A DNA stretch of 64,000 nt from the IMG/VR virus record IMGVR_UViG_3300033489_000001, positions 286,023 to 350,022 of that record; one strand, given 5' to 3'. Shown here in pieces: positions 1-64,000 of this stretch; position 1 is the first letter of the stretch, and each line of letters starts with the position of its first letter. The translations under genes and the position numbers were made by a program. This DNA is from a virus. Its lineage: Duplodnaviria > Heunggongvirae > Uroviricota > Caudoviricetes. The notes beneath the pieces are model-generated. The model was not told the DNA's origin and made no database searches. It worked only from the letters and a program-made list of their open reading frames with translations.

Positions 1-296
1 TTGACCGGGGAGTTATGGTTATTCAATCAAACTCAGATTCCCCTATCATTCGTAAGTTGTATGAAGGATTTGACCTTCACGTAGTTGGCGCAAAACGTAT
101 GGTCAATTCTAAAGGAGATAAACGAGGAGAGATCAATGAACTGGTAATTGTGGGGCAACCTAAGAACCTAAAAGTTGATGTGCCCGCAGCAACCGGTCTT
201 CCTGATGTGTTCCCTTTAGAATGTGCAGACTGCGGGGAAATTTACAGCACATCCGATATTATTTGTCCTAAGTGTGGCTCAACTCAAACTATTTAG
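1..296 (+). CDS. DNA adenine methyltransferase (Dam/D12 class), C-terminal part, with appended zinc ribbon; 5' end outside window
   Basis: Frame is open from position 3 (DRGVMVIQSNSD...LY...R.VNSKGDKRGEINELVI, the typical Dam C-terminus); C-terminal CADC...CPKCGS. Confidence 0.75.
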   Translation, partial: DRGVMVIQSNSDSPIIRKLYEGFDLHVVGAKRMVNSKGDKRGEINELVIVGQPKNLKVDVPAATGLPDVFPLECADCGEIYSTSDIICPKCGSTQTI

Positions 297-305
297 TAAG
301 AAGGA

Positions 306-938
306 ATGATCCCAGGAACTCATATTGCTGTTGTTTCTAAAGATTGTTTTGAAACTTTTTCTGGACGTTTTCAAGGATGGGAGCTACGAGACACCCTTTT
401 AGTTCTCACCCCCGGTCCTAGCACTCTTTACGTGTTTTTGTTTAGAGTCCCGCTGCAAGAATCCACTGTGATCGCCCAGGTGCTTAAAACCGGTACCAGT
501 GGGCTCAACATTGATGCTTGCCGGATTGGGACACAAACAAAAACCAATAGCAGTTCTCCTTCTAAGTTTCGCCAAGTTGTCCATAATTATGGTCGTTGGC
601 CTTCCAACCTTTTGCTTATCCATCACGCGGAATGTGTGAATGATCAAGCTTGGACTTGTCATCCAAGCTGTCCGGTAAGGTTGCTAGATAAGCAAAGTGG
701 GGAACGGCCTAGTGGCACATCAAATGGAAACGCTCTTGTAGGTGAAATACCAACAAAGGGAATACCTTTACGAAGAGGAACTTTGATCAGTCGTTATGAC
801 ACAGGTGGGGCTTCTCGTTTCTACCCCCAATTTAAGAACCTATCTGAATGCTTAGATTGGATCAATAAGCTCATCAACCCAAACTTCACTCGGATAGCCA
901 CTCTACAATCCAAGGAGCGATCAAACACAGCAACATGA
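306..938 (+). CDS. N4/N6 DNA methyltransferase-derived protein lacking catalytic and SAM-binding motifs
   Basis: GWELRD, KTGTSGLNIDACRIG, GRWPSN and DTGGASRFY match phage beta-class MTase inserts; no DPPY or FxGxG. Confidence 0.6.
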   Translation: MIPGTHIAVVSKDCFETFSGRFQGWELRDTLLVLTPGPSTLYVFLFRVPLQESTVIAQVLKTGTSGLNIDACRIGTQTKTNSSSPSKFRQVVHNYGRWPSNLLLIHHAECVNDQAWTCHPSCPVRLLDKQSGERPSGTSNGNALVGEIPTKGIPLRRGTLISRYDTGGASRFYPQFKNLSECLDWINKLINPNFTRIATLQSKERSNTAT

Positions 939-1025
939 CCAGAGCCACGCCGCCTAGAACAACGATTGGCTGCCAATTGCTTTGCCACCAAGTACATTCT
1001 GCATCTGGTTTTTGGAGCAAGCTTT

Positions 1026-2720
1026 TCACGGAAAGACCACTTCGCACTCCACCAAAAGATCAGCTCCCTTGTTGTAGGTTTGGATCCTAGGCTTGAATCC
1101 ATGAACCCCGCTTGAATTCTTTCTGATGGAAGCTTCTATGATTTTTTCAATTGCTTGACGAGCTTTACGAGCGGCGGTGGAATCCTCGGAAGCATCTTTG
1201 ATGGTTACATAAACGATAGGCCCAAAAGCTGTTTTGGTCGCAATAGAGTAACCCTCAATTTTAACTTTGGATTCGATCTCTTTTGCAAGTTCTTCCATCC
1301 ATTTTTCGATTAAGCCTTTTTCCTCTGCCATTTTAGCCTCCAAATACCGCGTGATTACCCGTGTAGCTTGTTTCCCTCTCCATTTTTCATAATACGGTTT
1401 TTGGTACTTCCAGTCTAAAGACCGTATTTTGACTTTAGGAAAACGATCCTTGGAGTCTGGATTTGGATTAAGAACTTCTTGATCCCCTCTTTCTCTTAGG
1501 AATCGTATACGGGTGCTGTCTTTGTCGTCTTTACCCTTCTCTTCGAGATTTGGTTTGTCTTTTTGTTCTTCCTTATCTTTTCCTTTTTCAGAGGCAGTTG
1601 GTTTGGCTCTCTTTTCAGCATCTTCATTCATAGCCTTAATAGCATTAGCAATACTGTCTTTTTCAGACTCTTTCGGTAGGCCATTTAAAGAACGCCCATA
1701 AGAGGTAGGTTTGTGAAGTTTGTAAGGAGAAGAGGCATAAAGGATTTTATTAATCTCTTTCTTAGCCTTATCTTTTTCCTCATCCTTCATCCCCGAAAGT
1801 TTATACATCATCTCCCGAGCTTTAGTTCTAAGTTCCTCAGCCTTTTTTGGATTAGGATCCGGGGGGCCTTTACGATAGTGAATGAAGTTATCCGGGGAAG
1901 CTTTCTGTATGTCCTCTAGAGCCTGAGCATTTTGCTTGTACCAGTTGGAGATGTCAGATTGGTCTACCATCCGTTTGCCCATGACCTTCCCACGGGCAAG
2001 GTTGGACAGCTCCGTATCAGCTTGTTCCGGATGAAGGAAAATAACCGTTACTTCGTAGCCATGCGATTTAGCCGCATCGATCTGACCTTTATAATCTTGA
2101 GCATCGATGTCCTCCCCGGCGGAATCAACGATCAGGAGGTCCTCAACTTTTTCGATCTTCCGGTTAACGGATTCTTCAAAGTGATAACGAGCTTTATCCT
2201 TAAAGCGTTCCTTTGGCTTACCCGTCTCTTCGTTCTTTTCTTTAACGTCGTCATGCCAACCACGCATGGACACATAAAAATCTTTGTTGGTCTTCTTGAA
2301 GAAATCCCCAAAGTTGTCTGGGAAATCCTCGTGCTTTACAACTTTACCTAACTCTACTCGTTCACCGTCTTTGGTCTCATACCAATGATCGGAAAGAGCT
2401 TTCTTGAAAGATGCTGTTCCCTTACCATGAGCTTTCTTTAGAGCTTCAAAATGTTTATTGGCTTCTTCAAATTGAATTGCCCGTAAGTGATTGTCCGATT
2501 CATCTTGTTCCGGACGCTCAGGGATATCAGCATCAGTAAGTAAGGGATCCCCTTTGTCGTTGATGAGCATTTGAGGGAGCTTCCACCCGTACTTAGGTGG
2601 AGGTTCCCCTAAGAAGAATCCCTTCCCCGCTGCGGGAGGCCCCATCATAACAATCATGCGCTTTTTATCGCTCTTAGCGTTTAGAAAGCGTCTTACAACT
2701 TGATAGGCTTCATTACTCAT
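1026..2720 (-). CDS. Zeta-toxin/AAA_33-like P-loop kinase with C-terminal extra domains
   Basis: Walker A MGPPAAGKG, IVDSAG, GYEVTVIFL, ARG..GKRMV lid; tag motif at the N-terminus and internally. Confidence 0.65.
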   Translation of the reverse strand: MSNEAYQVVRRFLNAKSDKKRMIVMMGPPAAGKGFFLGEPPPKYGWKLPQMLINDKGDPLLTDADIPERPEQDESDNHLRAIQFEEANKHFEALKKAHGKGTASFKKALSDHWYETKDGERVELGKVVKHEDFPDNFGDFFKKTNKDFYVSMRGWHDDVKEKNEETGKPKERFKDKARYHFEESVNRKIEKVEDLLIVDSAGEDIDAQDYKGQIDAAKSHGYEVTVIFLHPEQADTELSNLARGKVMGKRMVDQSDISNWYKQNAQALEDIQKASPDNFIHYRKGPPDPNPKKAEELRTKAREMMYKLSGMKDEEKDKAKKEINKILYASSPYKLHKPTSYGRSLNGLPKESEKDSIANAIKAMNEDAEKRAKPTASEKGKDKEEQKDKPNLEEKGKDDKDSTRIRFLRERGDQEVLNPNPDSKDRFPKVKIRSLDWKYQKPYYEKWRGKQATRVITRYLEAKMAEEKGLIEKWMEELAKEIESKVKIEGYSIATKTAFGPIVYVTIKDASEDSTAARKARQAIEKIIEASIRKNSSGVHGFKPRIQTYNKGADLLVECEVVFP

Positions 2721-2815
2721 TTTTTTCTATTGAGTTGAGTAAGCGTTTCCATGCACGTCTGCCTAAAGTAGGCCCAAGGCGGTCTGCAAACGAGATAAGA
2801 CTCTTGAGGGATTAG

Positions 2816-3901
2816 TCATGCTGCCTCTTCCAATAAGTGAACCTGTTTAAGCGTGTTCTGAATAAAGGCACGAAGATCTTTGGTATTCCAAGGTACTTCA
2901 ATAAGGGTCACACTGTTGGCTTTGCAAAGCTCTCGTTTCTCTTGATCCCTTTGTAATTGCCAAGCAAAGTCTTTTTGGGTTTTGTGCAACCACGGGCACC
3001 ACTTATAATGTTGATCTCCTTGATACTCAAAAGCCGTGTGAAGAACTTTAGAGTATCCATCCAACTCCATTTTATTTCCCCTCGAATTTCTTAACCATTC
3101 TGGTCTGTTCTTTGGAAATAGCTCATGTAATAAAAATTCAAAGACACGACGACATTGATTCTCCCCTTTACTTTGTTTACAGTAAGGGCACCATGAGTCC
3201 CTAGTCTTCACATTATTAGGTAGAGTCCACCATTTATGTTCTTTTGCACATTGCCATAAAAGTTTTTCATAACTTTTATACTCCGAGGACAAGCAAAGAC
3301 CTCCTCTACTTATTGCAAATTCTTGCATTTCTTCAATTGTATTCTTTTTATGCCCAACACATTGAGGGCACCAAGATCCTTTTATTATTACGCGGGCGGT
3401 CGTTTCCCATTCATGGCCTTTTTCACATCTCCACCATAACTTTTGTCCTGGATGGGATTCAACGGATAGACACATCCCCTTTTTATTGTGCGCTAGTTGT
3501 TGTAGATAAGCAAGAGCATAAGGAAAGTTGTTATTAGAGCAATAAGGGCACCAGCTCCCAGATTTAGCGGATCGTAAGGTTGCTTCCCATTCATGGCCTT
3601 GGGAACACTTCCATAATAGTTTAGCTTTAAAATTGTCTATCTTATCAGATAGACAATTACCCCCTTTGTTTAAAGCTATTTGTTGAGCATCAACTATTGA
3701 ACAAGGTGCTCTGTGGGCACAATAAGGGCACCAAGTACCGCTATTCTTGACATTCTCTAGATTAGCTTCCCATTCATGCCTTTGAGCACACTGCCATAAT
3801 AACTTAGTCTTTCCATTAATGTAAGAAAGAGACAGACAAACTCCACCCCTATTAATTGCTACCGCTTGTGCTACTTCAAGGGTGAGGTTAGGTCTGAACA
3901 T
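2816..3901 (-). CDS. Treble-clef zinc-ribbon repeat protein with C-terminal PD-(D/E)xK nuclease (homing-endonuclease-like)
   Basis: Four ~60-aa WxC..xH[EK]W...WCPxC repeats; SKGE...ELDGY...AFEYQGDQH nuclease motif. Confidence 0.8.
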   Translation of the reverse strand: MFRPNLTLEVAQAVAINRGGVCLSLSYINGKTKLLWQCAQRHEWEANLENVKNSGTWCPYCAHRAPCSIVDAQQIALNKGGNCLSDKIDNFKAKLLWKCSQGHEWEATLRSAKSGSWCPYCSNNNFPYALAYLQQLAHNKKGMCLSVESHPGQKLWWRCEKGHEWETTARVIIKGSWCPQCVGHKKNTIEEMQEFAISRGGLCLSSEYKSYEKLLWQCAKEHKWWTLPNNVKTRDSWCPYCKQSKGENQCRRVFEFLLHELFPKNRPEWLRNSRGNKMELDGYSKVLHTAFEYQGDQHYKWCPWLHKTQKDFAWQLQRDQEKRELCKANSVTLIEVPWNTKDLRAFIQNTLKQVHLLEEAA

Positions 3902-3907
3902 TTTTGT

Positions 3908-4810
3908 TTAAACATTAAGCTTTTCAATTACAGTCCCATCTTTAAGATACTCGGATTCCAAGGAAGGAACTAAATATTGACTACGTAATGTCGAAAATTC
4001 ATGTCCAAGTTCCTCTGCTACTTGAATCAGTGCCTCTTTAAATTCTTTTTTCAACTGTTTTTTGCGCCCATCAGGATCAGTAGGGAGTTTGCCAGCTTCA
4101 TGCCGAGTTTTATTTAAAGCCTTTTGCACCAAAACATTCGCAGCCAAACCTCTCAAATCTTTAGCAGTGATACCATTAAATTGACTCAAATAAGAATTAA
4201 CTTTTTCAGCCGTTACCTTACCCCCTTCCCACTCAAATAAGCAAGAGTCATTAGTGTCCGCCGCTTCATAGGCATCTCGCAAAGCCTTACGAATAACTGG
4301 ATCTGTGACCCATTTCTCCTGTTTGACTGATGACTTACCCACGTATTTTATGAAAGCCCCATTAGGCTTAAAAGAAACATGTTTTTTAAGCCATTGCGTT
4401 ACACCATAATGAGCTTCCCCTTTATTATTTAGGACTCCCTCTGAACTCTCTTTAGAACCAACACGTTCATGGGTTTCATCTATGAGCCCTATTACAAGTG
4501 CCGTAAGACACGTCTCAGGATCTTCCGATTTGATGTCCCTCTTGACCTTAGCTCGTAAGTCTTTGATGGACTTGCTTAGCTTCTCAAGACGCTTAGCTTT
4601 ATTTTTGTTCCTTTCAGCTATAGCACGGTCACTGTAAATATAGATGGTACTCGTACTTTTCCCGTCCTCAGAACGGACTTGTTTCTTTTCCTTGTACCGA
4701 GCTACTACTCGAAAAGCCATAGGGGCTCCCTCTTTATCAAGAGGGTTAGGCCGGGATGCTTGAAAGCGAGCAGCTACCCGCAGGGACAGGGTTTGTAAAA
4801 GAGATCCCAT
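3908..4810 (-). CDS. DNA topoisomerase IB (poxvirus/bacterial type)
   Basis: Catalytic pentad: RVG, YVGK, TAKDLR, LGH, RSQYL; likely start ATG 4810. Confidence 0.9.
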   Translation of the reverse strand: MGSLLQTLSLRVAARFQASRPNPLDKEGAPMAFRVVARYKEKKQVRSEDGKSTSTIYIYSDRAIAERNKNKAKRLEKLSKSIKDLRAKVKRDIKSEDPETCLTALVIGLIDETHERVGSKESSEGVLNNKGEAHYGVTQWLKKHVSFKPNGAFIKYVGKSSVKQEKWVTDPVIRKALRDAYEAADTNDSCLFEWEGGKVTAEKVNSYLSQFNGITAKDLRGLAANVLVQKALNKTRHEAGKLPTDPDGRKKQLKKEFKEALIQVAEELGHEFSTLRSQYLVPSLESEYLKDGTVIEKLNV

Positions 4811-4848
4811 ATCTACACAGTAACGATAAATATGAATTATCAAAAAAC

Positions 4849-5124
4849 CTAACTTTTAGAGGTTTTTTGCTTAAGCATCTCTTCAACTTCACGCAATAAT
4901 TGTTTTCGGCGAATAGTCCTATCCGCTACTACACGCAATTGCTCAAAATCCTTCTTATCTAGGGCTGCCAAGATTTCTTCTGGAGAGATGTGCATCTCTT
5001 GGTTGTCACTAAGGTAGATCCTAACAAGGCTCAGATTACCTCTATTGAGAGCTTCATATAACCCAAACCAATTATCTGGGAACTCCCTTTTCACCCTATC
5101 TATAAATTCTTGAGGCAGTGCCAT
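4849..5124 (-). CDS. hypothetical protein
   Basis: Tightly packed minus-strand ORF with SD-like AAAGG. Confidence 0.7.
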   Translation of the reverse strand: MALPQEFIDRVKREFPDNWFGLYEALNRGNLSLVRIYLSDNQEMHISPEEILAALDKKDFEQLRVVADRTIRRKQLLREVEEMLKQKTSKS

Positions 5125-5131
5125 AACCTTT

Positions 5132-5413
5132 TCACCGTGATTTTATTTGATCTAATAAAGCTTCCACCTCTTCCAAACGAGGATTAGGCTTTTCATCCGT
5201 TGTAGGAACAAGTTCTGAATAACGCTGCCCATCTGCACGTTCACAAATGTTCCAGAGTACCGGTTGTCCCCACTTTATAGAACTCATGTCTGAGAAAAGG
5301 TCTCTTGAGAAATCAATAGTGAGATTCTTGAACTTTACGGTAATCACCTCTTCGGAAGTGTCTATAATGACTCCAGAGGTTGAACTAATCAATCGGTTTA
5401 CCCCCTCGTCCAC
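5132..5413 (-). CDS. hypothetical protein
   Basis: Operonic ORF. Confidence 0.6.
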   Translation of the reverse strand: MDEGVNRLISSTSGVIIDTSEEVITVKFKNLTIDFSRDLFSDMSSIKWGQPVLWNICERADGQRYSELVPTTDEKPNPRLEEVEALLDQIKSR

Positions 5414-5726
5414 TTAATTTTGCAGTTTGTTCAAACCTAATAACAGACTCACCATTTTCATCATTTTTATCGTATACTGCTGTAATGCCACCCCAGCCTT
5501 TATTAGGCTCATCATCAAAGACCCCAAACAAACCGTTCAATATACCTAAGAAACCCACGCTATTTTGGCCATTACTTGCTTGCACTTGCACCGTAGGATG
5601 ATCAGCTAGAGCTTGGTTACAAGGCACACGTGTCTCCAATAATGCTGTCATAGCTGATCGATCTATTTCCGTCACTTCATTTAGGAATTGAATTACCTCA
5701 TCAATTGTCACTGAATTTCTTATCAT
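5385..5726 (-). CDS. hypothetical phage protein
   Basis: Operonic ORF; RVPCN..LADHPTVQV...VGFLGILNGLFG is a recurrent phage-protein pattern. Confidence 0.75.
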   Translation of the reverse strand: MIRNSVTIDEVIQFLNEVTEIDRSAMTALLETRVPCNQALADHPTVQVQASNGQNSVGFLGILNGLFGVFDDEPNKGWGGITAVYDKNDENGESVIRFEQTAKLSGRGGKPID

Positions 5727-5754
5727 CAGAGGCTCCTTTACAAATCATCAAAGT

Positions 5755-6414
5755 TTATCGAATAAACGCTTTTTCTAACTTGTTTTTCTTAGTCCGAATA
5801 GCATCTATAAGTATGTTACGAAGATCTTGAGTCACAACCCGATCTCGTTCGCTTTTGGTTCCCACATACCAAACATTGAGATCAGTAAGATTAGAAAGTT
5901 TTTCTAACTCCCGAAGCAATTTACGTTGAATATCATACTCATGGAATTGAATAGGAGAATTTTTAAAATCTTCAGATGCTTCACTCGTAGCGGCCTCCGG
6001 CACTTCTGCTAACTTGATCGTGATTTCAGTTGCTTTAGCGGTAGCTTCAAAAGCCAGTTCCAATGCCTTACGCGCTTCAGTTTCTTTGCTTTTGTCCCCT
6101 ACCAAGATAGCATTAAGAACGAGCTTAACTGCATCAAAAGCTCCTATGACTGCATTGTACTGCGCTTGCGATTGAACCCCTGGCATTTGATCTTTAAGAA
6201 GATTAGCCATAGTTTGGTTCAACCCATGAGATTCTTTTTTCAACTGATCCCAATCGATCCAATCAAATTTTTTTGTCAGTTCCTTCCAAAAAGCCTCATG
6301 CTTAGGACTTGTTTGAATCGCTTGTATGGCTAAACGTTTTACTTCTTCCCGCCACGCCGCTTCCCCCTTTTGTTCCTTAAATTGTTGTAGATGTTGTTCA
6401 ACAGCAGTAGCCAT
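5755..6414 (-). CDS. hypothetical alpha-helical protein
   Basis: 219-aa ORF with GGAGG SD. Confidence 0.75.
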   Translation of the reverse strand: MATAVEQHLQQFKEQKGEAAWREEVKRLAIQAIQTSPKHEAFWKELTKKFDWIDWDQLKKESHGLNQTMANLLKDQMPGVQSQAQYNAVIGAFDAVKLVLNAILVGDKSKETEARKALELAFEATAKATEITIKLAEVPEAATSEASEDFKNSPIQFHEYDIQRKLLRELEKLSNLTDLNVWYVGTKSERDRVVTQDLRNILIDAIRTKKNKLEKAFIR

Positions 6415-6426
6415 TTAGGCCTCCCA

Positions 6427-6729
6427 CTAATGTAGATTTTTCGGTTTCTTAGACTCAATTAATTTTTCATAAAAGCGCTGGGCCATTTTCCGAGCGTTAA
6501 CTCTACCTACACCAATTCGTCGCAACTTCATCTCATACATCCCCTTGAGTAATTGCGCTCCCGTTTTTTGATTCTCAGGTTTCTCCATAAGGTTGAGGCA
6601 CGGCGTACAATAATAAACCTCGTCTACTGCTTGATCCCCAATAGCTGCCTTTTCTTCATCTGTTAAAAGGAACGTCTTGCCTTCTTTTAGAGTAAGCCGC
6701 TTCTGACACACGCAACAAATCCTGGTCAT
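6427..6729 (-). CDS. small zinc-finger protein
   Basis: CCVC...CTPC; ATGA overlap with the upstream gene. Confidence 0.65.
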   Translation of the reverse strand: MTRICCVCQKRLTLKEGKTFLLTDEEKAAIGDQAVDEVYYCTPCLNLMEKPENQKTGAQLLKGMYEMKLRRIGVGRVNARKMAQRFYEKLIESKKPKNLH

Positions 6730-7277
6730 CGCGCCCCTATTAACAAAGCCGTAGAAAGTGGAAAAAGGACAGAAGTCATCCCAAGATGTTGCAGAATAAC
6801 TTGAAGCTTATCATTGTATTCAATGATGATCTCCTCTGAGTTTAGCACTAACTGCGTCCCTCTTCCCAACTCATGTGGATGGCAATTCAAAGGATTCCCC
6901 GTTGAATAAGTCACTCTACAATGCAGAGGTCTAACTTCATAAGCAAGGCACTCATCTTTTTCTAGCAGTGGGCAAGAGATATTACTAAGAAGCCAAATCC
7001 CTAAAGATAATCCCGTTATCTTTTCTTGATGACTTTTGAGTCTATCTTGTAGAGAAGCCGTCCAATAGCCATGTGACGTCAGCCATTGATACAGAAGTAA
7101 GCCTTCAAGAACTGTAATGAGAAAAGGATGCGAGCAGCAATAGTTACAACCTTTTTTGCAAGGGAAAATGTTTCCTTCTTGCCGTAACTTCTGTTCGTAT
7201 TCTGAGGCTATCTGAACTTGAGATGCTTTGGCGTTGGCCAAATCTCTCTCAATTGGAGTCGGGAAACGAGGCTTCAT
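6726..7277 (-). CDS. YkgJ/CxxCxxCC family cysteine-cluster protein
   Basis: CKKGCNYCC...CPLL...CLAYEVRPLHCR. Confidence 0.85.
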   Translation of the reverse strand: MKPRFPTPIERDLANAKASQVQIASEYEQKLRQEGNIFPCKKGCNYCCSHPFLITVLEGLLLYQWLTSHGYWTASLQDRLKSHQEKITGLSLGIWLLSNISCPLLEKDECLAYEVRPLHCRVTYSTGNPLNCHPHELGRGTQLVLNSEEIIIEYNDKLQVILQHLGMTSVLFPLSTALLIGAR

Positions 7278-7288
7278 TCTTTGTTGAC

Positions 7289-7768
7289 TTAATCCTCATC
7301 GTCTAACAAATGATCGAACAAGTTGGCAGTGGTTTTCCGTGCAACCTTTACGAATTTATTGCTAAGAGATTGAAAGGCTCTTGGGATTTCAACAGGATAC
7401 TGTCTATTGTGTCCGTAATTGTTCTGACATAAAAGACGGTCTCTGAATCCTAACTTTAACTTAGGGTTTAGAAACAAAGCGCCTCCCATTTGGAACTCGC
7501 TTATCTTCACCCAATCCGAAAGCCAGGCCAAAGGAATAGCTCCTCTAGGAGAGGCTCTTTCCACCTTTATAAGAGCGCCTTTCTTTGGAGGTAAGAGAAC
7601 CGCTGGCCAATGACGAGGTGGGTTACAAATTACGGAACAATCCGCTTCCGTCCCTAAGATTTCGTTTTCGTTATCTTGGGATTCAATGAATGCAGTAGCC
7701 GTAGATGGATCAATTTTATGGACCAACCATAATTTTGATTTCCACCGTATTATATCCCCTACGTCCAT
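7289..7768 (-). CDS. hypothetical protein
   Basis: Operonic ORF; SH3-like start VGDIIRW. Confidence 0.7.
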   Translation of the reverse strand: MDVGDIIRWKSKLWLVHKIDPSTATAFIESQDNENEILGTEADCSVICNPPRHWPAVLLPPKKGALIKVERASPRGAIPLAWLSDWVKISEFQMGGALFLNPKLKLGFRDRLLCQNNYGHNRQYPVEIPRAFQSLSNKFVKVARKTTANLFDHLLDDED

Positions 7769-7792
7769 AACCCACTCTACAAGAAAGTGAGC

Positions 7793-8524
7793 TTATGGAT
7801 TCTCGTTGAAAATTTCCGGGGGTATCCCTTTTTCTTTGAAGATATCATCGGCTGAGGCTTCCGTGTTTACATCTGATTCCTGAGTTCCCTCTTTAGAGGC
7901 TTTTGCTTTTTGAGGAGCTTTAGAAGTTTCTGTTTTTCCGTTCCTTTTAGAAGCTACTACGCGGTAAAGGCCCCGTTCCAATCTTTCAAAGACGCCTTGT
8001 TTGAGTCCGTTATTAAAGGTCTGACTGATGTAAGCATTTAAATCATTGCTTGGAGGATCTAAATGTTTTGACTTAAGGCCATCAACAACATCAGCCGTAC
8101 CCATGGCCTTTGATCCCATCACCAAGATCACACTCTCCATCATGGTAAGTTTGCCTTCGGAAGACTTTTTATAGACCTTTTTCTCCTTGGCAATTTTTTC
8201 CGGTTTGGACTCTTTTGTTGCTTTTACCACCCCAGGTTTGCGCCCCCTTTTTGGCTTCTCCGCAGCCGGTTCTGCTTTAGTCCTATACTTTTTTGTTACG
8301 GCCTCTGGATATTGTTCGTGTAATAATTTGGCCTGTGATTTAAGAGCTTCATTCCTAGCAAGAACCGCCTTGTAGTGGTCCTCTGCTTCTATGACAGCTT
8401 GTTTAGCCGCAGCTAGTTCCTTATCAGCCAGCTCTATTATCGTTGCGTGCTTTCGGCTGATATCGTTAATTTGCGCACTTAACTCTTTAATTAATACATC
8501 TAGATTTTTATTTGGCATCTTCAT
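7793..8524 (-). CDS. coiled-coil / AT-hook-like / winged-helix DNA-binding protein
   Basis: N-terminal coiled coil, KPKRGRKPG, wHTH ending FERLERGLYRV. Confidence 0.6.
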   Translation of the reverse strand: MKMPNKNLDVLIKELSAQINDISRKHATIIELADKELAAAKQAVIEAEDHYKAVLARNEALKSQAKLLHEQYPEAVTKKYRTKAEPAAEKPKRGRKPGVVKATKESKPEKIAKEKKVYKKSSEGKLTMMESVILVMGSKAMGTADVVDGLKSKHLDPPSNDLNAYISQTFNNGLKQGVFERLERGLYRVVASKRNGKTETSKAPQKAKASKEGTQESDVNTEASADDIFKEKGIPPEIFNENP

Positions 8525-8600
8525 TCCTTTTTGTTATCTGATCCTGTCTTATGTTTCGCTCAAACCTTTTTAAGCAAAGTTAAATTTCTTTGGGATACGG

Positions 8601-8629
8601 AATATTTCACACGCTACAAATACTGTCAA
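8601..8629 (-). promoter_or_regulatory. sigma70-like promoter for 7793..8524
   Basis: TTGACA-17 nt-AATATT on the minus strand. Confidence 0.5.
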
Positions 8630-8637
8630 GAACTCTA

Positions 8638-8880
8638 TTACACCTTATTTTGAGGAAATTCTCGGTTCAAATCCCCCTCGTGAATGATACCTAATTTTCT
8701 AAGATAGCGTTCAGCGTCATCTTTAATGAAAGCTTGCTTAAGTCCTTCAATTCTAGGGTCTTTCGCTTTTTCAGCTTGTTGAATTGCTTGACGTAAAAGT
8801 TGTTTCCAGCCCTCTTTACGGTTCGGCGCTTGGATTTGTCTTTTAGGTTTGGTCTGTTGATTAAGTAAACGTATAGCCAT
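8638..8880 (-). CDS. hypothetical protein
   Basis: Operonic ORF. Confidence 0.6.
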   Translation of the reverse strand: MAIRLLNQQTKPKRQIQAPNRKEGWKQLLRQAIQQAEKAKDPRIEGLKQAFIKDDAERYLRKLGIIHEGDLNREFPQNKV

Positions 8881-8892
8881 GGAACGACGCTC

Positions 8893-9282
8893 TCATTGTG
8901 CAAAAGGGGGCTGCCCTCGAAAGATAGCGTACAAAGGGATTGAGTTCGGGTTGTTAGGTTGATTGAGTTGAGCTTGTTCAACATCGTTTTGCTCAACTGT
9001 AGGTAGTCTAGGGATTGTATGAGCCAGCTCCAGCAAATGGGCATCGGTTGTGATTTTCAATAAATCTTCCCGAGCTTGTTCATCCAGTTCAAGGGTATGG
9101 ATAACTTGCGCATCGGTCATACTGTCAAGCATACAGATGCCAGCAAGATTAGCGTCATTAGGGGTGTCCCCTCGTTCCATCCAGACGTTCCTCATGCCAG
9201 GGCGGTAGAGGTCACATTTGGTCGTTGGAGGCATTGGACACTCCATACACGTACAAGGAGTATTATGACAAGTGCAGGACAT
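8893..9282 (-). CDS. hypothetical protein with Cys-rich N-terminus
   Basis: MSCTCHNTPCTCMEC; operonic. Confidence 0.65.
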   Translation of the reverse strand: MSCTCHNTPCTCMECPMPPTTKCDLYRPGMRNVWMERGDTPNDANLAGICMLDSMTDAQVIHTLELDEQAREDLLKITTDAHLLELAHTIPRLPTVEQNDVEQAQLNQPNNPNSIPLYAIFRGQPPFAQ

Positions 9283-9295
9283 TTTTTAGACCTTT

Positions 9296-9550
9296 CTAAC
9301 TAATTTTTAACCCCAACCAATCTAATCTGAAGACCACCTTAATGGGACCTTCCGTACAGTTCAAATTAACCCGCCCATAAAAGAAAGGAGCACACCGCCG
9401 TAACGCATGTGCTGTGACCTCAATTGGATTATACAGGCGCAAACGTTGCAGCATATCTTCTACATTTATTACGGGAATTGCAGATTCAACCTCCTCAGTA
9501 GTTAAATCTTCTGAGTCTTCCTCAAGCATGGGTAAGTCAAAGGTAATCAT
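9296..9550 (-). CDS. hypothetical protein
   Basis: ATGA overlap with the upstream gene. Confidence 0.6.
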   Translation of the reverse strand: MITFDLPMLEEDSEDLTTEEVESAIPVINVEDMLQRLRLYNPIEVTAHALRRCAPFFYGRVNLNCTEGPIKVVFRLDWLGLKIS

Positions 9551-10356
9551 ATTGAACCTGTTGTATCCCGCCTACAAGAAGAAAGAGATTTATTCCCAGA
9601 GTAGCAATAAAGGCAGTTATAGGAACACGCTTCATTGACCGTAAAAGGATCGGTCATCGAAACGCATCCACACCTTTCCAAATGCACTTTTCCCTCAAAA
9701 TCTTCCGGTGATACACAGGCATCCATTTTAAATAAAGCTCCAGGCCATCCCAAAAAACTTTGGTCATCTGCACATAAAATCATTTCTATTCCAAATTTAC
9801 GTGCTTCATTTGCCAGCGTATTCAGGAGGTCAAAACGTTCTTGAGGAGTCCTTGTTTCCGGGATTCGATCGTTTGGTTGAAGAAAAGACACGATCACTTG
9901 GGTCATATGGGCACGGGTAGCGTAACTTAAGAGATTCTGGAATCTATGAAGGACCTCAGGTGTTGGAAGCAAAGGCACGGGACTAAACCGCCAACGCACC
10001 TTAAAGACCTTGGCCGTTTGAACTAGCAAATCGCCTGACTCTTGAATTGTGGGGACGCCTTTCTCAACCTCAGACCAACCCGTAGCCGTTACGTAAACGA
10101 TCACCGAATATTTAGATAGTATTTTTTTGCCTGAAATAAGATTGGTGGGGTTCTTGGTCCAGAAAACTAGACCTAAAGTATCCTCCGGCTGCAAAGACCA
10201 TACTTTTGGGGCCGTGGTCTTTGGGTCAAACGCAACCATTTTATTACGCACAAGGCATTCTTGAAACCATGCCCACTTGTTAGGATTACTAGGTACGTCC
10301 GTCCATCGGGAAAGAGAATAAGGTAACCCTTCTACGCAACCACTACAAAGTGTCAT
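9547..10356 (-). CDS. DUF1848 family (radical-SAM-related) protein
   Basis: SRWTDVP, VFWTKNP, WRFSP, CGCV...CSYNCLYCYS. Confidence 0.8.
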   Translation of the reverse strand: MTLCSGCVEGLPYSLSRWTDVPSNPNKWAWFQECLVRNKMVAFDPKTTAPKVWSLQPEDTLGLVFWTKNPTNLISGKKILSKYSVIVYVTATGWSEVEKGVPTIQESGDLLVQTAKVFKVRWRFSPVPLLPTPEVLHRFQNLLSYATRAHMTQVIVSFLQPNDRIPETRTPQERFDLLNTLANEARKFGIEMILCADDQSFLGWPGALFKMDACVSPEDFEGKVHLERCGCVSMTDPFTVNEACSYNCLYCYSGNKSLSSCRRDTTGSI

Positions 10357-10390
10357 GTAACTAAGTACACCGCTTTAATCTAAGAAGAAA

Positions 10391-10747
10391 TTAAAGTTGA
10401 TGGTCAGAAGGATTTTTTAATTCATGCCAAGTGACCTCTAAATCAGGGGTCACAGAAAGTAACTTCCTACCAGAATTATTTATAGTATCTAAGTAGTCAC
10501 TTTCTTTATATGAGGCACGCCACACGCTATGCCCGAAAGAGTCCCCGGCATAAACGAATATGGTTCTACCCTGTTTTTTTGCATAGAAACCAGCAGAGAT
10601 AACTGCACTATTAAGATCCCCCCGATTGCGAGCGTATAATTTTACCTTCTGTAAAGATGCGGTAGCTTTAGAATCTTTCTCGCTTTTGATTATTTGTAGC
10701 TTTTGAGAAGCTACCAAATAACGTCGGACAACGTTAGAACTAAGCAT
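10391..10747 (-). CDS. hypothetical protein with N-terminal tag motif (candidate virion cargo)
   Basis: Begins MLSSNVVRRYLVAS. Confidence 0.7.
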   Translation of the reverse strand: MLSSNVVRRYLVASQKLQIIKSEKDSKATASLQKVKLYARNRGDLNSAVISAGFYAKKQGRTIFVYAGDSFGHSVWRASYKESDYLDTINNSGRKLLSVTPDLEVTWHELKNPSDHQL

Positions 10748-10752
10748 AAAAA

Positions 10753-12633
10753 CTACTTCCAGGCAGAAGCTGAAAGTTCAGAAGCTTGCTTTCGAGTTTG
10801 AGGCCGATACCCTCGCTGAACGGGCTCTACTTTGAAGCCAAACCCCTTTCCTAACTTAACCAAAGCCGTAAGGGTTGCTCGTTCAGAAGCTTTAGGGGAA
10901 CCGCCTTCATCTACGGGAAATTGAATGTCAACTCGTGTCTCCCGACGCATTCCCGCTTTTTCTTGTTGAAAGGTCAGTGGTCCTGACGTCTGATGCCCTA
11001 TGACACTCAAGTTAGCATCATGCGTTTCCCCATCATCCCCCACCACAGGGATAAAGGTCGTGTTAATTTCTTTGATCGTGTCAATATTGAAAGGAACTGG
11101 TTTACGCCCTTCAACAAACAGAACGCTCATCGTATCTACGGCATGGCTCCAACCAGCAGTCCTATCGGCGGAAGCCTGTTTTAGACGCTTAATCTCCGCA
11201 TCTGTGTACTCGAACTTATCTCGTAAGATCTCTTCGGCTTTTTCTGCGGTCATTTTCGGGTCACTAAACAAGAATCGCTTGTTGGGGTTCTTTACTAGAT
11301 CAACCATGATTGCGTGTTGGTTATAATCCCCAACATTGCTCTTAGAAGGCTTGCGTGAAGCTTCCTCTTGACCAGCAGTTTTTTTACCTGGAAAATATGT
11401 CTCTTGATGGCATGAAGGATCACCTGGTTTTTTATATGCACAATAAATACTCCAGGCAGTTGCCCAAGCTTGTTCATCTGTATATCCAGGGTTATCCTTC
11501 TTCACCTTTTTAAAATAGTCGTCAACTTTAGAGGGGGCTGATTTATCTTGATCGGCAGTTAAGAAACGAGTAGCCACACGAATTGTAGAAGCCGCTTTAA
11601 ACTCGTCCTTGTGCTCTTCATTCATCCTTTCCCACTCTTTAGCGTCTTCAGGAGTCATGTTTTTTGTGGGATCAGCAGGTTTACCCTCCTCAAAACGGGA
11701 TAGCACCTGATCACTTGCAGCCTTGAATTCGTCTTTATGCTCTTCCGTTTGCTGCTTCCATTCTTTAGCATCTTCAGGGCTCATGTTCTTAGTGGGATCA
11801 GCAGGCTTACCTTCCTCAAAACGAGATAGAACTAATTCTTTTTTGGATGCCATAGTTCCCTCAACTCCTCTTAAACGAACTGCAATAACTGTATTTGCTT
11901 GCCTTAGGCCCTTTTCAGCCATTTGCTCTTTTCGCCACGCTACGAATTTTTCCCAGTCCCGTTGTTCGTTATATAGGCGGTCCTTGACAATGAGAATCAT
12001 CGCAGCGAACGTGACTTTTGGCCTACTGTCAGAATCAAAAGTAGTCCAATTATCATTTCCTACGGACATGCTGACGAAATCACGAAAGCCCCAGGTCAAG
12101 CGGAAAGAAGTTGTTCCTTTGAATACCTTATCCGCAACAGAAATGTTTTGCTTGAAATCGTAGTCAGCCCAATCTGACGCGGCGGTCAATTGAATAGGTT
12201 TTTGGATGGTCACACTATACCCAAGCTCTTCAAATTCAGATAACCCAGCTTTCTCGAAAGCTATCAAACGTTTCAACAGGCGAGTGGTTGCTTCACGAAT
12301 TAAATCATTAACTTCTTTGAATTCTTCCTTGACCCGTGGGAGGTAGGATTCAAAAAACCCTTCTTCTTTGGAATGTTTTATGTAGGTTTCATCCCTAGGA
12401 TCAGTCACCCAATCCACTTCCATCCGTTCAGATACAAGGCGGGCTATTAGTTTACAATCGCCAGAGGCCATAGAATGTAAAGTGGGGTACGTCGCAGCGG
12501 TTTTGAACTCGTTTTTGTGCTGTTCCATCATAATATCCCATTTTTTAGCTTCTTCAGGGTTCTCTTCCCGCCACCTTTTGGCTCGGTCTAAGCATTGTTT
12601 AAAGGTAAACAATGCGGCGTTCTTAGTGGTCAT
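10753..12633 (-). CDS. modular polyprotein-like protein with internal repeats (candidate internal head protein)
   Basis: Likely start ATG 12633 just after the upstream stop; 42-aa tandem repeat; many [KR]xA sites and tag motifs. Confidence 0.7.
   Translation of the reverse strand: MTTKNAALFTFKQCLDRAKRWREENPEEAKKWDIMMEQHKNEFKTAATYPTLHSMASGDCKLIARLVSERMEVDWVTDPRDETYIKHSKEEGFFESYLPRVKEEFKEVNDLIREATTRLLKRLIAFEKAGLSEFEELGYSVTIQKPIQLTAASDWADYDFKQNISVADKVFKGTTSFRLTWGFRDFVSMSVGNDNWTTFDSDSRPKVTFAAMILIVKDRLYNEQRDWEKFVAWRKEQMAEKGLRQANTVIAVRLRGVEGTMASKKELVLSRFEEGKPADPTKNMSPEDAKEWKQQTEEHKDEFKAASDQVLSRFEEGKPADPTKNMTPEDAKEWERMNEEHKDEFKAASTIRVATRFLTADQDKSAPSKVDDYFKKVKKDNPGYTDEQAWATAWSIYCAYKKPGDPSCHQETYFPGKKTAGQEEASRKPSKSNVGDYNQHAIMVDLVKNPNKRFLFSDPKMTAEKAEEILRDKFEYTDAEIKRLKQASADRTAGWSHAVDTMSVLFVEGRKPVPFNIDTIKEINTTFIPVVGDDGETHDANLSVIGHQTSGPLTFQQEKAGMRRETRVDIQFPVDEGGSPKASERATLTALVKLGKGFGFKVEPVQRGYRPQTRKQASELSASAWK
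11587..11832 (-). repeat. two tandem 126-bp (42-aa) coding repeats VLSRFEEGKPADPTKNM.PEDAKEW...EEHKDEFKAAS
   Basis: Directly visible; a degenerate third copy (EENPEEAKKW...EQHKNEFKTAA) lies near the N-terminus. Confidence 0.9.
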
Positions 12634-12641
12634 AATAAATC

Positions 12642-13343
12642 TCAACGATTTACAGAGAAATGAGATTTGTACCCAATCCTGTTTCTCTTTAACCACTCAT
12701 CAAATTCATCCCAAGACACACTTTTCAAGGTTGTTGGGTCGGCCTTTAGAATTGTATAAAGTTTACGTGCTGCTGATGGAGATGAGGCTTTATACAACGT
12801 GTAATAAGGGTCCGCTAGTTGAAGATCTGAATCTGGGGAGTATGTTGAAAAGTCAGTCCATTCAACTTTGACTGTAAAATCCTTACCCTCAACGTTAAAA
12901 GGTTCTGTCCCTTCTGGCTCTACTTCAAGATAAAAAACTTCCTTCTCGTGCCATCTTTCTTCTCGCAAAAATGACCATCCCTTACCTTGTTCAACTTGCT
13001 CTGGAGACATATTATTGATAGTAATTTCTGCGGCTGCCATATAGGAATCTAGTATTTTTTTCTTGATGTCTTCATAACTGTCAGAAGAACCTATTTTTGC
13101 TTCTCGAAGGATGTTTCCTGGAATGTAAGCAGCAAAACGATCCCAACCCCTGCCTCCAGGATTGTTCAATTCAGCTTTTTTGAGCTTTTTCTTACCTTTT
13201 TGAGGCAGTTCTTCTAAAAGCCAGTAATCCTTATTCCAACGAAGGCGGGCATCACGGCCTAAAAGCTTGCCATCCCAACGATCCGCAGCAACCTTGGCTT
13301 GAAAGCGAGCGACAACTCGTAAGTTAGTATTCATAGTTTTCAT
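12642..13343 (-). CDS. hypothetical protein with N-terminal tag motif
   Basis: NLRVVARFQAKVAA. Confidence 0.75.
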   Translation of the reverse strand: MKTMNTNLRVVARFQAKVAADRWDGKLLGRDARLRWNKDYWLLEELPQKGKKKLKKAELNNPGGRGWDRFAAYIPGNILREAKIGSSDSYEDIKKKILDSYMAAAEITINNMSPEQVEQGKGWSFLREERWHEKEVFYLEVEPEGTEPFNVEGKDFTVKVEWTDFSTYSPDSDLQLADPYYTLYKASSPSAARKLYTILKADPTTLKSVSWDEFDEWLKRNRIGYKSHFSVNR

Positions 13344-13720
13344 CCTAATATCACGGTTAGGTCATAGCGGGAAAATGGATCAGAGACTTCTCCTGCACCG
13401 GCGGCCGTAATCGTTCCGTAAAGTACTTGGGGCCTTCCGTTCTTACCCGTAAAGGGCACCGTAAACTTCCAAACTTTAGAATTCGGCCTGCCCTCACGAT
13501 CATGGCCATAATCCGCACTGGTTATTGTATACGGAATGCCGTTCTTTTTAAAAATAGAGAAAATCTGATGGACAGGTATCCAAGAATCATCTCTAAAAAA
13601 TCCGTCAGTAAGCCTGCCAATCAACCTGTAGAGGTACCTCTTGACTTGATCACGAGTTGTTTCCTCTAAAGGATTTTGGCTGGCGGCGAAACGAGTTAGA
13701 ACACGCAGGGAAGGAGTCAT
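13340..13720 (-). CDS. hypothetical protein with N-terminal tag motif
   Basis: SLRVLTRFAAS. Confidence 0.75.
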   Translation of the reverse strand: MTPSLRVLTRFAASQNPLEETTRDQVKRYLYRLIGRLTDGFFRDDSWIPVHQIFSIFKKNGIPYTITSADYGHDREGRPNSKVWKFTVPFTGKNGRPQVLYGTITAAGAGEVSDPFSRYDLTVILG

Positions 13721-13781
13721 AGCTCTCCGGGAAGATTTTTAGAATCTCTCTCCGTTGCTATTTCACAAATGGCTTAACCGA

Positions 13782-14075
13782 TTACCAATAAAATCTGGCT
13801 CGCCTTAGCAGCCATTGTATAACGTTTTCATGCGGTTCGCACGACTCCCAATGGGACCCGCACATTGGACAAATCAAATGCTCTGGACAAACTAGATGGT
13901 CAGGAAGCAACCCAGCTTTTGCAGATGATGAAAGAACGCCTTGTTTGCAGTCCGGACATGTCATACTTAAAGGACGTTCTGGACCACATAAGACTTCTAC
14001 CCCGTCATCCGTGCCCATCTTATATGCTGGTGGGAAGGTTCGTTTCGCTACGCCTTTCCGAACCATATAAGTCAT
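13782..14075 (-). CDS. small zinc-ribbon protein
   Basis: CPDC...CPMCG; ATGA overlap with clpX. Confidence 0.6.
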   Translation of the reverse strand: MTYMVRKGVAKRTFPPAYKMGTDDGVEVLCGPERPLSMTCPDCKQGVLSSSAKAGLLPDHLVCPEHLICPMCGSHWESCEPHENVIQWLLRRARFYW

Positions 14076-15280
14076 TCGATGATCTCAGCTTTCGTGATAT
14101 GGATCGTAGAAGTGTTTGAACCAGCAGAGGCTGCATACGTATACGGTTTGAGAACTTTTTCCATGATGGTTCTTAGTGCCCTGGCTCCAGTAGTTCTCTT
14201 TTGAGCCAACTTTGCAATGGCTTGAAGAGCTTCTTGATTAAATTGCAATTCAATCCCGTCTAAGGAAAAAAGAGCCCTGAACTGCTTACACAGAGCATTC
14301 TTTGGTTCAACTAAGATTCGAATTAACTCTTCTTCTGTCAATTGATAAGTGGATACCAATACAGGAAGCCGTCCCACAATTTCTGGAATTAACCCAAATT
14401 CTTCAACATCCTCGGTTGTAACATTCTTGTAAATTTCCGTCTTGTCTCGATTTTGGCAAAGTTCTTTACCAAAGCCTATACCGCTTGATTTATTGAGTCT
14501 TTTATCAATTATTTCTTCAATACCCGCAAAGGAGCCAGCGGCGATAAACAGGATGTTTGACGTGTCCATAGTGTCTACAGGGGCTATTCCAGATCGCATC
14601 CCCATACCCCTAGGGACCGGAACTTTAGAGCCTTCTATGAGTTTTAGTAGGGCCTGTTGAACGCCCTCTCCCGTCACATCTCGATACCCCGAAGCACTAC
14701 GTCCTGACTTCCTAGCCAGCTTGTCAAACTCATCTAAGAAAATGATGCCCCATTGAGCCCATTCAATGTTTTGCTGGGCATCTGCAAGTAACCCTTGAAG
14801 CACTGTTTCTACGTCATCCCCAACGTATCCGGCTTGAGTCAGCCTGGTGCAATCCGCTACGTAAAAAGGCACGTCCAACATTTTAGCGATGGCTCTGGCC
14901 AGTAGGGTTTTACCCGTGCCGCTGGGACCCATCAGTAGAACATTGGATTTTTCTATTTCTATTCGTTCTCCATCTAATAAGATACCCCCATCCTTGCTTA
15001 CTTCCCGGCGGCGGTAGTGCCTATAGACCGCTATGGCCAGCTCCCGTTTAGCATCCTCTTGGCCTATTACAATTGTGTCTAATAAGGCCGTGATCTCACG
15101 AGGTTTCTTTAATGGAGCTGCTGCGGCCTCAGGTTTTTTACTCTTTTCTTGCTCAAGGGCTTTAGTAGCATCCTCAATGCAACCATTACAAATACAAGCC
15201 CCGGAAGCGGACTCAATGAGGCTCTTGACTTCATTTCGAGGCCGTCCGCAAAAATGACAAATTGGAGGAACATCCGGCAT
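14072..15280 (-). CDS. clpX: ATP-dependent Clp protease ATP-binding subunit ClpX
   Basis: C4 zinc finger, GPSGTGKT, GYVG pore loop, DEFDK, RDVTGEGVQQALLK, IGF loop, TGARALR. Confidence 0.95.
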   Translation of the reverse strand: MPDVPPICHFCGRPRNEVKSLIESASGACICNGCIEDATKALEQEKSKKPEAAAAPLKKPREITALLDTIVIGQEDAKRELAIAVYRHYRRREVSKDGGILLDGERIEIEKSNVLLMGPSGTGKTLLARAIAKMLDVPFYVADCTRLTQAGYVGDDVETVLQGLLADAQQNIEWAQWGIIFLDEFDKLARKSGRSASGYRDVTGEGVQQALLKLIEGSKVPVPRGMGMRSGIAPVDTMDTSNILFIAAGSFAGIEEIIDKRLNKSSGIGFGKELCQNRDKTEIYKNVTTEDVEEFGLIPEIVGRLPVLVSTYQLTEEELIRILVEPKNALCKQFRALFSLDGIELQFNQEALQAIAKLAQKRTTGARALRTIMEKVLKPYTYAASAGSNTSTIHITKAEIIE

Positions 15281-15327
15281 AGTCTAAGTACTACACCAAA
15301 TGACACTCAAATTAGGATAATTGTTAT

Positions 15328-16095
15328 CTAAACCTCTCCATAAATTATGCAATCTTGGCCCCACACAAGACCCTCACATTGAACGCTTCCATCGGGTTTA
15401 ATTATGCAGCTTCCCCCGTCTCCAAAGTCATTAGGAGTCTCTTTTCCATAGCGATTGCTTACGGCTAAAACAGTATCATTGTCTTTTACGAAGTCCATCC
15501 AGGCATTCGCTGGAAACGCTCCCTTTCCCCAGGCGGAACTTAAACAAACTATGCTGGCATCACCTTTTTCATAGAAAGATTTCCAGTTGGCATCTTTCTT
15601 ATCCCGAACATCTCGACAGATTAAAAGGCCTACTTTATGCGTTTTTCCGTTAACTTCAATCTTTCTAATCGGAGGGTTAGCTCGCCCCTCGGACGCCCAC
15701 AACCAGTCCGCAGAAAACAGATTCACCTTGCGATAGGTTTCAAAGGAACCATCTGGACACATCAGAACTTGAGAATTAAATAAATTTTTAGACCCGTTAT
15801 CTTTTTCAATCAAACCCCACACTATGTGCGTTTCGTATTTACGAGCCAAAGAGTAGAATACTGACATACTCGAATTGGCATCACCTTTAGTTTGAGGTTT
15901 GAAGTCACTAATGACTTCTGCAAAAGGTTCCGCTTCTTCCCGGTTAATGAAGCTATAGCCCGTAATCGAAAGTTCTGGGAGCACAATTAGCTTAGAACCA
16001 TGTACCCCTGCTTCAATAACTAAAGAAGCTAATTTCTTAAGATTTTTACGAACGTCTTTAAACGTTGGACAAAATTGTATGACAGCTACTAGCAT
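15328..16095 (-). CDS. carbon-nitrogen hydrolase (nitrilase superfamily)
   Basis: E-K-C triad: VLPEL, YRKVNL, LICRD. Confidence 0.9.
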   Translation of the reverse strand: MLVAVIQFCPTFKDVRKNLKKLASLVIEAGVHGSKLIVLPELSITGYSFINREEAEPFAEVISDFKPQTKGDANSSMSVFYSLARKYETHIVWGLIEKDNGSKNLFNSQVLMCPDGSFETYRKVNLFSADWLWASEGRANPPIRKIEVNGKTHKVGLLICRDVRDKKDANWKSFYEKGDASIVCLSSAWGKGAFPANAWMDFVKDNDTVLAVSNRYGKETPNDFGDGGSCIIKPDGSVQCEGLVWGQDCIIYGEV

Positions 16096-16114
16096 ATATA
16101 GGCTCTTTCCTAAC

Positions 16115-16894
16115 TCAAACTAAAGAAGGATTAGCGCTAGCAGTCTCGAACTGATGCCTCCATCGAGCGATTTTTGTTCCGACAAAAGTTTGCCCAAATC
16201 CTATTTTTGGTGTGGCGCACATAAGCGCGGCGGGACATTTTCCGCTTCGCCCATCAGGGAATTGAATCATAAAAGAGCCGTCTACTTGAACGATGGAGGC
16301 ACGTTCCTTCAGACGTTCAAGTATAATTTTTACGTTTTGTACATCCGATCGGAACCTTACAAAATTGGTGGTTCCGATTGAAGATATATCCAGAACTTGA
16401 ATTTTTCTAAATAGAATCTTTTCAGCATTAGCTGTTGTAAGTACTATTTGAACAACTTCTTTGTAGCTTTCTCTTGGTAAAAGTTGGACTGCAAAATAGG
16501 TGTCCAACACTGTCACAATTACTTCTAATGGTCCCTTACTTACTGCCACAACCGGAAGGGGATTTTCTTGCAGAGCTTCCTTTTCTATAGGAGGAGGAGG
16601 AGGAGGAGGAACTGTGGTTATAGTGGTGGCCAAGCTCTCATCCTTTTGAAGTGAAAGGTTGATTTCTTCTTGGGGTAAAGGAACAGTTTCCTTTTGAAGT
16701 GAAGTAACGGTTTTTTTCCTTGGGGTGTGAGTTGGCTTAGGAACTTTGATAACAGGAGCCTGACGTAATCTCCAAATAGTTTTTCTACTAACTCCAAATT
16801 CTTCGGAAAGCCTGGTGTCAGAGGGTTCCGACGCCAGTCTAGAGATAATTTTTTTTAGCAACTCCTCGGGGAGTCTTGGATTTGGATTCACCAC
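16115..16894 (-). CDS. N-terminal HTH protein with proline-rich linker
   Basis: LSEEFGVSRKTIWRLR; PPPPPP. Confidence 0.6.
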   Translation of the reverse strand: MVNPNPRLPEELLKKIISRLASEPSDTRLSEEFGVSRKTIWRLRQAPVIKVPKPTHTPRKKTVTSLQKETVPLPQEEINLSLQKDESLATTITTVPPPPPPPIEKEALQENPLPVVAVSKGPLEVIVTVLDTYFAVQLLPRESYKEVVQIVLTTANAEKILFRKIQVLDISSIGTTNFVRFRSDVQNVKIILERLKERASIVQVDGSFMIQFPDGRSGKCPAALMCATPKIGFGQTFVGTKIARWRHQFETASANPSLV

Positions 16895-16946
16895 GAAATT
16901 CCTTATAAGGTAATGTCTTCATTTTAAGCACAAGTTTTGAATAAGT

Positions 16947-17498
16947 CTAGGGGACGATTCGTTTAATAACCTCCTCCCAATTATAAACCCGGAACCTATC
17001 ATACTGTTTCAGTAAATGTGTATTAGGGATATCCCAAAGCATTCCAAGTTTGTCTGGATATTCTTCTAACCAAGAAGTCACATGTTCAGGATTATCATCT
17101 AACAAGGCGTCACCCGCTATGAGGAATTTAGATCCTGTAATAATTACCTCTTTCTTATTAAAACCAAAATATTTTTGCAGCCATATGTATCGTTCGTACA
17201 CCCAAGTAGGACTATGAACTGGACTTGTAACAGGATATACGTCCACATATTTTCGCAGTTCTCGAACGGCCTCAATGGCACCTGGCATCGGGGCTAGAGC
17301 GCTACAATAACCGGGCTTATTGATTTCCTTGTAAATAGCATTCTGCTCGCTATCCGAAAAACCTTCAAAAATATTCCACGTATTGAAATCAAAAGGGGAA
17401 AGCCTTTTCCCATAGAGGCGGTAGACAATCTCAAACGCGGGGGTTTGGAAATCGCAAATTACTTCGTCCACATCAATTAATAAGCGCTTTCGTTTCAT
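16947..17498 (-). CDS. 5'(3')-deoxyribonucleotidase (NT5C, HAD family)
   Basis: IDVDEVICDF, PMPGA, VTSP, LLDD. Confidence 0.9.
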   Translation of the reverse strand: MKRKRLLIDVDEVICDFQTPAFEIVYRLYGKRLSPFDFNTWNIFEGFSDSEQNAIYKEINKPGYCSALAPMPGAIEAVRELRKYVDVYPVTSPVHSPTWVYERYIWLQKYFGFNKKEVIITGSKFLIAGDALLDDNPEHVTSWLEEYPDKLGMLWDIPNTHLLKQYDRFRVYNWEEVIKRIVP

Positions 17499-17508
17499 CT
17501 AAAATCCT

Positions 17509-17679
17509 TTAGGCATTTGGGACTAAACTTTCATTAGAAAGCTGATCAAGATCAACCTTTTTATAAATGTGAATTGGAAAACAGGGGATAATGCAGATCC
17601 ACACGTGGCCGGGTTTCCAAAAAACTCCGAACCATAAATCTTCTAACTTGAACACCCACTCTAGGCCATAATTACGCAT
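17509..17679 (-). CDS. small hydrophobic phage protein (56 aa, absent from the ORF track)
   Basis: MRNYGLEWVFKLEDLWFGVFWKPGHVWICIIPCFPIHIY...; GGGAG SD; fills the gap between flanking genes. Confidence 0.65.
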   Translation of the reverse strand: MRNYGLEWVFKLEDLWFGVFWKPGHVWICIIPCFPIHIYKKVDLDQLSNESLVPNA

Positions 17680-17717
17680 TATTTACTCCCTATTTAGGGA
17701 TAAGGTGGAAGGTGTCT

Positions 17718-18902
17718 TTATGCAAGAACTTCCGCATATACCCCCGATTGAGGTACATCATTGAAATGGTAAGCAGAAAAAGTTTCAGGTTTCAAGTAAA
17801 AGGTAAATTCACATTCAGCGGTTACTTCCCATATTTCTAAAAATTCTCTGGAGTTACAAGTATAGGAGTTAGATCGTATATATAAATAAGCTATTGGGGC
17901 TGACTGACTGTGTAATAAGACGGAGGATACAGCAGCTATTGGTAATACCCTTCCCCGAAACGCCATTGCTACATTTGGGTTGGCCAACAAAAAACCTGTA
18001 GGTAGGGGGTCAAAAACCGAAGCTTCAATCACTTCCGTTTTTGCATATATAAAGTTAGCTAAGAAACGGGCGATGTCTCGTGACCACTGAGACGTGATTT
18101 GTCTTTTAAGCGTCGTGTAAGGGTCATGGCGTAAATTAAATGTCAGAGGGTCGGTTACCGGCGTAATTACATGAGCAAGAGCAGTTGCTGAGGGACAAGC
18201 TTCGAATCCTTTAGGAACTTCAGAAAACATGCAAAAGCGGAACAGATCAAAAAACTCTTTTGTCATTCCAGACTCGGGGGGTAAGAGCGTGGGCAACTCA
18301 TCTCGCAACTGGTCTACTAACTGCTTGCGCCCTTTCGTAGTTGCTCTCAATAAACGATTGTCCCCTTCTTGAGTCAATAGTGCTGAACTAGGAACTCGTT
18401 TAGCCAGCGTTTGTAAGACTTGTTGATCTTTGCTTTGTCTAAAACCCCACTGGACGATCAGCCCTTCCAACTCAGGTCTTAGGCGGGGTAGAGGTTGAGC
18501 TAATTCTCCTGTCTCACGCAGAACAGGAGCAGGTAGATAGACATCCTTTTCCGACACTTTAGCAATGGCCATCCCTGTTTCAGGGGACACCAGTAAAATC
18601 TGATCTCCTAATTGCAAGAACTCATCTGCAAGATACAGACAAGTTTCCCATAGATCTTCAGTATCCTCTAAGTAATCAGGAAGACGAATGAACAAGGCAT
18701 CAGCTAAAGCCTCTGCGGGCCAACTCTCAGCTCTTGCTTGTTTGAAGACATCCTGGAATTCGGGGCAAACACGAATGGCTGTCCTAGCCGCCATCAAGGA
18801 TCCAGGAATAGGTTTTGCGATAGAACTAACAGTAACTTTGATTTGAGCTAGTTTATCAGTCATTAGTTGTAAACCTAGTTGGTCATTTTGATAGATCAGC
18901 AA
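17718..18902 (-). CDS. hypothetical protein
   Basis: 394-aa operonic ORF; true start probably downstream (MTDKLAQ). Confidence 0.75.
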   Translation of the reverse strand: MLIYQNDQLGLQLMTDKLAQIKVTVSSIAKPIPGSLMAARTAIRVCPEFQDVFKQARAESWPAEALADALFIRLPDYLEDTEDLWETCLYLADEFLQLGDQILLVSPETGMAIAKVSEKDVYLPAPVLRETGELAQPLPRLRPELEGLIVQWGFRQSKDQQVLQTLAKRVPSSALLTQEGDNRLLRATTKGRKQLVDQLRDELPTLLPPESGMTKEFFDLFRFCMFSEVPKGFEACPSATALAHVITPVTDPLTFNLRHDPYTTLKRQITSQWSRDIARFLANFIYAKTEVIEASVFDPLPTGFLLANPNVAMAFRGRVLPIAAVSSVLLHSQSAPIAYLYIRSNSYTCNSREFLEIWEVTAECEFTFYLKPETFSAYHFNDVPQSGVYAEVLA

Positions 18903-19329
18903 CTCGTAATTCAGCTCTAATCTGCATTAGAAGTTTGCCAAGCATGTTCTTCCCTGGAGGGCAATGTCCACATTCACAATAACCCCAATAAGTATCATGC
19001 CACCTGTTACCTTCTATAATGGTCAGGTCATTTGTGTCTAACAACTTCTGTTTTAGTTCCGGGTAACCTAAGAATTTTGAGATCAATAATTGACGCATTA
19101 CATTAGGTCGAAGCGTTTCCCAATCAGCTACGAGTTTAACTTTTTTCCCGAGTTTTTTTGCGTGCCCGGCAGACGAGGCGTTTTGAATGGCTTCGATGTC
19201 CGCTATATTTATTGTCTTTGCTGCTTGATAGGCGTGCTCTACCGTTTGGAACCTTCTTCCTTTGAATGTTATAGGAGCCCCATAGAAGTTGCTTAGAAAT
19301 CTATATTTTCCCAGGAATCTATTGATCAT
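18883..19329 (-). CDS. NADAR family ADP-ribosylhydrolase
   Basis: FLSNFY, TVEHAYQAAK, KF...LKQKLLDT, IEGNRWHDTYWG, GKNMLGKLLMQIR. Confidence 0.95.
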   Translation of the reverse strand: MINRFLGKYRFLSNFYGAPITFKGRRFQTVEHAYQAAKTINIADIEAIQNASSAGHAKKLGKKVKLVADWETLRPNVMRQLLISKFLGYPELKQKLLDTNDLTIIEGNRWHDTYWGYCECGHCPPGKNMLGKLLMQIRAELRVADLSK

Positions 19330-19332
19330 AAC

Positions 19333-19707
19333 TTAAATAAATTCCACATCAACCGAAATGAGATCGTTGGCCCGATGTATATTATCAAGCCACCATTCAT
19401 TTTCAAAACGTTCTAATTTTTCTATTGCAACCTTGGCATTAAGGCGCGTTTGTGCAAGTATGTATAACTGGTTTTCAGCAATTGTGGCTTCGGGGTCACT
19501 AAATATTTCAAGTTTTATACCCATCAAATCTTTGCCGAATACCTCACAGATCTTAGGGTATATTTCTTCAAAGATAGGGACTATTATTGGATGCTCAAAG
19601 ATGAAGGTACAAACAGGTAAACCTGGGGATATATTTAAAACATGATCACAGAAGGCAAGACCAAATAAGTTTGAGTCTTCACCACATATTTCACACCATA
19701 AACTCAT
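19333..19707 (-). CDS. hypothetical protein
   Basis: Operonic ORF. Confidence 0.65.
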   Translation of the reverse strand: MSLWCEICGEDSNLFGLAFCDHVLNISPGLPVCTFIFEHPIIVPIFEEIYPKICEVFGKDLMGIKLEIFSDPEATIAENQLYILAQTRLNAKVAIEKLERFENEWWLDNIHRANDLISVDVEFI

Positions 19708-19713
19708 GATTAT

Positions 19714-21261
19714 TTACCCAATTACTTTGAGTTTTTTATCCTGCGCAATCGGATCTGCCGCAAATCTAGCTCGAATTCCATCATTCACTTCATGGCTGAA
19801 ACCTACCCACTCCAAAATTTCCTTCATTTCATCTACCATAGTGCGGACGATTCTAGGCTTTTTCTCCAACTCTTTAATGAGAATACCCTCATCAAGAGCC
19901 GGTTTATCTTGTTCAAAAGATTCGGTCATTGCCGCTTTCAAGCATTGCTCAATCTCACGCCCTACCATAGACTCAGATTTTTCAGCTAAGTTGTATAGAT
20001 TAAAATTGTCGGGACTTTGTCTGCATTTTTGAAGATGGATTTTAAGAATGTCAATTCGGTCCTGTAAAGAGGGCAGATCAAAAAAGAATCGTTCGTCAGC
20101 CCGGTTTATCATCTCTACAGGCAAGGTTTTGAGAGAGTTAGCGGTCATAACCATGCATACCGGAGCCGTGGTTTCCTGAAGCCAGGTAGATAGAATTCCA
20201 ATCATGCGACTAGTAGTTCCCGCATCCGTATGTGCTGAAGATTGTCCTCCAGAAAGGGATTTTTCCGCTTCATCGCAAAATAAAATTACGGGAGCCACAG
20301 ACTCAATAATCTTTAGAGCACGATAGATATTGTTTTCGGAGTCCCCAACTCCTGATTGTCTCATACGCCCTAGCTCAAATTGTACGACGGGAAGGTTCCA
20401 AACGCTTCCTAGTGCCTTTGTAGACAAAGATTTGCCCGTACCCCATGCACCTACGGCTAAGACCCCCTTAGGTGGCTCTAAACCGAATTCCCTCCCCTTA
20501 GGTGTCCAGGCCGCCGCTGTTCGATGCGCCCAAGCTTTGAAGCGGCCTACACCACCTACTTGGTCAAAGGTATAACGAGAAGTATCTATGTACTGAACAA
20601 GATCTGTCTTTCGGAGTTGTTTAAAACGATATTCCGTCAACAACTTTGGGTCAGCGTGCTGTGTTTTTTTAAAGCTTTGAATAAGGGATGACTGTATCTC
20701 AAAAGAAGTAAGACCCTTGAAGAGACCTTCAGGATTTTCAGGGACCTCCATTTTAAGTGGCACACAAGTCTTTTCGACTGCCTCTAAAATTTCCTCACTA
20801 GAAAGACCTATATCCTGTACCACCTCAGTATACCGAGCCAGTTTTTCCGGCACGTATCGTTGATTGCTTACACAGATCAGAATTTTTACTGATCCCACAT
20901 CGTTATGCACCTGATGTAGAATGTTCAAGATACGCCGCTGAACCTGGGCATCCCGCAACCATCGATCAGGATCAGTGATCACATAAAACTTGCGTTCTTT
21001 TGGGGCCGGTTCTTTATAGATGGAGATGAGCGCATCATGTATCGATAACGTTGTGCTATTTGTGGTGTGTGCTTTCGATGACCAATCTGTAATAAGCTCG
21101 GTCAAAGAGACTAACCCAAAAGCAGCGTTATACACTTTGACATGCGCTGCTTTTTCCCGCATGGCCGTTTTAAGACCAGTCAGAAAACAATCCTCTTCTT
21201 CAGTCACAAAATAGATAAGAGGGGTATACGACCTAAGAAGAAGTTTGAATTCTTGATTCAT
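19714..21261 (-). CDS. Ycf46-like AAA+ ATPase
   Basis: Degenerate N-terminal AAA; GAWGTGKS, VGDSE, DEAEK, TAN..LPVE..R.DERFFFDLP. Confidence 0.9.
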   Translation of the reverse strand: MNQEFKLLLRSYTPLIYFVTEEEDCFLTGLKTAMREKAAHVKVYNAAFGLVSLTELITDWSSKAHTTNSTTLSIHDALISIYKEPAPKERKFYVITDPDRWLRDAQVQRRILNILHQVHNDVGSVKILICVSNQRYVPEKLARYTEVVQDIGLSSEEILEAVEKTCVPLKMEVPENPEGLFKGLTSFEIQSSLIQSFKKTQHADPKLLTEYRFKQLRKTDLVQYIDTSRYTFDQVGGVGRFKAWAHRTAAAWTPKGREFGLEPPKGVLAVGAWGTGKSLSTKALGSVWNLPVVQFELGRMRQSGVGDSENNIYRALKIIESVAPVILFCDEAEKSLSGGQSSAHTDAGTTSRMIGILSTWLQETTAPVCMVMTANSLKTLPVEMINRADERFFFDLPSLQDRIDILKIHLQKCRQSPDNFNLYNLAEKSESMVGREIEQCLKAAMTESFEQDKPALDEGILIKELEKKPRIVRTMVDEMKEILEWVGFSHEVNDGIRARFAADPIAQDKKLKVIG

Positions 21262-21283
21262 GTTCGGATAGTTTGGGCGAAGC

Positions 21284-21613
21284 TTAAGCAGTATGCCACA
21301 TTAGAATGAGAGTGCCATCCTCATCTTTTTGACGGCCGTCTATCGTTGTACCAGTTTTTAAATACTCTGCCCGAACTAAAGCTTCGCTGTAATATTTCCG
21401 AAGTACCCCTAACTTAGATAAAGTATGCTCAGAATCACTATCACCTGTGATCGTTCCTTTAGTTAGATCAATGACGGCATTAGCGGCCGGGCCAGAAGTC
21501 ATTTTTATATCGTTATCACTAAGTATCTGGTAGGAAATTCCAGCCAAATCCATAGCTTGTACAGCTAAATCTTTATTAGTGATTTCAGTTTGCATCGTAA
21601 TACGTCTTGACAT
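21284..21613 (-). CDS. DUF1257 (Ycf35-like) protein
   Basis: MSRRITMQTEI...DSD...Y; canonical position upstream of a Ycf46 AAA. Confidence 0.65.
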   Translation of the reverse strand: MSRRITMQTEITNKDLAVQAMDLAGISYQILSDNDIKMTSGPAANAVIDLTKGTITGDSDSEHTLSKLGVLRKYYSEALVRAEYLKTGTTIDGRQKDEDGTLILMWHTA

Positions 21614-21630
21614 AATAGTACCTGCCTTTC

Positions 21631-21801
21631 CTAACTAATTTCTTCGTGGATAGTGTCACAATCCGGACCAGTGACTTCTTCTTCCCTTTGCTTCCCAATA
21701 CGTTCTGTTAACTTGTACACTTCTCTACAGTCTTGACCTTCTCGGTCTAAGACCTCAACTATGACTGTCCCATCTTCTTTAATAAGTGTTCGACCTCTCA
21801 T
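21631..21801 (-). CDS. DUF2997-like small protein
   Basis: IKEDGTVIVEV...G.DC...TERIG; start ATG 21801; DUF2997-DUF1257-AAA order. Confidence 0.65.
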   Translation of the reverse strand: MRGRTLIKEDGTVIVEVLDREGQDCREVYKLTERIGKQREEEVTGPDCDTIHEEIS

Positions 21802-21841
21802 TTTGATCACACCTTTCTTCTCTGTACCTACACCAATAAAA

Positions 21842-23297
21842 ACTTTGACCAAAAAACTAGATAATTCTTTTATAGCTACGCTTAAGCGTGAAGAAATCTC
21901 GTTTCCTATTTTTTCATCCGGAAACCAATAGAGGCAAGATCCAAGCTCTTGAATCCCTCCAAGTTGAGTACAAAAGATATCTACAAGCTTGCATTGATCA
22001 AATGATCTCTTCTAAGAGAATGAAGGTTCCAAACAAGGGTCTTCGATCCTTCTTTCCAAAAGAAAATATCCTCTCAACTAATATAGTTACTGCCTGTCAG
22101 CATCACGCAAATGAAGTTGTCTTAGGTTGGATCTCTTCCCTTTACACCAGAAAAATCAAGTTCGAAATCAAGAAGCTCTACAAGAAAGCTCAAATCACCG
22201 AAACAGTAAAAATAGCCCTTTTTACAATTGGGAAATATAGCATTGATCACCCCACTGAAACCATCTCCCAAGAGGCTATTGATCTCTATTGGACCCTTTT
22301 GTTAGATCCTACAATTTCGGGTAAAACTCCTACTGTCTCAAATCGAATAGGAATCCGAACCTCAGTTCATACAAGCGATATCAGAAAACTTGAAGGACAT
22401 AAATTAGCCTCTTGGTGGCTTGGATTTTCTAACCTAAAGAAGGGGAAAAAGATCCAAATTCCCCTTAAAGCTAATCCTCATTTAAGCTCACCAGATGATA
22501 TAGTTGATGGATGTTTGATTCGTAAAAATAGAAGAGGCCGATGGACTGTTGGAGTTTTAGAAAAGAAAGTAGTTGAGGCACCAAAACTCTTCCAAGGAAT
22601 GCCCAAAGTAGGGGTTGATGTTGGATTAAACGTTTTAGCGGCTACTTCAAATGGAAGGCTTTATGGGGAAAAGATAAAGCCTAAGTTTGATAAACTATAT
22701 AAAGCAGTCAAGGATCTTAGAGCTAATCGACAAAGGCAAGACCTGAAAGAAAACTCTCCTAAGCTAGATCACCTTGAAGACAAACTTTCAGGTTTGATCA
22801 AGACTAGCACAGGGGAAGCAGCAAATAGATTGGTCAGAGACTTTCCAAATCACGCTTTCGTTATAGAAGATCTAAACCTCTCAGGTTGTAGGGGACAGAA
22901 GAGATTTGCTTATAGAGCTTTACACAACTCTTTAAAACGAAAAGCCCCGACAATTGAAGTCAATCCTGCTTATACTTCTCAAACATGCCCCTCTTGTGGG
23001 TATATTTCCAGATCAAATAGGCGTGGGACTCAATTTATTTGTAAGAGTTGTGGAAGGATTTCACACGCGGATGTGGTAGGAGCTATTAATTTGCTCAGAC
23101 GTTCTGAGGATAAACAAATTAATGGTTATGATAATCCATCCGAGGTGAAAACTCTCCTAAGAGAGCGATTTCGTTTTAGACGAACCAGTTCCTTAAGAGA
23201 GTTAGAAGTAAACGAGCCTTATGGTTAGGCCAGAAGCTTACTACTAAAGGATCTCTCTAAGAGACGTTGGCACAGCTTCAAATGCTAAAAACAAAGC
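21842..23297 (+). mobile_element. tnpB-only element (IS200/IS605/IS607-derived), full-length copy
   Basis: tnpB plus 3' non-coding tail; ends defined by comparison with the deleted copy at 41246-41518. Confidence 0.7.
21888..23228 (+). CDS. tnpB: TnpB RNA-guided endonuclease
   Basis: RuvC D-E-D intact (GVDVG, IEDL, HADVVGAIN); YTSQTCPSCG...CKSCG zinc finger. Confidence 0.93.
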   Translation: MKKSRFLFFHPETNRGKIQALESLQVEYKRYLQACIDQMISSKRMKVPNKGLRSFFPKENILSTNIVTACQHHANEVVLGWISSLYTRKIKFEIKKLYKKAQITETVKIALFTIGKYSIDHPTETISQEAIDLYWTLLLDPTISGKTPTVSNRIGIRTSVHTSDIRKLEGHKLASWWLGFSNLKKGKKIQIPLKANPHLSSPDDIVDGCLIRKNRRGRWTVGVLEKKVVEAPKLFQGMPKVGVDVGLNVLAATSNGRLYGEKIKPKFDKLYKAVKDLRANRQRQDLKENSPKLDHLEDKLSGLIKTSTGEAANRLVRDFPNHAFVIEDLNLSGCRGQKRFAYRALHNSLKRKAPTIEVNPAYTSQTCPSCGYISRSNRRGTQFICKSCGRISHADVVGAINLLRRSEDKQINGYDNPSEVKTLLRERFRFRRTSSLRELEVNEPYG

Positions 23298-23310
23298 CAC
23301 CGAAAAAACA
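23100..23310 (+). ncRNA. putative omegaRNA overlapping the tnpB 3' end (boundaries approximate)
   Basis: Conserved in the 41.3-41.5 kb copy; GAAGCT...AGCTTC stem; expected location for an omegaRNA. Confidence 0.6.
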
Positions 23311-23385
23311 AAGATTGTTCAACGACCCCCTCAAAAGAGGTTATCGAACTTCACGTATCGTTTTTTAAGCCGAAAAGTTGGCTGA

Positions 23386-23952
23386 TTACCCGAGCCGAAC
23401 TTTTCCCCCTGGCTTTATTACGCGAACATTTTCCGTATCCGTTGATGGAGGAGGAGCACTCCAAGGATCAGCAGAAGTTACGGGTTTCTTCCCTTGTGCA
23501 ATCATTTGACCTTGCTGTACGGGAGTATTGGCAAAAGTTAAATCTTTCGACAAATGACCCTTTTGAGGAAGCTCCGGTTCCAATTGGAGTTGAGGCTCCG
23601 GTTTAGGGTCTGGAGTTAGGATAAGGGGTGGTGCGACGGCTGCGGAAGTAGCATCTTGGGGTGACAAATCTCTTGGATCTACCCATCCTGAATTAATTGA
23701 GAGTGGAGGATTGATAGGTATAAACCTTTGAGCTGAGATTTTTTCAAATCTAGGATCTTCGGGATTCATTCGAGGAACATTCGAATACAAACGCTCATAC
23801 CAGGTGCTCACACGGATATCAAATTTAGACTTACCAAAGGAGCTACGAGTGCATTCAGGATTAACGCAAAAGACGCAACACTCACCCGTAAAAGCATCTA
23901 CAGGTGCCCCTACTACATTGCATTCTCCGTAAAAGTCAGTCCTGCTGATCAT
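23386..23952 (-). CDS. hypothetical protein with Cys-rich N-terminus and Pro-rich C-terminus
   Basis: ATGA overlap with the polymerase; CCVFCVNPEC. Confidence 0.7.
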   Translation of the reverse strand: MISRTDFYGECNVVGAPVDAFTGECCVFCVNPECTRSSFGKSKFDIRVSTWYERLYSNVPRMNPEDPRFEKISAQRFIPINPPLSINSGWVDPRDLSPQDATSAAVAPPLILTPDPKPEPQLQLEPELPQKGHLSKDLTFANTPVQQGQMIAQGKKPVTSADPWSAPPPSTDTENVRVIKPGGKVRLG

Positions 23953-26900
23953 CGCATTTTTTCCGAGTTTGAAAGTAAGTTGTGCTCCCGAAGCTTCGCT
24001 ATCAAGTAATCTTCATTCACTCTAAGATTCAAAGATAACGGTACAACAGTATTCCCTACAATGTCAGTCAGATATAAAAATGATCCAGGGTTGGCTCTAC
24101 CCATGCTATCCCACACAAATTCAAAAACTTGACGGACGGTGTGTGCATTGAGTTGATTGATACCTAGTTTTAGGATTTTGTTTTCAGGGGCAAGCGTTGC
24201 TTCCGGTTGGCCTAGTTCTAGCTCCTTCATTTCAGAGTCTTCCGCTTGCACAGTGGTGGGCGATATTGAACCTCCAACTGAGATATCGTCAGTAAAGACC
24301 GGTTTGACTTCTTTCTCCAAAGGCTCAGCCTCTTTAGCCTTTTCTACAAGAGGACCTCCCGAGGGTGTATCCGTTCCTGCTATTGGATTTTTTCCCATGA
24401 GCCAAGGAGGATCTTTTACACGAAACACCTTACCGTATTTTTCTTCATCGCGATCTAAAGCCTCAATAATCTCACCCTCTTTATTAACACGAGGTTTCCT
24501 GGTTGTACCATAGACGAAATTATTAATAACAACTTCAGTGTCTTTTGGTTTGTAGTCTTTAGGCATCCTCTCCGCTTTGTAACCAGAAGCCCAATTGAAA
24601 CCAACTAAAGGCTCCACAACCAAAGGAACTCGCCAAGGAGGTTCTTTAGGCATATGCCAAGGGGCTTCCATAATGTCTGTGATAAGGGGGATAGATTCAG
24701 CAACACGCTCATAACGGATTTCAAATACAATCTCGTCATGTACTGTGAGCAGCATTCGAATTGAATCGTCCCCTCCGTTTTTAAGCCAGTTACGCTTGTG
24801 AAATTCTTTGTGTAGCAAGATCATAACGATCTTCATGATATCAGCACCACTTCCTTGAATTCGATAATTCACCGAATAGCGCTCACAAGCGGCTCTAATC
24901 TTTTCCTCCAGAGTATTAGCATCTGGAATAGAAAGCCATCTATCAAACGCGGTCTTTACGCCTAAATCTTTTTTGACTTTCGCATGTTGTATTTTAATCC
25001 ATTTAGCAAAGGTAGGAACAGCTTTGTCAAAAGCTTGCTTTCTACGGCGGGCTTCCATTTTATCACAACCAGTAGCTCGCATAATTGATTGAGGCCCTCC
25101 CCCATACAAGAGCGCGAAATTGGCAACTTTTCCTGCACTGCGTTCTTCTTTCGTAACCTCCTGCTTACCAAAGAAAGCCCTTGCCGTAATACTGTGCAAA
25201 TCTCCACTGCCATGTAAGAACTCATTGATCCAAACTTCTTCTCCCGATACGTTAGCCGCAATACGCAACTCTTCCCCGGCATAGTCAGCTTTGACTGTTA
25301 CGTATCCAGGACGAGCCTCGAAAGCTCTTCTAACCTCAGACCCATTGGGAATCCCATGTACAGGAACACCTGAATAACCATGTTCTGGATCTCCTTGTGG
25401 AGCAGAGAATCTTCCAGAAGCGGCTCCAGTTTGCTTGAAGCTGAAACGTAACTCACTGTTCTCATCAGGATTGTTAACGAGTCCCTCGAGATAAGTCCCA
25501 ATGAATTTTTCTGCTTCCCGATACTTCACTATATCTTTGAGTATAGAGGCAGCGTCAGGAAGTTTTGCTAAAGCCTCTAAAGTGTCCCCATCGGTCTTAT
25601 ACTGGCCACTAGCCTCATTCTTTTCGGGCTTAGGAGAAATGTCTAACCCCTTTGGACGAGGTCCGAATAGGAATTCTGAAAGTTGTTTAGGAGAATTAGG
25701 ATCAAGATTGTCCAAACCTTGTCCCTTGGCAAAACGCTGTATACGTTCTAATAATCTATCTCGCTCTTCATTTTGTTTGACTAGTATCTCACGAACTAAC
25801 TCTCGAGCGATTCTAACCCGGTTTCGTTCCACAACCCGCAGCACGCATGTAACTTGCTTTTCAATGCGATACGTAAATTCATGCTTTTCGTGACAGAGAC
25901 GAACCAAATTAGGCAGTTGACACAACAAATAAGTGCAAATAGCATCAGCGCCTACATAATGTAATACCCCAGGCTCATCAGGAGCTAAAGTAGCAAACCT
26001 AATTTTCTTTCTTTTGCCAACGAATAATTCCTTGAGTTCGATCATTTCATATGGATTGTTCTCAGGATCTCTTAGAAGCTCTTTGGCTTTGGGTTTCAAA
26101 CCGATCCGTTTATCTCCCGCAAAAATAGTAAAACACGCAAGCATTCCATCTTCAAACGATTCAGGATGCCACCAGTCAATTCCAGTTATCGGGAAAAGAA
26201 ACTCCTGATCAAATTGAGCATTCCAAAACCCAATGATGACCTTTGGCCTTTCACATTTATATGAAAGGGGATCTTTTCTAATTGCTTCAGGGGTTCCTTC
26301 TGGAATGGCCACATGACAAAGACGAGAGATGGCCGCTTCCACCTCTTGGATTGGCTCAACATTAAGGCTAGGACCTCCATCGGTGGGGTTATGTCGAACG
26401 GGTATATAATACCCTGCCACTCCATCATAAGAGATACAAAACCCCACTATTTTATCAACGGTTTCAGGCTTACCATTTACCCAATTTATACGGTTATCAA
26501 GTCCTGTGGTTTCTAGATCTAAGGAACAAAAACCAGCCTTGATACATTCGTCTACAATGCGATGGACTTCCTCAACCGTTCTAACTAAGAGAAATTCATG
26601 ATGCTTCATCCAAGGTTTTGTAATGTCAGGGACACTTCGCGGGCGATGGAGTGTAGATTCCTCTAAGAAAGTGAGAACATCATCCTCTTTCCCTTCTGCA
26701 CTCTCTGCCTCTAACATCCCCCGTTTTACTAATGCAGAAGATTTAGTAGCCTCCTTTTGTGACTTATCTGTTTTTGAAGAAGCACCTAAATCAATGGTAT
26801 TAAGAAAGTCCCCGATATCTTCTTCAAGAGCAGGAGTAAATCCAGCTTCTGCATCTTGGCTTTTATTCTTTTCAAGTAATACTACCTTACTTGATGCCTC

Positions 26901-27152
26901 ATCTTCTTTTACAGAATGGAGTTCATCAAACAAAGTAAGCCCACCTTCTTTAATGAGTGGGACAGCTGACTTATCATCAGATAGGTCTAAAGGAAGGTCA
27001 TCAACCTTTACTGGAACGGGTTCTTGATCAACTACAGAGGCGGGAGGTTGAGACTCTTCAACAGCCTTTGGAGGTGTAGAATCAGAGGCTTTAGTGATCT
27101 CCCCAACAGAGGTTAGGAGGTCATCAATGTCAGCTAGGTCATCGAAAATCAT
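23949..27152 (-). CDS. polA: DNA polymerase family A with 3'-5' exonuclease
   Basis: ExoI DLETTG, ExoII NAQFD, motif A ADYAGEELR, motif B R...K..NF..LYG, motif C VHDEI. Confidence 0.95.
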   Translation of the reverse strand: MIFDDLADIDDLLTSVGEITKASDSTPPKAVEESQPPASVVDQEPVPVKVDDLPLDLSDDKSAVPLIKEGGLTLFDELHSVKEDEASSKVVLLEKNKSQDAEAGFTPALEEDIGDFLNTIDLGASSKTDKSQKEATKSSALVKRGMLEAESAEGKEDDVLTFLEESTLHRPRSVPDITKPWMKHHEFLLVRTVEEVHRIVDECIKAGFCSLDLETTGLDNRINWVNGKPETVDKIVGFCISYDGVAGYYIPVRHNPTDGGPSLNVEPIQEVEAAISRLCHVAIPEGTPEAIRKDPLSYKCERPKVIIGFWNAQFDQEFLFPITGIDWWHPESFEDGMLACFTIFAGDKRIGLKPKAKELLRDPENNPYEMIELKELFVGKRKKIRFATLAPDEPGVLHYVGADAICTYLLCQLPNLVRLCHEKHEFTYRIEKQVTCVLRVVERNRVRIARELVREILVKQNEERDRLLERIQRFAKGQGLDNLDPNSPKQLSEFLFGPRPKGLDISPKPEKNEASGQYKTDGDTLEALAKLPDAASILKDIVKYREAEKFIGTYLEGLVNNPDENSELRFSFKQTGAASGRFSAPQGDPEHGYSGVPVHGIPNGSEVRRAFEARPGYVTVKADYAGEELRIAANVSGEEVWINEFLHGSGDLHSITARAFFGKQEVTKEERSAGKVANFALLYGGGPQSIMRATGCDKMEARRRKQAFDKAVPTFAKWIKIQHAKVKKDLGVKTAFDRWLSIPDANTLEEKIRAACERYSVNYRIQGSGADIMKIVMILLHKEFHKRNWLKNGGDDSIRMLLTVHDEIVFEIRYERVAESIPLITDIMEAPWHMPKEPPWRVPLVVEPLVGFNWASGYKAERMPKDYKPKDTEVVINNFVYGTTRKPRVNKEGEIIEALDRDEEKYGKVFRVKDPPWLMGKNPIAGTDTPSGGPLVEKAKEAEPLEKEVKPVFTDDISVGGSISPTTVQAEDSEMKELELGQPEATLAPENKILKLGINQLNAHTVRQVFEFVWDSMGRANPGSFLYLTDIVGNTVVPLSLNLRVNEDYLIAKLREHNLLSNSEKMR

Positions 27153-27218
27153 ATCTAGTGCCCTTTTGGTTCAAGTACAACCATTACATACACCTGTTCC
27201 TAACTTCTTGATCACTCA

Positions 27219-28610
27219 CTAGAAATTAGGCATTTCGCTCTCTGTTAATAATGGCCTTCCATTGTAACTAGAGTCTTGGTTGAGCAGTCCCAACCGTGAC
27301 CCAGTCCTTCTAACAAGAATCTCCTTCACCTCTTTGAAAGGGGTAAAGCGCTTGATCTCAGGATCGTACATTCTTGCTAAGATGTTCTGAGCCGCGTTTT
27401 GATCAGCATCTAATACCGCCCCGTCGAAACAGTAAAATTTATCCCCAGACCTAGTTCCTAACAAGCAACCATTTCTAGAGTCCATTTGCGAGGTATAAGC
27501 CGCATTAACCAAAACAACCGTAGAACCTCTACGGTGAGAAACTACATTAATGGCTTGAGCTAAAATACCTTTAACCCAAGAGGATAAGCGTCTTGACTGA
27601 TTCTTACTTCGGGGCTTTTTGTTCTTAATGGGTGAGGTCAGATCCTCTACCGCGATGGTGCTTGCTCTAGCAACAATTGAATGAGCCGCCTTGAAAACCA
27701 AATCACGAACATTAGAAGTATGCCTTCTCTTTTGAGAATCTAACTTTTTACGGCCCAGATTGTTAGTTAGGATGTTGTTTCGTTTCTTAGGGTTGTTACT
27801 CTCATTGTGCTTTTCTGCTAAAGCTCTAAGCTTGTTGCGTCTTTGATGCCTTACCTTTAAACGATCTGATTCAATGGATAGCATAACACCTAGATTTATT
27901 CCGTGTCTTTGCCCATCAGAATCAGTAAAAGCTTCAGTGTATCCTTTATCAATTCCTACTGTTTGATCCCCACAAGGTTTTACAGAGCAGCCATCTTTTT
28001 CATCTACAGGGTAATGTATCTCTACTTTGTTATCACGTAAAATTAGCCGTAAGGTTTTTGTTGGAGGTACTGAAGTATTTAATGGGATAGCAATTCGCTT
28101 CCCTTTATTTAGGCCAGTTACTTTGAGCCAAAGTTTATTGTTATGAAAAAAAGTAGTATAGCAATCTGTGTCAAGAATAATTTGATTGTTTACTGTTGTT
28201 ATCCCATGCTTGAAATGTTTTCTCATCAGTCTTCGCAAATAAGAATCTTCATTCCAAGCATTGGTTTTTAGTAAGGTAAATAATCGCTTTATCTCTACTT
28301 TATTTTTAGTACGTTTGTAGATTATTTTACGAACTTGAGTCTTTGCTGCTTCTCTATATGAAACAATATCTCCCCAAACATCAGCTAAAGTAGCCTTCCA
28401 TAATCGAGCCGAGACATTAAACTTCTTTTTTGCCTCTAACCAAGAATCTCTTACTTCACGATCATCTTCAAAGTACAATCCAGCTAAAGAACCAAAGCGC
28501 CTCCAAATATCAAATCTAAGAACACCAAGGCGGGTAGCAAGCTCAACTAATTGATCAAACTTGCCTTGGTTCAAGTTCTTACTAAAAGCTATTCGGGTTA
28601 CTTTAGACAT
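27219..28610 (-). CDS. tnpB: TnpB (IS607/IS605-associated type) without transposase
   Basis: KVTRIAFS start, GIDKG, VEDL, DADQNAAQNI, RLGLLNQDSS tail; right end ...GAAGTTAGGAACAGG near 27193. Confidence 0.92.
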   Translation of the reverse strand: MSKVTRIAFSKNLNQGKFDQLVELATRLGVLRFDIWRRFGSLAGLYFEDDREVRDSWLEAKKKFNVSARLWKATLADVWGDIVSYREAAKTQVRKIIYKRTKNKVEIKRLFTLLKTNAWNEDSYLRRLMRKHFKHGITTVNNQIILDTDCYTTFFHNNKLWLKVTGLNKGKRIAIPLNTSVPPTKTLRLILRDNKVEIHYPVDEKDGCSVKPCGDQTVGIDKGYTEAFTDSDGQRHGINLGVMLSIESDRLKVRHQRRNKLRALAEKHNESNNPKKRNNILTNNLGRKKLDSQKRRHTSNVRDLVFKAAHSIVARASTIAVEDLTSPIKNKKPRSKNQSRRLSSWVKGILAQAINVVSHRRGSTVVLVNAAYTSQMDSRNGCLLGTRSGDKFYCFDGAVLDADQNAAQNILARMYDPEIKRFTPFKEVKEILVRRTGSRLGLLNQDSSYNGRPLLTESEMPNF

Positions 28611-28646
28611 TACACTTGACTACTAACAACTTCTCGAATTAGTCTT

Positions 28647-29060
28647 TTATGGCCCGGCTATCGTCATCACATACACCTCTTCTCGCCATAACTTGATGAC
28701 CCCGGCAGCCAAGTTTCCAGGAATCAAACCAGCAGGCTCAAAGCACCACGGCATTTTTGTAAAAAGTACTCCACAGCGCTTTCGATCGAAAAAAGGGCAA
28801 CGCTCCCTTTCATGGACACACTTTTGGGAAGTCTTCGGAAGCTTATGCAACATTCCCTTAGGGGGCGGCCCCAATCCATCCACCAAGGGTCGTGTCCATC
28901 CGTGCAGGGCGTGATCCATCACCTCTTTGGTAACGGAAGGCAAATCCAGCACGCCCTGTAGAGGACGCCACTGAGGCTCCCAAGTGCCCCCTTCATTATA
29001 GATGAGATACAGTTCAATTTTCCCCATCTCAGGGCTCGGCAATGTCAAACGACGCGGCAC
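28647..29060 (-). CDS. hypothetical Cys-containing protein in the replication block
   Basis: Operonic ORF; C...CPFF...C...PWCFEP. Confidence 0.7.
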   Translation of the reverse strand: MPRRLTLPSPEMGKIELYLIYNEGGTWEPQWRPLQGVLDLPSVTKEVMDHALHGWTRPLVDGLGPPPKGMLHKLPKTSQKCVHERERCPFFDRKRCGVLFTKMPWCFEPAGLIPGNLAAGVIKLWREEVYVMTIAGP

Positions 29061-29096
29061 AAGTTATTCTTCGTCCAATTCCCCGTCTACCACATT

Positions 29097-29723
29097 TTAT
29101 GCTTTAGAAGCTCTGATCTTCTCCCCTATTTTAGCTAGCACTTGCTCTAAATGAGTCTTAATCGTTTCCAGAGGCAAAGTCTCGTTTTCTAAATCAGACT
29201 GAATACGATCCAAGATAGAGCCCAACTTTAAATGCGTCTCCATACTAAAGCTGTTCCGTTCCTCCCGTAAACGATTCTCGCAAGCTTCAAATAAAATTTC
29301 AACTTCTTCTTCAAGCGGATCATCCTCAGGTTCAAATGACGGTATGTGCGATTCAGGAGGTGTTATCCCAAAAGCTCTTTCAATATTGAAGAGCAACTCG
29401 GAAAACTTACTTTCTCCATTAAACCTTTTCCATAGATTAATTGCATCCCATTGCTCACGGCAAACAAAACACCAAACGGCCGAATAACCCCCCCTGCTTT
29501 TAGGATAATACCGAGCGCTAGGGCGTTTATCTGTGCCATGAAAAGGGCAAGAAATTTGCTCCTCTTGATCCCCATGTTTACGTAAAGAAACCCCATAATG
29601 ACTAAGAACATCAGCAGCCGAGACTTGATTACGGATATTCTCTACCCGGTCCTTCATCCACTGATGAATTGCTACGTTACGTTCTTGATCAGCATAAGCT
29701 TCCTGTTGATAGTTTCTAGGCAT
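29097..29723 (-). CDS. CHC2 zinc-finger (primase zinc-binding domain) protein without TOPRIM
   Basis: CPFHGTDKRPS...WCFVC...DAI. Confidence 0.85.
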   Translation of the reverse strand: MPRNYQQEAYADQERNVAIHQWMKDRVENIRNQVSAADVLSHYGVSLRKHGDQEEQISCPFHGTDKRPSARYYPKSRGGYSAVWCFVCREQWDAINLWKRFNGESKFSELLFNIERAFGITPPESHIPSFEPEDDPLEEEVEILFEACENRLREERNSFSMETHLKLGSILDRIQSDLENETLPLETIKTHLEQVLAKIGEKIRASKA

Positions 29724-29734
29724 AGTTTGAATAG

Positions 29735-31213
29735 CTAGATAGGAAGATTCATAGCCTCAAGATACTCATCGTGAGTTTCAACAGAAAATCCTTGAGGCTT
29801 CATTCGTTTCGGAGATGTAATCCTGCGAGTCACAAAATTGATATGAGCTTCAAAGGGAGGGAATAAAGGGTTGTCTCTATTTTTCAGGTTTGTGATTTTG
29901 GTTAACCCTGACGCTCTTAGGGCATCATTGAGATAGGTCGTTGTGATTACATCGGCCGTCTTCTCACACGAATTTGCGTACGTGAGGGCGGATGCTTTAT
30001 AAATCCCGTCATTTTTGTCCGCTGCTTCCTTTCCTTGGCGATTGATTTGAAAAAGCATAAGAACAGGGATGCCATTATTGTTGTCAAAAGTAAGAGCAAG
30101 GCGCTTGGAGTCATTAATGACAGAGTTCAATTCAATTGTATATTCCCTATTCTTTCGCTCTTTACGAGCTTCAATCCATTGGCCGTGATCCAGCACAACA
30201 AGGCCCACTTCAAACTCTTTATGTAACCTTTCCAGTTGGGACTTTATGTCATCCATATTCCATTCACGATCCGGAGTCACAACATTAAAATGCGTATAGT
30301 TGGGGTTGGTCGTGAAATCTGGAATCACAAGATTGTAGTAAAACTCTTTCTCCTCTTTTGTTAGGCATCCATCACGGATAGCTCCGTAATTTATAGGCTT
30401 ATAACCTTGTTTAGCAAATCGAGCGTTAGATGTATGTATTGTGTAAATGTTTCGGCGGACCTGTTCCCTAGGCATTTCAAATGAGATGAAAACGACATTT
30501 TTCTTATACCTGGTTACCGCGTTGTAGCACCAATTGGCCGCTAGGGTGGACTTTAGCTCACCAGCAAATGCAGCATGTATCCACAACTCCCCTTTCTTAG
30601 CTCCTTTGCAGATATCGTCTATTTCGTTGATCCCTGAAAGTACCCCATAAACTCTACTCTTATCACTTTCAGCTAAGTCATATTCTTCCCGCATCTTAGC
30701 GCCATCTTCACGAATATCCCCTTGAATCTGCAAGTTGTTGTCAGAAATTTGAATCTCTTGCACTTTACGAGTAAAGTGTGAAATTGCAGCTTCAAGCCCT
30801 TTTTTAACTACTTTTTTCTTCTTGTCTTCTATCCCTTTAATCAAGATCTCATGCGTTTCTTTAAGTAGCGCTGCAACTTTGACTTGAGCTTGATCATCCC
30901 GCAACGAACGTAGTAAATGAACAAAGTTTGTACGAGCATAAGGGCGCTCTACCGTAATATCTTTTAAGCGTTCAATTGCTTCTATACCATTCACACTATG
31001 GAAATAATCCAAAACGGTTTTGACCGAAGGCATCTCGAAATATTGAATAAAAAACCCCAAAGAATGCCTGTATATTTGCTCGTCTTCAGGCCGCCCCCAT
31101 TCAAATTGTCCTATTTCTATTGCCCTACGAAGATGTTGAAAATTACGAACTAGGTTTTCAGATGAAACCTCATTATCAAACTCAATAATCGATCGTAATA
31201 AGCGCTTGGGCAT
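29735..31213 (-). CDS. dnaB: DnaB-like replicative helicase
   Basis: SGINEID..KGEL..AFAGELKS, FISFEM, VVLDH, FQINR, EKTADV, KNRD. Confidence 0.88.
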   Translation of the reverse strand: MPKRLLRSIIEFDNEVSSENLVRNFQHLRRAIEIGQFEWGRPEDEQIYRHSLGFFIQYFEMPSVKTVLDYFHSVNGIEAIERLKDITVERPYARTNFVHLLRSLRDDQAQVKVAALLKETHEILIKGIEDKKKKVVKKGLEAAISHFTRKVQEIQISDNNLQIQGDIREDGAKMREEYDLAESDKSRVYGVLSGINEIDDICKGAKKGELWIHAAFAGELKSTLAANWCYNAVTRYKKNVVFISFEMPREQVRRNIYTIHTSNARFAKQGYKPINYGAIRDGCLTKEEKEFYYNLVIPDFTTNPNYTHFNVVTPDREWNMDDIKSQLERLHKEFEVGLVVLDHGQWIEARKERKNREYTIELNSVINDSKRLALTFDNNNGIPVLMLFQINRQGKEAADKNDGIYKASALTYANSCEKTADVITTTYLNDALRASGLTKITNLKNRDNPLFPPFEAHINFVTRRITSPKRMKPQGFSVETHDEYLEAMNLPI

Positions 31214-31215
31214 GG

Positions 31216-32043
31216 TTATTCTAAGTCTCCCATTCCGCCGCCTCTAGGTTTTTTGAAGAATTTACTCCTAGACCTTTGAGGTAATTCAAATGTCTCATCA
31301 TAACTAGGAGTATCTATGCCAAGCCCCATACTGACTGCAAATTCCTCCGTTTCCTCTGCAATTGCTTTGTTCTCCTCTCTTTCTGCTGCTACATCTCCTC
31401 CAACATCAACGATCTTAAATCGGCCCTGAATGTATTCATTCACCGCATCACTAAAAGCTTGTTGACCAGGAAGAAAGGATTCAGCACCTTCTATAATCCA
31501 CGTGGGCTTGGCCGCAAACTCCCTGGTTTTAAGAGCCTCATGCAATACCTTCGGCGTAGCTTTATTTGGAGTGATTCTAAACCCCAGCCGAATAAGAACT
31601 AATGATGGAGGTAACACTAAATCAGCAATAGTGTTGTTGGTTTCAATCTCATCCCGAACCTTAGTTGATTTACTAAGGTAAGCTTGTTTCCCCAACCAAA
31701 CATTAACTAACGTATTATCCTCTATAATTTTGTAAGAAAACCCTGGAGTATATAAACGTTTGGCCGATAATACCCAATGTAAATGTTGACAAACAACTGC
31801 CCAAGACCCTTTAATAAAAAGGTTTTCTTCAGTACGATCCCCTTCTACTTTCCCTGTTTCTGTATTAGGGACAATACAGTACAAGTCGCTTTTGACTCGC
31901 TTAACATTACTTATTTCGGGACCTAAATAATCCCTAAGAAGCTTACGTTCTAAGCAAATACAAGCCTTAGAGATTACTTCTTCCCCCTCATATTCATAGA
32001 GCCAATGCTCTCCGTTGCAGATCGGGCAAACAGGGTCAGCCAT
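31216..32043 (-). CDS. zinc-finger plus degenerate DnaC/IstB-like helicase-loader protein
   Basis: CPICNG...ACIC; NLFIKG, LVLIRLG, L..R...KPTWI; adjacent to dnaB; Walker A lysine absent. Confidence 0.55.
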   Translation of the reverse strand: MADPVCPICNGEHWLYEYEGEEVISKACICLERKLLRDYLGPEISNVKRVKSDLYCIVPNTETGKVEGDRTEENLFIKGSWAVVCQHLHWVLSAKRLYTPGFSYKIIEDNTLVNVWLGKQAYLSKSTKVRDEIETNNTIADLVLPPSLVLIRLGFRITPNKATPKVLHEALKTREFAAKPTWIIEGAESFLPGQQAFSDAVNEYIQGRFKIVDVGGDVAAEREENKAIAEETEEFAVSMGLGIDTPSYDETFELPQRSRSKFFKKPRGGGMGDLE

Positions 32044-32047
32044 GGCC

Positions 32048-33838
32048 TTACCTACACTGAGTGCCCGAATCTTTTTCTACAGAGCGCAAACTCTTCATTA
32101 ATTCGGTGGTGAAACTGCCTTCTGCTCCAAAATCAAGCGCCCCTACGGCGGATTCCCCTAGTACCTTGTCGATTAAATTTTTCTTCTTTTGCAGTATTTC
32201 TAAAGTGTAACGGTCAATCGTCTTTCGTTGCTTAATGGTTTTTCCGGGACGTTCAGCAACGAGATGTACCGCAACCACATGTTGGTGAGGGGAACCGATT
32301 CTAATTGCGCGGCCAACCGTCTGTACATAATTTCCCCATGACCACGGGGCATCATAAAAAATTAAGGCTTCTGCCGCTTGAAGATTGATGGCCTCTGATC
32401 CAGCGTCGGTAATGAATATGATCCGGACCTTAGACCTTAGGTCTTGAAAAGCTTGCATCGCCCTTTGGCGAGCGGGATTACTTTTTGTGTCTACAACTTT
32501 GCCCGTAACCGCTACGTTTGGAATCCCAATTTTTTCACATAACTTTTGAAGCCTTGGAACGAGTGACGCAAAACGTGTATATACAATTACTTTTGCATCA
32601 TCAAATTCCCCGGTTAGTAAGTCCAAAAGCGCTTGTTCTTTAGAGCCAACAGCAGCAACTTCCGCTTGCTCCTCTCGGAACATATCCAAGTCGATACTAT
32701 CCCCCTCTTCATAACGAAGAAGGGACAGTGAATCTACCGCTTGCTGGCAATAGATGAGCGCTACCAAACGCTTATGTTCCTCATACTCCCTAATTTCACC
32801 GTCCCCTAAGGATAGTATCCCGGTAAGAGCTTCGGCATATTTAGCGTCTTCCGCCTCAGACAATTCCACTAAGACTTCTTTAGTGATCAACTTAGGAAGT
32901 TCATCCGAAATCTCGTGCTTAGGCCGCCCTAAGAAAAAAGGGTCAATTTGATCTCGAAACTGTTGAAGATTTCTGTAACCTACAACGATAGGGATCTTAC
33001 GGCCACCCTTTACCGGTTGCATTTTTGTGACGCAGTAAGACTCTAAAAATTTTGTCTTAGTGCTGAACACTCCAGGGTAGATGCATTTATAAATTGAGAA
33101 CCCTTCGATCAAATTGTTCTTTAGAAGAGTTGCGGTCATCCCGTAACAACGATTAGCCCGATCAGACAGTTCTCGGCACACCTGCCAAGTCTTGGTTCGA
33201 TCTGACTTAAATGCTTGGCACTCGTCTGTCACTACTGTAAGATTTGGAATTCCACCTGTGATCCGATTTAGTAAACCCGGATTCAACGGAGCCTTCATAT
33301 TAGGTTGGCCGTTAGGTTTTAAGGGCCTAGAAGACCCCTCATTCCAATCCCGCACTAGGGAACTATAACCCATGATCATTACGGCTCTGTCGTGTCCTGC
33401 GTCCGTTGGATGCTCTGCAAAGGCATGATAGACGGCTTTACGTTCAGAAGGAGTTCCTTCTAATAAGAAAGTTTTAATCCCCAACGCAAACTTCTGAATT
33501 TCTGACTCCCATTGCCTCAAAGCTGATTTAGGAGCTATGATGATAACTTTGTTGGTTGGTTCTTTTTCCCAGGTGTAACAAAAGGAAGCAATAGCTACGA
33601 TCGTTTTTCCCGAACCGGCCGCATCACCAAGAACCATCCGCTTCATTGAGAGCAGGTGGAAAATTGCTTGAACTTGGTAATATCGAAGCCGAAAGGGCTG
33701 AACTTGTCCGTCTAGGCCGACAAATTCCGAACAAAGCATCGAAATAGGTTTGAGCGAAACAGTTTTGCTTGTACGAACTTTCTTGAGAATTTCGTAAACT
33801 TTTGCATGTTTCGCAAGGATATCTTCGTTTGACGGCAT
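32048..33838 (-). CDS. SNF2/DEAD-like superfamily 2 helicase
   Basis: GDAAGSGKT, DECQ, MTAT, AGSEAINLQ, QTVGRAIRIG. Confidence 0.93.
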   Translation of the reverse strand: MPSNEDILAKHAKVYEILKKVRTSKTVSLKPISMLCSEFVGLDGQVQPFRLRYYQVQAIFHLLSMKRMVLGDAAGSGKTIVAIASFCYTWEKEPTNKVIIIAPKSALRQWESEIQKFALGIKTFLLEGTPSERKAVYHAFAEHPTDAGHDRAVMIMGYSSLVRDWNEGSSRPLKPNGQPNMKAPLNPGLLNRITGGIPNLTVVTDECQAFKSDRTKTWQVCRELSDRANRCYGMTATLLKNNLIEGFSIYKCIYPGVFSTKTKFLESYCVTKMQPVKGGRKIPIVVGYRNLQQFRDQIDPFFLGRPKHEISDELPKLITKEVLVELSEAEDAKYAEALTGILSLGDGEIREYEEHKRLVALIYCQQAVDSLSLLRYEEGDSIDLDMFREEQAEVAAVGSKEQALLDLLTGEFDDAKVIVYTRFASLVPRLQKLCEKIGIPNVAVTGKVVDTKSNPARQRAMQAFQDLRSKVRIIFITDAGSEAINLQAAEALIFYDAPWSWGNYVQTVGRAIRIGSPHQHVVAVHLVAERPGKTIKQRKTIDRYTLEILQKKKNLIDKVLGESAVGALDFGAEGSFTTELMKSLRSVEKDSGTQCR

Positions 33839-33900
33839 AGGAGCAGCACTACACCAATTTTTCAGGGTGCATTAGAATAAAAACAGGGTAGATTAAAAGT

Positions 33901-34030
33901 GTAGGATTCTAAGAACACGGCGTTGCCACCAATGCAAATCCACGAGGTGTGAATCCTACGTTTTCGAACGCACTTCGTGATCCTCAACCTTGGGTTGCCG
34001 GTTTGCCAGGGAAATTGGTGGACACCGGCA
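33901..34030. ncRNA. candidate structured intergenic RNA
   Basis: Four complementary segment pairs of 7-9 bp within 130 nt (see findings). Confidence 0.45.
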
Positions 34031-34089
34031 CTTATAAGAGAATAAAAGCCAATAATTCAGGAGGAATCAGAGCAGCGATCGTATACGAA

Positions 34090-34386
34090 TCAGTAGGCAC
34101 TTCTAAATATCTCAAATTGATCAGGCTCTAAAAGTAGCTCAGCAGCCTTCATGACTTGTTCGTATAGCATGTGGCGATAGTCCATTAGAGGTTTAGGCAT
34201 ATGGCCTTCAAGTTTGTGCAACTCCAGTACCAGCCCAAGCTTTTTTACTAACTCTTTTTGACCAAGCATCGTTGCCCCAAGAATCAGAGCTTCAGGGTGT
34301 AGATTTCGATCCGTCATCTTAGTAATCTTCTTTACCGTTTCAGGATCAAACTTAGCAGCGGCGGTTTTCCACACTGAGTTATTCAT
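34090..34386 (-). CDS. hypothetical protein
   Basis: Likely start ATG 34386, right after the upstream stop; begins MNNSVWKTAAA. Confidence 0.65.
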   Translation of the reverse strand: MNNSVWKTAAAKFDPETVKKITKMTDRNLHPEALILGATMLGQKELVKKLGLVLELHKLEGHMPKPLMDYRHMLYEQVMKAAELLLEPDQFEIFRSAY

Positions 34387-34388
34387 AA

Positions 34389-35528
34389 TTACCCTTTTAC
34401 TTGCTCTTCGGCGGCTTTGAGAATCTCTGTCGCTTCCAGAGGCAAATCCGTAAATCTTTCTGCCATCCAACCAAGGATTTTTTTACCAGACTTTATACGG
34501 GTTAGTTGCTTGTGAGAGGCGTTATACTGATATGTACCAAAAATTACCTCCATAAGACGCTTACTACCTAACCGTGTAGAGGAGAACAATTTAAAATCTT
34601 TTTCCGAAACTATGTAAGAACGCCCGTCTAATGTCAAAATCATCTGGTAATATTGGCCATGATATTTACCGTCCCAGAAGTTCCCTCGATTATGCGCTTC
34701 CTCATAAAAACCGGAATCTGGCTTATAGGTTTCAAGGACTTTTAGCTCAGCCGTATGCTTGCGCCCGGCCACTGAAGGAGCATCCCCCGCAACCTCCCCG
34801 CTACCCACTAGCCAATGTTTGATAGAGGTAACGGTCCCTTCAGGTAGGCGACGATTAAATTTCCAGCCCTGAGCATCAAGGATCTTGGAGTTGAATCTAC
34901 CTTCGAATTTTAATCCCTTGAAAGATTTGACTACATTTCCGTAAAGCCAAGCTGGGTTTTTGCCCTCATCTTTTTGGATCGGGATCTCAATAGATTTAAT
35001 GGTCCAAGTATCGGTATCATTAGTCCCGCCAACGTAGAAATCTTGCCGTGTATAATGCCTGGCTCCAACAAAAACATGCTGCTGTTCCGTTCGTCCATAA
35101 GCCACAAAAGCAGAATCCCCTAAACTAGACTCATCTGAACTCCAAGTTGACTTGCCACGTTGGCTAGTAGTGACAAAAAACCATTGAACGCCGCTAGGTA
35201 TGCCTGCTTTGGTTTCAGCTTCCTCAAAGGTAACCTCTGCCTTCTTGGGCGGAACCCAACGACTTCCCCCTGGTCCAGGAGGTACCTCCGGATCAGAACG
35301 CCTATCATAGGTAGGAACGGTAAACTTACCCGTCAAGATATCATTAGCAATGTTAAGTCGCTTGATGGCTTCTAAATTGCCTCCCCGATCTGTGTGGGCC
35401 TCAAGAGCTTTTCGATGGTAAGCGGCTTTAATTTCGCTTGAACTCGGATGATCGTTGGGAAGGAAACCAAGGATTGCCTTAGCTTCATTCTCCGTCATGG
35501 GCATGGTTACTTCAGAAAAAAGATCCAT
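34389..35528 (-). CDS. J-domain (DnaJ-like) protein with HTD instead of HPD
   Basis: AKAILG...EIKAAYHRKALEAHTDRGG...LNIANDIL; likely start ATG 35504. Confidence 0.8.
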   Translation of the reverse strand: MDLFSEVTMPMTENEAKAILGFLPNDHPSSSEIKAAYHRKALEAHTDRGGNLEAIKRLNIANDILTGKFTVPTYDRRSDPEVPPGPGGSRWVPPKKAEVTFEEAETKAGIPSGVQWFFVTTSQRGKSTWSSDESSLGDSAFVAYGRTEQQHVFVGARHYTRQDFYVGGTNDTDTWTIKSIEIPIQKDEGKNPAWLYGNVVKSFKGLKFEGRFNSKILDAQGWKFNRRLPEGTVTSIKHWLVGSGEVAGDAPSVAGRKHTAELKVLETYKPDSGFYEEAHNRGNFWDGKYHGQYYQMILTLDGRSYIVSEKDFKLFSSTRLGSKRLMEVIFGTYQYNASHKQLTRIKSGKKILGWMAERFTDLPLEATEILKAAEEQVKG

Positions 35529-35536
35529 TGAATGAG

Positions 35537-35977
35537 CTATTCTAAAAATGTACTATTCGATCTGAACAAGGGTTTATGTCTCTTCAAGACATGCACGTCT
35601 TCTAACGTGATTCCCATATGAGATTTAATAATGCTGAGAGCTTTCTCCGGCTCATACTCACCACACGAAAATACATCCATACTGAAAAATGCTTGTAGAG
35701 GCCAACAATGAATAGATATATGACTTTTACTTATTACGCATACAGCGGTCAGGCCACCTTCATCCGAAAAAACTCCTGTCTCTTGGGATTTTTTTAAAAT
35801 AACTGGATCTATAGGAACCTCATAAAAATTAGGTCCAGCAATGATCTTCATATCCAAAGCTGAAACTAACTTTTGAAAAAGTTCCTGAAAATGCGATACC
35901 GTAAATACCGCGTTGGGATCTTCTACGAAAGCGTCAACAGTGACATGGACTCCAGCGCTTTCAATAATTTGAGGCAT
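35537..35977 (-). CDS. pyruvoyl-dependent AdoMetDC/SpeD-like decarboxylase, divergent
   Basis: GVH..., GGLTAVCVISKSHISIHCWP...MDVFSC. Confidence 0.85.
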   Translation of the reverse strand: MPQIIESAGVHVTVDAFVEDPNAVFTVSHFQELFQKLVSALDMKIIAGPNFYEVPIDPVILKKSQETGVFSDEGGLTAVCVISKSHISIHCWPLQAFFSMDVFSCGEYEPEKALSIIKSHMGITLEDVHVLKRHKPLFRSNSTFLE

Positions 35978-36022
35978 GTCCTAAGACCTAACTAAGAAAC
36001 TAAGAAAAGCGTTTTGCTATTG

Positions 36023-36397
36023 CTACCTAAACGTGCCACAACCATTAGATTCCGCACATGACTTAGCCTTGATAATACAAGGGAAACGGGCTGAATAAAT
36101 AGGATTCTTAGCCGAGTTAGTAACAACCGTAACGCAAGGCACACCTTTCCCTGTACCCTGTGCCCCATCACAACCAAGCTTCACCCATGTAGCGCATACG
36201 CCCGCTGGATCAGCTTTAATCGGTTCCGGGGCCGGAGCGGCATCCACTACAGGCGTGGGGATAGGGGACGCATCTACTACCGGTGCAGGCCCCGCATCAA
36301 TGACCGTGGGTATTGGCTTAATGCCACCACAACCACAACCCTCACAACCCCAAATCATTATTGCGCAAAAAACTAATAATGCCGTTGTTTTTCTCAT
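36023..36397 (-). CDS. lipoprotein with Pro-rich DAG/DAA linker
   Basis: Signal ending IWGC; IDAGPAPVVDAS...; Cys-rich C-terminus. Confidence 0.7.
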   Translation of the reverse strand: MRKTTALLVFCAIMIWGCEGCGCGGIKPIPTVIDAGPAPVVDASPIPTPVVDAAPAPEPIKADPAGVCATWVKLGCDGAQGTGKGVPCVTVVTNSAKNPIYSARFPCIIKAKSCAESNGCGTFR

Positions 36398-36407
36398 GGC
36401 TACCTCT

Positions 36408-37244
36408 TTACGGAATGATAGGGGCTTTACGCATGACTAGGAGAGAGCTAGTTTCGTCCCACTCGATATAGGATGAATCAAACAGAGCTACCCCATTGTC
36501 AAACATATTTGAACCCCAACTACCAACGTCTTTATGTGTATCTCCGTTGTATCCACCGAGAATCGTAAAATGCCCGCCGTAATCAGGGTCGTTATAGTTA
36601 AAATTAGTGGGTGGTTTAAGAGGGGGATCACCAGGTTTCCAATTTTCATACTCCGGACCTACCACAGTGGCGATCCCAACTAGATACCCTTCATCCTGAG
36701 CAATTTTAGTCTGGTCTACTTTCCTAGTGCCAGACGTTGTGATCCAGTTGAACTCGTATGGACCACGCTGATCATAGCCGTGATTCATTGCTTCATCAAT
36801 ACCCTCAGGAAGGAGTCCTCTTCTTAGATTTGGAAAGGTCGAAACATCATACGGCCAGTACAAATCTTCGTCGCATAACCCCCATTGGTTCAAGGCTGCC
36901 ATCGCGGTAACCGGGTCACACCCATAATCGTCGATGCCTTCCTTAGCCAAAACGAGAGTCCAGTAGTAGCCCATCATCCGCGATCCTAACGGATAATGTA
37001 AACCACTAGGCACATTTCCGTCTGGATAAGTGGATCTTACTCGCAAGCCACGAATCATCTGCGTAACGCCATGCCAGACGCAGCTTCCTAAGGACAACTG
37101 ATTTAATATACTCAGGATCTGCCACATATTATCGGCCCAGCCACGTGGAGTAGCCGCACCAATATGTGGAATAGCTCGCTGGATTTGAAACTTGTGTGCT
37201 AGCGGGTGTGGTTTTCTATAACCCTTAAAATGTTTTTCAGGCAT
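36408..37244 (-). CDS. papain-like (C1) cysteine peptidase
   Basis: NQLSLGSC, GGH...GGY, GSWG...DNG. Confidence 0.8.
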   Translation of the reverse strand: MPEKHFKGYRKPHPLAHKFQIQRAIPHIGAATPRGWADNMWQILSILNQLSLGSCVWHGVTQMIRGLRVRSTYPDGNVPSGLHYPLGSRMMGYYWTLVLAKEGIDDYGCDPVTAMAALNQWGLCDEDLYWPYDVSTFPNLRRGLLPEGIDEAMNHGYDQRGPYEFNWITTSGTRKVDQTKIAQDEGYLVGIATVVGPEYENWKPGDPPLKPPTNFNYNDPDYGGHFTILGGYNGDTHKDVGSWGSNMFDNGVALFDSSYIEWDETSSLLVMRKAPIIP

Positions 37245-37278
37245 GATATACTTACCCTAAGAATCTAAAACCACAGCC

Positions 37279-37701
37279 CTACTTTTGTGCCATCAACATA
37301 GGTCTGTTAACGGTTAGAGTAGCCGGGGTTCCTTTATACTTACCACCAGCAACCTGACAACCTAGAGGGCCTACCAAATCCATCAAATCCAAGAATGCAG
37401 CCTGGAAATCTTTCATTGCTGCCTGCATGTTCTTGTTTTGTACATCTTGCCCGCCCTGAGCTGTTCGGTTTATTATGTTGAGAGCCTTGTTACACTTCTC
37501 AAAAGCAGTATCAATCTTGGCCTGTAGCTCTGGAGCCGGTTTAGTAGCAAAATATGTATCAACGAAGGAACTGACTTGGTCCAGAATAAGCATTGCATCC
37601 TGCACCCCAGAAATCGTTGCAGCTAAAATAGCGGCCAAACTGGCTCCACACCCCATGGTTAAAACCGCAACCATCAATACCATTCCTAATCTTTTCTTCA
37701 T
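37279..37701 (-). CDS. lipoprotein
   Basis: MKKRLG-hydrophobic-LTMGC lipobox; helical body. Confidence 0.7.
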   Translation of the reverse strand: MKKRLGMVLMVAVLTMGCGASLAAILAATISGVQDAMLILDQVSSFVDTYFATKPAPELQAKIDTAFEKCNKALNIINRTAQGGQDVQNKNMQAAMKDFQAAFLDLMDLVGPLGCQVAGGKYKGTPATLTVNRPMLMAQK

Positions 37702-37764
37702 TATATTTATCTCCGTTTAAAGGTTGACTCTCGTGATTACCGTTTACTAAAGAAGTTCCCCTGC

Positions 37765-38175
37765 CTACTTTTTCATCTGCTGGACTTGAGCTTCAATACG
37801 CCCAACAACAAATGCCTCTAGTTTGTCAGGATCAGTGAACCCTAGGTTTTTGCCAAGCTCATCCAAGCGCCCGCCCAAGTTGGATTTTGCTGCCGCTAAA
37901 GCTTCATTCCGAACTTGTTTAGCTCCCTCAGAGTCTAGTTTGCCGTTCTTGGCGTTCGCTTTAATTGAGGCAACAGTGGTTTGCTCGGTCTGTCTAACAG
38001 CCGTAGCAATGGCATCGTTTAGTTGAAGCAAAGCAGTTTGAAGCACTACATCTTTGGTATGAGCACGAATCCATACCGCTGCTTCTTTTGTTAGCCATCC
38101 AATTAGAGCTAATACGGCCGCCCCTATATAGGGTAGCATCTGTACGATATACGCAGACCAATCGAATTTAGTCAT
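37765..38175 (-). CDS. holin-like membrane protein (LL-H-like)
   Basis: N-terminal TM segment; TAVRQTEQT...IEAQV. Confidence 0.6.
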   Translation of the reverse strand: MTKFDWSAYIVQMLPYIGAAVLALIGWLTKEAAVWIRAHTKDVVLQTALLQLNDAIATAVRQTEQTTVASIKANAKNGKLDSEGAKQVRNEALAAAKSNLGGRLDELGKNLGFTDPDKLEAFVVGRIEAQVQQMKK

Positions 38176-38289
38176 AAACTTTTCTCCTGAGTTGCTAGTT
38201 GCTGAAATACCTTGTAAAGGTGTTTTACATTTCAGCTAACGTATAGATTCTTTAGTAAATTAGGAGAAAGTAACGATAAATTCAGACTC

Positions 38290-38775
38290 CTATTTTATGG
38301 GAGGCTTAGATGTTTGGGGTGTAGGAAGCGGTGGAGGGAAAACAGGAGAGTGATCAGTAGGAAAGATAATAGGAGGAAGGATAGGAGGAGGATGATCAGA
38401 AGGAGGAATACTATCAATTCCAGGCAAATCCAGATTGATGCCTTTCTTTTTTGCAATGCCTTTTAGTAATTCGTAACCCCAGACGGAAAGTCCACCGGCG
38501 GTAGCAAAGTAGCCCATACGCGGAATCAATCTAACAATGTCAGGTTCCGGCTCCTTCCAAATAATGCCTAAGAGAATGCCCAACACAATTGGATGCAAAG
38601 GCAAGGTCTTTCGGCCCCACCACCAGAACCACACAGGTTTATTTTCTAAATGAGCGTTCTTCGTGAAGACGCTCTTGACCATGACTTGACCAGTCACCAT
38701 GAAAAATATTAAAGCTGAGAAGAAAGGCCAGTGAGGTAATACGTCAGAATTTATGAAGTCGCTTAAAGAATCCAC
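38290..38775 (-). CDS. multi-TM membrane protein, holin-like
   Basis: Three hydrophobic segments; Pro-rich tail. Confidence 0.6.
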   Translation of the reverse strand: MDSLSDFINSDVLPHWPFFSALIFFMVTGQVMVKSVFTKNAHLENKPVWFWWWGRKTLPLHPIVLGILLGIIWKEPEPDIVRLIPRMGYFATAGGLSVWGYELLKGIAKKKGINLDLPGIDSIPPSDHPPPILPPIIFPTDHSPVFPPPLPTPQTSKPPIK

Positions 38776-38806
38776 TTAATTTGCACTCCGTAAATTTCTA
38801 CTGTAA

Positions 38807-38847
38807 TATACGGAGAAGGTTTTATGCCTTCTCCGTATAATTGAAAC
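38807..38847 (+). CRISPR. solitary CRISPR-like repeat A
   Basis: 13-bp stem TATACGGAGAAGG/CCTTCTCCGTATA followed by ATTGAAAC. Confidence 0.6.
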
Positions 38848-38866
38848 ACTGTGATATATGCATGAA

Positions 38867-39001
38867 TCCTTCTAAGATTTACAGCTCTTTGAAAAGATAT
38901 GCGGTTCTGAAAGAAAATCTTCTTTTGGATAAAATCTGAAAAGTAAGAGCTGTCAGGGAGAAGGTTTTACCTTCTCTGATAATTGAAATGATAATTGAAA
39001 T
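38867..39001 (+). CRISPR. leader plus solitary CRISPR-like repeat B with duplicated 3' end
   Basis: Repeat GTCAGGGAGAAGGTTTTACCTTCTCTGATAATTGAAAT (38952-38989) then GATAATTGAAAT; leader homologous to 57326-57421. Confidence 0.65.
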
Positions 39002-39100
39002 GTTGTCATCACCCGTCCGGTGATCATGAAGAACACCATCGCCGCAAAAAAACCAATGGGGAAGAATATAGGAATCAATTAGACCGGTTACTTCGTTCAT
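39002..39100 (-). pseudogene. truncated, frameshifted 5' paralog of membrane protein 38290..38775
   Basis: MNEVTGLIDSYILPHWFF/AAMVFFMITGRVM versus MDSLSDFINSDVLPHWPFFSALIFFMVTGQVM; ends at repeat B. Confidence 0.75.
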
Positions 39101-39118
39101 GATTTGGATACAGTTTCC

Positions 39119-39307
39119 TCAGAGAGTCTTTCCTAAGGTCCCACCTTCCCATGCACTTAGCTTATGCAACCGTTCTTTAAGTTGCTGCTTTTGTTCTTGA
39201 GACAGGTTGGGATCGGATAAGGTGGCCTTAATACGCTCCCGGACTAGTCTTGCCCCTTCTTTACGTAAGTCAGGGGATAAATTTAAATAGTTTTGCCTTA
39301 TGATCAT
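39119..39307 (-). CDS. small hypothetical protein
   Basis: GGAGAGG SD; helical. Confidence 0.6.
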   Translation of the reverse strand: MIIRQNYLNLSPDLRKEGARLVRERIKATLSDPNLSQEQKQQLKERLHKLSAWEGGTLGKTL

Positions 39308-39378
39308 AGTGAGCCTCTCCTAAAGAAAACTGTAAAAAGGATTCTCAGCCTAGTTGGAGTCTTGCCCTATTGAATTCT

Positions 39379-41088
39379 TCATTCCTGAGGTAACTCAAGC
39401 ATGAGATTAAATATGCTCTCTTGCGTTTGTTTGTCCTTTATCTTTGTCAAAACAAGATTTCGGTTTTTATCGTGTACAATATCAGATGGAATTTTTGCCT
39501 TTGCAAATGGTTGAGCATCAGGATTAAAAATGTCTTCAACGCGAAGTATTTGAACACGATCAAAAACCCGTCTATCCCCCTCCACCCCCGTAGTAAATGT
39601 CCCCTTAGCCTTAGCCGCCGCTATCATGCCCGGAGTAATATACCTATCCCAAGCCACAAAAAGTCCTACAACTGCATCAGCCTCGTCAACGCTATTACAA
39701 AAAGCGCGTACTGCCCCAATATCTGTGTACCCACCTTTTACTTGGATAACTCCGGGACGACTCTTTTTGTCTGCAAATCCAATAACTGTAATATCCCCGT
39801 CAATTCCCCCATCATGACTACTCTTTCTTGGGATTCCGTCAAAATAATTCACTACCCAACAAGAGAAGGGATAATGTTGCTCAGCCAACTTCTGAGCTTC
39901 CTCAATATCTGTCGGTATGAAACTTTCATCAATCCAACAACCTTCTCCAAAAGTAGCATCTAACCTTTCTTTCGCTTTTTGTGCTACTTTATGAGTCAGT
40001 TCCATACCTAACCATTTTCTATTCAACTTCTGAGCCGCTATGGCAGTAGTACCGCTCCCCAAAAATGGATCTAAAACAAGATCTCCTGGATTAGAGCTGG
40101 CTTTAATTATGAGTTCAAGTAAAGCTAGCGGCTTTTGCCCATCAAAAACCACACATTCTTTTGAGTTTGGTCGAACTTGAATAATATCAAGCCACACCCC
40201 TTGCATAACAACCCCCTTCTCGGGATCTTCGTCTACATAGCACTTATACATTGGATGCCCACGCATTAAAATAAAGCCTGCTTCATACGCTTGATCTAAC
40301 ATTTCTTGGGGGGTGCCCGTAAGTTCTTTCCCGGTAACTCTCTGATAATTCTCTTTAAGATTTCTGCTTATCATCCAACTGTAGCCTCTTCCGACCTCGG
40401 TTGGATCAATCCCTCTCCAAGGTAAGCTGCTAGGGCCATTACTGACTCCACGCCCCATTGGATCTGCCCATCTCCATTTACGTCCATCAGTATCAATCCC
40501 ATCCCAATGGTCTTTGTACTTCTGCGTTGCAGTATGATAAACTTTATTCCAAGTATAGTTATTACTCTTGGTATAAAGAAAAATCATATCGTGATCAGAA
40601 GGTATTCTTCGAGCGTTATTATGTGCTGAAGTCCTTTTCCAAATTACTTGGTTACGAAAATTTTCTTCCCCAAAGATTAAATCAAGAAACACTTTCAAGT
40701 AGTGACCCGCATGTTGGTCACAATGCAGCCACAAAGATCCTTTTGATGTTAGGACCCTCTTGCACTCCCATGCTCTAGGGACCATTTGGATGAGATAAGC
40801 AACCGTACCACAACGACCTTTTGCTTTATAGATGGCTGTCAAATATTCCGCTACAACATCAGCGCCAGGCGGTACATGCTCAATAAAATCTCTATACGTC
40901 TTCTCAGCCTTCTCCCCAAAATTCCAGGTGTCTTCGTAGGCCCACTCATGGGCCATACTTTCAACTACGGTAATATTGTAGTCTCTACCCGAGTTAAAGG
41001 GAGGATCTAAATAAATTAGATCCACGGAAGCATCAGGCATAGCTCTTAAAGATATGAGGTTGTCTCCGACTTTGATTTTTTCGGTCAT
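39379..41088 (-). CDS. N6/N4 DNA methyltransferase (beta class) fused to an Mrr-like restriction endonuclease domain
   Basis: YLDPPF, QKP..L, LDPFLGSGTT; C-terminal DGGIDG...IQVKGG. Confidence 0.9.
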   Translation of the reverse strand: MTEKIKVGDNLISLRAMPDASVDLIYLDPPFNSGRDYNITVVESMAHEWAYEDTWNFGEKAEKTYRDFIEHVPPGADVVAEYLTAIYKAKGRCGTVAYLIQMVPRAWECKRVLTSKGSLWLHCDQHAGHYLKVFLDLIFGEENFRNQVIWKRTSAHNNARRIPSDHDMIFLYTKSNNYTWNKVYHTATQKYKDHWDGIDTDGRKWRWADPMGRGVSNGPSSLPWRGIDPTEVGRGYSWMISRNLKENYQRVTGKELTGTPQEMLDQAYEAGFILMRGHPMYKCYVDEDPEKGVVMQGVWLDIIQVRPNSKECVVFDGQKPLALLELIIKASSNPGDLVLDPFLGSGTTAIAAQKLNRKWLGMELTHKVAQKAKERLDATFGEGCWIDESFIPTDIEEAQKLAEQHYPFSCWVVNYFDGIPRKSSHDGGIDGDITVIGFADKKSRPGVIQVKGGYTDIGAVRAFCNSVDEADAVVGLFVAWDRYITPGMIAAAKAKGTFTTGVEGDRRVFDRVQILRVEDIFNPDAQPFAKAKIPSDIVHDKNRNLVLTKIKDKQTQESIFNLMLELPQE

Positions 41089-41245
41089 AATTAGCCTTTC
41101 CAGAAAAGCTCAGTCGATAAGTGATTTAATTTGGAGACTTTCCTTTTTTATAAGCTTACGGATTGTCTCTAGTGGAGAAATGTGAAAGTGTTTAGAACAG
41201 GAACAATGGCGTTGTTCCTTTATGGTACTAATTACACCGAAAATA

Positions 41246-41518
41246 GCTTTGTCTGAAAGAAGTTCGATAATTCTTTTGTGGAAGGATTTCACACGCGGAT
41301 GTGATAGGAGCTATTAATTTGCTCAGACGTTCTGAGGATAAACAAATTAATGGCTATGATGATCCATCCGAGGTGAAAACTCTCTTGAGAGAGCGATTTC
41401 GTTTTAAACGAACCAGTTCCTTGAGAGGGTTAAACGAGCCTTATGGCTAGGCCGGAAGCTTACTACCAAGGGATCTCTTAAGAGACGTTGGCATAGCTTC
41501 AAATGCTAAAAACAAAGC
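41246..41518 (+). mobile_element. internally deleted derivative of the 21.8-23.3 kb tnpB element (left end + tnpB 3' end + omegaRNA)
   Basis: 41278-41527 is near-identical to 23050-23306; left part shares GATAATTCTTTT; GCTTTGT/ACAAAGC ends; flanked by CACCGAAAATA duplication. Confidence 0.85.
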
Positions 41519-41573
41519 CACCGAAAATAGGTGTAAGTATTCCTAGGAGTTTCCAAATAGAAAGAGTCCCTTC

Positions 41574-41786
41574 ATGCAAATCCCCATTAACGTCATTGGC
41601 TATGAAGAAACCAGGAAAATCGCTGTTACCTATGATAAAGTGACTGGTAACGCTCTTGATTCCAAGCCGGTTCCTGACAGTGAACAAGCCCACCTTGATT
41701 TAGAACTTCCGTCCGGGCACGTTATACGAGCTGAAGTCCCTTATATTGATTTTTTAAGGCACATTGCGCCATTGATTACAGAATAG
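41574..41786 (+). CDS. small hypothetical protein
   Basis: ORF downstream of a GGTGTA motif. Confidence 0.55.
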   Translation: MQIPINVIGYEETRKIAVTYDKVTGNALDSKPVPDSEQAHLDLELPSGHVIRAEVPYIDFLRHIAPLITE

Positions 41787-41926
41787 CTTGCTAGAAGTTG
41801 AGTCCCGAATAGCTACTTGATGGAGGTGTCCGTGGCTCCATTGATAAGCTTATCGGGGGCGGCGTAAGTTTTTTACCTACAAATCAACGCGATCCCTTTT
41901 GAAATCCTTGAATTTTTCCTCTCTCC

Positions 41927-41937
41927 GGTGTAGTAAT
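41927..41937 (+). promoter_or_regulatory. GGTGTA promoter-like motif (recurrent; see findings)
   Basis: GGTGTAGTAAT upstream of the SD and start of 41953; same hexamer precedes many gene starts. Confidence 0.55.
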
Positions 41938-41952
41938 AGATAAGGAGAGAAT

Positions 41953-44271
41953 ATGGAAAAATTCATTTTCATCATAACTTTAGTGATTCTTGGGGGTTGC
42001 GGAACGTCTAACCGTTTAGCTTCTCCTATAATAAATGAAGATGGAAGCACGCCGGACGAAGTTGTAACCGGTGACGCCTTTAATACATCAGATGGCGAAG
42101 TTTCCGAAGCGGCCGTCAACAAAGACGTAGAGGTTGTTGAAGCGGACCAGGATGCCGAGCCAAAAGATGCGGGCCAAGACTCAAGCTCCACGGATAGTCA
42201 AGTTTCTGACGCTGATGTAAAAGACGGCAGTCAAAATGTTGACAGCTCGGTCCAAGATTCAAGCTCCCTGGACGCTAATCAAGATTCAAGCTCCACGGAT
42301 GCTGGCCAAGACTCAACCACGCCGGACGCTAATCAAGATGCGGGTCAAGATGCCGCTCCAGTGTGCGTCCCGACCTGCTCGGGCCTTGTACCTCAGACTT
42401 GCAATGCTAACGGAAACCTCGTAAATGGCTCGCCTTGCCCTTATCTTTGTGCCGTTGGTTCTTGCATTGGCATTTGCACTCCTAATGATACTCAGTGCTC
42501 GGGCCTAAATTCGCAGACTTGTAACGCGGCCGGGCAATGGGTAACTAGCCAAACTTGCCCTTATACATGTTCGGGCGCTGGAGTTTGCAGTGGGAGTTGT
42601 GAAACCAATGCTACTCGATGTGACGGTAACAACTCTAAGACTTGTAACAGCTCGGGCCAATGGGAAACCACAGAAACTTGTCTTTACGTCTGTTCCGGGG
42701 CTGGAATTTGCTCAGGCTCATGTGTACCACAAACTACGCAATGCTCCGGTAATTACAATAATACCCCTCAGACGTGTGATGCTACCGGAAACTGGGTCTC
42801 AGGCACCACTTGTCCTTACGCTTGTATAAATGGGAGTTGTTACGGATCTTGTTTCTACGGAGCTACGCGCTGCTCGGGTAATGATTCTCAAACCTGTGGC
42901 TACGATATGCAATGGCATACCGATCATACATGCCCTTACGTTTGTAAAAATGGTGGGACTTGTTCCGGTAGTTGCGTTCCAGGGTCAAAACAGTGCAACG
43001 GAAACACCACTCAGACTTGTGACTCAACCGGTACTTGGCAGAATGTCTCAACTTGCCAGTTTATGTGCTCTAGCGGCTCTTGCACGGGCGTTTGCGTCCC
43101 CGGCAATACAATGTGCTCAGGGACTCAAATCCAGACTTGTAATGCCTCTGGGCAATGGAATACGGCTTCTAACTGTGCGGCGGTAGCCGGTGCCACTTCC
43201 TATTGCTCGAATGGGGCTTGTGAGTTCAACTGCAACCTCGATTACGATGACTGCGATGGCCTTCCCGGTAATGGTTGTGAGGTTAACCTAAATACGGACA
43301 AAGACAACTGCGGTCAATGCGAGCATAGTTGCTGCGGCGGGACTTGCGAGAATGGGAATTGTGGGATGTATGACACTGGGATTAATCCTGACAATACAGC
43401 CTATGATGTAGACTCAAACAACATTTACTGGTCTACGTCTACGGAACTCAACCAACGCCCACGTACCGGTGGTTCAACCACTGTGTTGGAAACAAATCAG
43501 CCTACAATCAAAGGTGTCACGGTGTCCGGGTCCAATGTGATTTGGAGTTGTGTAGGAACGAACCAAATCAATGGCGGCATCTTTTCTGAGCCAGTTGGCG
43601 GCGGAACGATGACCACTTATACTACGGAAGGTGACAAAGACTATATAACTGCTACAGCTAACGATATCTTCTATACGAGAGCCGACAAAGCAAGTGTTGA
43701 GTACGTTTCAAGGACGAGTAACTCTACGGGTGTGCTCCTTGGTAACACGCTTCCGGATGGCACTCCGGCTAACTTGACCTATGCCATTCCGTTTGTCTCG
43801 GACGGAACATACCTTTACACGAGTTATTCTAGCTATCCGACCGGCCAAAAGCCTATCGTGAAAGTTCCGGTGCATGGCGGCCAGATTACGACTTTTGCTA
43901 CTCCTACGACGCCGGGCTACTATCCTAATGGCCTCTCAATTGATAGCATCAATCTATACTATGTCCTTATCACTATCAATGGCTCAACAACTACTATGAC
44001 AGTTCAAAAACAACCTCTTGCCGGTGGCCCTGCTTCTTCCTTGACCCCGTCCAACTCGCAACTTGGAATATCTACAGCCACCGATGGAACTAATGTCTAC
44101 TATAGCACAAATAAGGCCATTCTAAAAGTTTCCACTAGTGGTAATACCCCTATTACGATTGCCACACTAAGCAGCACTACAACTATAAAAAACATCAAAG
44201 TCTCGAATCAATGTGTGTATTGGTATAACAGCTCGACCAGCACAATCCAAGCGGTAGCTGTCAATCCTTGA
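41953..44271 (+). CDS. myxobacterial-type lipoprotein: DAG-rich linker, Cys-rich repeats, C-terminal beta-propeller
   Basis: Lipobox ILGGC; ~7 repeats QTC...GxW...CPY.C; CDG...NGCE.NL.TD..NCG.C...C; VD..NIYW propeller blades. Confidence 0.85.
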   Translation: MEKFIFIITLVILGGCGTSNRLASPIINEDGSTPDEVVTGDAFNTSDGEVSEAAVNKDVEVVEADQDAEPKDAGQDSSSTDSQVSDADVKDGSQNVDSSVQDSSSLDANQDSSSTDAGQDSTTPDANQDAGQDAAPVCVPTCSGLVPQTCNANGNLVNGSPCPYLCAVGSCIGICTPNDTQCSGLNSQTCNAAGQWVTSQTCPYTCSGAGVCSGSCETNATRCDGNNSKTCNSSGQWETTETCLYVCSGAGICSGSCVPQTTQCSGNYNNTPQTCDATGNWVSGTTCPYACINGSCYGSCFYGATRCSGNDSQTCGYDMQWHTDHTCPYVCKNGGTCSGSCVPGSKQCNGNTTQTCDSTGTWQNVSTCQFMCSSGSCTGVCVPGNTMCSGTQIQTCNASGQWNTASNCAAVAGATSYCSNGACEFNCNLDYDDCDGLPGNGCEVNLNTDKDNCGQCEHSCCGGTCENGNCGMYDTGINPDNTAYDVDSNNIYWSTSTELNQRPRTGGSTTVLETNQPTIKGVTVSGSNVIWSCVGTNQINGGIFSEPVGGGTMTTYTTEGDKDYITATANDIFYTRADKASVEYVSRTSNSTGVLLGNTLPDGTPANLTYAIPFVSDGTYLYTSYSSYPTGQKPIVKVPVHGGQITTFATPTTPGYYPNGLSIDSINLYYVLITINGSTTTMTVQKQPLAGGPASSLTPSNSQLGISTATDGTNVYYSTNKAILKVSTSGNTPITIATLSSTTTIKNIKVSNQCVYWYNSSTSTIQAVAVNP
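44227..44271 (+). repeat. 45-bp direct repeat, copy 1 (3' end of the lipoprotein gene)
   Basis: NSSTSTIQAVAVNP-stop; 37/45 nt identical to 47751-47795. Confidence 0.85.
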
Positions 44272-45283
44272 CGTTAGGGACGCTAATTGAAAGCACATCG
44301 GGGATTTCAGCGAACTGTGGTATCTCTTGATCTAAGCGTTTCATGAAAACTTTCCAATTAGGTGCGTACTTCATAATCAACACTACTTTATCAAGATGAT
44401 GCCGCAGCCTTGATTGACCTGTGGTATCTGTTAGGCGCTGAAAAAGTCGATGTACTAAATTTCCTGATTCATCTCGAGGGGTCAGGCGACGAAGCTCAGC
44501 GAGGACTCCAGGTGCTAGCCGTTTGTAAACAATATTATTGGTCCAATGACCTATTACTTGTGGTTTCCCGTTTGAGGAATCGTTGTATTCCCAATTGTTT
44601 AAACGATAAATTTGCTGATAGAACTCCGGAGGAAATGTTCTAATCCAAGGGCGAAGTTCTTTAGCCACAAACGCCTCCAAAATTACAGTAAGTTCGTCAC
44701 GAGGTCGAAATTTTTGATAACCTGTGGCCTCATCAACTAAAGCAATAATGCCAACCGTAGCAAAACCATGTTGTAGTATCCGGCATCGTTCGGCAAGATG
44801 CTTTTGTTGGGATGCTAGCTTGCCCCTCATTCCCGCCTCGATAATGACATTACATATATCGGGGAGTATTGTTGCTTCATACCCATAAGCAATCTGCCCA
44901 TGAGGCGGAATAAATCTAATGGGAGAATCGCCGCGCGAATCTAAGTCTTTGATATCTATTCCTTTTTTACTCAAACGACCCATTAAAGTGACAACTCTCC
45001 GCGCACCCTTTTCACCACCACTGGTTGAAAGCCCAATCCCTACCTGAAGCCCTCTTTGAGAAAGCACTCGACGACCGTCCTCAAGGACATAGCAGGGGAT
45101 CTCAATAGTCCCTATGCGTAGGGGTCGATCAGGGGCTCCATATTTTGCTATCGCAGGGGGTTCCTTACCACTCCCAACCCATCGAGTTAGAGCGGCTTTG
45201 CTGGCAATTTCTGCTCGTCTCTCTGGTGTGAGATTACGGGCACGAGCTAAACCTCCAGATGATTTTTCAGCTATTGTAGGCAT
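44261..45283 (-). CDS. P63C domain protein (phage antirepressor-like)
   Basis: GG.ARA..LTPERR.EIA.KAA..RW; IPCYVLEDGRRVLSQRG; IIALVDEATGYQ; W..TFP.EFY. Confidence 0.9.
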   Translation of the reverse strand: MPTIAEKSSGGLARARNLTPERRAEIASKAALTRWVGSGKEPPAIAKYGAPDRPLRIGTIEIPCYVLEDGRRVLSQRGLQVGIGLSTSGGEKGARRVVTLMGRLSKKGIDIKDLDSRGDSPIRFIPPHGQIAYGYEATILPDICNVIIEAGMRGKLASQQKHLAERCRILQHGFATVGIIALVDEATGYQKFRPRDELTVILEAFVAKELRPWIRTFPPEFYQQIYRLNNWEYNDSSNGKPQVIGHWTNNIVYKRLAPGVLAELRRLTPRDESGNLVHRLFQRLTDTTGQSRLRHHLDKVVLIMKYAPNWKVFMKRLDQEIPQFAEIPDVLSISVPNVKD

Positions 45284-45383
45284 ATATTCTCCTCCTTAGT
45301 TGTAGAGAAAACATGTATACAACATGCTTTGAGAGAAGGCAACAAAAAAAATGCTTACTTTGAGGGAAAGCAAGATAAATTAT

Positions 45384-45411
45384 TTGACAGATACCTTTCT
45401 GATGGTAAAAT
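45384..45411 (+). promoter_or_regulatory. sigma70-like promoter
   Basis: TTGACA-16 nt-TAAAAT with TG extension, 8 nt before ATG 45420. Confidence 0.65.
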
Positions 45412-45419
45412 GAGGTAAA

Positions 45420-45629
45420 ATGAAAGACTTCCCGCTTGAACAATGGTTTGATTTAACTAAGAAAATCAGTAAAGACGATGTAACTGACTGCTTATCTCAA
45501 ATGATGCTTTATGCTTACAAAGATGGTTCAAAGCTTAAGGGTAAAGAATGGCAAGAGACTAAAAGAGAATTACGTCAAGCAGTCAAGATCCATAACTGTT
45601 CTTTGTACCTTAAAAATCATAACTCATGA
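45420..45629 (+). CDS. small hypothetical protein
   Basis: Promoter upstream; ATGA overlap with the next gene. Confidence 0.6.
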   Translation: MKDFPLEQWFDLTKKISKDDVTDCLSQMMLYAYKDGSKLKGKEWQETKRELRQAVKIHNCSLYLKNHNS

Positions 45630-46207
45630 AACAACCCAACAAACTTACGGCTCAACAAGTGGCTGAACGCTTCCAAAAACAAGCCATGCCCACAATCTTC
45701 TACCGGCTTACGGAAGAGATTTGCTGGGGGTTCTTTTCAGATGAACATCAACGAATGCATCTTCAAACCGTAGACTTAGAACATAAGACCAACAAGACCA
45801 AGATCCATGTATGGCTTGAAAATCTAGGCACACGCATATTTGAAGTTGCTCAATGCCCGAACGATCCTAAGTGCAAACAAGCGGTAAAAGACCTTCGGCA
45901 TAAACTCACTACAGAACGAGATGAAGTTGAAATTAAATGGACCGATCTAATGATCGAAAAGAACTGGATCAAAGCTGATTTACAAGGGAACCTTGTAGTA
46001 GTTACAGCCTACCCAAGGAGCAATACTAAGTTCACACGAACCGTGGACTTATGGCAAGAAGCTCCGGGCATGATGACGGACATAAAGCCAGGTGATCTCA
46101 AACAAAAAAATGTAAAGATTAAACGAGATATGGGGTCTTTGTCTGTGAGCGCTCTAGGTAGAGAGTTTGTAGATATCCGTTTAGATCATTTACTGTGGAT
46201 AGACTAA
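45626..46207 (+). CDS. tagged DUF4160-like protein with C-terminal extension
   Basis: QQVAERFQKQA then MPTIF...WGFFSDEHQRMHLQ...KIHVWL...W. Confidence 0.6.
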   Translation: MKQPNKLTAQQVAERFQKQAMPTIFYRLTEEICWGFFSDEHQRMHLQTVDLEHKTNKTKIHVWLENLGTRIFEVAQCPNDPKCKQAVKDLRHKLTTERDEVEIKWTDLMIEKNWIKADLQGNLVVVTAYPRSNTKFTRTVDLWQEAPGMMTDIKPGDLKQKNVKIKRDMGSLSVSALGREFVDIRLDHLLWID

Positions 46208-46224
46208 GTGGAAATGCCTACCAC

Positions 46225-46797
46225 ATGAAGCAATCTAACAAAATCGTCGCTAAATCTCTACTACGAATCATCGATGCTAAACCTTTAAAAGGCTTTGTAG
46301 TAGAGGCTCACCTTACAGATGGATCTATTCGAACTATAGACGTTACCTCTCTTCTTCAAGGTTATGGCCCTTTGCTCAAAGAGGTGCGCGAAAATCAAAA
46401 ACTATTTCGCCAAGTAAAAGCTGACCACGGAACCTTGACCTGGCCTAACGGCTTAGATTTCTGTCCGGACGTACTTCTAGAAACTAAAGTATTTCTTCAA
46501 GCTCGCCGAGTTTTAGCAAAATATTTCAAACAAGCTGCACCCCTTATTTGCAAATTTGAAGGGGCATCTGTTTATATCAATTCTGGGGATCACCCTCCAT
46601 TGCACGTTCATGTTAAAAAAGCTGAAGCTGATGCTTCGGTGGAAATCCTTACAGGAAAAATCATTGCCGGATCATTGCCGGTCTCACTAGAAAAAACGGC
46701 TAAAAGATGGCTGAAAAAACAACAGGCAGCCGTCCTAAGAGCCTATGCTCAAGTTCAGGCTGGACAATTACCTGATAAGGTACCGCCTCCAGATTAG
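46225..46797 (+). CDS. DUF2442-tag-DUF4160 fusion (DhiA/DhiT-like antitoxin and toxin domains)
   Basis: DUF2442: KPLKGF..TDG...D...LF..V....GTLTWPNGLDFCPD; linker RRVLAKYFKQA; DUF4160: G..VYINSGDHPPLHVHV...I.TG..IAGSLP. Confidence 0.8.
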   Translation: MKQSNKIVAKSLLRIIDAKPLKGFVVEAHLTDGSIRTIDVTSLLQGYGPLLKEVRENQKLFRQVKADHGTLTWPNGLDFCPDVLLETKVFLQARRVLAKYFKQAAPLICKFEGASVYINSGDHPPLHVHVKKAEADASVEILTGKIIAGSLPVSLEKTAKRWLKKQQAAVLRAYAQVQAGQLPDKVPPPD

Positions 46798-46815
46798 GCA
46801 AAAAACGAAATTAAA

Positions 46816-47310
46816 ATGATAATAAAGGACATTCCTAAAGGGCATAGTTGGGTCTTTATCACGTGTGGAAAAGATCAAAGAATGTGTCTTCAAAAAATTC
46901 CTCTTTATTCCAAGATTAAAGTCTGGCTTGAGGATTCTCACGGAAGACGAATTTTTAAGCCTGAAGGAAAGATATTGGCTAAAGTCTTGAAGGCTATTCA
47001 AGCTAAAGTAACTGCCGATCATCGAAAGATTGAGAGTGAATGGGTCAGAGTTATGATAGGTAAAGGCTGGCTTAAATTAAAATTAGAAGGCAGAGGGGTT
47101 AGAAGAAAAGCCATCTTGATAGCTTATCCTGATTCAGATCATTCTTTCAAACGTACCATAGAGTTGTCGGAATGGGGACCGCCTGAGACCTACGCAACTC
47201 GGCATGATGTAAAACTAGATATTGAAAATGCGGCGCTTATCTTAGATGCACAAAGAAGTGAGGATCGACAAATCTATCTAAGTCTGCCTAAAATCTTGTG
47301 GGTTGAGTAA
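46816..47310 (+). CDS. paralog of 45626..46207, without the tag
   Basis: Shared W.F...QRM.LQ...KI.VWLE..G.RIF...W...MI.K.W.K..L.G...AYP.S...F.RT..L. Confidence 0.75.
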   Translation: MIIKDIPKGHSWVFITCGKDQRMCLQKIPLYSKIKVWLEDSHGRRIFKPEGKILAKVLKAIQAKVTADHRKIESEWVRVMIGKGWLKLKLEGRGVRRKAILIAYPDSDHSFKRTIELSEWGPPETYATRHDVKLDIENAALILDAQRSEDRQIYLSLPKILWVE

Positions 47311-47341
47311 ACAGCACGGTTCAAGCGGTAGCGGTCAATCC

Positions 47342-47369
47342 TTGACCGGTATTTTCCCGATGGTAAGCT
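47342..47369 (+). promoter_or_regulatory. sigma70-like promoter, probably leaderless
   Basis: TTGACC-16 nt-TAAGCT with TG extension, 3 nt before ATG 47373. Confidence 0.55.
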
Positions 47370-47372
47370 AAA

Positions 47373-47747
47373 ATGATTATGCCAAAGAAACCTACAGCCC
47401 AACAAGTTACCGCTCGATTCCAACTAGAAGCTATGGCTAGCCTGCGGCCTCAGACAACCGGAATTGAAGGAGCTGTTGTTTGGGTATCAGTCGGTGAGTT
47501 TGCCGGTTCTGAAGCACAACACGGGCCGAGAATCAAAGTTGTAGTGGGTAGCAAACTCACGTCCGAAAGCCTAAAAAATTCCGTAACCGTAACTCTCACA
47601 AAACCTCCAAAATTAATCGGGACGTTACCGGGAAAAATCAAAAAACAAATTTTAGAATTTGTAGAAAAAAATCGTGAAGCTTTGCTCCAACACTGGAATG
47701 CCGAAATCGATTCTATAGAGCTAGGTAGACAATTGAAAAAAGTATAA
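47373..47747 (+). CDS. tagged DUF4160-related protein
   Basis: QQVTARFQLEA then MASLRPQTTG...VWVS...HGPRIKV...F...N...LLQHWN. Confidence 0.7.
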   Translation: MIMPKKPTAQQVTARFQLEAMASLRPQTTGIEGAVVWVSVGEFAGSEAQHGPRIKVVVGSKLTSESLKNSVTVTLTKPPKLIGTLPGKIKKQILEFVEKNREALLQHWNAEIDSIELGRQLKKV

Positions 47748-47750
47748 AGC

Positions 47751-47795
47751 AACAGCTCAACCAGCACTATCCAAGCCGTGGCTGTGAGTCCATAA
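47751..47795 (+). repeat. 45-bp direct repeat, copy 2 (displaced lipoprotein 3' end)
   Basis: NSSTSTIQAVAVSP-stop; differences from copy 1 mostly synonymous. Confidence 0.85.
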
Positions 47796-47866
47796 CTCTA
47801 ACTTCCCCGAAAAGGTCAGGGATTAAGTCCTTGACCTTTTTACTTTTAACCAATGGAACACTGACT

Positions 47867-48300
47867 GTGCCTACTTTTCGCGAGATAAATGCTATAAACA
47901 TATTTGGTAGACTTGTTACGGTTTTAGAGATTCTAGATGATAATCATCAACCGGTTGGTGACGCTGAATTGAGCTTTGACGACTCAAAAATTGCTGTACT
48001 TGAAGATTTTTATATACGCCGGGCTCATCGTGGAAAACCCCATAATTACGGCAGAGCACTTCTAAAGGAGATCCTCGGGAGGGTTCAACGTCAAGGGGCA
48101 ACTATTTTACGTTGTCATCCCCGCACTTATGAACGGCGTTATGATGAACGGCGTGGTGCCCCCAAATTTTTAATTGTACTAAGAAAATGCCAGAAGCTAA
48201 ATTAATAGAATGGTATGCATCTCAAGGTTTCAGAGAAATTGATCAGGACTCAGATGAATTTCAGCAACATTGTTTAAGACTCTGCATAGCGTTAAGATGA
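47867..48300 (+). pseudogene. frameshifted GNAT acetyltransferase, paralog of 49163..49600
   Basis: GTG start (MPTF...ILDDNHQPVGDAELS...RAHRG..YG..LL); C-terminus PEAKLIEWYASQGF lies in another frame. Confidence 0.75.
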
Positions 48301-48314
48301 TGAGAGCAACTTAG

Positions 48315-48833
48315 TTACGCAACCATTTTTCCAGTAAAGAACTCGAATTTGGTTGGTAACTGTCTAATACAATCATTAAAATCATTAGTAGCGAACGTCG
48401 CCCGTTCTAAACACGGCTCTAGAGGAACGTTTGAACAACCTAAACCCATATCCCCCATCTGCCGTTGAAACCACCCATAGAAGCGCAAACCTTCTAAAAT
48501 ACCAAGCTTGTCAGCATACTTGGTCAGCCTCTTCATTTGATCCTCAATAGGGGCACACCAACCCTTCAATCTCTCTGGACCATCTGGGGTTTTTTCAAAC
48601 CCATCGAATTTAAACATGGGGAAATTGAACTCAGTTTTAGTTGGCGTCTCTATTAATTTTATTTCATTATTGGTGAAGCCTGAGGCCAAAACCAAGCCGA
48701 TCTCTGTGGCCTTAAAAAATGGGCGGCCATCACGTATCCACCGCCAACTTATTGGGATAGTATCAATAGTTGAAATTGCCTTAATCGTGTAAGTTTCAGG
48801 TTCTGCTTTAATTGGATTTGAACTTTGTTGCAT
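48315..48833 (-). CDS. hypothetical protein, paralog of 49578..50111
   Basis: Shared IPISW.W...G.P.F.ATE..LVLASG...NEIKLIE...LRFYG.F.R.MG.M.LGCSN.PL. Confidence 0.8.
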   Translation of the reverse strand: MQQSSNPIKAEPETYTIKAISTIDTIPISWRWIRDGRPFFKATEIGLVLASGFTNNEIKLIETPTKTEFNFPMFKFDGFEKTPDGPERLKGWCAPIEDQMKRLTKYADKLGILEGLRFYGWFQRQMGDMGLGCSNVPLEPCLERATFATNDFNDCIRQLPTKFEFFTGKMVA

Positions 48834-48900
48834 AGATGCCTCTTACACCAGCAAACATAGAAAAAGATCCTCTCGGTATTCATTCCGTGTACTCGACCGG

Positions 48901-49080
48901 TGAAAAGAACTAGAGGGAGGTTTTAGCTCCCTCTAGAAAATACCAAGGAGAGTTGACCCCCATCGTAGTCCAGTTTCAATTACAGAGGGATTTTTTTAGC
49001 TCCCTCTAGCCTTGCGAATTTGTCGTGCATTAGCATCGCCGTAGTGTTTCAATTACAGAAGGAGTTCTAGTTCCCTCTAC
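48901..49080 (-). CRISPR. CRISPR mini-array: 3 repeats, 2 spacers of 36 nt, no cas genes nearby
   Basis: Repeats 49046-49080 and 48973-49009 (minus strand ...CTGTAATTGAAAC) and a degenerate trailer ending 48936; spacers 49010-49045 and 48937-48972. Confidence 0.85.
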
Positions 49081-49128
49081 AGAGAGCTTACTTTTTAATT
49101 GCAACAACGGCAACAACTTAAATGATGA

Positions 49129-49156
49129 TTGACCTAAAATTATTAGGCTTTACATT
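49129..49156 (+). promoter_or_regulatory. sigma70-like promoter, probably leaderless
   Basis: TTGACC-16 nt-TACATT, 6 nt before ATG 49163. Confidence 0.5.
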
Positions 49157-49162
49157 TGGCCT

Positions 49163-49600
49163 ATGCCTTCTTTCCTTATAGAAGAGGTAAAAAAATCTGG
49201 TAGGCTTGTTGCTAGCATAAAAATCCTGGATGATAACCACCAACCAGTGGGCAATGCGGAATTGAGTCTTATCAACCCAAATACTGCCAGGCTTGATGAT
49301 ATTTACATATACCGGGCTCATCGCGGAAATAGCTATGGCGTTGAACTTCTAAAGAAGACTCTTGAAGAAGCAAGACGGCAGGGAGCTACTATTTTACGTT
49401 GTCACCCAAGCCCCTACGAATATGGACCTAATGAGTTGAAGGATAAAAGAACACTCCCTAGTCGCACGCCACAAGCCAAGTTAATAACGTGGTACGTGGC
49501 TCAAGGATTTAAAGAGCTTAACCTTAAACTAGAACAAGATCGTGATGAATTTGAACGATATTCTTGCAAACTTTACATTATGCTGAACTCGACCACTTGA
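49163..49600 (+). CDS. GNAT family N-acetyltransferase
   Basis: LDDIYIYRAHRGNSYGVELL motif A; WY...GF motif B. Confidence 0.85.
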   Translation: MPSFLIEEVKKSGRLVASIKILDDNHQPVGNAELSLINPNTARLDDIYIYRAHRGNSYGVELLKKTLEEARRQGATILRCHPSPYEYGPNELKDKRTLPSRTPQAKLITWYVAQGFKELNLKLEQDRDEFERYSCKLYIMLNSTT

Positions 49601-50111
49601 AGCTTTTTGGCAGCTTTTCTACAAACTCAAATGAGTCAAAGGTGAGCGGATTGGAACCTAAAGGAATATTTGAACAGCCTAAACTCATAAGCCCCATATG
49701 ACGCGCAAAAACCCCGTAAAACCGTAAACTTTCAAACATACCCAACCTAATTGCATATTGCACTAAGGTTTTCACCCGATCCTCAATAGCGTGCCAGGCT
49801 TCGGATTCTTCTATATCTGCTTTGGGTAACCAGGTTCCAGATTTCTCCACGCCCTCCTTAAATAATTCCGTTTCAAACATAGAGAGTCTAACCTCTTTTT
49901 GGACTTGGCCTTCGATTAGTTTTATTTCGTTACTAGCATATCCTGAAGCCAAAACGAGGTTATTTTCTGTCGCGCTAAAGACAGGAAAACCATTGGTCAT
50001 CCACCACCAACTTATTGGGATAATTATAGGGTCAGGAATGACATTTAGATATTCACTCATAGAGGCAAGAGAAACAGATCCCTTAGAATAAAGTTCTGTG
50101 TTCGTATCCAT
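49578..50111 (-). CDS. hypothetical protein, paralog of 48315..48833
   Basis: Likely start ATG 50111, right after the upstream stop. Confidence 0.8.
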   Translation of the reverse strand: MDTNTELYSKGSVSLASMSEYLNVIPDPIIIPISWWWMTNGFPVFSATENNLVLASGYASNEIKLIEGQVQKEVRLSMFETELFKEGVEKSGTWLPKADIEESEAWHAIEDRVKTLVQYAIRLGMFESLRFYGVFARHMGLMSLGCSNIPLGSNPLTFDSFEFVEKLPKSFKWSSSA

Positions 50112-50112
50112 T

Positions 50113-53100
50113 TTAGCTTCTCTTAGACAACGTAATAGTTGAAGGATCAATAGTTAGGCGAACGTTGTTTCTAACAAGTGGGTGGCCCTCTATTCTAGCT
50201 AGATCAGCGGCAGAGTAACCTTCATTCTTTCCGTTCGTCCCTATGGCTATATCCCCTGGAATCGGGGTTCCAACGGTAGGACGAACTACGTTGGTTATGA
50301 CTAGCATCATCAACTCATCCCCCGCAGAGACTTCAGTAGCGCCTACATTCGTTGGAGCGTTTCTAACAAGCATGGCTCTACCCATTAGAACGTTGGTGTG
50401 ATTATCAGAAGGTAGAAGGGACTGGCCTTGAAGTGAAATTTCGCCGCCTGGATGGGGTCCATTTCCAACAAAAACAGAACCGCCTCTGTTCACTCTGAAA
50501 TTAGTTAGAAGTGAGTAATTTCCTTGTTCACCATCAACATGAACAAGCACGTCTCCAGGGGAAACAACACCAGAGGATGCCGTGTCCAAAGGCATCTCAT
50601 CTTGTTCCATGTGGTTGACAGCTAAGCCCGTGGAATGGCCTGCCGCAACGTCGTTTGAAAACACTAACGGCGATTGAGTGATCCCAAATAGTTGACCTTT
50701 AAGATCTGAATCGCGAAAAAGTGCTCCCAAGGGAAGGACATCGCTTCCATGATATTCTGTTCCAATATCCGTTAGATTATAAGAGGAGAAAGTGTTTGGC
50801 AAAGACAACGGACGATCATCGTAACTATGAGCGGGCGGATAATTAGTTGGGTCCGCGAAAGCTACGTCCATAAAATGTAGTGGAGAAATAGAACCATCAC
50901 CCGCAAACCGACCAGTGCCTAATGTAGTTGCGAAAGAAGTAGAGGCTAAAACCTCTACCACTTTTTGGTTAGGTCGAGTAAGTGCAGCTTGATTCAATTG
51001 CGTATGAGAAAGTTGATATGCATCGCCGGATAGAAGAGGACCGGGTTTATAACCAGTATCTGCGTAGGATGTCTGTGAGCCCCAAGCATCGCCTTGATAC
51101 GAACTACGACTATGATTAATTACTACCTGGTCAGAGGATTGAGCCGGGCCGGGAAGAACAGCGGAAGGACCGGCTACGTACTTGTTGATGTTGTTATGAC
51201 GCCCGGTAATGGAAGTTTGATCTACCGGGCCGCCTTTAACCGATGACCAACTGTTTGAAAGAACACCCGATGGTTGCGTCATTACCAATCGGGCTTCTGA
51301 GTTAAGGTCAAACGTTCCACGATCAAAACCGAAGATAGAAGCTTCAATCACATAATTTCCTGACGCAAAAGAAGCTATTGGATTTGGAGAACGAGCAATA
51401 TCAATAGCATTTGCGTTTAGAATAAATGTGGAGTCCCCATCATCATCAATTTCTATCCACATAACTGGACCGTCTGATTGAGTCATGTTCTGGCGCAAGA
51501 GATTCGTGGCCCCTCCAGTAATAGGTGCTCTTGTACCTGCATCAAAAGCTGACCCTCCGTTTGGACCGGATGTAGTAAAGTAATTGGTAGCTTCATATAC
51601 AGCGAATAAACGAGCAACTCCGTAGAAAGGTGGTAATTCTAACCCTTGTCGGCCAAGACTTCTGGTGTCCGTGAAGAAACGCATCCCTGCATAATTATTA
51701 CTGTATATTGTTAGGGCCGCATTGTAAATCGCCGGTAGTGCCGTGGTGGGATCTATAGTTGTAAAAGCCGCGTAGGTACGAACCGAGCTTGGATTGTAAT
51801 TTACATAATTCTTGTCAGCGTCTCCGTAACTACTCCCACTTTTACTATCGGTAACAAAATTGATGCCTTGTGAAAAGACGGAACCAACGTCATTGGGTAG
51901 AATAGGAAGACGCAATTCGCCCCAACCGGGCACTAGATGGCGTGGAAGACTTACGTAGATACTACTATAAGCATCATTAGAAGCAGTTGTGCCACAGAAT
52001 AAACCCAGAGGATCGGTGGTTGTCCATTTAGCAGTAGTGCCATCTCGTTCATTAAGGGGCATCACACCCTGTGCTTGGTGTACCGCAAAAGTGACCGAAG
52101 TACTACCTTTAGCCTTAATCGGACGATCAACAGTAATTGAGGTAGAAGGTGTGATGCCAATAACAGTGTATCGACCAGCTCCAGGACCACTGGTAATAAC
52201 TACAGCGTCTCGTAATGCCGTAGTCCCTACACTCCCCACCGTTATAACAGGGGAGTTATCTGTACCTATAGTACCCGTCGTGGGGGCTCCAGCCTTAACC
52301 GCCGTGTAGGGATTAGCTGCCATCCCATCTATAGTAAGTAAACCGATTCCTGCATCATTGGGGAAATTGATTCTACGGAAAGGCGTCAATATGATAGATT
52401 TACTTCCGAGATCCGCATAAACCTCAGAGGTTACTGGGAGTAAATTATTAAAAGCGGCGCTTCTAAATTTGCTCCACAAAGGAGCCCAACTCACTCGTGA
52501 ACCTTGGTTGCTAGAAGGAATCCCTGATTGTTGGACAAGTAACTCGGCTGAAGGATTGATATAAGAAACTGAGTGAAGTGAATTCGGCCGCCTTGATAAC
52601 CCACGCCCCGCCCCATAAACTGCATGAAGTGTGATGTGAAGGATAGTTGGGGTCGCAGTCAAAGAGGTTTGCGTTGGGAAAGTGCCGCCGAAAGTAATGA
52701 CCAAATCATCTGATGGGGTTGGAACCGCCGGAGTCACTGTATACATTGTGGGAGGGATGGGGTCGGTCTCCCCGTCAAACCTAAGACTTACCGCACCAAC
52801 CACACTATCATTTAACCACCTTACTTGGTCAGTATCGCCTCCAGGAAGTCCATGCTGCAAATTCGAAACTGGGACGGAAATCACGTCACCACTTGCAAAG
52901 ACATCCCCAGTCACTTGGTTCGTCGTCTTAACCGTGAACCCTAAGCTCCATCCCACATTTATATCAGCCGTCCCCGGAGGGGTAACTGTAGAGCCATGTG
53001 GTTTTACAATGCACTCAATTGGCTGCACCACAGCGGCATCAGAGAACACCATACGGATGTTGTCAGGAGCGTCAAGCTTAGTCACCCCAAGGGCTACGGC

Positions 53101-54480
53101 GGACGCCGTGATGGCGTCTTGATAGATCACATAGGGGCCTTGAGGACCGGCTCCTGAGCGCTTCCAGTTAGCCCTTAGCTGCCCTTTTAGAAGCTTGTCT
53201 AGATTGCCCTTGAGAAGGGCATCGTAGTCAAAACCGTTAGGATTGACTACATGTCGCAAATCTAAGATGTCTGTCAAGGCAATCTGATCGGAGAAAAGCC
53301 CGTCAGGACGCCCTGACATGACCTTGACTATTGATCCTGCTTTGTGAAGCTCAGCCCTGGTTCCGTTTTGACCTCGAGCAGCAATGTTGAGAGTTGAGCC
53401 CGTGATTGATGAATAGGTCATCAACTCATCACCGATCTGAATTAGAACGGGAGTGGCCGGGTTGACCGGTAAGGGGATGTTAGCCACGGAAGTTAGCGCT
53501 ATGGACGTGGCCGAAGCGGACATGTCAGCAGCGAGAGTTGGAACTGTAGAAAAAGTCGCAATCCCCGTGCGATCTACAGCGGTGGGATTGCGATTGAACC
53601 CTCCGTTGAGATTCTGAGACGGAGATCCATTCCACGAAACGGAATTGCGGCGGAAAATAGCGGCAATGGGAATGGCGTAAACATAGCCATCAACCGTGCC
53701 AAGAGCGTTTTGAGTCCCATCTCCTGCCCGCCATAAGCCCGCATCACCGAGCACCTGTCTCATATTTGTGAAAGTGTAAGAAGTTGGAGCAGTGGCAGCG
53801 CCTTGAGCTTTAACAACTACGGGATCAAAACCGTCAGGATTTGAAGTCAAGCCTATCAAACCCTTTACAACACGTATCCGGTATTGAATTTGGGTGCGTT
53901 GACTTGTCTCAAAGCCTATAGCCGGATCGATCAAATCATCAGAAAGGAAGGCGAAGCCACCTTCAACGTTACCTAATTTCCAAATGCCGCTAGCCGCTGG
54001 CTTATTTGTGGTTGAAGGGTTAGGTTGAATTCGAGCTTTCCACACTTCAAGATAAGCAAAGTCGATTCTGAAATCTCCACTGGCCGAAGGCGGTGGATCT
54101 AGCGCAACAACGTTGGTTGTCTCGGTTGAAGGCGTGCCCGGCGGATTACCCGTTCTTGTCCCCGCAACGGGTATAAGATTTCCACCCACGTTTGCAAAAA
54201 CCACTGAGTTTTGCTCGCCCGTACGATGAGGACCGAACTTGAAATAGTTAGAATATGAGGGGTCAGTGGCGAAGATAGCTTGAAGGTTCGTCTCATTACC
54301 AAGCCATCCCGAAGGCATTCCTCGAAGGTTCGCCGATTTAATGGCACCAGCAGCGATACTATCCTTTAGATTCAATTCAGCATCGCATAACGGCTTCCCC
54401 TCTTCCGAAATTATATTCTCGAATTGGGTGCTTGTAGCATCAAGGACTCGTGATACCTCAGTACCAAAATATTCGCTCAT
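50113..54480 (-). CDS. large virion structural (baseplate/tail-associated) protein
   Basis: 1455 aa, G/T/S/P-rich; N-terminal ~450 aa paralogous to 60578..63166 (GKP..D.EL, LEVW, QYR.RV, GLW.AGDG...LGTVDGY, RPDGLF.D). Confidence 0.75.
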   Translation of the reverse strand: MSEYFGTEVSRVLDATSTQFENIISEEGKPLCDAELNLKDSIAAGAIKSANLRGMPSGWLGNETNLQAIFATDPSYSNYFKFGPHRTGEQNSVVFANVGGNLIPVAGTRTGNPPGTPSTETTNVVALDPPPSASGDFRIDFAYLEVWKARIQPNPSTTNKPAASGIWKLGNVEGGFAFLSDDLIDPAIGFETSQRTQIQYRIRVVKGLIGLTSNPDGFDPVVVKAQGAATAPTSYTFTNMRQVLGDAGLWRAGDGTQNALGTVDGYVYAIPIAAIFRRNSVSWNGSPSQNLNGGFNRNPTAVDRTGIATFSTVPTLAADMSASATSIALTSVANIPLPVNPATPVLIQIGDELMTYSSITGSTLNIAARGQNGTRAELHKAGSIVKVMSGRPDGLFSDQIALTDILDLRHVVNPNGFDYDALLKGNLDKLLKGQLRANWKRSGAGPQGPYVIYQDAITASAVALGVTKLDAPDNIRMVFSDAAVVQPIECIVKPHGSTVTPPGTADINVGWSLGFTVKTTNQVTGDVFASGDVISVPVSNLQHGLPGGDTDQVRWLNDSVVGAVSLRFDGETDPIPPTMYTVTPAVPTPSDDLVITFGGTFPTQTSLTATPTILHITLHAVYGAGRGLSRRPNSLHSVSYINPSAELLVQQSGIPSSNQGSRVSWAPLWSKFRSAAFNNLLPVTSEVYADLGSKSIILTPFRRINFPNDAGIGLLTIDGMAANPYTAVKAGAPTTGTIGTDNSPVITVGSVGTTALRDAVVITSGPGAGRYTVIGITPSTSITVDRPIKAKGSTSVTFAVHQAQGVMPLNERDGTTAKWTTTDPLGLFCGTTASNDAYSSIYVSLPRHLVPGWGELRLPILPNDVGSVFSQGINFVTDSKSGSSYGDADKNYVNYNPSSVRTYAAFTTIDPTTALPAIYNAALTIYSNNYAGMRFFTDTRSLGRQGLELPPFYGVARLFAVYEATNYFTTSGPNGGSAFDAGTRAPITGGATNLLRQNMTQSDGPVMWIEIDDDGDSTFILNANAIDIARSPNPIASFASGNYVIEASIFGFDRGTFDLNSEARLVMTQPSGVLSNSWSSVKGGPVDQTSITGRHNNINKYVAGPSAVLPGPAQSSDQVVINHSRSSYQGDAWGSQTSYADTGYKPGPLLSGDAYQLSHTQLNQAALTRPNQKVVEVLASTSFATTLGTGRFAGDGSISPLHFMDVAFADPTNYPPAHSYDDRPLSLPNTFSSYNLTDIGTEYHGSDVLPLGALFRDSDLKGQLFGITQSPLVFSNDVAAGHSTGLAVNHMEQDEMPLDTASSGVVSPGDVLVHVDGEQGNYSLLTNFRVNRGGSVFVGNGPHPGGEISLQGQSLLPSDNHTNVLMGRAMLVRNAPTNVGATEVSAGDELMMLVITNVVRPTVGTPIPGDIAIGTNGKNEGYSAADLARIEGHPLVRNNVRLTIDPSTITLSKRS

Positions 54481-54621
54481 GGTGTCTTCCTCTGATTTAA
54501 TTCAAGGGGCACAATAACCCATCAAAAGGGAAAGTTTATAGAGAGATCCGCGATTTCAAGATTTACACCAAATCTAGCTATTTTGACATCCGAAAAACAC
54601 CATTAACGGTCAATCTCTATT

Positions 54622-54760
54622 GGCATTCGGGACTCAACTTACTAAACTTTCATTCAACAAGTTAAGATTTTGTTCCGATTCTTGCTTCATAGAAGACAGC
54701 CTACTACCACGCCTTGGCCCCTTCGGGGCTTCGGTCTTCTCATGAAGTCATACGTGCATA
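54622..54760 (-). ncRNA. orphan omegaRNA-like / IS607-type right-end relic
   Basis: Stem CTTCATGAGAAGAC...GTCTTCTATGAAG, then GCAAGAA...AAAGTTTAGTAAGTT; resembles the ATGAAGCAGGAA tail at 58.16 kb. Confidence 0.5.
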
Positions 54761-54784
54761 AGGGAGGATTTACAGTTGACGGAA

Positions 54785-55516
54785 CTAATCAGAAATCTTG
54801 AATAAATTCAGATTGAAGTTCTTTACTGTATAATCTGTTGTGTCTGTACTATTCTTACCCGATATCCATAGCCGCTTTCCAACCGTTACAGTAATCAATC
54901 CACCGGCGGACATGGCCGCTAGAGTATTCGTACTATTGCGTTCTGTGACAATATTATCTGTGGGCGTAATTCCGATATTCAACTCCCACTTCCAATCCTT
55001 GTTAACATTTGCCGCTGTACCGTCAATTGTAAACCTTGCAACGTAAATCCCTGCTGCGGTTGAACCGGCTTGTAGATAGGCCGGAGCATAAACCACGCCA
55101 GCGGATGCTCCAGCTCCCGCAACATAAGTCACATCATCGCAGGAGAATTTGGTGGTATCCACATAGGTTACACGAGTAGCTTTATTGTGCCCCGCATTAT
55201 TCATATTAGCGAGCGTTACGATATCTCCAGTGACAAGTCCATGTACTGCCGAACACTCAACTTCAAGAAGACCCCCTACGTTTGCTTCATTAGTTATATC
55301 GGCGTCAACAATCCGTCCAGCGTTAAAAGTCCAATCAAGTAATAAACCTGCTACTATATCGCTAGCAGTACGCAACCCAAAGGCATGGTATACCCCTGCC
55401 GTAACGATGTTGAAAGCTATAGCTTTGTTGTACGCATACATCTCGCCGTAAGCTGGTTTAAGCTTAGAAAATGCGATGCTGGTATCTACTATGCTCTTAG
55501 CTGCCAACTTAGTCAT
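54785..55516 (-). CDS. virion structural protein
   Basis: HGLVTGDIVT (FCCH-like) motif plus beta-rich C-terminus; structural context. Confidence 0.6.
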   Translation of the reverse strand: MTKLAAKSIVDTSIAFSKLKPAYGEMYAYNKAIAFNIVTAGVYHAFGLRTASDIVAGLLLDWTFNAGRIVDADITNEANVGGLLEVECSAVHGLVTGDIVTLANMNNAGHNKATRVTYVDTTKFSCDDVTYVAGAGASAGVVYAPAYLQAGSTAAGIYVARFTIDGTAANVNKDWKWELNIGITPTDNIVTERNSTNTLAAMSAGGLITVTVGKRLWISGKNSTDTTDYTVKNFNLNLFKISD

Positions 55517-55543
55517 CGTTTTATCTTTCCTGAGATCTAAATA

Positions 55544-56317
55544 TTACTTGTAATAGTCGATGATCAGAATATCATCCTCAGCAATTTCTTCTGATAGACC
55601 CGTAGCTACTACGTTAGCGATATGCACGCGATCAAAGTTAGGAGTGATTACATCAAAATCAGGAGTCGCGCCGGTAGCACCAACGCACTGTTTATTTACT
55701 TGCCGAAAGCCTCCAACTACAGTAACCGCTACAGATTGAGCATTAACTGAGGATGCGCTCAATGTAAAATATCCGGCAGTCACCTCTCCAGACGTGACTT
55801 TATGCATCTCTTGGACGTAATCAGAGATGGTTGTGAATTTATCCATCGTGAGATCATCAGTCCCAATGATTCCCGATCCGGTGTTATTTTTACAGTTCCA
55901 CCCGGTATCAGCGTCAGTTCCACGCTCGATAAAAACGACTGCACCGGCAAAGTCCATACCCACGGCCGCGTCATCCGTTCTAACCATTGGAACGGCGGCA
56001 CCTTTCCAAAGGTAAATACCATCTTGCGTTGCTGTGCCTTGCAGGTCACATAAGACACGCTCATCAAGCACCATTGTCTCACCGTCGATAGTCGCTCCAG
56101 GAGCGGCTATTGTGACGCTGGCTTGCGCTCGAACTTGAACAGGAGTTTTCCACTTCCCCGCATCGAGATCAGTTTTTCGCACTGGCTGATCTGGATCGGT
56201 GGGAGCAGCGACTTCAATAGTACAAGCTGAAAAATCATAATCTTGACCTGAAGCAACATTCAGCTTTGCAGCATCAATAGTAGAATCAGAAACGTATTTA
56301 CCATTCAGTTTTGACAT
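55544..56317 (-). CDS. virion structural/fiber protein
   Basis: WKTPVQV...IDG...ERVL...Q..ATQDGIY...R.DDA....FIERGT, a phage fiber domain pattern. Confidence 0.7.
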   Translation of the reverse strand: MSKLNGKYVSDSTIDAAKLNVASGQDYDFSACTIEVAAPTDPDQPVRKTDLDAGKWKTPVQVRAQASVTIAAPGATIDGETMVLDERVLCDLQGTATQDGIYLWKGAAVPMVRTDDAAVGMDFAGAVVFIERGTDADTGWNCKNNTGSGIIGTDDLTMDKFTTISDYVQEMHKVTSGEVTAGYFTLSASSVNAQSVAVTVVGGFRQVNKQCVGATGATPDFDVITPNFDRVHIANVVATGLSEEIAEDDILIIDYYK

Positions 56318-56335
56318 TTTAGTTCATTCCTCTCC

Positions 56336-56815
56336 CTAACAAATCACTTGAACAACATCCCCATCTTCCAAAAGTATGTACAAATCAGTCACAGAAGGAT
56401 TACTTCCCCCACTAAAACTCCCTCCGCCTGGAGCAGTACTCATAGGGTCAATACAGACATAATACCCTGGAGCTGAACCTCCAGTTACAGAACGAATCGT
56501 AAAATCTATTCCATATTGTTGTAGTATTCCGTCAATCGGATGTAAAAGAACGTTAGATAGTGTTAGAGTAGGAATAGTAAGGGGACCTATTACTCCATTT
56601 ATAGTATCTGTATATGTGTACTGTCTAACGCTTAAACCACCGTAAGGGGTTTGCCAGGCATAAGCAGTTGGACTGGTAGCCGTAGGCACTTGACCTACTG
56701 TGGGAGGGGCTGCCGCTGCACCTGAAACCGGGGCTCCGGTAGTAGCCAACTCTACAGCGCCCGTTTGGCCGGGTGCCTGTGGAATTGAACTAAATTGATT
56801 GTAGCGTGTTCCCAT
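56336..56815 (-). CDS. putative structural protein
   Basis: IDGILQ.YG.DF...L..GD.VQV pattern; context. Confidence 0.55.
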   Translation of the reverse strand: MGTRYNQFSSIPQAPGQTGAVELATTGAPVSGAAAAPPTVGQVPTATSPTAYAWQTPYGGLSVRQYTYTDTINGVIGPLTIPTLTLSNVLLHPIDGILQQYGIDFTIRSVTGGSAPGYYVCIDPMSTAPGGGSFSGGSNPSVTDLYILLEDGDVVQVIC

Positions 56816-56817
56816 CT

Positions 56818-57204
56818 TTATTGCTTTTGCACTTTCATAAGGGAGAGGCTTTCTAAGTTCCCACGGTCAACTCTAACTATCTCAAACTTTGAAGCTTGCA
56901 GACCTTCCCTAAGAACTTTGTGAGCTTCTTCAGGAATCCCTGAGCCACACGTATAAAAATCCACAGCAGCATACCCGTGCTCCGGCCAGGTATGAATAGA
57001 GAGATGGGACTCTTCAATAACTACGACTCCACTTACGCCCTGGGGATTAAAAGGATGAAAAACAGACGCAACGATGCGAGTTCTAGCTGCTAAGGCAGCT
57101 TTCTCCATCAGCTCTTTTATTTGAGCCATATCGTCAAGTGTGGCTTGATTGCACCCTATATACTCGACCAAGAGATGTTTGCCGTGCGTGTTCAATTTCC
57201 ACAA
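56818..57204 (-). CDS. speD: S-adenosylmethionine decarboxylase proenzyme
   Basis: GKHLLVE, F.PQGVSGVVVIEESHLSIHTWPE.GYAAVDFYTCG. Confidence 0.93.
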   Translation of the reverse strand: MWKLNTHGKHLLVEYIGCNQATLDDMAQIKELMEKAALAARTRIVASVFHPFNPQGVSGVVVIEESHLSIHTWPEHGYAAVDFYTCGSGIPEEAHKVLREGLQASKFEIVRVDRGNLESLSLMKVQKQ

Positions 57205-57325
57205 AATCTCCTATAAGTAATGTCTATCGGTGGTTCAGATCCCATCTTCTTTAGCATTATAAAATCTTGGCTCTTTATTTTAAATTTGCGTTTAGTGAAT
57301 TTTTGGGTTAATTTATTGTAGCAAG

Positions 57326-57467
57326 TCCTTTTTAAGGTTTTGAATTCTTTGAGAAAAGGTAAGCGGTTCTAAGAGATAGTCTTCTTTTAGGTAAAACCTG
57401 AAAAGCAAAAGGATTGACTGCCTAGGGAGGACTCTAAGTTCCTCCTGTAATTGAAACTAATTGAAAC
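57326..57467 (+). CRISPR. leader plus solitary CRISPR-like repeat with duplicated 3' end
   Basis: CTAGGGAGGACTCTAAGTTCCTCCTGTAATTGAAAC (57422-57457) then TAATTGAAAC; leader 57363-57408 is 38/46 identical to 38901-38946. Confidence 0.7.
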
Positions 57468-58093
57468 TATAAGTAAAGCAATGCCCAAGATCCTAAATAT
57501 ATCCGCTTTCCAGAGGTATTTTGAAAACGAATGATAAAAGAAGTTCCTTGATCAGGGACGGGAATATTGAGAACTTCACCGTTAAGTACTGTGTTATAAG
57601 TACTACCTCCATTAAAACTGATCCCACAAACTAAATTGACTCCCGTTTCTTCAACATAGGTTCTCTGAAATCTATCAGCTTTGTCATCTGAATCTGTAAA
57701 TATGTATTCTTCCCAAACCAACACGCATTGAGTGGGAGCAAATCCAAGTACATGGGATACTGAAAAGCATAATCCTGCATCGAGGAGGAAAGCATTTACC
57801 CAACCTGAAGTAACGATAATTCCCGTAGTTCCAGATGCAGCCAGATTAAAACTAGCCCCACCCATACAGGTATCGGCAAGGATATCCGTAAAACCGGCAT
57901 AAGAAGCTAACAACCCATCATATTTGGCCGTCAATAAATCGGTAATATTAGTTGGATTGTTGTGTATAGCCACACCATCAGGAACGCGGATAACCGTTGA
58001 TCCTGTGGCTTCTGATTGACCAGTTTCTGCTGTAAGGACATCAGTAATGTCTCCAGCAGTTGTGAACGGATCTATTAAATAATGTATCGACAA
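57467..58093 (-). CDS. putative structural protein
   Basis: Beta-rich, SFNGG motif; tail-block context. Confidence 0.65.
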   Translation of the reverse strand: MSIHYLIDPFTTAGDITDVLTAETGQSEATGSTVIRVPDGVAIHNNPTNITDLLTAKYDGLLASYAGFTDILADTCMGGASFNLAASGTTGIIVTSGWVNAFLLDAGLCFSVSHVLGFAPTQCVLVWEEYIFTDSDDKADRFQRTYVEETGVNLVCGISFNGGSTYNTVLNGEVLNIPVPDQGTSFIIRFQNTSGKRIYLGSWALLYL

Positions 58094-58114
58094 TGCTTAT
58101 CCGGTTTGTTAGAA

Positions 58115-58502
58115 CCGGCCTCCACAATACTTATACCAGAAATTGCTTTCTGATTGATCACTTCCTGCTTCATAGGTCCATAACTCGTAGACCAAGATAA
58201 TTCTTGCGTTCGCTCCAAAATTTCTTGAAAGCTTGATCTAAAGCTCGTAAAGCATATTGAGGACAATCTTTAGCAACTTCAAAAAGCCAAGCAAGTTCGT
58301 CTTTCTTGGCTTTTACCAATTCCTTATGCTCAGCAAAAGCATTAGTAAATTTGTTCTTCCCTTCTTTAGTATTAAATCTCTCAATTCGTCTGGCTAAAGA
58401 CCAATTCCAAGCAAATCTAGTTGCTCCAGCTGATCTAAATAAGAGAGTCCTAACCCTATTATTGGGAACTAACTCTACTCTTATGGCTTTATGACGTTCC
58501 AT
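58115..58502 (-). pseudogene. tnpB: internally deleted tnpB: N-terminal ~100 codons joined to the 3' tail
   Basis: KAIRVEL.P...AGATRFAWNW.L...WL.EV.K...Q.AL..LD.AF..F; followed by ATGAAGCAGGAA (MKQE) tail; no RuvC. Confidence 0.85.
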
Positions 58503-58549
58503 TATTCTTTGTCGATTAATCGAATAAGAATGATATTGACATAGGCTGT

Positions 58550-60565
58550 TTACGGGTATGTTATTGGATTTAATCTTCTCATTGAACGTGCTATATACAA
58601 ATTTTTAGTTGATAGGTACAGAGTGGCTATATAACTGTTATATTTATCCGTAGTCAAGGTATATGGAAAGAAAGAGTAACCACCTGAAGGAGCAAGCTTT
58701 GTATCAACAATATACCAACCCCCATCCAAACCATCCTTAACAATAAAAGTACTATAAGCTCCGGATGGCAATTTAACACCAATGGCATAATGGTGAGCCA
58801 TGTCTTTTCTACAAGTTATGGAATAAAAGGTATAATCACTTTGACTTCCCCATTCAGCAGATAACATTGTTACAAGAGAAAGATTCCAAGTTCCTGTAAC
58901 TGACTCAGCATAAACAAAGTTTCCCTTAGTACCTACTACATTCCAGTTATGGCCAATGGGATCAACATCTAAGTCCAAAAAATCAGGTGTTGGACTAGGG
59001 ACTGGAGATATAAGGCGTTGAGCCCATATTGCAGTTGCCGGATTACCAATACAAGTGTACAACAAACCCGCATTTCCAACGGCCACATTGGTTTGTGTAT
59101 AAGTTGTTTGAGATTTCACCTTGTTAAAAAGCCCAGATGAACCAGTATCAACTTCAACCGCAAAAGCCCAAGGAGAACCACTTGTAATTGTCAATATAAC
59201 TGCATAACCAGCAGGCATTGACATACCACAAGCAATAAATTGATTAGCAGTATAGCAAGACTTACAAAATCCATATAAAGCATAACCGGATATTGTAAGT
59301 ACTGAAGTCCAAGAAGCTGGATTACTTGGATCTGTGCTCGTGTAAATAAGAGAAGCAGAACCTAATGGGCCTACACCACATATGTAAAAGGTACCGTCAT
59401 AAAAGAACCCATCAGTAATAAGTACTGCACTAAGGGTAGTAACCAACGACCACTGCGTACCGTTGGGGCTATAAAATATTTTACCATTAGGGTCACTAGT
59501 ACACAGAACATAGCCCATATCATGCGTTGCATCAAAACCAGATATCAAAACTCCTGGGGGTGAAGAAGAAAAAGTTATTCCGGTGTCTACAGTTTCCCAA
59601 TTTAAAATAGTGGAACGATACGTGGCACGTATAAATTCAGCCATTGTTGATAAAGTGCTTATTCCCGTACCGTAACCAATAGTTATTGTTGGATCATAAT
59701 GAGTTAAGTCCGTTTTTAAATTAATATTGGGAGTGGATATCTTTCCTATCCCTCTTCCAACTCCTCTAGTATCATCTACTCGTGACAAATCACTAATAAT
59801 CCCATTTACTCTATTGGCTGCATGGCTAGCAGGATTTGTTTGGCCATCAGCCCAAGCAGAAGCAGCATTAGCACTTATTTTTCCTAAACCATAATAGGTA
59901 TCACTAGTTTTAGTTAGGTCAGCAATAATTCCAATTACTCTATTAGCTGCACTACCAGCTGGATTGGAAGAACCATCGGCCCAAGCAGAGGCAGCTGAAA
60001 TAGTGATCTTGCCTAAACCACGTCCAGTTAAGTCATGAGACGTAGTTGTCAAATCTGAAATTATCTTATCCAATCTAATTGCAGCATTACTAGCCGGATT
60101 TGTTTCACCATCGAGCCAATCAGGACCAGCTGCTGCTGATATCTTCCCTAAACCATAATAAGTATCAGAAGTAATAGTCAAATCAGTTATGATTTTATCA
60201 AATGCAGCATCGGCATTTGCCGCCGGATTAGTAGTACCATCCGCCCAAGCTGAACGAGCAGGAGCGGTTATTTTTCCTAACCCTCTTACAGTAGAGACGC
60301 TTGTCAAATCAGTTATGATTTTATCTAGCTGAGTCTCTGCATTGGCCGCTGGATTAGTAGTACCATCTGCCCAAGCAGATGACCCCGCTGTGCTAATAGC
60401 CGATGCTGCATGGGCTCCAACCGGATCGGTAATATGCGCGTGTAACGCGGCATCTGAGCTTCCGGAACCTGGAGGAAAGATCAAAGCATTTGCTGGAACC
60501 GTATCCGCCGGAAGGCGACCAGGCCCTGGGCTCACTGTTGTTACTGGATTTTTTGTTGATGGCAT
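58550..60565 (-). CDS. tail fiber / receptor-binding protein
   Basis: HITDP..AH.AS motif; five ~45-aa W.DG..NPA repeats; C-terminal BNR-like beta-propeller (YSPNGTQW). Confidence 0.75.
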   Translation of the reverse strand: MPSTKNPVTTVSPGPGRLPADTVPANALIFPPGSGSSDAALHAHITDPVGAHAASAISTAGSSAWADGTTNPAANAETQLDKIITDLTSVSTVRGLGKITAPARSAWADGTTNPAANADAAFDKIITDLTITSDTYYGLGKISAAAGPDWLDGETNPASNAAIRLDKIISDLTTTSHDLTGRGLGKITISAASAWADGSSNPAGSAANRVIGIIADLTKTSDTYYGLGKISANAASAWADGQTNPASHAANRVNGIISDLSRVDDTRGVGRGIGKISTPNINLKTDLTHYDPTITIGYGTGISTLSTMAEFIRATYRSTILNWETVDTGITFSSSPPGVLISGFDATHDMGYVLCTSDPNGKIFYSPNGTQWSLVTTLSAVLITDGFFYDGTFYICGVGPLGSASLIYTSTDPSNPASWTSVLTISGYALYGFCKSCYTANQFIACGMSMPAGYAVILTITSGSPWAFAVEVDTGSSGLFNKVKSQTTYTQTNVAVGNAGLLYTCIGNPATAIWAQRLISPVPSPTPDFLDLDVDPIGHNWNVVGTKGNFVYAESVTGTWNLSLVTMLSAEWGSQSDYTFYSITCRKDMAHHYAIGVKLPSGAYSTFIVKDGLDGGWYIVDTKLAPSGGYSFFPYTLTTDKYNSYIATLYLSTKNLYIARSMRRLNPITYP

Positions 60566-60577
60566 CTTAGTTAGCCT

Positions 60578-63166
60578 CTACGCTTGGCGTTTGCCCAAAA
60601 GGTTCCCTTTGATTCTAAACACGCTTGCAGTGGTTCGATTATTCGCAAGTACAGGGTCAAAGAAAACTCCGTTAGTCTCGTCAAAGATGGCGTACCGAAG
60701 AAGTAAAATAAGAACTAACTGCCCTCTATGACCTAATGAACTATCTGCTGCTAGTTCAGCTAAAATAGGAAAAATGTCTTTATGCCTATCGGGATCGCTT
60801 AGATCCTGAGCATAAGCATTTGGAACATAACCTGCGGGAACAGTTTTGAAATAACTACGTCCTTCGGAATCAATATCTCCAAGACCTCGAGTAAAGATCA
60901 AAGATTCCGGATTTACCACCATTGGAAGATAAACTGGAAGACTTAGAAAACCGGTTTGAGAATTAAAGTTGGCAACCGAAATGTCTGCATGACCGGACAG
61001 GTCAGATTCTCCTAAATAAGGAGGGGCAGAACCAGGATAGATACCTCCCGTTTGAACATAAGCATACGGGAAAGGATACCCCTCATCTTGAGAACCAGAC
61101 CCCGTTGTAAGAGCATACATGATTTTACTGGACAGCTTTGGAATGACCGTCAAGCTTGTGCTCAATAAAGCATTACGAGCCGCTTGTGGAGCCGCCATAC
61201 GGTAATAAACGGTTATCTGCTCCCCATTTTGAGGAAGAGGTCGAATAGCATTATACGTGACTACAATGTTATCCCCAGGACTAGTTGCGGATGCTAACGT
61301 AATAATACGGCCAGCTGTATCCAAAGTTCCTGCCCTAGGAACTGAATTTACTAAGATAGATAAACCAGCAGTTTGAGCCCGCTCTGGAAGATAAACCTTG
61401 TCTGTTAAACCAGAAACTTCCGCCGCTGCACTATAGGTAATAGGTACAGTCCCATATTCAAGATGTACTTCTCGATGGGGATAATCCAGTTCCTGACTTA
61501 CAATAGAGCTAAATGATACAGGGGCAGTTGCAGGTAATGCTGGCGGCCCTGGGTTATTAATTGAAAAACTAGCGGCACCAAAATCCGCAACAGGCGTGTG
61601 AGATAAACCAACTCCTGTTGGATAGCCTACAAGAAGAGTTACATATAAAGGCTCACTAGTTAAACCCCCCACCGCATGTGTGGTAATACTTAAAGAAGCA
61701 ATAGGAATTGCTCCCAATCCTGTAATGGAGATAATGTGAGGCAAAGCATCGGTTGTTATGCCTGGTGCAGTTGGTGCCCACCACTGAGCACTCAGAATAT
61801 CTAAAAAACGAACGTCAGCAGGAGCGTAGCTATCCCAGTTGAATGCTGCATAAGGATAAACCGCTAAGGGAGAGGGATTAATTGTAACTACGGAACCTTC
61901 TATCCAACCTCCCATGGGGGCATCTACAACGACTGTAACCGCCTCTAAAACTGAACGATCTGAAAATCGTCTACGAACAGCGTCAAACTCACCAATAAAA
62001 GGCCCTGACCCCGTATCTCCTGTAATAAAACCATCCCCACCATGGGCGTTTGTGATCCCTATCTCATTATCCATGAATACGGTAGTGCCCTGATAACCCC
62101 CACCATAAGGAGAGGTATCGGTGATCTCTGTACGCAACGAATTGTCTAACAGGAAGTTTACATTTTTCTCAAGTAATTCCGGCAGTGACCACCCTGAAGG
62201 CGACACTCCCATGCGGAGATCCACAATATCCCCTGCTGCAAAGATGTCATAAAATAGTCCATCAGGGCGATCTGACGGACCTGGAGAAGCTACGCCTCCA
62301 TTATGATTTTGACGTCGATCAAAAGCCGTAGTATTGCGCCTAAACACGGCCAAAAGAGGCACTGCATACATATAACCATCAACTGTTCCGAGGGCATGGG
62401 CTGGATTTCCGTCCCCCGCAATCCACAAGCCGGGGTCACCGTTGCTGGATTGATTTACATAGGGAAATGTTGTTGCAATGCCATTAGGAGCTGCGGCACT
62501 AACAGGAACGGAATTAGCAACTACCGTGGGATCATCTAGTCCGTAAGGAAAGGTAAAAAGATTGACACCTGGGATTACCCGAAGCCGGTATTGAATTTGG
62601 ACGCGCCTGGTTGTTTCTGAACCAACGAAGGTGTCTAAGAGATCATCGGCGTAGTTTAGAGCGACATCATTAGCGGGATCAGTAGCAACGTTACCTTCTT
62701 GCCAAATCCTAACTAAGACGCTCTTTCCTACTATGCTAGGAGAAGCGGAAATAAGCTGACGCCAAACTTCTAGCACCACAAGGTCAGTGCGCTGCGCTCC
62801 CGCTCCAGCCGGGCCTGCCCCAAGATCCAACTTATTAGATCCGGTGGCGTTGGTATGCTGAACTTTGATCAGCCAACCGTTGACATGAGCCTTGATGGCG
62901 TTCGGAATTTCTAACGTGTTAGCAACGGCGGAAGAAGAGAAAATGGCTGAGGTCGCATCCGAAGTAGTTAGGAAGTCATCAGAAAGCCAGCCGGAGGGGA
63001 TAGATGATCGAAGAGCAAGTTGCCCATAACCATCTGAAAGATCCTGCGAGAGTACGAGTTCCCGGTCAAGAATTGGCTTACCCGAGATGAAAACGCAACT
63101 TTCAAAAGCTCTTCCATCAGGAACATCATACCCACTAACTCCTGGACCTAAATACTTGATCGTCAT
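60578..63166 (-). CDS. virion structural (baseplate/tail-associated) protein
   Basis: Paralog of the N-terminus of 50113..54480. Confidence 0.75.
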   Translation of the reverse strand: MTIKYLGPGVSGYDVPDGRAFESCVFISGKPILDRELVLSQDLSDGYGQLALRSSIPSGWLSDDFLTTSDATSAIFSSSAVANTLEIPNAIKAHVNGWLIKVQHTNATGSNKLDLGAGPAGAGAQRTDLVVLEVWRQLISASPSIVGKSVLVRIWQEGNVATDPANDVALNYADDLLDTFVGSETTRRVQIQYRLRVIPGVNLFTFPYGLDDPTVVANSVPVSAAAPNGIATTFPYVNQSSNGDPGLWIAGDGNPAHALGTVDGYMYAVPLLAVFRRNTTAFDRRQNHNGGVASPGPSDRPDGLFYDIFAAGDIVDLRMGVSPSGWSLPELLEKNVNFLLDNSLRTEITDTSPYGGGYQGTTVFMDNEIGITNAHGGDGFITGDTGSGPFIGEFDAVRRRFSDRSVLEAVTVVVDAPMGGWIEGSVVTINPSPLAVYPYAAFNWDSYAPADVRFLDILSAQWWAPTAPGITTDALPHIISITGLGAIPIASLSITTHAVGGLTSEPLYVTLLVGYPTGVGLSHTPVADFGAASFSINNPGPPALPATAPVSFSSIVSQELDYPHREVHLEYGTVPITYSAAAEVSGLTDKVYLPERAQTAGLSILVNSVPRAGTLDTAGRIITLASATSPGDNIVVTYNAIRPLPQNGEQITVYYRMAAPQAARNALLSTSLTVIPKLSSKIMYALTTGSGSQDEGYPFPYAYVQTGGIYPGSAPPYLGESDLSGHADISVANFNSQTGFLSLPVYLPMVVNPESLIFTRGLGDIDSEGRSYFKTVPAGYVPNAYAQDLSDPDRHKDIFPILAELAADSSLGHRGQLVLILLLRYAIFDETNGVFFDPVLANNRTTASVFRIKGNLLGKRQA

Positions 63167-63229
63167 CTTAAGCAGCCTCTTTCATTAGAGAATTATAAGG
63201 AGGGATTCCTCTGGCACTACGCTATGCTC

Positions 63230-63880
63230 TCAAAATGTAAGACGCCAGGTTATTGCAAGTGTTGATGTAGCAGGCTTGGATATTAAATTAAACGTCAAAT
63301 AATTTATGAGACAATCGAAATTAACTAGATTGACCGATGGGTCATAAGAACCATTTGGGGGCAGAACGGGATTTCTAACGGACATGTTAGTTGAACAATT
63401 TCCGCCGATTAACCCCATTTCTTTTAGTGGGCCAACTGCTTCGCTTTCGGCATAAGTCGTGGTGAAGTCTGCCACGTTCGTCGGGATAGCTGTAGGCATC
63501 CCATCGCCATCAATGAATTGAGTGCTTGTAAAAGTCTTACGCGCAAGTTCTGAATAAAGCGACCTTTGCGTCACAGTTGGAGCGGGGGGAGTAATTCCCC
63601 ATCCTGAATCTCCAGTACCAATTGCCAAGGCATAGATCCCGTGAGGAGGTTCTTGAGAATCTTTCATAAGACGACACAGAAGAATTGAGGCGTCCATTAC
63701 AACCAAATTTTTAAGTTCCCTGTGTTCTTGAATTTCCCCTGATACTCCATCTTTCATAGTAATGAAAACATCCCCTCGGATATGATGCTTACTAAAATCC
63801 TCAACTTGAAAGCTCCTAACCGCAAATGCGGGAGCTTTTTCAGCAACTTTTTTGAATGACTCAGAACTCTTCATTCTCAT
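63230..63880 (-). CDS. tail/baseplate structural protein
   Basis: NLVV...AIGTG...L.SELARK...FTTT...EAVG.L.E.GL...I.K......ITW.LTF. Confidence 0.75.
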   Translation of the reverse strand: MRMKSSESFKKVAEKAPAFAVRSFQVEDFSKHHIRGDVFITMKDGVSGEIQEHRELKNLVVMDASILLCRLMKDSQEPPHGIYALAIGTGDSGWGITPPAPTVTQRSLYSELARKTFTSTQFIDGDGMPTAIPTNVADFTTTYAESEAVGPLKEMGLIGGNCSTNMSVRNPVLPPNGSYDPSVNLVNFDCLINYLTFNLISKPATSTLAITWRLTF

Positions 63881-63944
63881 CTCCTCTGTCGCTCTACACC
63901 ATGGCTTTCCCCTCTAGCAACTACATAAGAAAAACCGTAGCGGT

Positions 63945-64000
63945 TTAGACGGTCGCTTCCGCACTCAGGCTAGAATCCCCACGCATACCAAACTGAAGGA
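63945..64000 (-). CDS. 3' end of an upstream gene (partial)
   Basis: Open frame ...LQFGMRGDSSLSAEATV-stop. Confidence 0.4.
   Translation of the reverse strand, partial: LQFGMRGDSSLSAEATV

Follow-up and report, generated by a model that had tools for sequence, protein, structure and literature searches.

The window, the 64,000-nucleotide stretch of DNA analyzed here, is part of a 411,618-bp phage genome and contains three solitary repeats and one short array. The three solitary repeats listed in the original prediction were found as 37-nt units on the plus strand at positions 38811-38847 (W38807), 38953-38989 (W38952) and 57421-57457 (W57422), each consisting of a hairpin followed by a handle that ends in AATTGAAAC or AATTGAAAT. 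W38807 combines a 12-bp hairpin with the handle ATAATTGAAAC (covariance-model E-value 0.0028, dG -19.9 kcal/mol, z -8.3). It is not preceded by the conserved upstream segment described below and is flanked by an 11-nt direct repeat on the same strand. The upstream copy (ACTGTAATATA, 38800-38810) differs from the first 11 nt past the handle (ACTGTGATATA, 38848-38858) only at position 6, and the downstream copy doubles as the start of the would-be guide of W38807. The hairpin of W38952 occupies positions 38957-38977 and is followed by the handle GATAATTGAAAT at 38978-38989 (E-value 2.4e-4) and by an exact 12-nt tandem copy of this handle at 38990-39001. W57422 is built in the same way, with its hairpin at 57425-57446, the handle GTAATTGAAAC at 57447-57457 (E-value 2.6e-4) and an exact 10-nt tandem copy, TAATTGAAAC, at 57458-57467, the final base of which lies inside the stop codon of a convergent gene. 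The tandem handle copies are thus exact as originally described, with GATAATTGAAAT present twice within 38978-39001 and TAATTGAAAC twice within 57448-57467. The predicted mini-array is likewise present on the minus strand at 48900-49082 and comprises three repeats (49046-49082, 48973-49009 and a degenerate terminal repeat at 48900-48936) and two 36-nt spacers (49010-49045 and 48937-48972). The leader-end motif AAAAGTAAG directly precedes its first repeat, as had been claimed. The motif TAATTGAAAY occurs 7 times in the window compared with 0.71 expected occurrences, a count reached in none of 100 shuffles. No Rfam family was found at gathering score across the whole window, and the snoRNA and miRNA matches that appeared at both window cassettes under relaxed E-values, the only ones to do so, were judged to be chance. 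The window contains no tRNA genes, and its 38-46 kb region has no match among 50,697 phage records.

The window units are true CRISPR-type repeats and belong to one family with the repeats of the phage's cas-adjacent array. The units had been assumed to occur without cas genes, which is wrong: the phage has a type I-C variant operon that encodes Cas5c, Cas8c and Cas7 and, instead of Cas3, a helicase. Cas7 (Pfam, 3.2e-48), Cas8c (9.9e-32) and Cas5c (NCBIfam TIGR01876, 7.3e-20; D. vulgaris Cas5c, PDB 7KHA chain A, 6.9e-16 over residues 29-220) are present. The helicase is named only 'DNA helicase' in PHROGs, and a PDB sequence search with the helicase and the adjoining 256-amino acid protein returned no match. 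No Cas1, Cas2 or Cas4 was found in the phage. The main array adjoins the cas operon at genome positions 189,027-193,628, 130 kb upstream of the window, and holds about 63 repeats which are heterogeneous with covarying stems, the first five being identical. No protospacers for its spacers were identified in known phages or in the two relatives G001 and G002 (best E-value 0.09).

Genome-wide, 11 solitary units share the architecture of this family, in which a hairpin precedes an 11-nt 3' handle with ATTGAAAC or ATTGAAAT at its end. In an alignment of 73 units (60 main-array repeats, 11 solitary units and two mini-array repeats) A29, A30, T31, T32, A35 and A36 are present in all units and G33 and A34 in at least 90%. 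AATTGAAA is invariant across the dispersed units, and two handle variants, GTAATTGAAAC and GATAATTGAAAY, exist in the family. The stems diverge and remain pairable, as the original prediction stated, with 6-12 bp, dG values of -5.9 to -19.9 kcal/mol and z-scores of -1.8 to -8.3 across all dispersed units. Stem cells are paired in 88.4% of cases, and 77 are altered on both sides compared with 32 in shuffles, a number reached in 0 of 500 shuffles. The handle strand folds better than the opposite strand in 12 of 12 dispersed units, each of which contains one or more G-U pairs. All 11 solitary units retain an intact hairpin and handle despite the strong divergence of the stems. A covariance model built from the aligned repeat units recovers exactly those units, with E-values of 1.7e-5 to 2.8e-3 for the units in the window. 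Our preferred explanation is that the solitary units are orphan members of the repeat family that serves the phage's type I-C-variant CRISPR system.

A conserved upstream segment precedes four of the solitary repeats genome-wide, two of them in the window. The claimed homology between positions 38901-38946 and 57363-57408 was reproduced (38 of 46 positions identical; next best ungapped window match 26 of 46), and a repeat search extends the match to 59 nt at 81%. Homology between the four cassettes spans about 56-118 nt, starts at or near a closing stem (P1), never continues beyond the handle and is not shared by the flanks. The segment preceding W38952 (38881-38953, plus strand) is predicted to fold into P1 (ACAGCUCUU/AAGAGCUGU), a second stem P2 (AGAU/AUCU) and a hairpin P3, and carries two GAAAAG motifs. 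The corresponding segment of W57422 (57343-57415, plus strand) has P1 (AAUUCUUU/AAAGGAUU) and P2 (AGGU/ACCU), both with compensatory changes relative to W38952, and again a P3 hairpin. P3 contains several G-U pairs. The covariation of P1 and P2 is seen among four sequences of a single genome. This segment had been taken for an array leader, which does not agree with its distribution: it is absent from the main array, the mini-array and the arrays of G002 and is found solely before solitary repeats, with exactly one repeat following in all four or five leader-type copies. Compared with the G002 array leaders, the segment shows no significant similarity, and a profile of those leaders finds its best match in the main-array leader of the present phage. 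Only the final 9-12 nt before the repeat (AAAAGTAAG) are shared with the true leaders of the mini-array and main array. We read the conserved segment of about 70 nt as probably being part of a folded RNA and not an array leader. An IMG/VR pattern search with the segment gave 0 matches, and no sigma-70 promoter is conserved upstream of the cassettes or common to both window leaders.

The cassettes are oriented against the surrounding genes. The predicted antisense orientation holds; it is not a special trait of the cassettes, as at least 8 of the 11 solitary units oppose the local gene block. All four leader cassettes are located just beyond the 3' end of a convergent transcription unit. The 'holin-like pseudogene' that had been described opposite W38952 (a 73-amino acid ORF at 38879-39100) is probably spurious, and it 'matches' the other three cassettes because the antisense strand of the cassette encodes its C-terminal half. 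At W57422 the handle copy does abut a stop codon as stated, the C at 57467 being the last base of the stop of a minus-strand gene at 57467-58093, which encodes a 208-amino acid protein conserved in a clade of huge phages. The next gene is an S-adenosylmethionine (AdoMet) decarboxylase gene (56818-57204, minus strand), and the 262 nt between the two genes contain the W57422 cassette and a minus-strand sigma-70-like promoter. In five relatives the AdoMet decarboxylase gene directly follows the homologue of the 208-amino acid gene. A DNA methylase gene is found among the cassette neighbors. Read from the sequence, tRNA genes adjoin the solitary unit S218k elsewhere in the genome.

Among the phages examined, the repeat family was found only in array-bearing ones. 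Of 16 related records it occurs in the two that carry such arrays, G000 and G002, and the other 14, huge phage records that lack arrays of the family, contain no solitary repeats of it save for one marginal match. The units are therefore tied to the phage's own CRISPR system. At the junction homologous to 57.4 kb, an array of 13 repeats with the same orientation is present in G002; it abuts the stop codon of the 57467-58093 homologue and has another leader type. Six other relatives have no CRISPR unit there. This shared junction may be due to chance (p about 0.2 by our own estimate, given some 500 intergenic sites and about 13 and 9 units). Neither G001 nor G002 yielded a Cas7, the G002 record being 68% complete and starting within an array, and Cas7 used as bait in IMG/VR identified no relative. 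Searches of IMG/VR and 185,579 genomes with a 16-mer from the repeat end gave, among the matches listed, only single chance ones without a hairpin. Likewise, no host array with the same repeat end was present among the listed matches from the 185,579 genomes and from metagenomes, which were single chance ones or coding tandem repeats.

The duplicated handle, originally put forward as an unexplained trait of the leader-linked units, is also present at five places in the main array and at one in a related phage. It is best explained as a recurrent tandem-duplication scar of the repeat family that also arises in ordinary arrays. We propose that the duplication is tolerated since it is the spacer-adjacent copy that serves as the working handle. 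In IMG/VR the two-handle pattern was found, besides G002, only in tandem repeats of coding sequence with a period of 66, 75 or 81 nt, and in metagenomes it retrieved one irrelevant 30-nt tandem repeat. As a natural experiment, the recurrent duplication could show which 5' end Cas5c and Cascade select for a type I-C guide.

One short spacer of the main array matches the predicted promoter of cas5c, which lies at genome positions 200,675-200,703. Positions 1-19 of this 26-nt spacer match a site between the predicted -35 and -10 elements, with the sole mismatch at position 12, a non-pairing position, and with TTA as flanking motif. Type I-C CRISPR RNA-like RNAs (crlRNAs) from solitary repeat units are reported to use TTA and TTC motifs (bioRxiv 10.1101/2024.12.27.630466), and the spacer agrees with the pairing described for such RNAs (at least 11-16 bp, promoter location, TTC/TTA). 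Judged from this match, the phage system appears to use partial-match guides. The idea of self-regulatory guides thus gains indirect support from the main array. For W38952 and W57422 themselves no convincing target was found: in either handle register, the phage genome contained no plausibly flanked site for the guides past these two units. A resemblance between the first 11 nt of the W57422 guide and the core of a 16-copy palindrome (ATCTTTATAAATAAAGAT) is probably chance (10 effective nt, motif CTT, about 2 random matches expected). Positions 1-13 of the would-be W38807 guide match a site just upstream of its own hairpin with mismatches only at 6 and 12, giving 11 effective pairs. This self-match, flanked by TCT, can equally be explained as a target-site duplication. 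The guide of S218k matches a site 250 nt upstream at 14 of 15 effective positions with the motif TTT, and the mismatch is at seed position 3. On visual inspection, the sequences downstream of the four cassettes showed no consistent 3' hairpin about 37-39 nt past the handle of the kind described for Neisseria crlRNAs.

Taken together, the orphan repeats look like hard-wired small CRISPR RNAs rather than ordinary arrays or plain decoys. We tentatively favor the interpretation that the solitary units are independent crRNA-like RNAs which Cas5c processes and which act together with the phage's own Cascade. Each unit would be a small independent transcription unit, mostly opposing the surrounding genes, and in the four leader cassettes the repeat would be fused to the conserved folded RNA segment of about 70 nt. 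The phage Cas5c would bind the hairpin and cut at its 3' base, which would yield an upstream RNA capped by the repeat hairpin and a downstream RNA starting with the 11-nt handle. The nuclease-less Cascade could take up the latter as a fixed guide that does not stem from acquisition, and this guide would act as a crlRNA, so that DNA is bound and not cut and a regulatory effect may follow. That conservation ends at the handle suits a repeat-terminated product at least as well as a downstream guide. A bolder version, which we regard as speculative and rather improbable, holds that the unit of about 118 nt is a new CRISPR-linked small-RNA gene spreading within huge phage genomes. Its handle-tagged read-through RNA would supply the nuclease-less Cascade with hard-wired guides, either for control of phage or host genes or for marking unoccupied sites in rival genomes, and in the same circuit autoregulation would come from the spacer that matches the cas5c promoter.

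The CRISPR-type frame of the original prediction stands without its assumption of cas-less units, and the empty arrays and decoys that it offered stay as lower-rated rivals. Spacer-less arrays, which we consider somewhat unlikely, would have collapsed to one repeat by recombination or would be platforms that a host Cas1-Cas2 could fill in trans, with no RNA function of their own. Acquisition in trans is plausible since the phage has no Cas1, Cas2 or Cas4 and the first main-array repeats are nevertheless identical, as with recent polar growth. The 13-repeat array of G002 at the same junction and in the same orientation, the lack of a unit there in six other relatives and the array-like last 9-12 nt before the repeat (AAAAGTAAG) also fit, as do deletion scars in the arrays of these phages, for example a partial repeat in G002. 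However, the 60-70-nt segment heads no filled array in the genomes examined and is unrelated to array leaders, every one of its four or five copies is followed by exactly one repeat, and the intact hairpin and handle of 11 of 11 units are unlike decaying relics. The junction shared with G002 may moreover be coincidental at the estimated p of about 0.2, and the leader type there differs. Decoys resembling RNA anti-CRISPRs (Racrs) would be abundant repeat RNAs, stabilized by the folded 5' segment, that tie up Cas5c and Cas7 of a type I-C system of the host or a rival phage. Solitary phage repeats can act as Racrs, including the type I-C RacrIC1 (PMC10651486), the units are multi-copy and dispersed with a DNA methylase gene among their neighbors, and conservation covers exactly the folded segment, repeat and handle and nothing downstream, which fits a repeat-containing product. 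We nonetheless judge decoys to be unlikely. The Racr analogy is weakened because Racrs are defined for cas-less elements while the phage has its own cas operon and large array, and its cognate Cas proteins would bind the decoys too. The absence of solitary repeats from the 14 relatives without arrays of the repeat family (one marginal match) would be odd for host-directed counter-defense, and the listed repeat-end matches, single chance ones only, included no host array.

Two further explanations were considered. The cassette could be a small mobile CRISPR-linked element whose read-through guide equals the flanking DNA and hence an unoccupied site elsewhere, making it a selfish or homing-like device. 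This would agree with a homologous unit of up to about 118 nt with sharp borders at four unrelated locations, with the empty state of the 57.4-kb junction in five relatives and with the 10/11 direct repeat around W38807, by which its guide would match the reconstructed empty site next to a TCT motif. We regard such an element as quite improbable: of the 11 units only one has flanking direct repeats, the 57.2-57.5 kb insertion measures 262 nt or about twice the cassette, TCT differs from TTA, TTC and TTT, and the cassettes are linked to neither a transposase nor any other mobility function. It is very improbable that the hairpins are opposite-strand terminators or 3'-end stabilizers of the convergent genes with an incidental likeness to CRISPR repeats. 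The location of all four leader cassettes just past a convergent 3' end and T-rich sequence some distance past the hairpins on the opposite strand, as read from the sequence, would suit this function, but no terminator-like site is called at the hairpins on either strand. Better folding of the handle strand in 12 of 12 units, with G-U pairs turning into A-C mismatches on the other strand, and an invariant AATTGAAA that would be superfluous for a terminator argue against it as well.

Huge phages often carry CRISPR systems that have neither acquisition genes nor a nuclease, and the present genome gives a tangible entry point to their purpose: a large array with an embedded guide matching a promoter of the same system, fixed single-repeat units under RNA-level selection and four such units fused to a folded segment. 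If the units yield Cascade-bound guides, CRISPR would serve this phage as a programmable repressor and not as immunity. If they are decoys, one phage would combine a CRISPR system with a same-type RNA anti-CRISPR.

The phage system resembles the huge-phage systems reported in 2020 (PMC7162821) in its set of Cas5c, Cas8c, Cas7 and a helicase, with no recognizable Cas3 signature and no Cas1, Cas2 or Cas4, in a huge phage genome. Its array of about 63 repeats compares with a median of 6 reported there, and heterogeneous repeats with covarying stems together with 11 dispersed solitary units are not described in the main-text parts searched. Like a minimal, spacer-acquiring CRISPR locus made of a leader and one repeat, the cassettes place a single repeat after an A-rich junction motif common to true arrays; unlike in such a locus, their upstream segment heads no filled array and the phage has no adaptation genes. 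With viral solitary repeat units and Racrs (RacrIF1, RacrIC1; Camara-Wilpert et al. 2023, PMC10651486) they share an intergenic viral location, probable expression as small RNAs and a preserved Cas-binding hairpin. Racr elements are however cas-less and mimic host repeats, whereas the phage units match the phage's own array and Cas proteins and are absent from relatives without arrays of the repeat family. Type I-C crlRNAs from solitary repeat units repress promoters of Nezha, Gabija and other defense genes (bioRxiv 10.1101/2024.12.27.630466), and they likewise consist of a lone intergenic repeat (hairpin and 11-nt handle) in a genome encoding Cas5c, Cas8c and Cas7. In contrast to crlRNAs and CreR, the present units belong to a phage with a Cascade without Cas3. 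They further differ from crlRNAs in the conserved folded segment of about 70 nt that precedes the repeat in the four cassettes, in having no promoter target found for W38952 and W57422 and in showing no consistent 3' hairpin. The short phage spacer that matches the predicted cas5c promoter over 19 nt next to TTA has the geometry known from crlRNA regulators and CreR/CreA-type regulatory mini-arrays, and this one clear regulatory guide of the phage sits, unlike crlRNAs, within the main array and not at a solitary unit.

The solitary repeats belong, as orphans, to the type I-C-variant CRISPR system that the phage itself encodes, and RNA-level selection keeps them intact. All elements named in the original prediction lie where it placed them: three plus-strand solitary units (W38807, W38952 and W57422, at window positions 38811-38847, 38953-38989 and 57421-57457), a minus-strand mini-array (48900-49082, three repeats and two spacers), a common upstream segment and two tandem copies of the handle, the 3' end of the repeat after the hairpin. 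A covariance-model scan of the whole genome, as had been proposed, was run with a model of the repeat family built from 73 units. Outside the main array, it found the mini-array and 11 solitary units, three in the window and eight elsewhere (genome 139,046; 140,758; 143,341; 154,079; 164,197; 165,298; 202,158; 218,441). Despite wide divergence of the stems, 88% of their cells still pair, and double-sided changes are far more numerous than in shuffled controls. In the alignment of units, the handle part AATTGAAA is essentially invariant. A minus-strand hairpin about 3.3 kb before the window (genome 282,733-282,772; CCACAAGAG…CTCCTTGTGG, then TAATTGAAAA) looks like one more solitary unit in degenerate form and is absent from the listed covariance-model matches.

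The window corresponds to bases 286,023-350,022 of a 411,618-bp virus record, which has direct terminal repeats and carries a minus-strand cas operon about 130 kb upstream of the window. The operon encodes Cas5c, Cas8c, Cas7, a 771-aa helicase with ResIII/DEAD matches and no Cas3 family match, and a 256-aa protein with no assigned function; no Cas1, Cas2 or Cas4 was detectable in the phage. It is followed by the main array (genome 189,027-193,628), which comprises about 63 repeats of the same family as the solitary units. Given this operon and the same-family array in one phage, the solitary units cannot be called Cas-less. The main array is very heterogeneous: it has many stem variants, which carry compensatory changes, its period ranges from 55 to 90 nt, and its spacers fall into two length groups, 31-32 and 36-37 nt. 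Repeats 1-5 are identical to one another. No protospacers of the main-array spacers were found.

Four copies of the conserved upstream segment are present, two in the window (38.9 kb, 57.4 kb) and two outside it (genome 138,969, 218,546), with a weak fifth copy at genome 202.2 kb. The segment always lies directly 5' of a solitary repeat, together forming a cassette, and never precedes the main array or the mini-array. The segments of W38952 and W57422 are identical at 38 of 46 positions (best chance value elsewhere in the window, 26/46), and a repeat search of the window extends this similarity to 59 nt at 81%. Pairs of cassettes are homologous over 56-118 nt, the closest pair at 85% over 118 nt; homology starts at or near P1, the closing stem of the predicted fold, and never passes the handle, and neither flank is common to the cassettes. 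One predicted fold is common to three copies, lying only 1.6 kcal/mol above the optimum in W57422 and including a 9-bp hairpin with several G-U pairs. Double-sided changes occur in P1 (CAGCUCUU/AAGAGCUG in W38952 versus AAUUCUUU/AAAGGAUU in W57422) and in a 4-bp stem (AGAU/AUCU versus AGGU/ACCU). These compensatory changes come from four sequences of one genome and are no more than suggestive of a segment that would fold as RNA. Likeness to true array-leader ends is limited to the 9-12 nt that adjoin the repeat (AAAAGTAAG), and no sigma-70 promoter common to the segments was found. The handle motif TAATTGAAAY occurs seven times in the window against 0.71 expected. A 73-aa minus-strand ORF at window 38879-39100 is most likely no gene; its C-terminal half is the cassette at that site read antisense, hence its apparent matches to the other three cassettes. 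The solitary repeats at genome 164,197 and 165,298 (9197-9233 and 10298-10334 in stretch L012), 1.1 kb apart, are both preceded by a conserved region of another kind, at least 150 nt long, with a CTCTTGAC motif and a CTCCTTGAAAAA motif, the latter like that of the four cassettes; their similarity also ends at the handle.

The handle duplication, originally left unexplained, is a family trait, with five cases in the main array (period +11 nt, spacer length within the normal range) and one in array B of the related phage G002 (TAATTGAAAC twice). Of the two copies in a main-array duplication, the one nearer the hairpin is degenerate, with a final T, and the one nearer the spacer is canonical, with a final C, which indicates that the latter is under selection. 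The duplicated length varies between 10, 11 and 12 nt, which suggests a sloppy mutational process such as slippage beside the hairpin rather than a precise enzymatic step. Both duplications in the window are exact and therefore recent.

A 208-aa gene (window 57467..58093, minus strand) abuts W57422 and is a marker of a huge-phage clade. Direct reading of five relatives, the complete 398-kb genome G001 among them, showed an AdoMet decarboxylase gene immediately after it and no repeat. The insertion thus appears to have introduced or generated a new promoter; between cassette and decarboxylase gene, sigma-70-like promoters TTTAAA-17-TATAAT and TTCAAA-18-TACAAT with TG lie on the minus strand (window 57256-57344). 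In G002 (323 kb, 68% complete, 57% G+C) the same junction is occupied by an array of 13 same-family repeats, likewise convergent. This shared junction is weak evidence for empty and filled alleles, with a probability of about 0.2 by chance (own estimate), and none of the remaining G002 CRISPR loci coincides with one of this phage. G002 carries four arrays with a common leader of about 200 nt, and five solitary units. Its array leader does not match the cassette segment. Despite its earlier name, that segment, which precedes neither array here, is not an array leader. The best match of a G002 leader profile lies just upstream of this phage's main array; its E-value of 0.63 is weak alone, but it falls within a target of 200 nt out of the 823 kb searched. 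Scars in G002 arrays (120,214-121,201; 65,263-65,310) comprise a partial repeat lacking the 5' arm, a duplicated spacer in array B and a 10-nt handle duplication, and an inverted pair of solitary repeats surrounds a partial leader at 285,970-286,166. Thirteen further related records contain no repeat of this family save one marginal match.

Our tentative reading is that the units are independent crRNA-like RNAs processed by Cas5c, and that the transcript includes the conserved segment. That they represent spacer-less arrays is rather unlikely. Solitary units are confined to the two array-bearing genomes among the 16 examined. This distribution links them to the CRISPR system of the phage itself and speaks against a general decoy aimed at hosts. 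A Racr-type function is unlikely, and a mobile cassette guiding against its own empty site is a distinctly unlikely reading. In 12 of 12 dispersed units the handle strand folds better than the opposite strand, each with at least one G-U pair, placing the constraint on RNA of the handle strand rather than on a terminator serving convergent genes. Nor was any terminator-like site called at the hairpins; opposite-strand terminators are highly improbable.

At least eight of the 11 solitary units are oriented against the local gene block, and each of the four cassettes points towards a convergent unit's 3' end. This orientation fits selection against Cas5c cleavage sites within the phage's own mRNAs and also independent transcription of the units. 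The cassette at genome 218,441 faces apparent tRNA genes, read from the plus strand of genome 218,100-218,400 (3' ends …GGTTCAAATCC…CCA); a minus-strand ORF called there is probably spurious.

For crRNA-like RNAs, targets were sought across the whole phage genome as seed-type matches, with every sixth position ignored and 78 queries. The clear match belongs to a 26-nt main-array spacer (genome 190,838-190,863, downstream of the repeat at 864-900 in stretch L010), not to a solitary unit. Its positions 1-19 match genome 200,681-200,699, between the predicted -35 (TTTACA) and -10 upstream of cas5c, with a single mismatch at position 12 and the flanking motif TTA. About 0.4 matches of that strength are expected genome-wide for the 78 queries and about 2e-4 within 100 bp of the cas-operon start (own estimate). 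The arrangement resembles autoregulation of the cas operon by a guide embedded in the array. A sibling spacer of 27 nt follows the repeat at genome 191,730, 0.9 kb away, and shares the odd flanking repeat of the first. In W38807, the first 13 nt past the handle match the sequence immediately preceding the hairpin of that unit, except at positions 6 and 12, with TCT as flanking motif; an 11-bp flanking duplication would explain this match equally well. For the unit at genome 218,441, a site 250 nt upstream, close to where a divergent gene starts, agrees at 14 of the 15 effective positions, with TTT as flanking motif and the mismatch at seed position 3. The search gave no credible target for W38952 and W57422 in the whole phage genome, and the W57422 flank resembles a palindrome present in 16 copies, probably by chance. 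This 18-bp palindrome, ATCTTTATAAATAAAGAT (genome 138,208-153,301 and 107,419), is always intergenic, often paired, and lies in a region of small genes and four solitary repeats; a phage regulator probably uses it as an operator or promoter element. In both mini-array spacers (window 48937-49045) and one main-array spacer (genome 193,195-193,230), GACTACG or ACTACGGCG occurs close to the 5' end, which would fit their being directed at one conserved target motif.

Solitary repeats of type I-C have been reported as sources of crRNA-like RNAs of 48-50 nt, which repress promoters with a flanking TTC or TTA (bioRxiv 10.1101/2024.12.27.630466). In huge phages, Al-Shayeb et al. (PMC7162821) described a type I-C variant in which a helicase replaces Cas3 and Cas1 and Cas2 are missing; the cas operon of this phage is that variant.

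Follow-up and report, generated by a model that had tools for sequence, protein, structure and literature searches.

A short helical leader at the edge of toxin-type domains in a DUF4160-superfamily cassette of a 411-kb phage genome

Why should several proteins related to a bacterial toxin carry the same short peptide where the toxin-type domain begins? The question is raised by five genes of one orientation, here called A to E, at positions 45420-47747 of the analysed window, a 64,000-nucleotide stretch of the 411,618-bp genome of an uncultured phage. A sequence-only reading had described them as a toxin-antitoxin-like cluster in which a head-maturation protease would cut at the peptide and release the toxin domain. 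What it observed is partly confirmed in the following, and its interpretation is partly supported.

An accessory cassette with four DUF4160-superfamily genes

The region is an accessory cassette in which four of the five genes (B, C, D and E, Table 1) belong to the DUF4160 superfamily. Its neighbours are replication, methylase and CRISPR genes, head genes not being among them, and blastn of the cluster DNA against phage records gave no match. Ahead of gene E, a hairpin (47332-47348) and a TTGACC box are found in the region of the second repeat copy. Concerning transcription, host-type sigma-70 promoters had been proposed; one site close to consensus, the only such site of the region, does precede gene A, but the promoter-like sites in total are not in excess of those in shuffled sequence (10 versus 7.5 +/- 3.0).

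Table 1. Coordinates of the cassette genes, leaders, repeats and promoter-like site within the window
Feature	Position	Strand	Description
35-nt repeat, copy 1	44238..44272	+	true 3' end of the 772-aa lipoprotein gene; left cassette border
Sigma-70-like promoter	45384..45411	+	TTGACA, 16-nt spacer, TAAAAT, TG upstream; 11/12; precedes gene A
Gene A	45420..45629	+	69 aa, no family
Gene B	45626..46207	+	193 aa; leader, then predicted diverged DUF4160-like half and DUF2442-like half
Leader of B	45647..45688	+	residues 8-21, Ala-Met at end
Gene C	46225..46797	+	190 aa; single chain DUF2442 - leader helix - DUF4160
Linker helix of C	46486..46539	+	residues 88-105; contains tag-like RRVLAKYFKQA (46504-46536)
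Gene D	46816..47310	+	164 aa; B paralog without tag; start = ancestral Met
35-nt repeat, copy 2	47312..47346	+	matches lipoprotein gene 3' end; precedes gene E
Gene E	47373..47747	+	124 aa; leader, then putative short diverged DUF4160-like domain; HGPRIK motif invariant
Leader of E	47394..47435	+	residues 8-21
35-nt repeat, copy 3	47762..47796	+	right cassette border, 3' of gene E

Gene C, as read from its sequence, encodes a self-contained chain of an antitoxin-type (DUF2442) and a toxin-type (DUF4160) domain. Residues 15-87 match Pfam DUF2442 (PF10387) with 33 bits against a cut-off of 23.9, and residues 116-173 match DUF4160 (PF13711) with 40.6 bits against a cut-off of 23 (34.7 and 42.7 bits, respectively, in the scan of its own genome), so that the architecture first described, with DUF2442 N-terminal and joined to DUF4160 through RRVLAKYFKQA, holds. 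Among the four genes C alone passes the PF13711 cut-off and C alone has the His-x-Pro-Pro-His-x-His signature, aligned at all three His with the bacterial proteins. In the alignment with bacterial single-domain proteins its DUF2442 part terminates at ...PDVLLE and its DUF4160 part begins at the position of the initiator Met-Pro with which bacterial DUF4160 proteins start; the stretch in between, RRVLAKYFKQA included, is a phage-specific insert that bacterial proteins of neither family possess. The AF2 model (pLDDT 92.7, pTM 0.64) places a helix at 88-103, and the best PDB neighbours of its DUF2442 half are 2auw_B (Z 9.2, 81 residues aligned) and 3k8r_B (Z 7.1). A role of the leader helix as hinge between the two domains is supported. 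Four fused homologs share 54-71% identity with C; an IMG/VR scan with C as the only query retrieved no relative, a PHROGs search with C gave families of 'unknown function' only, and C, A4 and A3 retrieved nothing relevant from the PDB by sequence.

For B and D no Pfam domain match was obtained, and their membership in the class is weaker than had been stated, resting on weak family matches to DUF4160 and on the fold neighbours that they and C have in common. The relatives of B comprise 245 representatives; 21 of 102 family members match PF13711 weakly (E <= 0.1, best 1.5e-5) and 0 of 102 match PF10387, and what the family retains of the signature is mainly the middle His, together with an invariant Arg. 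The AF2 model of B is confident (pLDDT 93.2, pTM 0.86), with a helix at 9-19 of pLDDT 70-75 as compared with more than 90 in the core. Its C-terminal half has the PDB fold neighbours 3k8r_B (Z 4.7), 3ms5, 6npb, 2auw_B (Z 3.8), 3luu and 2x8n in common with C, at Z scores that can arise by chance, and its N-terminal half has the weak neighbours 1bob, 7xay, 9uuo, 7d8g, 5o7o, 1s7f and 4kgh in common with the DUF4160 half of C. Foldseek with this model found nothing at E <= 0.001 in PDB and BFVD, and the ESM Atlas returned for the C-terminal half only weak HSP20/CS-like matches, the Atlas model being poor. The models suggest that B, and with it D (the one untagged paralog, as had been noted, 34% identical to B), consist of a diverged DUF4160-like half packed tightly on a DUF2442-like half, in the order opposite to that of C; as predictions, the confident models of B-type proteins show how the two folds pack together.

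Gene E reaches 18.5 bits with PF13711, under the cut-off of 23, and is aligned with C by hhalign over 70 columns (E = 0.0014). It probably represents a diverged, sub-threshold relative of DUF4160 that consists of the toxin-type fold alone, and it has no partner gene. The leader is present in all of its 20 homologs at 53-69% identity, a family that retains the first His of the signature and has lost the others. Since most of the signature is lost from B, D and E, the toxin label is uncertain for them, and these three may not be toxins. The earlier assignment of four consecutive plus-strand genes to the DUF4160/DUF2442 class stands for C by Pfam, while for B, D and E it reduces to remote kinship.

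The leader and its carriers

The leader is an amphipathic helix of about 14 residues with the consensus (R/K/Q)-(V/I)-(A/V)-x-R-(F/Y), 1-4 residues, (E/Q/T)-A-M, whose last residue falls on the Met with which free-standing bacterial DUF4160 toxins start. A location precisely where toxin-type domains begin is supported, and the leader is not part of the toxin fold, being missing from 46 of 46 bacterial DUF4160 genes. In the models of B and C it is helical, at lower confidence than the domain cores. That two of the genes carry it before the native Met is borne out by B and E, which agree in 13 of 24 N-terminal residues (pairwise E = 2e-5) and cannot be aligned elsewhere. Their 14 tag codons comprise 5 identical ones, 5 synonymous and 4 non-synonymous differences, and the tags of two B-type copies in a 485-kb phage differ by 5 synonymous and 2 non-synonymous changes. 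The restriction of the B/E alignment to the leader and the synonymous changes support a peptide that, by sequence comparison, is translated and under selection at the protein level.

It is very improbable that the leaders are untranslated upstream sequence that lies in frame behind mis-called start codons. Many B-family database entries do have unrelated Lys/Arg-rich upstream extensions, which are possibly such mis-called starts, and a -10-like box is so near to E that the first ATG might escape transcription; however, the amino acids are conserved despite synonymous change across genomes of 43% to 59% G+C, the start of B overlaps the stop of A (ATGA), and the helix of C lies inside an open frame with a Pfam domain on each side.

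Concerning the end of the leader, the residue preceding Ala-Met may be E, Q, T, L or S, and because of this variability there is no conserved protease-type motif. The Met itself is invariant in the E family and kept in N-terminally tagged B and PIN-like proteins (see below), T or A replacing it in some tagged members of the latter two; the internal tag of the C family is followed at this position by varying residues (A, V, V, M, L, the Met being that of homolog P0182). As this Met is the ancestral start codon of bacterial DUF4160 and untagged family members begin exactly there, the genes could have two starts, giving a long tagged and a short native form, with the helix masking or destabilising the toxin-type domain in the manner of the lambda S holin/antiholin pair with its two starts. 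We regard this as unlikely: the internal ATG of B and E has no Shine-Dalgarno-like sequence, T or A can stand in for the Met, and an ADP-ribosyltransferase (ART) domain protein keeps Ala-Met though no domain begins there, so the Met may simply belong to the tag. Judged by eye, the conserved positions do not fit a PIP-box, a beta-clamp motif, a signal-peptidase site or a ClpX N-degron.

The tag is not genome-wide: a six-frame search of the 411,618-bp genome finds the motif in B, E and the linker of C only. In related phages of 250-485 kb and in metagenomes the leader heads the B and E families and, in addition, three DUF5615/PIN-like proteins (L017, L168 and L296), in which it is N-terminal and the match to the DUF5615/PIN-cluster fold begins at residue 17, past the tag; these proteins score under the Pfam threshold for DUF5615/PIN, and the window contains no PIN-like DUF5615 gene. 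The presence of the leader on this unrelated fold shows it to be portable, and not a feature of DUF4160. It probably also heads a protein, encoded on a 2.2-kb contig, that scores above the cut-off for the Pfam ADP-ribosyltransferase domain DRAT, and a related form probably heads HExxH proteins. Of the 76 B-family leaders that are 8 residues or longer, 18 have the motif directly before the Met, as compared with 0.45% of control windows, and most members of the family lack the helix. Each genome encodes 2-5 tagged proteins. All relatives are uncultured, and the only database phage with homologs is LR745208.1, an unannotated uncultured record.

A 14-column HMM of E-family tags was too weak to detect tags in other families and was replaced by anchored motifs with controls; a looser protein motif gave as many matches in four whole genomes as in the reversed-sequence control, so only strict matches were counted. 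A strict DNA pattern recovered L017 itself and nothing further in IMG/VR, and at least 120 matches in metagenomes, most of which, among the matches listed, are glycosyltransferase helices or lie in wrong frames. Because glycosyltransferases of GT1 type have the short motif in their C-terminal helix as well, an isolated match like the ART protein with its 2.2-kb contig could be convergent.

Such recurrence also fits a helix of structural or oligomerising function with a single origin in the phage DUF4160 lineage, ancient in the E family, its likenesses on other folds being convergent amphipathic helices. Distant E relatives (27-28% identity) already open with a shorter V-x-x-L-F-E-M version, and in C the leader is a plain inter-domain helix. 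We consider this origin rather improbable, given that B and E have only the leader in common, their domains being too diverged for BLAST; that most B-family members lack it; that the three PIN-like proteins carry variants paralleling those on DUF4160 (e.g. D-R-F-K-D-Q-T and D-R-F-Q-D-K-T); and that a B/D chimera (P0004), with the B leader and first 35 residues joined to a D-like body, shows exchange of the leader region.

What is conserved in the leader is Arg-Phe and a hydrophobic face at i, i+4 and i+8, as for a peptide that binds in a groove. The helix could hence dock on one cytoplasmic partner (a phage inhibitor, chaperone or AAA+ protein) that controls several toxin-type proteins in place of family-specific antitoxins, with no role in the virion. 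Tagged E and PIN-like proteins have no neighbouring antitoxin-type gene or domain, tags within a genome resemble each other (B and E share TAQQV here and N-V in the 485-kb phage), and two phages have a BCS1-like AAA+ gene as the immediate upstream neighbour of a tagged gene. However, the within-genome likeness rests on three genomes, identity between the AAA+ neighbours is no more than 26% and none adjoins the cluster in the 411-kb phage, and no conserved neighbour was found, gene A having no homolog in three related huge phages; a docking role is thus doubtful.

Sorting and processing as a possible function

The reading we favour, tentatively and at somewhat less than even chances, is that the leader is a pro-peptide, or a shared recognition handle, resembling the capsid-targeting sequence (CTS) of phage T4 internal proteins. 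In its favour are the selection on the leader, its portability, its separateness from the toxin fold and the T4 precedent. One phage factor would recognise the helix, and removal of the helix at the Ala-Met junction would restore the native N-terminus; in C, the same event would also detach the antitoxin-type domain, and the toxin-type domain would become armed only after sorting. Counted against this are the internal position of the helix in C, as the CTS is N-terminal; the small number of tagged proteins per genome and a cassette neighbourhood that lacks head genes; the motif in glycosyltransferases; and the uncertain toxin nature of B, D and E. The non-conserved residue before Ala-Met and two prohead-protease models without a match weigh in the same direction. 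Prohead proteases cut at L/I-x-E (T4 type) or S/A/G-x-E (phiKZ type), neither of which is evident at the junction. In the genome, the T4-type protease model PF03420 has no match, as is also the case in control genomes, and the HK97-type model PF04586 has none either, which is weak negative evidence. Cleavage by a head-maturation protease is neither directly supported nor refuted.

In its widest form, which we find unlikely, a universal leader of about 14 residues would carry toxins of unrelated toxin-antitoxin families (DUF4160, PIN/DUF5615, ADP-ribosyltransferase) without cognate antitoxins and gate them, either by sorting to the virion or through a phage protease. Its removal at Ala-Met would restore the native toxin N-terminus and shed the antitoxin domain of the permuted fusion C, and the toxins, once armed, would take effect solely in the cell infected next or on a rival phage sharing the cell.

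Should the helix turn out to label proteins for sorting or processing, the effector cargo of uncultured huge phages could be recognised by a simple sequence marker, and it would become apparent how a phage can harbour toxins of several families safely without separate antitoxins. The permuted single chain DUF2442-DUF4160 would be a natural pro-toxin design for a toxin-antitoxin family. A helix that only extends the structure would leave no more than a diverged phage branch of that known family.

Comparison with known systems

DUF5615/PIN-like toxins are partners of DUF433 antitoxins. The three tagged proteins resemble this fold beyond the leader and differ from it by the leader itself and by having no adjacent antitoxin-type gene.

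The closest counterpart by domain content is DhiTA, the type II toxin-antitoxin system of Dickeya dadantii 3937, with a DUF4160 toxin and a DUF2442 antitoxin, and bacterial DUF4160 and DUF2442 are normally encoded separately, as had been maintained (PMC8198452): in 46 of 46 bacterial loci analysed they are distinct genes (0 of 46 fused), with DUF4160 upstream and no leader. C resembles it in carrying both domains above the Pfam cut-offs with the three signature His, and B and D by their predicted two folds in the canonical order, toxin then antitoxin. However, DhiTA consists of two separate genes, toxin first, whereas B, C and D are single chains and E is partnerless; in C the order is reversed and the phage-specific helix is inserted ahead of the toxin-type domain, and from B, D and E most of the His signature is gone.

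In T4, a conserved CTS on diverse internal proteins loads these, as well as foreign fusions, into the head (PMC3012670). The leader differs from it by an unrelated sequence, by being internal in the C family and N-terminal in the B, E and PIN-like proteins, and by having no conserved Glu cleavage site. It resembles the CTS of IPI-III and Alt as a short N-terminal peptide on diverse, partly enzymatic or toxic proteins, encoded by few genes per genome, and as a feature common to otherwise unrelated proteins, which in the 411-kb genome are of the DUF4160 class only. Alt of T4 is an ADP-ribosyltransferase carrying a CTS, and an ADP-ribosyltransferase is probably among the carriers of the leader as well.

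Gene C and its diverged neighbours

Gene C, the third of five neighbouring genes (A to E), contains DUF2442 at residues 15-87 and DUF4160 at residues 116-173, both over the Pfam cut-off, and is the sole above-threshold copy of either domain in the whole genome. Alignment with bacterial proteins reveals an insert of ca. 18 residues from the end of DUF2442 to the ancestral Met of DUF4160, which in the model (pLDDT 92.7, pTM 0.64) forms a tag-like helix at residues 88-103, confirming the proposal that both domains are joined through such a linker. Four metagenomic homologs (54-71% identity) display the same fused architecture. The PDB neighbours of the modelled DUF2442 domain are 2auw_B (Z 9.2) and 3k8r_B (Z 7.1), followed by 2x8n, 6npb, 3ms5 and 3luu.

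In bacteria both domains are, as had been stated, normally encoded by separate-gene pairs. The survey, which considered one genome per species, yielded 80 loci, and the 46 with both domains always show separate ORFs with DUF4160 first, in agreement with the published DhiTA pair (PMC8198452) and with DUF2442 genes being typically downstream of DUF4160 genes (PMC12065111). In these 46 loci the DUF4160 genes start with Met-Pro, the upstream reading not being conserved.

B and its untagged paralog D (34% identity) show no Pfam match. The B-family profile covers 245 representative clusters; DUF4160 is weakly matched by 21 of 102 members and the DUF2442 profile by none of the 102. The confident AlphaFold model of B (pLDDT 93.2, pTM 0.86) has 3k8r_B (Z 4.7), 3ms5, 6npb and 2auw_B (Z 3.8) as best PDB neighbours of its C-terminal half (113-192), and the neighbour lists of the B and C models overlap for both halves. 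From this overlap B and D are best read as probable fusions of DUF4160-like and DUF2442-like folds, ordered as the two genes are in bacteria; with Z values of this size the reading concerns the fold and not family membership. E reaches 18.5 bits against DUF4160, under the cut-off, and aligns to the DUF4160 half of C with E = 0.0014. Of the DUF4160 signature, all three His are kept in C only, the B family retains mainly the Arg and the middle His, and the E family shows an invariant HGPRIK. The assignment of four genes to the DUF4160/DUF2442 class thus stands for C by both Pfam cut-offs, but not at this level for B, D and E.

The tag and its carriers

The tag is a helix of ca. 14 residues, (R/K/Q)-V-A-x-R-F-x(1-4)-(E/Q/T)-A-M, ending at the ancestral start Met. 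B and E share it as a common N-terminal leader, as previously described, with 13 of 24 N-terminal residues identical and the rest of the proteins without detectable likeness. Judged by its sequence, the tag is real and translated: between B and E synonymous differences are as frequent as identical tag codons, and in a 485-kb phage the tags of a pair of B-type genes differ by 5 synonymous vs 2 non-synonymous changes. In the B model it is helical at residues 9-19 (pLDDT 70-75 vs >90 in the core). All 20 close E homologs carry it, distant ones in a shortened form. Members of the B family may have it or not: the motif lies directly before the Met in 18 of the 76 leaders that are 8 residues or longer, vs 0.45% of control windows, and other members begin with an unrelated basic leader or lack a leader. 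In-frame dual starts, at the leader and at the ancestral Met, are a rival explanation of the tag. In the C family, where the tag is a linker, the Met after it is retained in one member. Beyond B, E and the C linker, the motif was not found in the 411,618-bp genome. P0004, a metagenomic chimera on a 38.5-kb contig, has a leader and first ca. 35 residues identical to B, the remainder being 54% identical to D, which shows recombination near the leader.

When five related huge phages (252-485 kb) were scanned with a degenerate pattern, which as a control matched once when read backwards, the known tagged genes were recovered along with new carriers. These comprise a 139-aa protein with a DUF5615/PIN-like fold after the tag (structure matches begin at residue 17), two relatives of it with variant tags, and two HExxH proteins with a Tyr variant. 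Among the matches listed, the metagenome scan added one more gene of B type, together with a protein of 339 aa whose DRAT-type ADP-ribosyltransferase domain is over the cut-off. Hence, the tag is portable between folds. Glycosyltransferases of the GT1 type also commonly have R-V-A-E-R-F-(S/T)-x-E-A-M as their C-terminal helix (metagenome loci L190, L219, L227, L230 and others), a warning that the motif alone is not diagnostic, so that a lone match on a short contig is no more than suggestive.

BCS1-like AAA+ genes, 26% identical as proteins, lie immediately upstream of a tagged PIN-like gene in one phage and precede a B-type gene by ca. 0.9 kb in another; none adjoins the cluster in the window. 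Four viral contigs (L169-L172, 8-38 kb, ca. 65% G+C) encode a small protein that matches, in its interior, the PIN-type tag and following residues (13/17). The source phage itself encodes an HExxH protein, weakly homologous to the tagged ones, that has two R-V-x-x-R-(F/Y) stretches without the Ala-Met ending.

Genome setting

The window corresponds to bases 286023-350022 of a virus record of 43-44% G+C, which is complete and bears direct terminal repeats. Helicase, DNA methyltransferase, transposase and AAA+ ATPase genes surround the cluster, which therefore sits in an accessory region, not in a head module. A 35-nt repeat constitutes the 3' end of an upstream 772-aa lipoprotein gene and recurs after D and after E, thus the genes occupy repeat-bounded cassettes, one with the P63C gene and A-D and one with E. 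The same repeat peptide is readable upstream of P0015, a homolog of E found in a different sample, so that the repeat apparently moves together with this gene. Concerning the host-type sigma70 promoters, a single near-consensus site lies before A, but promoter-like sites overall are not enriched; apart from this and the Pfam class of B, D and E, the sequence-only observation was largely right, including fusion C, the leader on B and E, and untagged D.

Coordinates of the cluster and associated features
Feature	Position	Strand	Remarks
ORFs A-E	45420-47747	+	five, same orientation
A			69 aa
B			193 aa; ATG overlaps stop of A
C	ATG at 46225		190 aa
D			164 aa
E			124 aa
35-nt repeat, three copies	44238-44272, 47312-47346, 47762-47796		later copies 80-89% identical to first
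P63C-domain protein	44261-45283	-	Pfam E = 8e-31; between lipoprotein gene and cluster
GNAT acetyltransferase gene and convergent 172-aa gene, duplicated	47831-48833, 49163-50150		56% and 45% identity
BCS1-like AAA+, PIN-like neighbour	L167:1147-2469
BCS1-like AAA+, B-type neighbour	L003:5717-7069
HExxH protein, source phage	G000:C1:187601-189001	-	outside window

Possible roles of the tag

The tag forms an amphipathic helix that is conserved, its Arg-Phe being nearly invariant. Its junction lies at the ancestral start Met of toxin-type domains that differ in fold, and it is missing in the bacterial versions. Taken together, conservation, junction and bacterial absence are fitted best by a recognition handle or pro-peptide, a role we propose tentatively and with less than even confidence, the T4 capsid targeting sequence being the nearest precedent (PMC3012670). 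Besides the dual starts, the rivals are a docking helix for a common cytoplasmic partner and an inherited structural helix. The residue ahead of Ala-Met is variable, two Pfam prohead-protease models found nothing in the genome, and the sole phage record in which homologs occur stems from an uncultured phage and carries no annotation. That head-protease cleavage at the tag would release the toxin domain, giving a virion-delivered effector or a Trojan-horse defence, is coherent as a hypothesis. Among known kinds, the tagged cluster belongs with leader-tagged phage effectors and with the DUF4160/DUF2442 toxin-antitoxin family.

Follow-up and report, generated by a model that had tools for sequence, protein, structure and literature searches.

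CRISPR arrays are built of direct repeats of 23 to 55 nt, with unique spacers of similar length between them. Among the arrays described from viruses, those closest to the one considered here include that of a type I-C variant found in huge phages, which combines a Cas5d-like protein, Cas8c and Cas7 with a helicase instead of Cas3 and carries no Cas1 or Cas2 (Al-Shayeb et al., 2020, PMC7162821, in the parts of that paper drawn on here). The same parts report that the active-site residues of Cas5 differ somewhat in this variant and mention huge phages with host-like repeats, and its authors propose there that phage systems without a nuclease may act by repressing transcription or may draw on Cas proteins of the host. 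[quoted passage not shown] Repeats of the CRISPR type also occur in RNA anti-CRISPRs (Racrs), one of which is of type I-C (Camara-Wilpert et al., 2023, PMC10651486), and crRNA-like regulators have been documented in the portion of the literature covered here.

Here we describe a two-spacer array on a 64-kb stretch of phage DNA (hereafter, the window), which spans bases 286023-350022 of a 411,618-bp virus record that has direct terminal repeats and is rated complete. Coordinates marked G000 refer to the whole 411-kb phage genome, and unmarked coordinates refer to the window. In our view the locus probably (roughly 0.78) serves the phage's own type I-C variant system as a satellite CRISPR array. 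Like the mini-arrays of Sulfolobales viruses, it is virus-borne, falls within their range of one or two spacers and has a presumed use against competitors (PMC6858448). Those arrays, however, come without cas genes and pair host-type repeats with host Cas proteins, whereas here the virus encodes a matching Cascade, and here no target was found in a related virus. As with Racrs and other solitary repeat units (PMC10651486), solitary repeats of this family that follow a promoter-like leader are present in the phage genome too. Unlike a Racr, however, the mini-array consists of three repeats and two spacers rather than a single repeat, and its repeats mimic the phage's own array and not a known host array.

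Results

A two-spacer array lies on the minus strand of the window

Between positions 48900 and 49082, the window carries two 37-nt repeats (R1 and R2), a degenerate third (R3) and two unique 36-nt spacers (A and B), an arrangement that qualifies as a CRISPR array and fits the description given in an earlier, sequence-only reading of this DNA (Table 1). A repeat finder returned the three repeat copies at 73- and 71-nt spacing. An 18-nt repeat core was present in three copies in the window against 0.09 expected, and none of 100 shuffled sequences reached three. In both R1 and R2, an 8-bp hairpin is followed directly by an identical 11-nt end, GTAATTGAAAC, and the handle that the sequence-only reading had placed after the hairpin was thus borne out in both intact repeats. 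Its choice of the minus strand as the RNA strand was upheld as well, as the G-U pairs of the stems would turn into C-A mismatches if the plus strand were the RNA. In R3, a T-rich tail takes the place of the handle. A terminator scan flagged the site as terminator-like, and the element looks like an intrinsic terminator by its sequence. In arrays that work, the final repeat is normally degenerate as well.

An Rfam scan at gathering and loose thresholds matched neither CRISPR-DR nor any other family. When folded as a whole, the array was not clearly better than its shuffles (z = -1.9); support for its structure comes from covariation (see below) and not from folding energy.

The array sits in a 329-nt gap, with a same-strand 172-aa ORF on one side and a divergent GNAT gene on the other. 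The 172-aa ORF had no Pfam, PHROG or PADLOC match and no relatives in IMG/VR. As two GNAT paralogues bracket the mini-array together with this ORF, the array lies inside a local duplication. From the position of the 80-nt AT-rich stretch upstream of R1 on the RNA strand, we infer that it functions as a promoter. No sigma-70 consensus was found upstream of the array on the minus strand, and only the last ~9 nt of the stretch resemble the conserved leader of the solitary repeats described below. DNA polymerase, helicase, methyltransferase and a tail-fibre-like giant protein are also encoded within the window.

Table 1. Positions of the mini-array, its flanks, the solitary repeats and the cas operon (G000, whole-genome coordinates; all others, window coordinates)
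Feature	Position	Strand	Description
Repeat R1 (leader-proximal)	49046-49082	-	37 nt; covariance-model match E 0.0074
R1 hairpin	49056-49079	-	8 bp including two G-U pairs; handle 49046-49055 ending in ATTGAAAC
Spacer A	49010-49045	-	36 nt
Repeat R2	48973-49009	-	37 nt; covariance-model match E 0.0014, best in window
R2 hairpin	48983-49008	-	8 bp including one G-U pair; handle 48973-48982
Spacer B	48937-48972	-	36 nt
Degenerate trailer repeat R3	48900-48936	-	perfect 10-bp hairpin 48910-48936
Putative leader	49083-49162	-	80-nt AT-rich stretch between R1 and divergent GNAT start
172-aa ORF	48315-48833	-	directly downstream of array, same strand; no assigned function
GNAT acetyltransferase gene	49163-49600	+	divergent from array; Pfam Acetyltransf_1 E 1e-8
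Second GNAT gene	47831-48205	+	paralogue of 49163-49600 gene, 56% identity
Solitary repeat	38809-38847	+	covariance-model match E 0.095
Solitary repeat, duplicated handle and conserved leader	38954-39001	+	covariance-model match 38954-38989, E 0.013
Conserved leader of the 57422 unit	57340-57420	+	~65 nt
Solitary repeat, tandemly duplicated handle	57422-57467	+	covariance-model match 57422-57457, E 0.0023
Solitary repeats outside window	G000 139046, 140758, 143341	+	
Solitary repeats outside window	G000 154079, 164197, 165298, 202158, 218441	-	
Conserved accessory ORF	G000 194044-194814		256 aa
SF2 helicase	G000 194814-197129		771 aa; only ResIII/DEAD matched
Cas7 (cas7c)	G000 197232-198167		311 aa; Pfam Cas_Cas7 3e-48; PADLOC Cas7c 4e-45; NCBIfam Csd2
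Cas8c	G000 198280-199980		566 aa; Pfam Cas_Csd1 1e-31; PADLOC Cas8c 1e-29; NCBIfam Csd1
Cas5 (cas5c)	G000 199981-200691		236 aa; Pfam Cas_Cas5d 1e-9; PADLOC Cas5c 3e-26; NCBIfam Cas5c
Myb-like ORF	G000 200782-201741		319 aa; heads cas5-cas8c-cas7-helicase operon

The mini-array repeats belong to the family of a large array elsewhere in the genome

About 141 kb upstream of the mini-array, the phage genome holds a main array of ~66 repeats of the same family (G000 189027-193630); the repeat core had 54 matches genome-wide, nearly all of them within this block. On the minus strand, the main-array repeats (36-37 nt) form a 9-10-bp stem, usually with a 5-nt loop, followed by G and TAATTGAAAC. Their spacers are all different and mostly 30-37 nt long, a length of which the 36-nt spacers of the mini-array are typical. 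At its 193.6-kb end the array has five or six identical repeats, and the most degenerate ones sit at the opposite end, which places the leader at the 193.6-kb side.

The main array is unusually heterogeneous, with at least four stem variants that differ by compensatory changes, while its 11-nt handle is nearly invariant. Several of its units, along with two solitary repeats of the window, carry a tandemly duplicated handle.

A covariance model trained on 63 repeats, all from the main array, was run against both strands of the window with filters off. The five best matches were R2, R1 and three solitary repeats, so that a model made from cas-adjacent repeats recovers both intact repeats of the mini-array; R3 went unscored because its handle is lost. 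Across 71 repeats, 91% of stem cells were paired and eight of the nine pairs showed changes on both sides. The covariation score was 0.484, compared to 0.305 +/- 0.015 for shuffles (0 of 500 reached the observed value), and sliding the partner by one to three columns lowered pairing to 56-71%. This strong covariation of the stem points to selection on an RNA hairpin with an almost invariant handle, read from the minus strand. The stems and loops of the mini-array differ from the main-array consensus (loop of 8-10 nt versus 5 nt); given the heterogeneity tolerated within the main array, we assume that Cas5c would accept the mini-array repeats.

A 16-mer repeat search of IMG/VR gave 11 matches, all of them single chance ones in unrelated sequence. 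In the 411-kb genome itself, we found no other repeat family of this kind and no other repeat-spacer array. Two further repeated elements were seen there. Tandem 69-bp repeats lie at both genome ends (G000 1-140 and 411375-411618), within or adjoining the direct terminal repeats. At two other loci (G000 139880-139990 and 150277-150400), an element of ~40 nt with dyad symmetry inside it is present in two copies spaced ~65 nt apart, and its orientation at one locus is opposite to that at the other; it is not CRISPR-like.

The phage encodes a type I-C variant Cascade

The sequence-only reading had called the array Cas-less. This holds for the 64-kb window, in which a scan of the ORFs found no cas gene, but not for the genome, which carries cas5c, cas8c and cas7c at G000 197232-200691. 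These genes belong to a row of six that adjoins the leader end of the main array on the same strand, 134 kb from the mini-array. All NCBIfam type I-C matches fell below the curated cut-offs, which marks the Cas proteins as divergent. Cas5 also matches solved type I-C pre-crRNA endonucleases (E 7e-16), and the 771-aa helicase matched no Cas3 model and no solved structure. Six-frame cas-domain searches, in each of which control genomes responded, found no Cas1, Cas2, Cas4, Cas6 or Cas3 HD domain in the 411-kb genome, and no second (Cas12j-type) system was found in it.

Set against canonical bacterial type I-C (Dvulg), the phage system shares homologues of Cas5c, Cas8c and Cas7c, the absence of Cas6 and the match of its Cas5 to type I-C endonucleases. 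It differs from the canonical system in having neither Cas3, with its HD and helicase parts, nor Cas4, Cas1 and Cas2; in its repeats of 36-37 nt, where the canonical ones are usually ~32 nt; and in the heterogeneity of these repeats within one array, with compensatory stem changes. In type I-C, the hairpin of the repeat runs into ~11 nt with ATTGAAAC at the end, and Cas5 cuts at the 3' base of the stem. The repeats here fit this rule, in agreement with the match of Cas5 to the solved endonucleases. Judged by its genes, the system is a type I-C variant in which a helicase stands in for Cas3; as the genome has no Cas6, Cas5 is the predicted processing enzyme. The sequence-only reading was therefore right to see a class 1 mini-array in a phage, read from the minus strand, but the type I-G resemblance that it proposed has to be given up. 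Type I-G is marked by a Cas5-Cas6 fusion, a Csb1-type Cas7 and Cas8u2; here all three effectors best match I-C-specific models, and no Cas6 domain is present in the genome.

Relatives of these proteins are rare. A search of 5.8 billion proteins with Cas7 found just two relatives, at 49% identity, and IMG/VR yielded none. One of the two lies on a 453-kb huge-phage contig from JGI that carries the same module, in the order cas5, cas8c, small ORF, cas7, 802-aa helicase, accessory ORF and ~35 repeats. The repeats of that contig, too, consist of a hairpin and a handle, which ends in ATTGAAAT, and come in several variants. Identities between the two phages are 35% over the full length of the helicase and 47% for the accessory protein.

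The phage genome has what marks the huge-phage I-C variant: cas5-cas8c-cas7, a non-Cas3 helicase, an array, no cas1 or cas2, and a genome of >200 kb. As far as the variant is described in the parts of PMC7162821 drawn on here, the likeness extends to the gene set and order, the array by the helicase end, a phage genome of >400 kb, and the lack of adaptation genes, Cas6 and a Cas3 HD domain. In contrast, a two-spacer array and ~12 solitary repeats lie far from the cas genes here, and those parts of the paper mention no such satellites.

The earlier suggestion that the array borrows host Cas effectors has thus become unnecessary, the phage having its own Cascade genes and a matching 66-repeat array. 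We also weighed a broader form of host dependence, in which the mini-array would supply crRNAs to a host class 1 system and draw on its Cas3, its adaptation enzymes or its whole Cascade. The phage has no Cas1, Cas2, Cas4 or Cas3 HD nuclease, and the homogeneous, apparently young cas-proximal repeats of the main array suggest that spacers are acquired in trans; dependence of virus mini-arrays on host Cas has precedent (PMC6858448), and huge phages with host-like repeats are mentioned in the parts of PMC7162821 drawn on here. Nevertheless, a complete Cascade gene set and matching repeats occur in the same genome, so that a host effector complex is not needed, and we regard this explanation as unlikely. 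Host factors may possibly contribute to spacer acquisition or DNA degradation, as distinct from the effector complex.

The spacers matched no target in the collections searched

As the sequence-only reading had reported, the spacers have no self-match: neither matched the 411-kb genome at up to 11 mismatches, and a seed-anchored self-search with both spacers found nothing beyond the 9-10 nt expected by chance. Spacers A and B had no match in IMG/VR, JGI metagenome contigs or GTDB genomes. These collection scans masked the flipped-out sixth positions and required an exact match at 23-26 specified bases, and since they demand near-exact matches they would miss diverged protospacers. Three leader-proximal spacers of the main array had no match in IMG/VR either, and blastn searches of GenBank phages with the mini-array and the whole main array returned only chance-level matches. 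As protospacers turned up neither for spacers A and B nor for the main-array spacers searched, the PAM could not be read.

Neither spacer A nor spacer B is a copy of a main-array spacer. The ACTACG-like start that had been noticed in both is real but carries no weight as a motif, as k-mer sharing among spacers is at the level of shuffles: all 58 spacers together share 45 8-mers, against a shuffle mean of 35.5 and a shuffle maximum of 61. We accordingly rejected a shared spacer-start motif as meaningful.

The repeat family also occurs as solitary units across the genome

Apart from the two arrays, ~12 solitary units of the same repeat family (a hairpin plus TAATTGAAAC/T) are scattered over the phage genome. 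They are mostly intergenic, and several run antisense into the 3' end of a neighbouring gene. Four units (G000 139046, 218441, 324975 and 343443) have in common a conserved, promoter-like upstream leader of ~65 nt. The sequences downstream of the solitary repeats had no second match in the genome.

One unit (G000 202158-202194, minus strand) lies 417 nt upstream of the Myb-like ORF in the same orientation. Its placement before the cas operon recalls, by analogy, crRNA-like RNAs that regulate such operons; a search for partial targets of this unit gave no match. The solitary repeat at 38811-38847 has near-identical 11-nt direct repeats on either side (38800-38858), which suggests insertion with target duplication. 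Two ORFs of 671 and 862 aa near a solitary repeat of the window had no PADLOC, Pfam or PHROG match. Next to a solitary repeat there is also a 110-aa ORF (58170-58502, minus strand) with the N-terminal HTH of IS605 OrfB/TnpB (Pfam E 2e-12); we set it aside as a candidate TnpB, as it is an N-terminal remnant from which the RuvC part is absent.

The solitary units raise the question of whether the mini-array, too, might make a decoy or regulatory RNA, akin to a Racr or a crRNA-like regulator, that soaks up or redirects Cas proteins, its spacers being filler or partial-match guides. At least 12 solitary repeats of the same family, several of them behind a shared promoter-like leader, fit such a role, as does the failure to find protospacers; Racrs, including a type I-C one (PMC10651486), and, in the literature covered here, crRNA-like regulators offer precedents. 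However, the full repeat-spacer-repeat-spacer-repeat layout with two canonical 36-nt spacers is absent from the solitary units, neither spacer has a partial self-target beyond chance in the seed-anchored search, and a phage with a cognate Cascade would be inhibiting its own system. We consider this explanation quite improbable for the mini-array; a decoy or regulatory role is a better fit for the solitary repeats than for a canonical two-spacer array.

Discussion

The analysis establishes the anatomy of the array, its strand, its repeat family and the presence and type of the phage's cas genes; how the locus works is deduced from anatomy and homology. Taken as a satellite array of the phage's own type I-C variant system, the locus would work as follows. 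Transcription of the minus strand would begin in the 80-nt region by the divergent GNAT gene. In type I-C systems Cas5 replaces Cas6, and the phage Cas5c would likewise cut the pre-crRNA at the 3' base of the R1 and R2 hairpins. Processing of this kind would yield two crRNAs, in each of which a ~11-nt handle that ends in AUUGAAAC would precede a 36-nt spacer, with a hairpin at the 3' end. R3 would contribute its hairpin as the 3' terminus of the second crRNA, and the U-rich tail behind it probably keeps transcription from running on into the 172-aa gene. The crRNAs would then load into the phage Cascade (Cas8c, Cas7 and Cas5), paired with the conserved SF2 helicase. A target in a competing element or in the host would be bound and its transcription or replication blocked with the help of the helicase, or host Cas3 might be recruited. 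As no nuclease domain is recognisable, binding and blocking is the likely outcome; degradation would need a borrowed host Cas3.

A decaying, non-functional relic, derived from a copied piece of the main array that landed at the junction of the duplicated GNAT module, might account for the position between two GNAT paralogues, the degenerate third repeat and the stems that differ from the main-array consensus, but we judge it very improbable, since R1 and R2 keep a perfect 11-nt handle and intact 8-bp stems whose differences are G-U-compatible, working arrays normally end in a degenerate repeat, and the spacers are not copied from the main array.

A wider reading can also be put forward, which we hold to be doubtful. 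The nuclease-free Cascade and its helicase would be a programmable binder fed by a large array, a satellite mini-array that has its own terminator, and a dozen solitary repeats with promoters of their own, several of them directed antisense into 3' gene ends and one close before the cas operon. The mini-array and the solitary units would together amount to a virus-encoded CRISPR regulon. Such a regulon would act on genes of the host, of competitors or of the phage, each at a given time in infection, instead of serving plain immunity.

As phage arrays, virus mini-arrays and this cas variant have already been described, the discovery is an incremental one. The heterogeneity of the repeats with its compensatory changes, the dozen promoter-preceded solitary repeats of a phage with a cognate Cascade and the tandemly duplicated handles are more unusual. 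An array that looked orphaned now belongs to a complete effector system, within a phage genome of 411 kb that is itself complete, and the huge-phage I-C variant can now be studied with three natural substrates: a large heterogeneous array, a two-spacer satellite and solitary repeats. Compensatory variation among ~70 repeats with one invariant handle amounts to a natural mutational scan, which indicates that a Cas5c-type processing enzyme needs the shape of the repeat and its handle but not the stem sequence. If the helicase-linked Cascade silences its targets rather than cutting them, it would represent a compact natural CRISPRi module.
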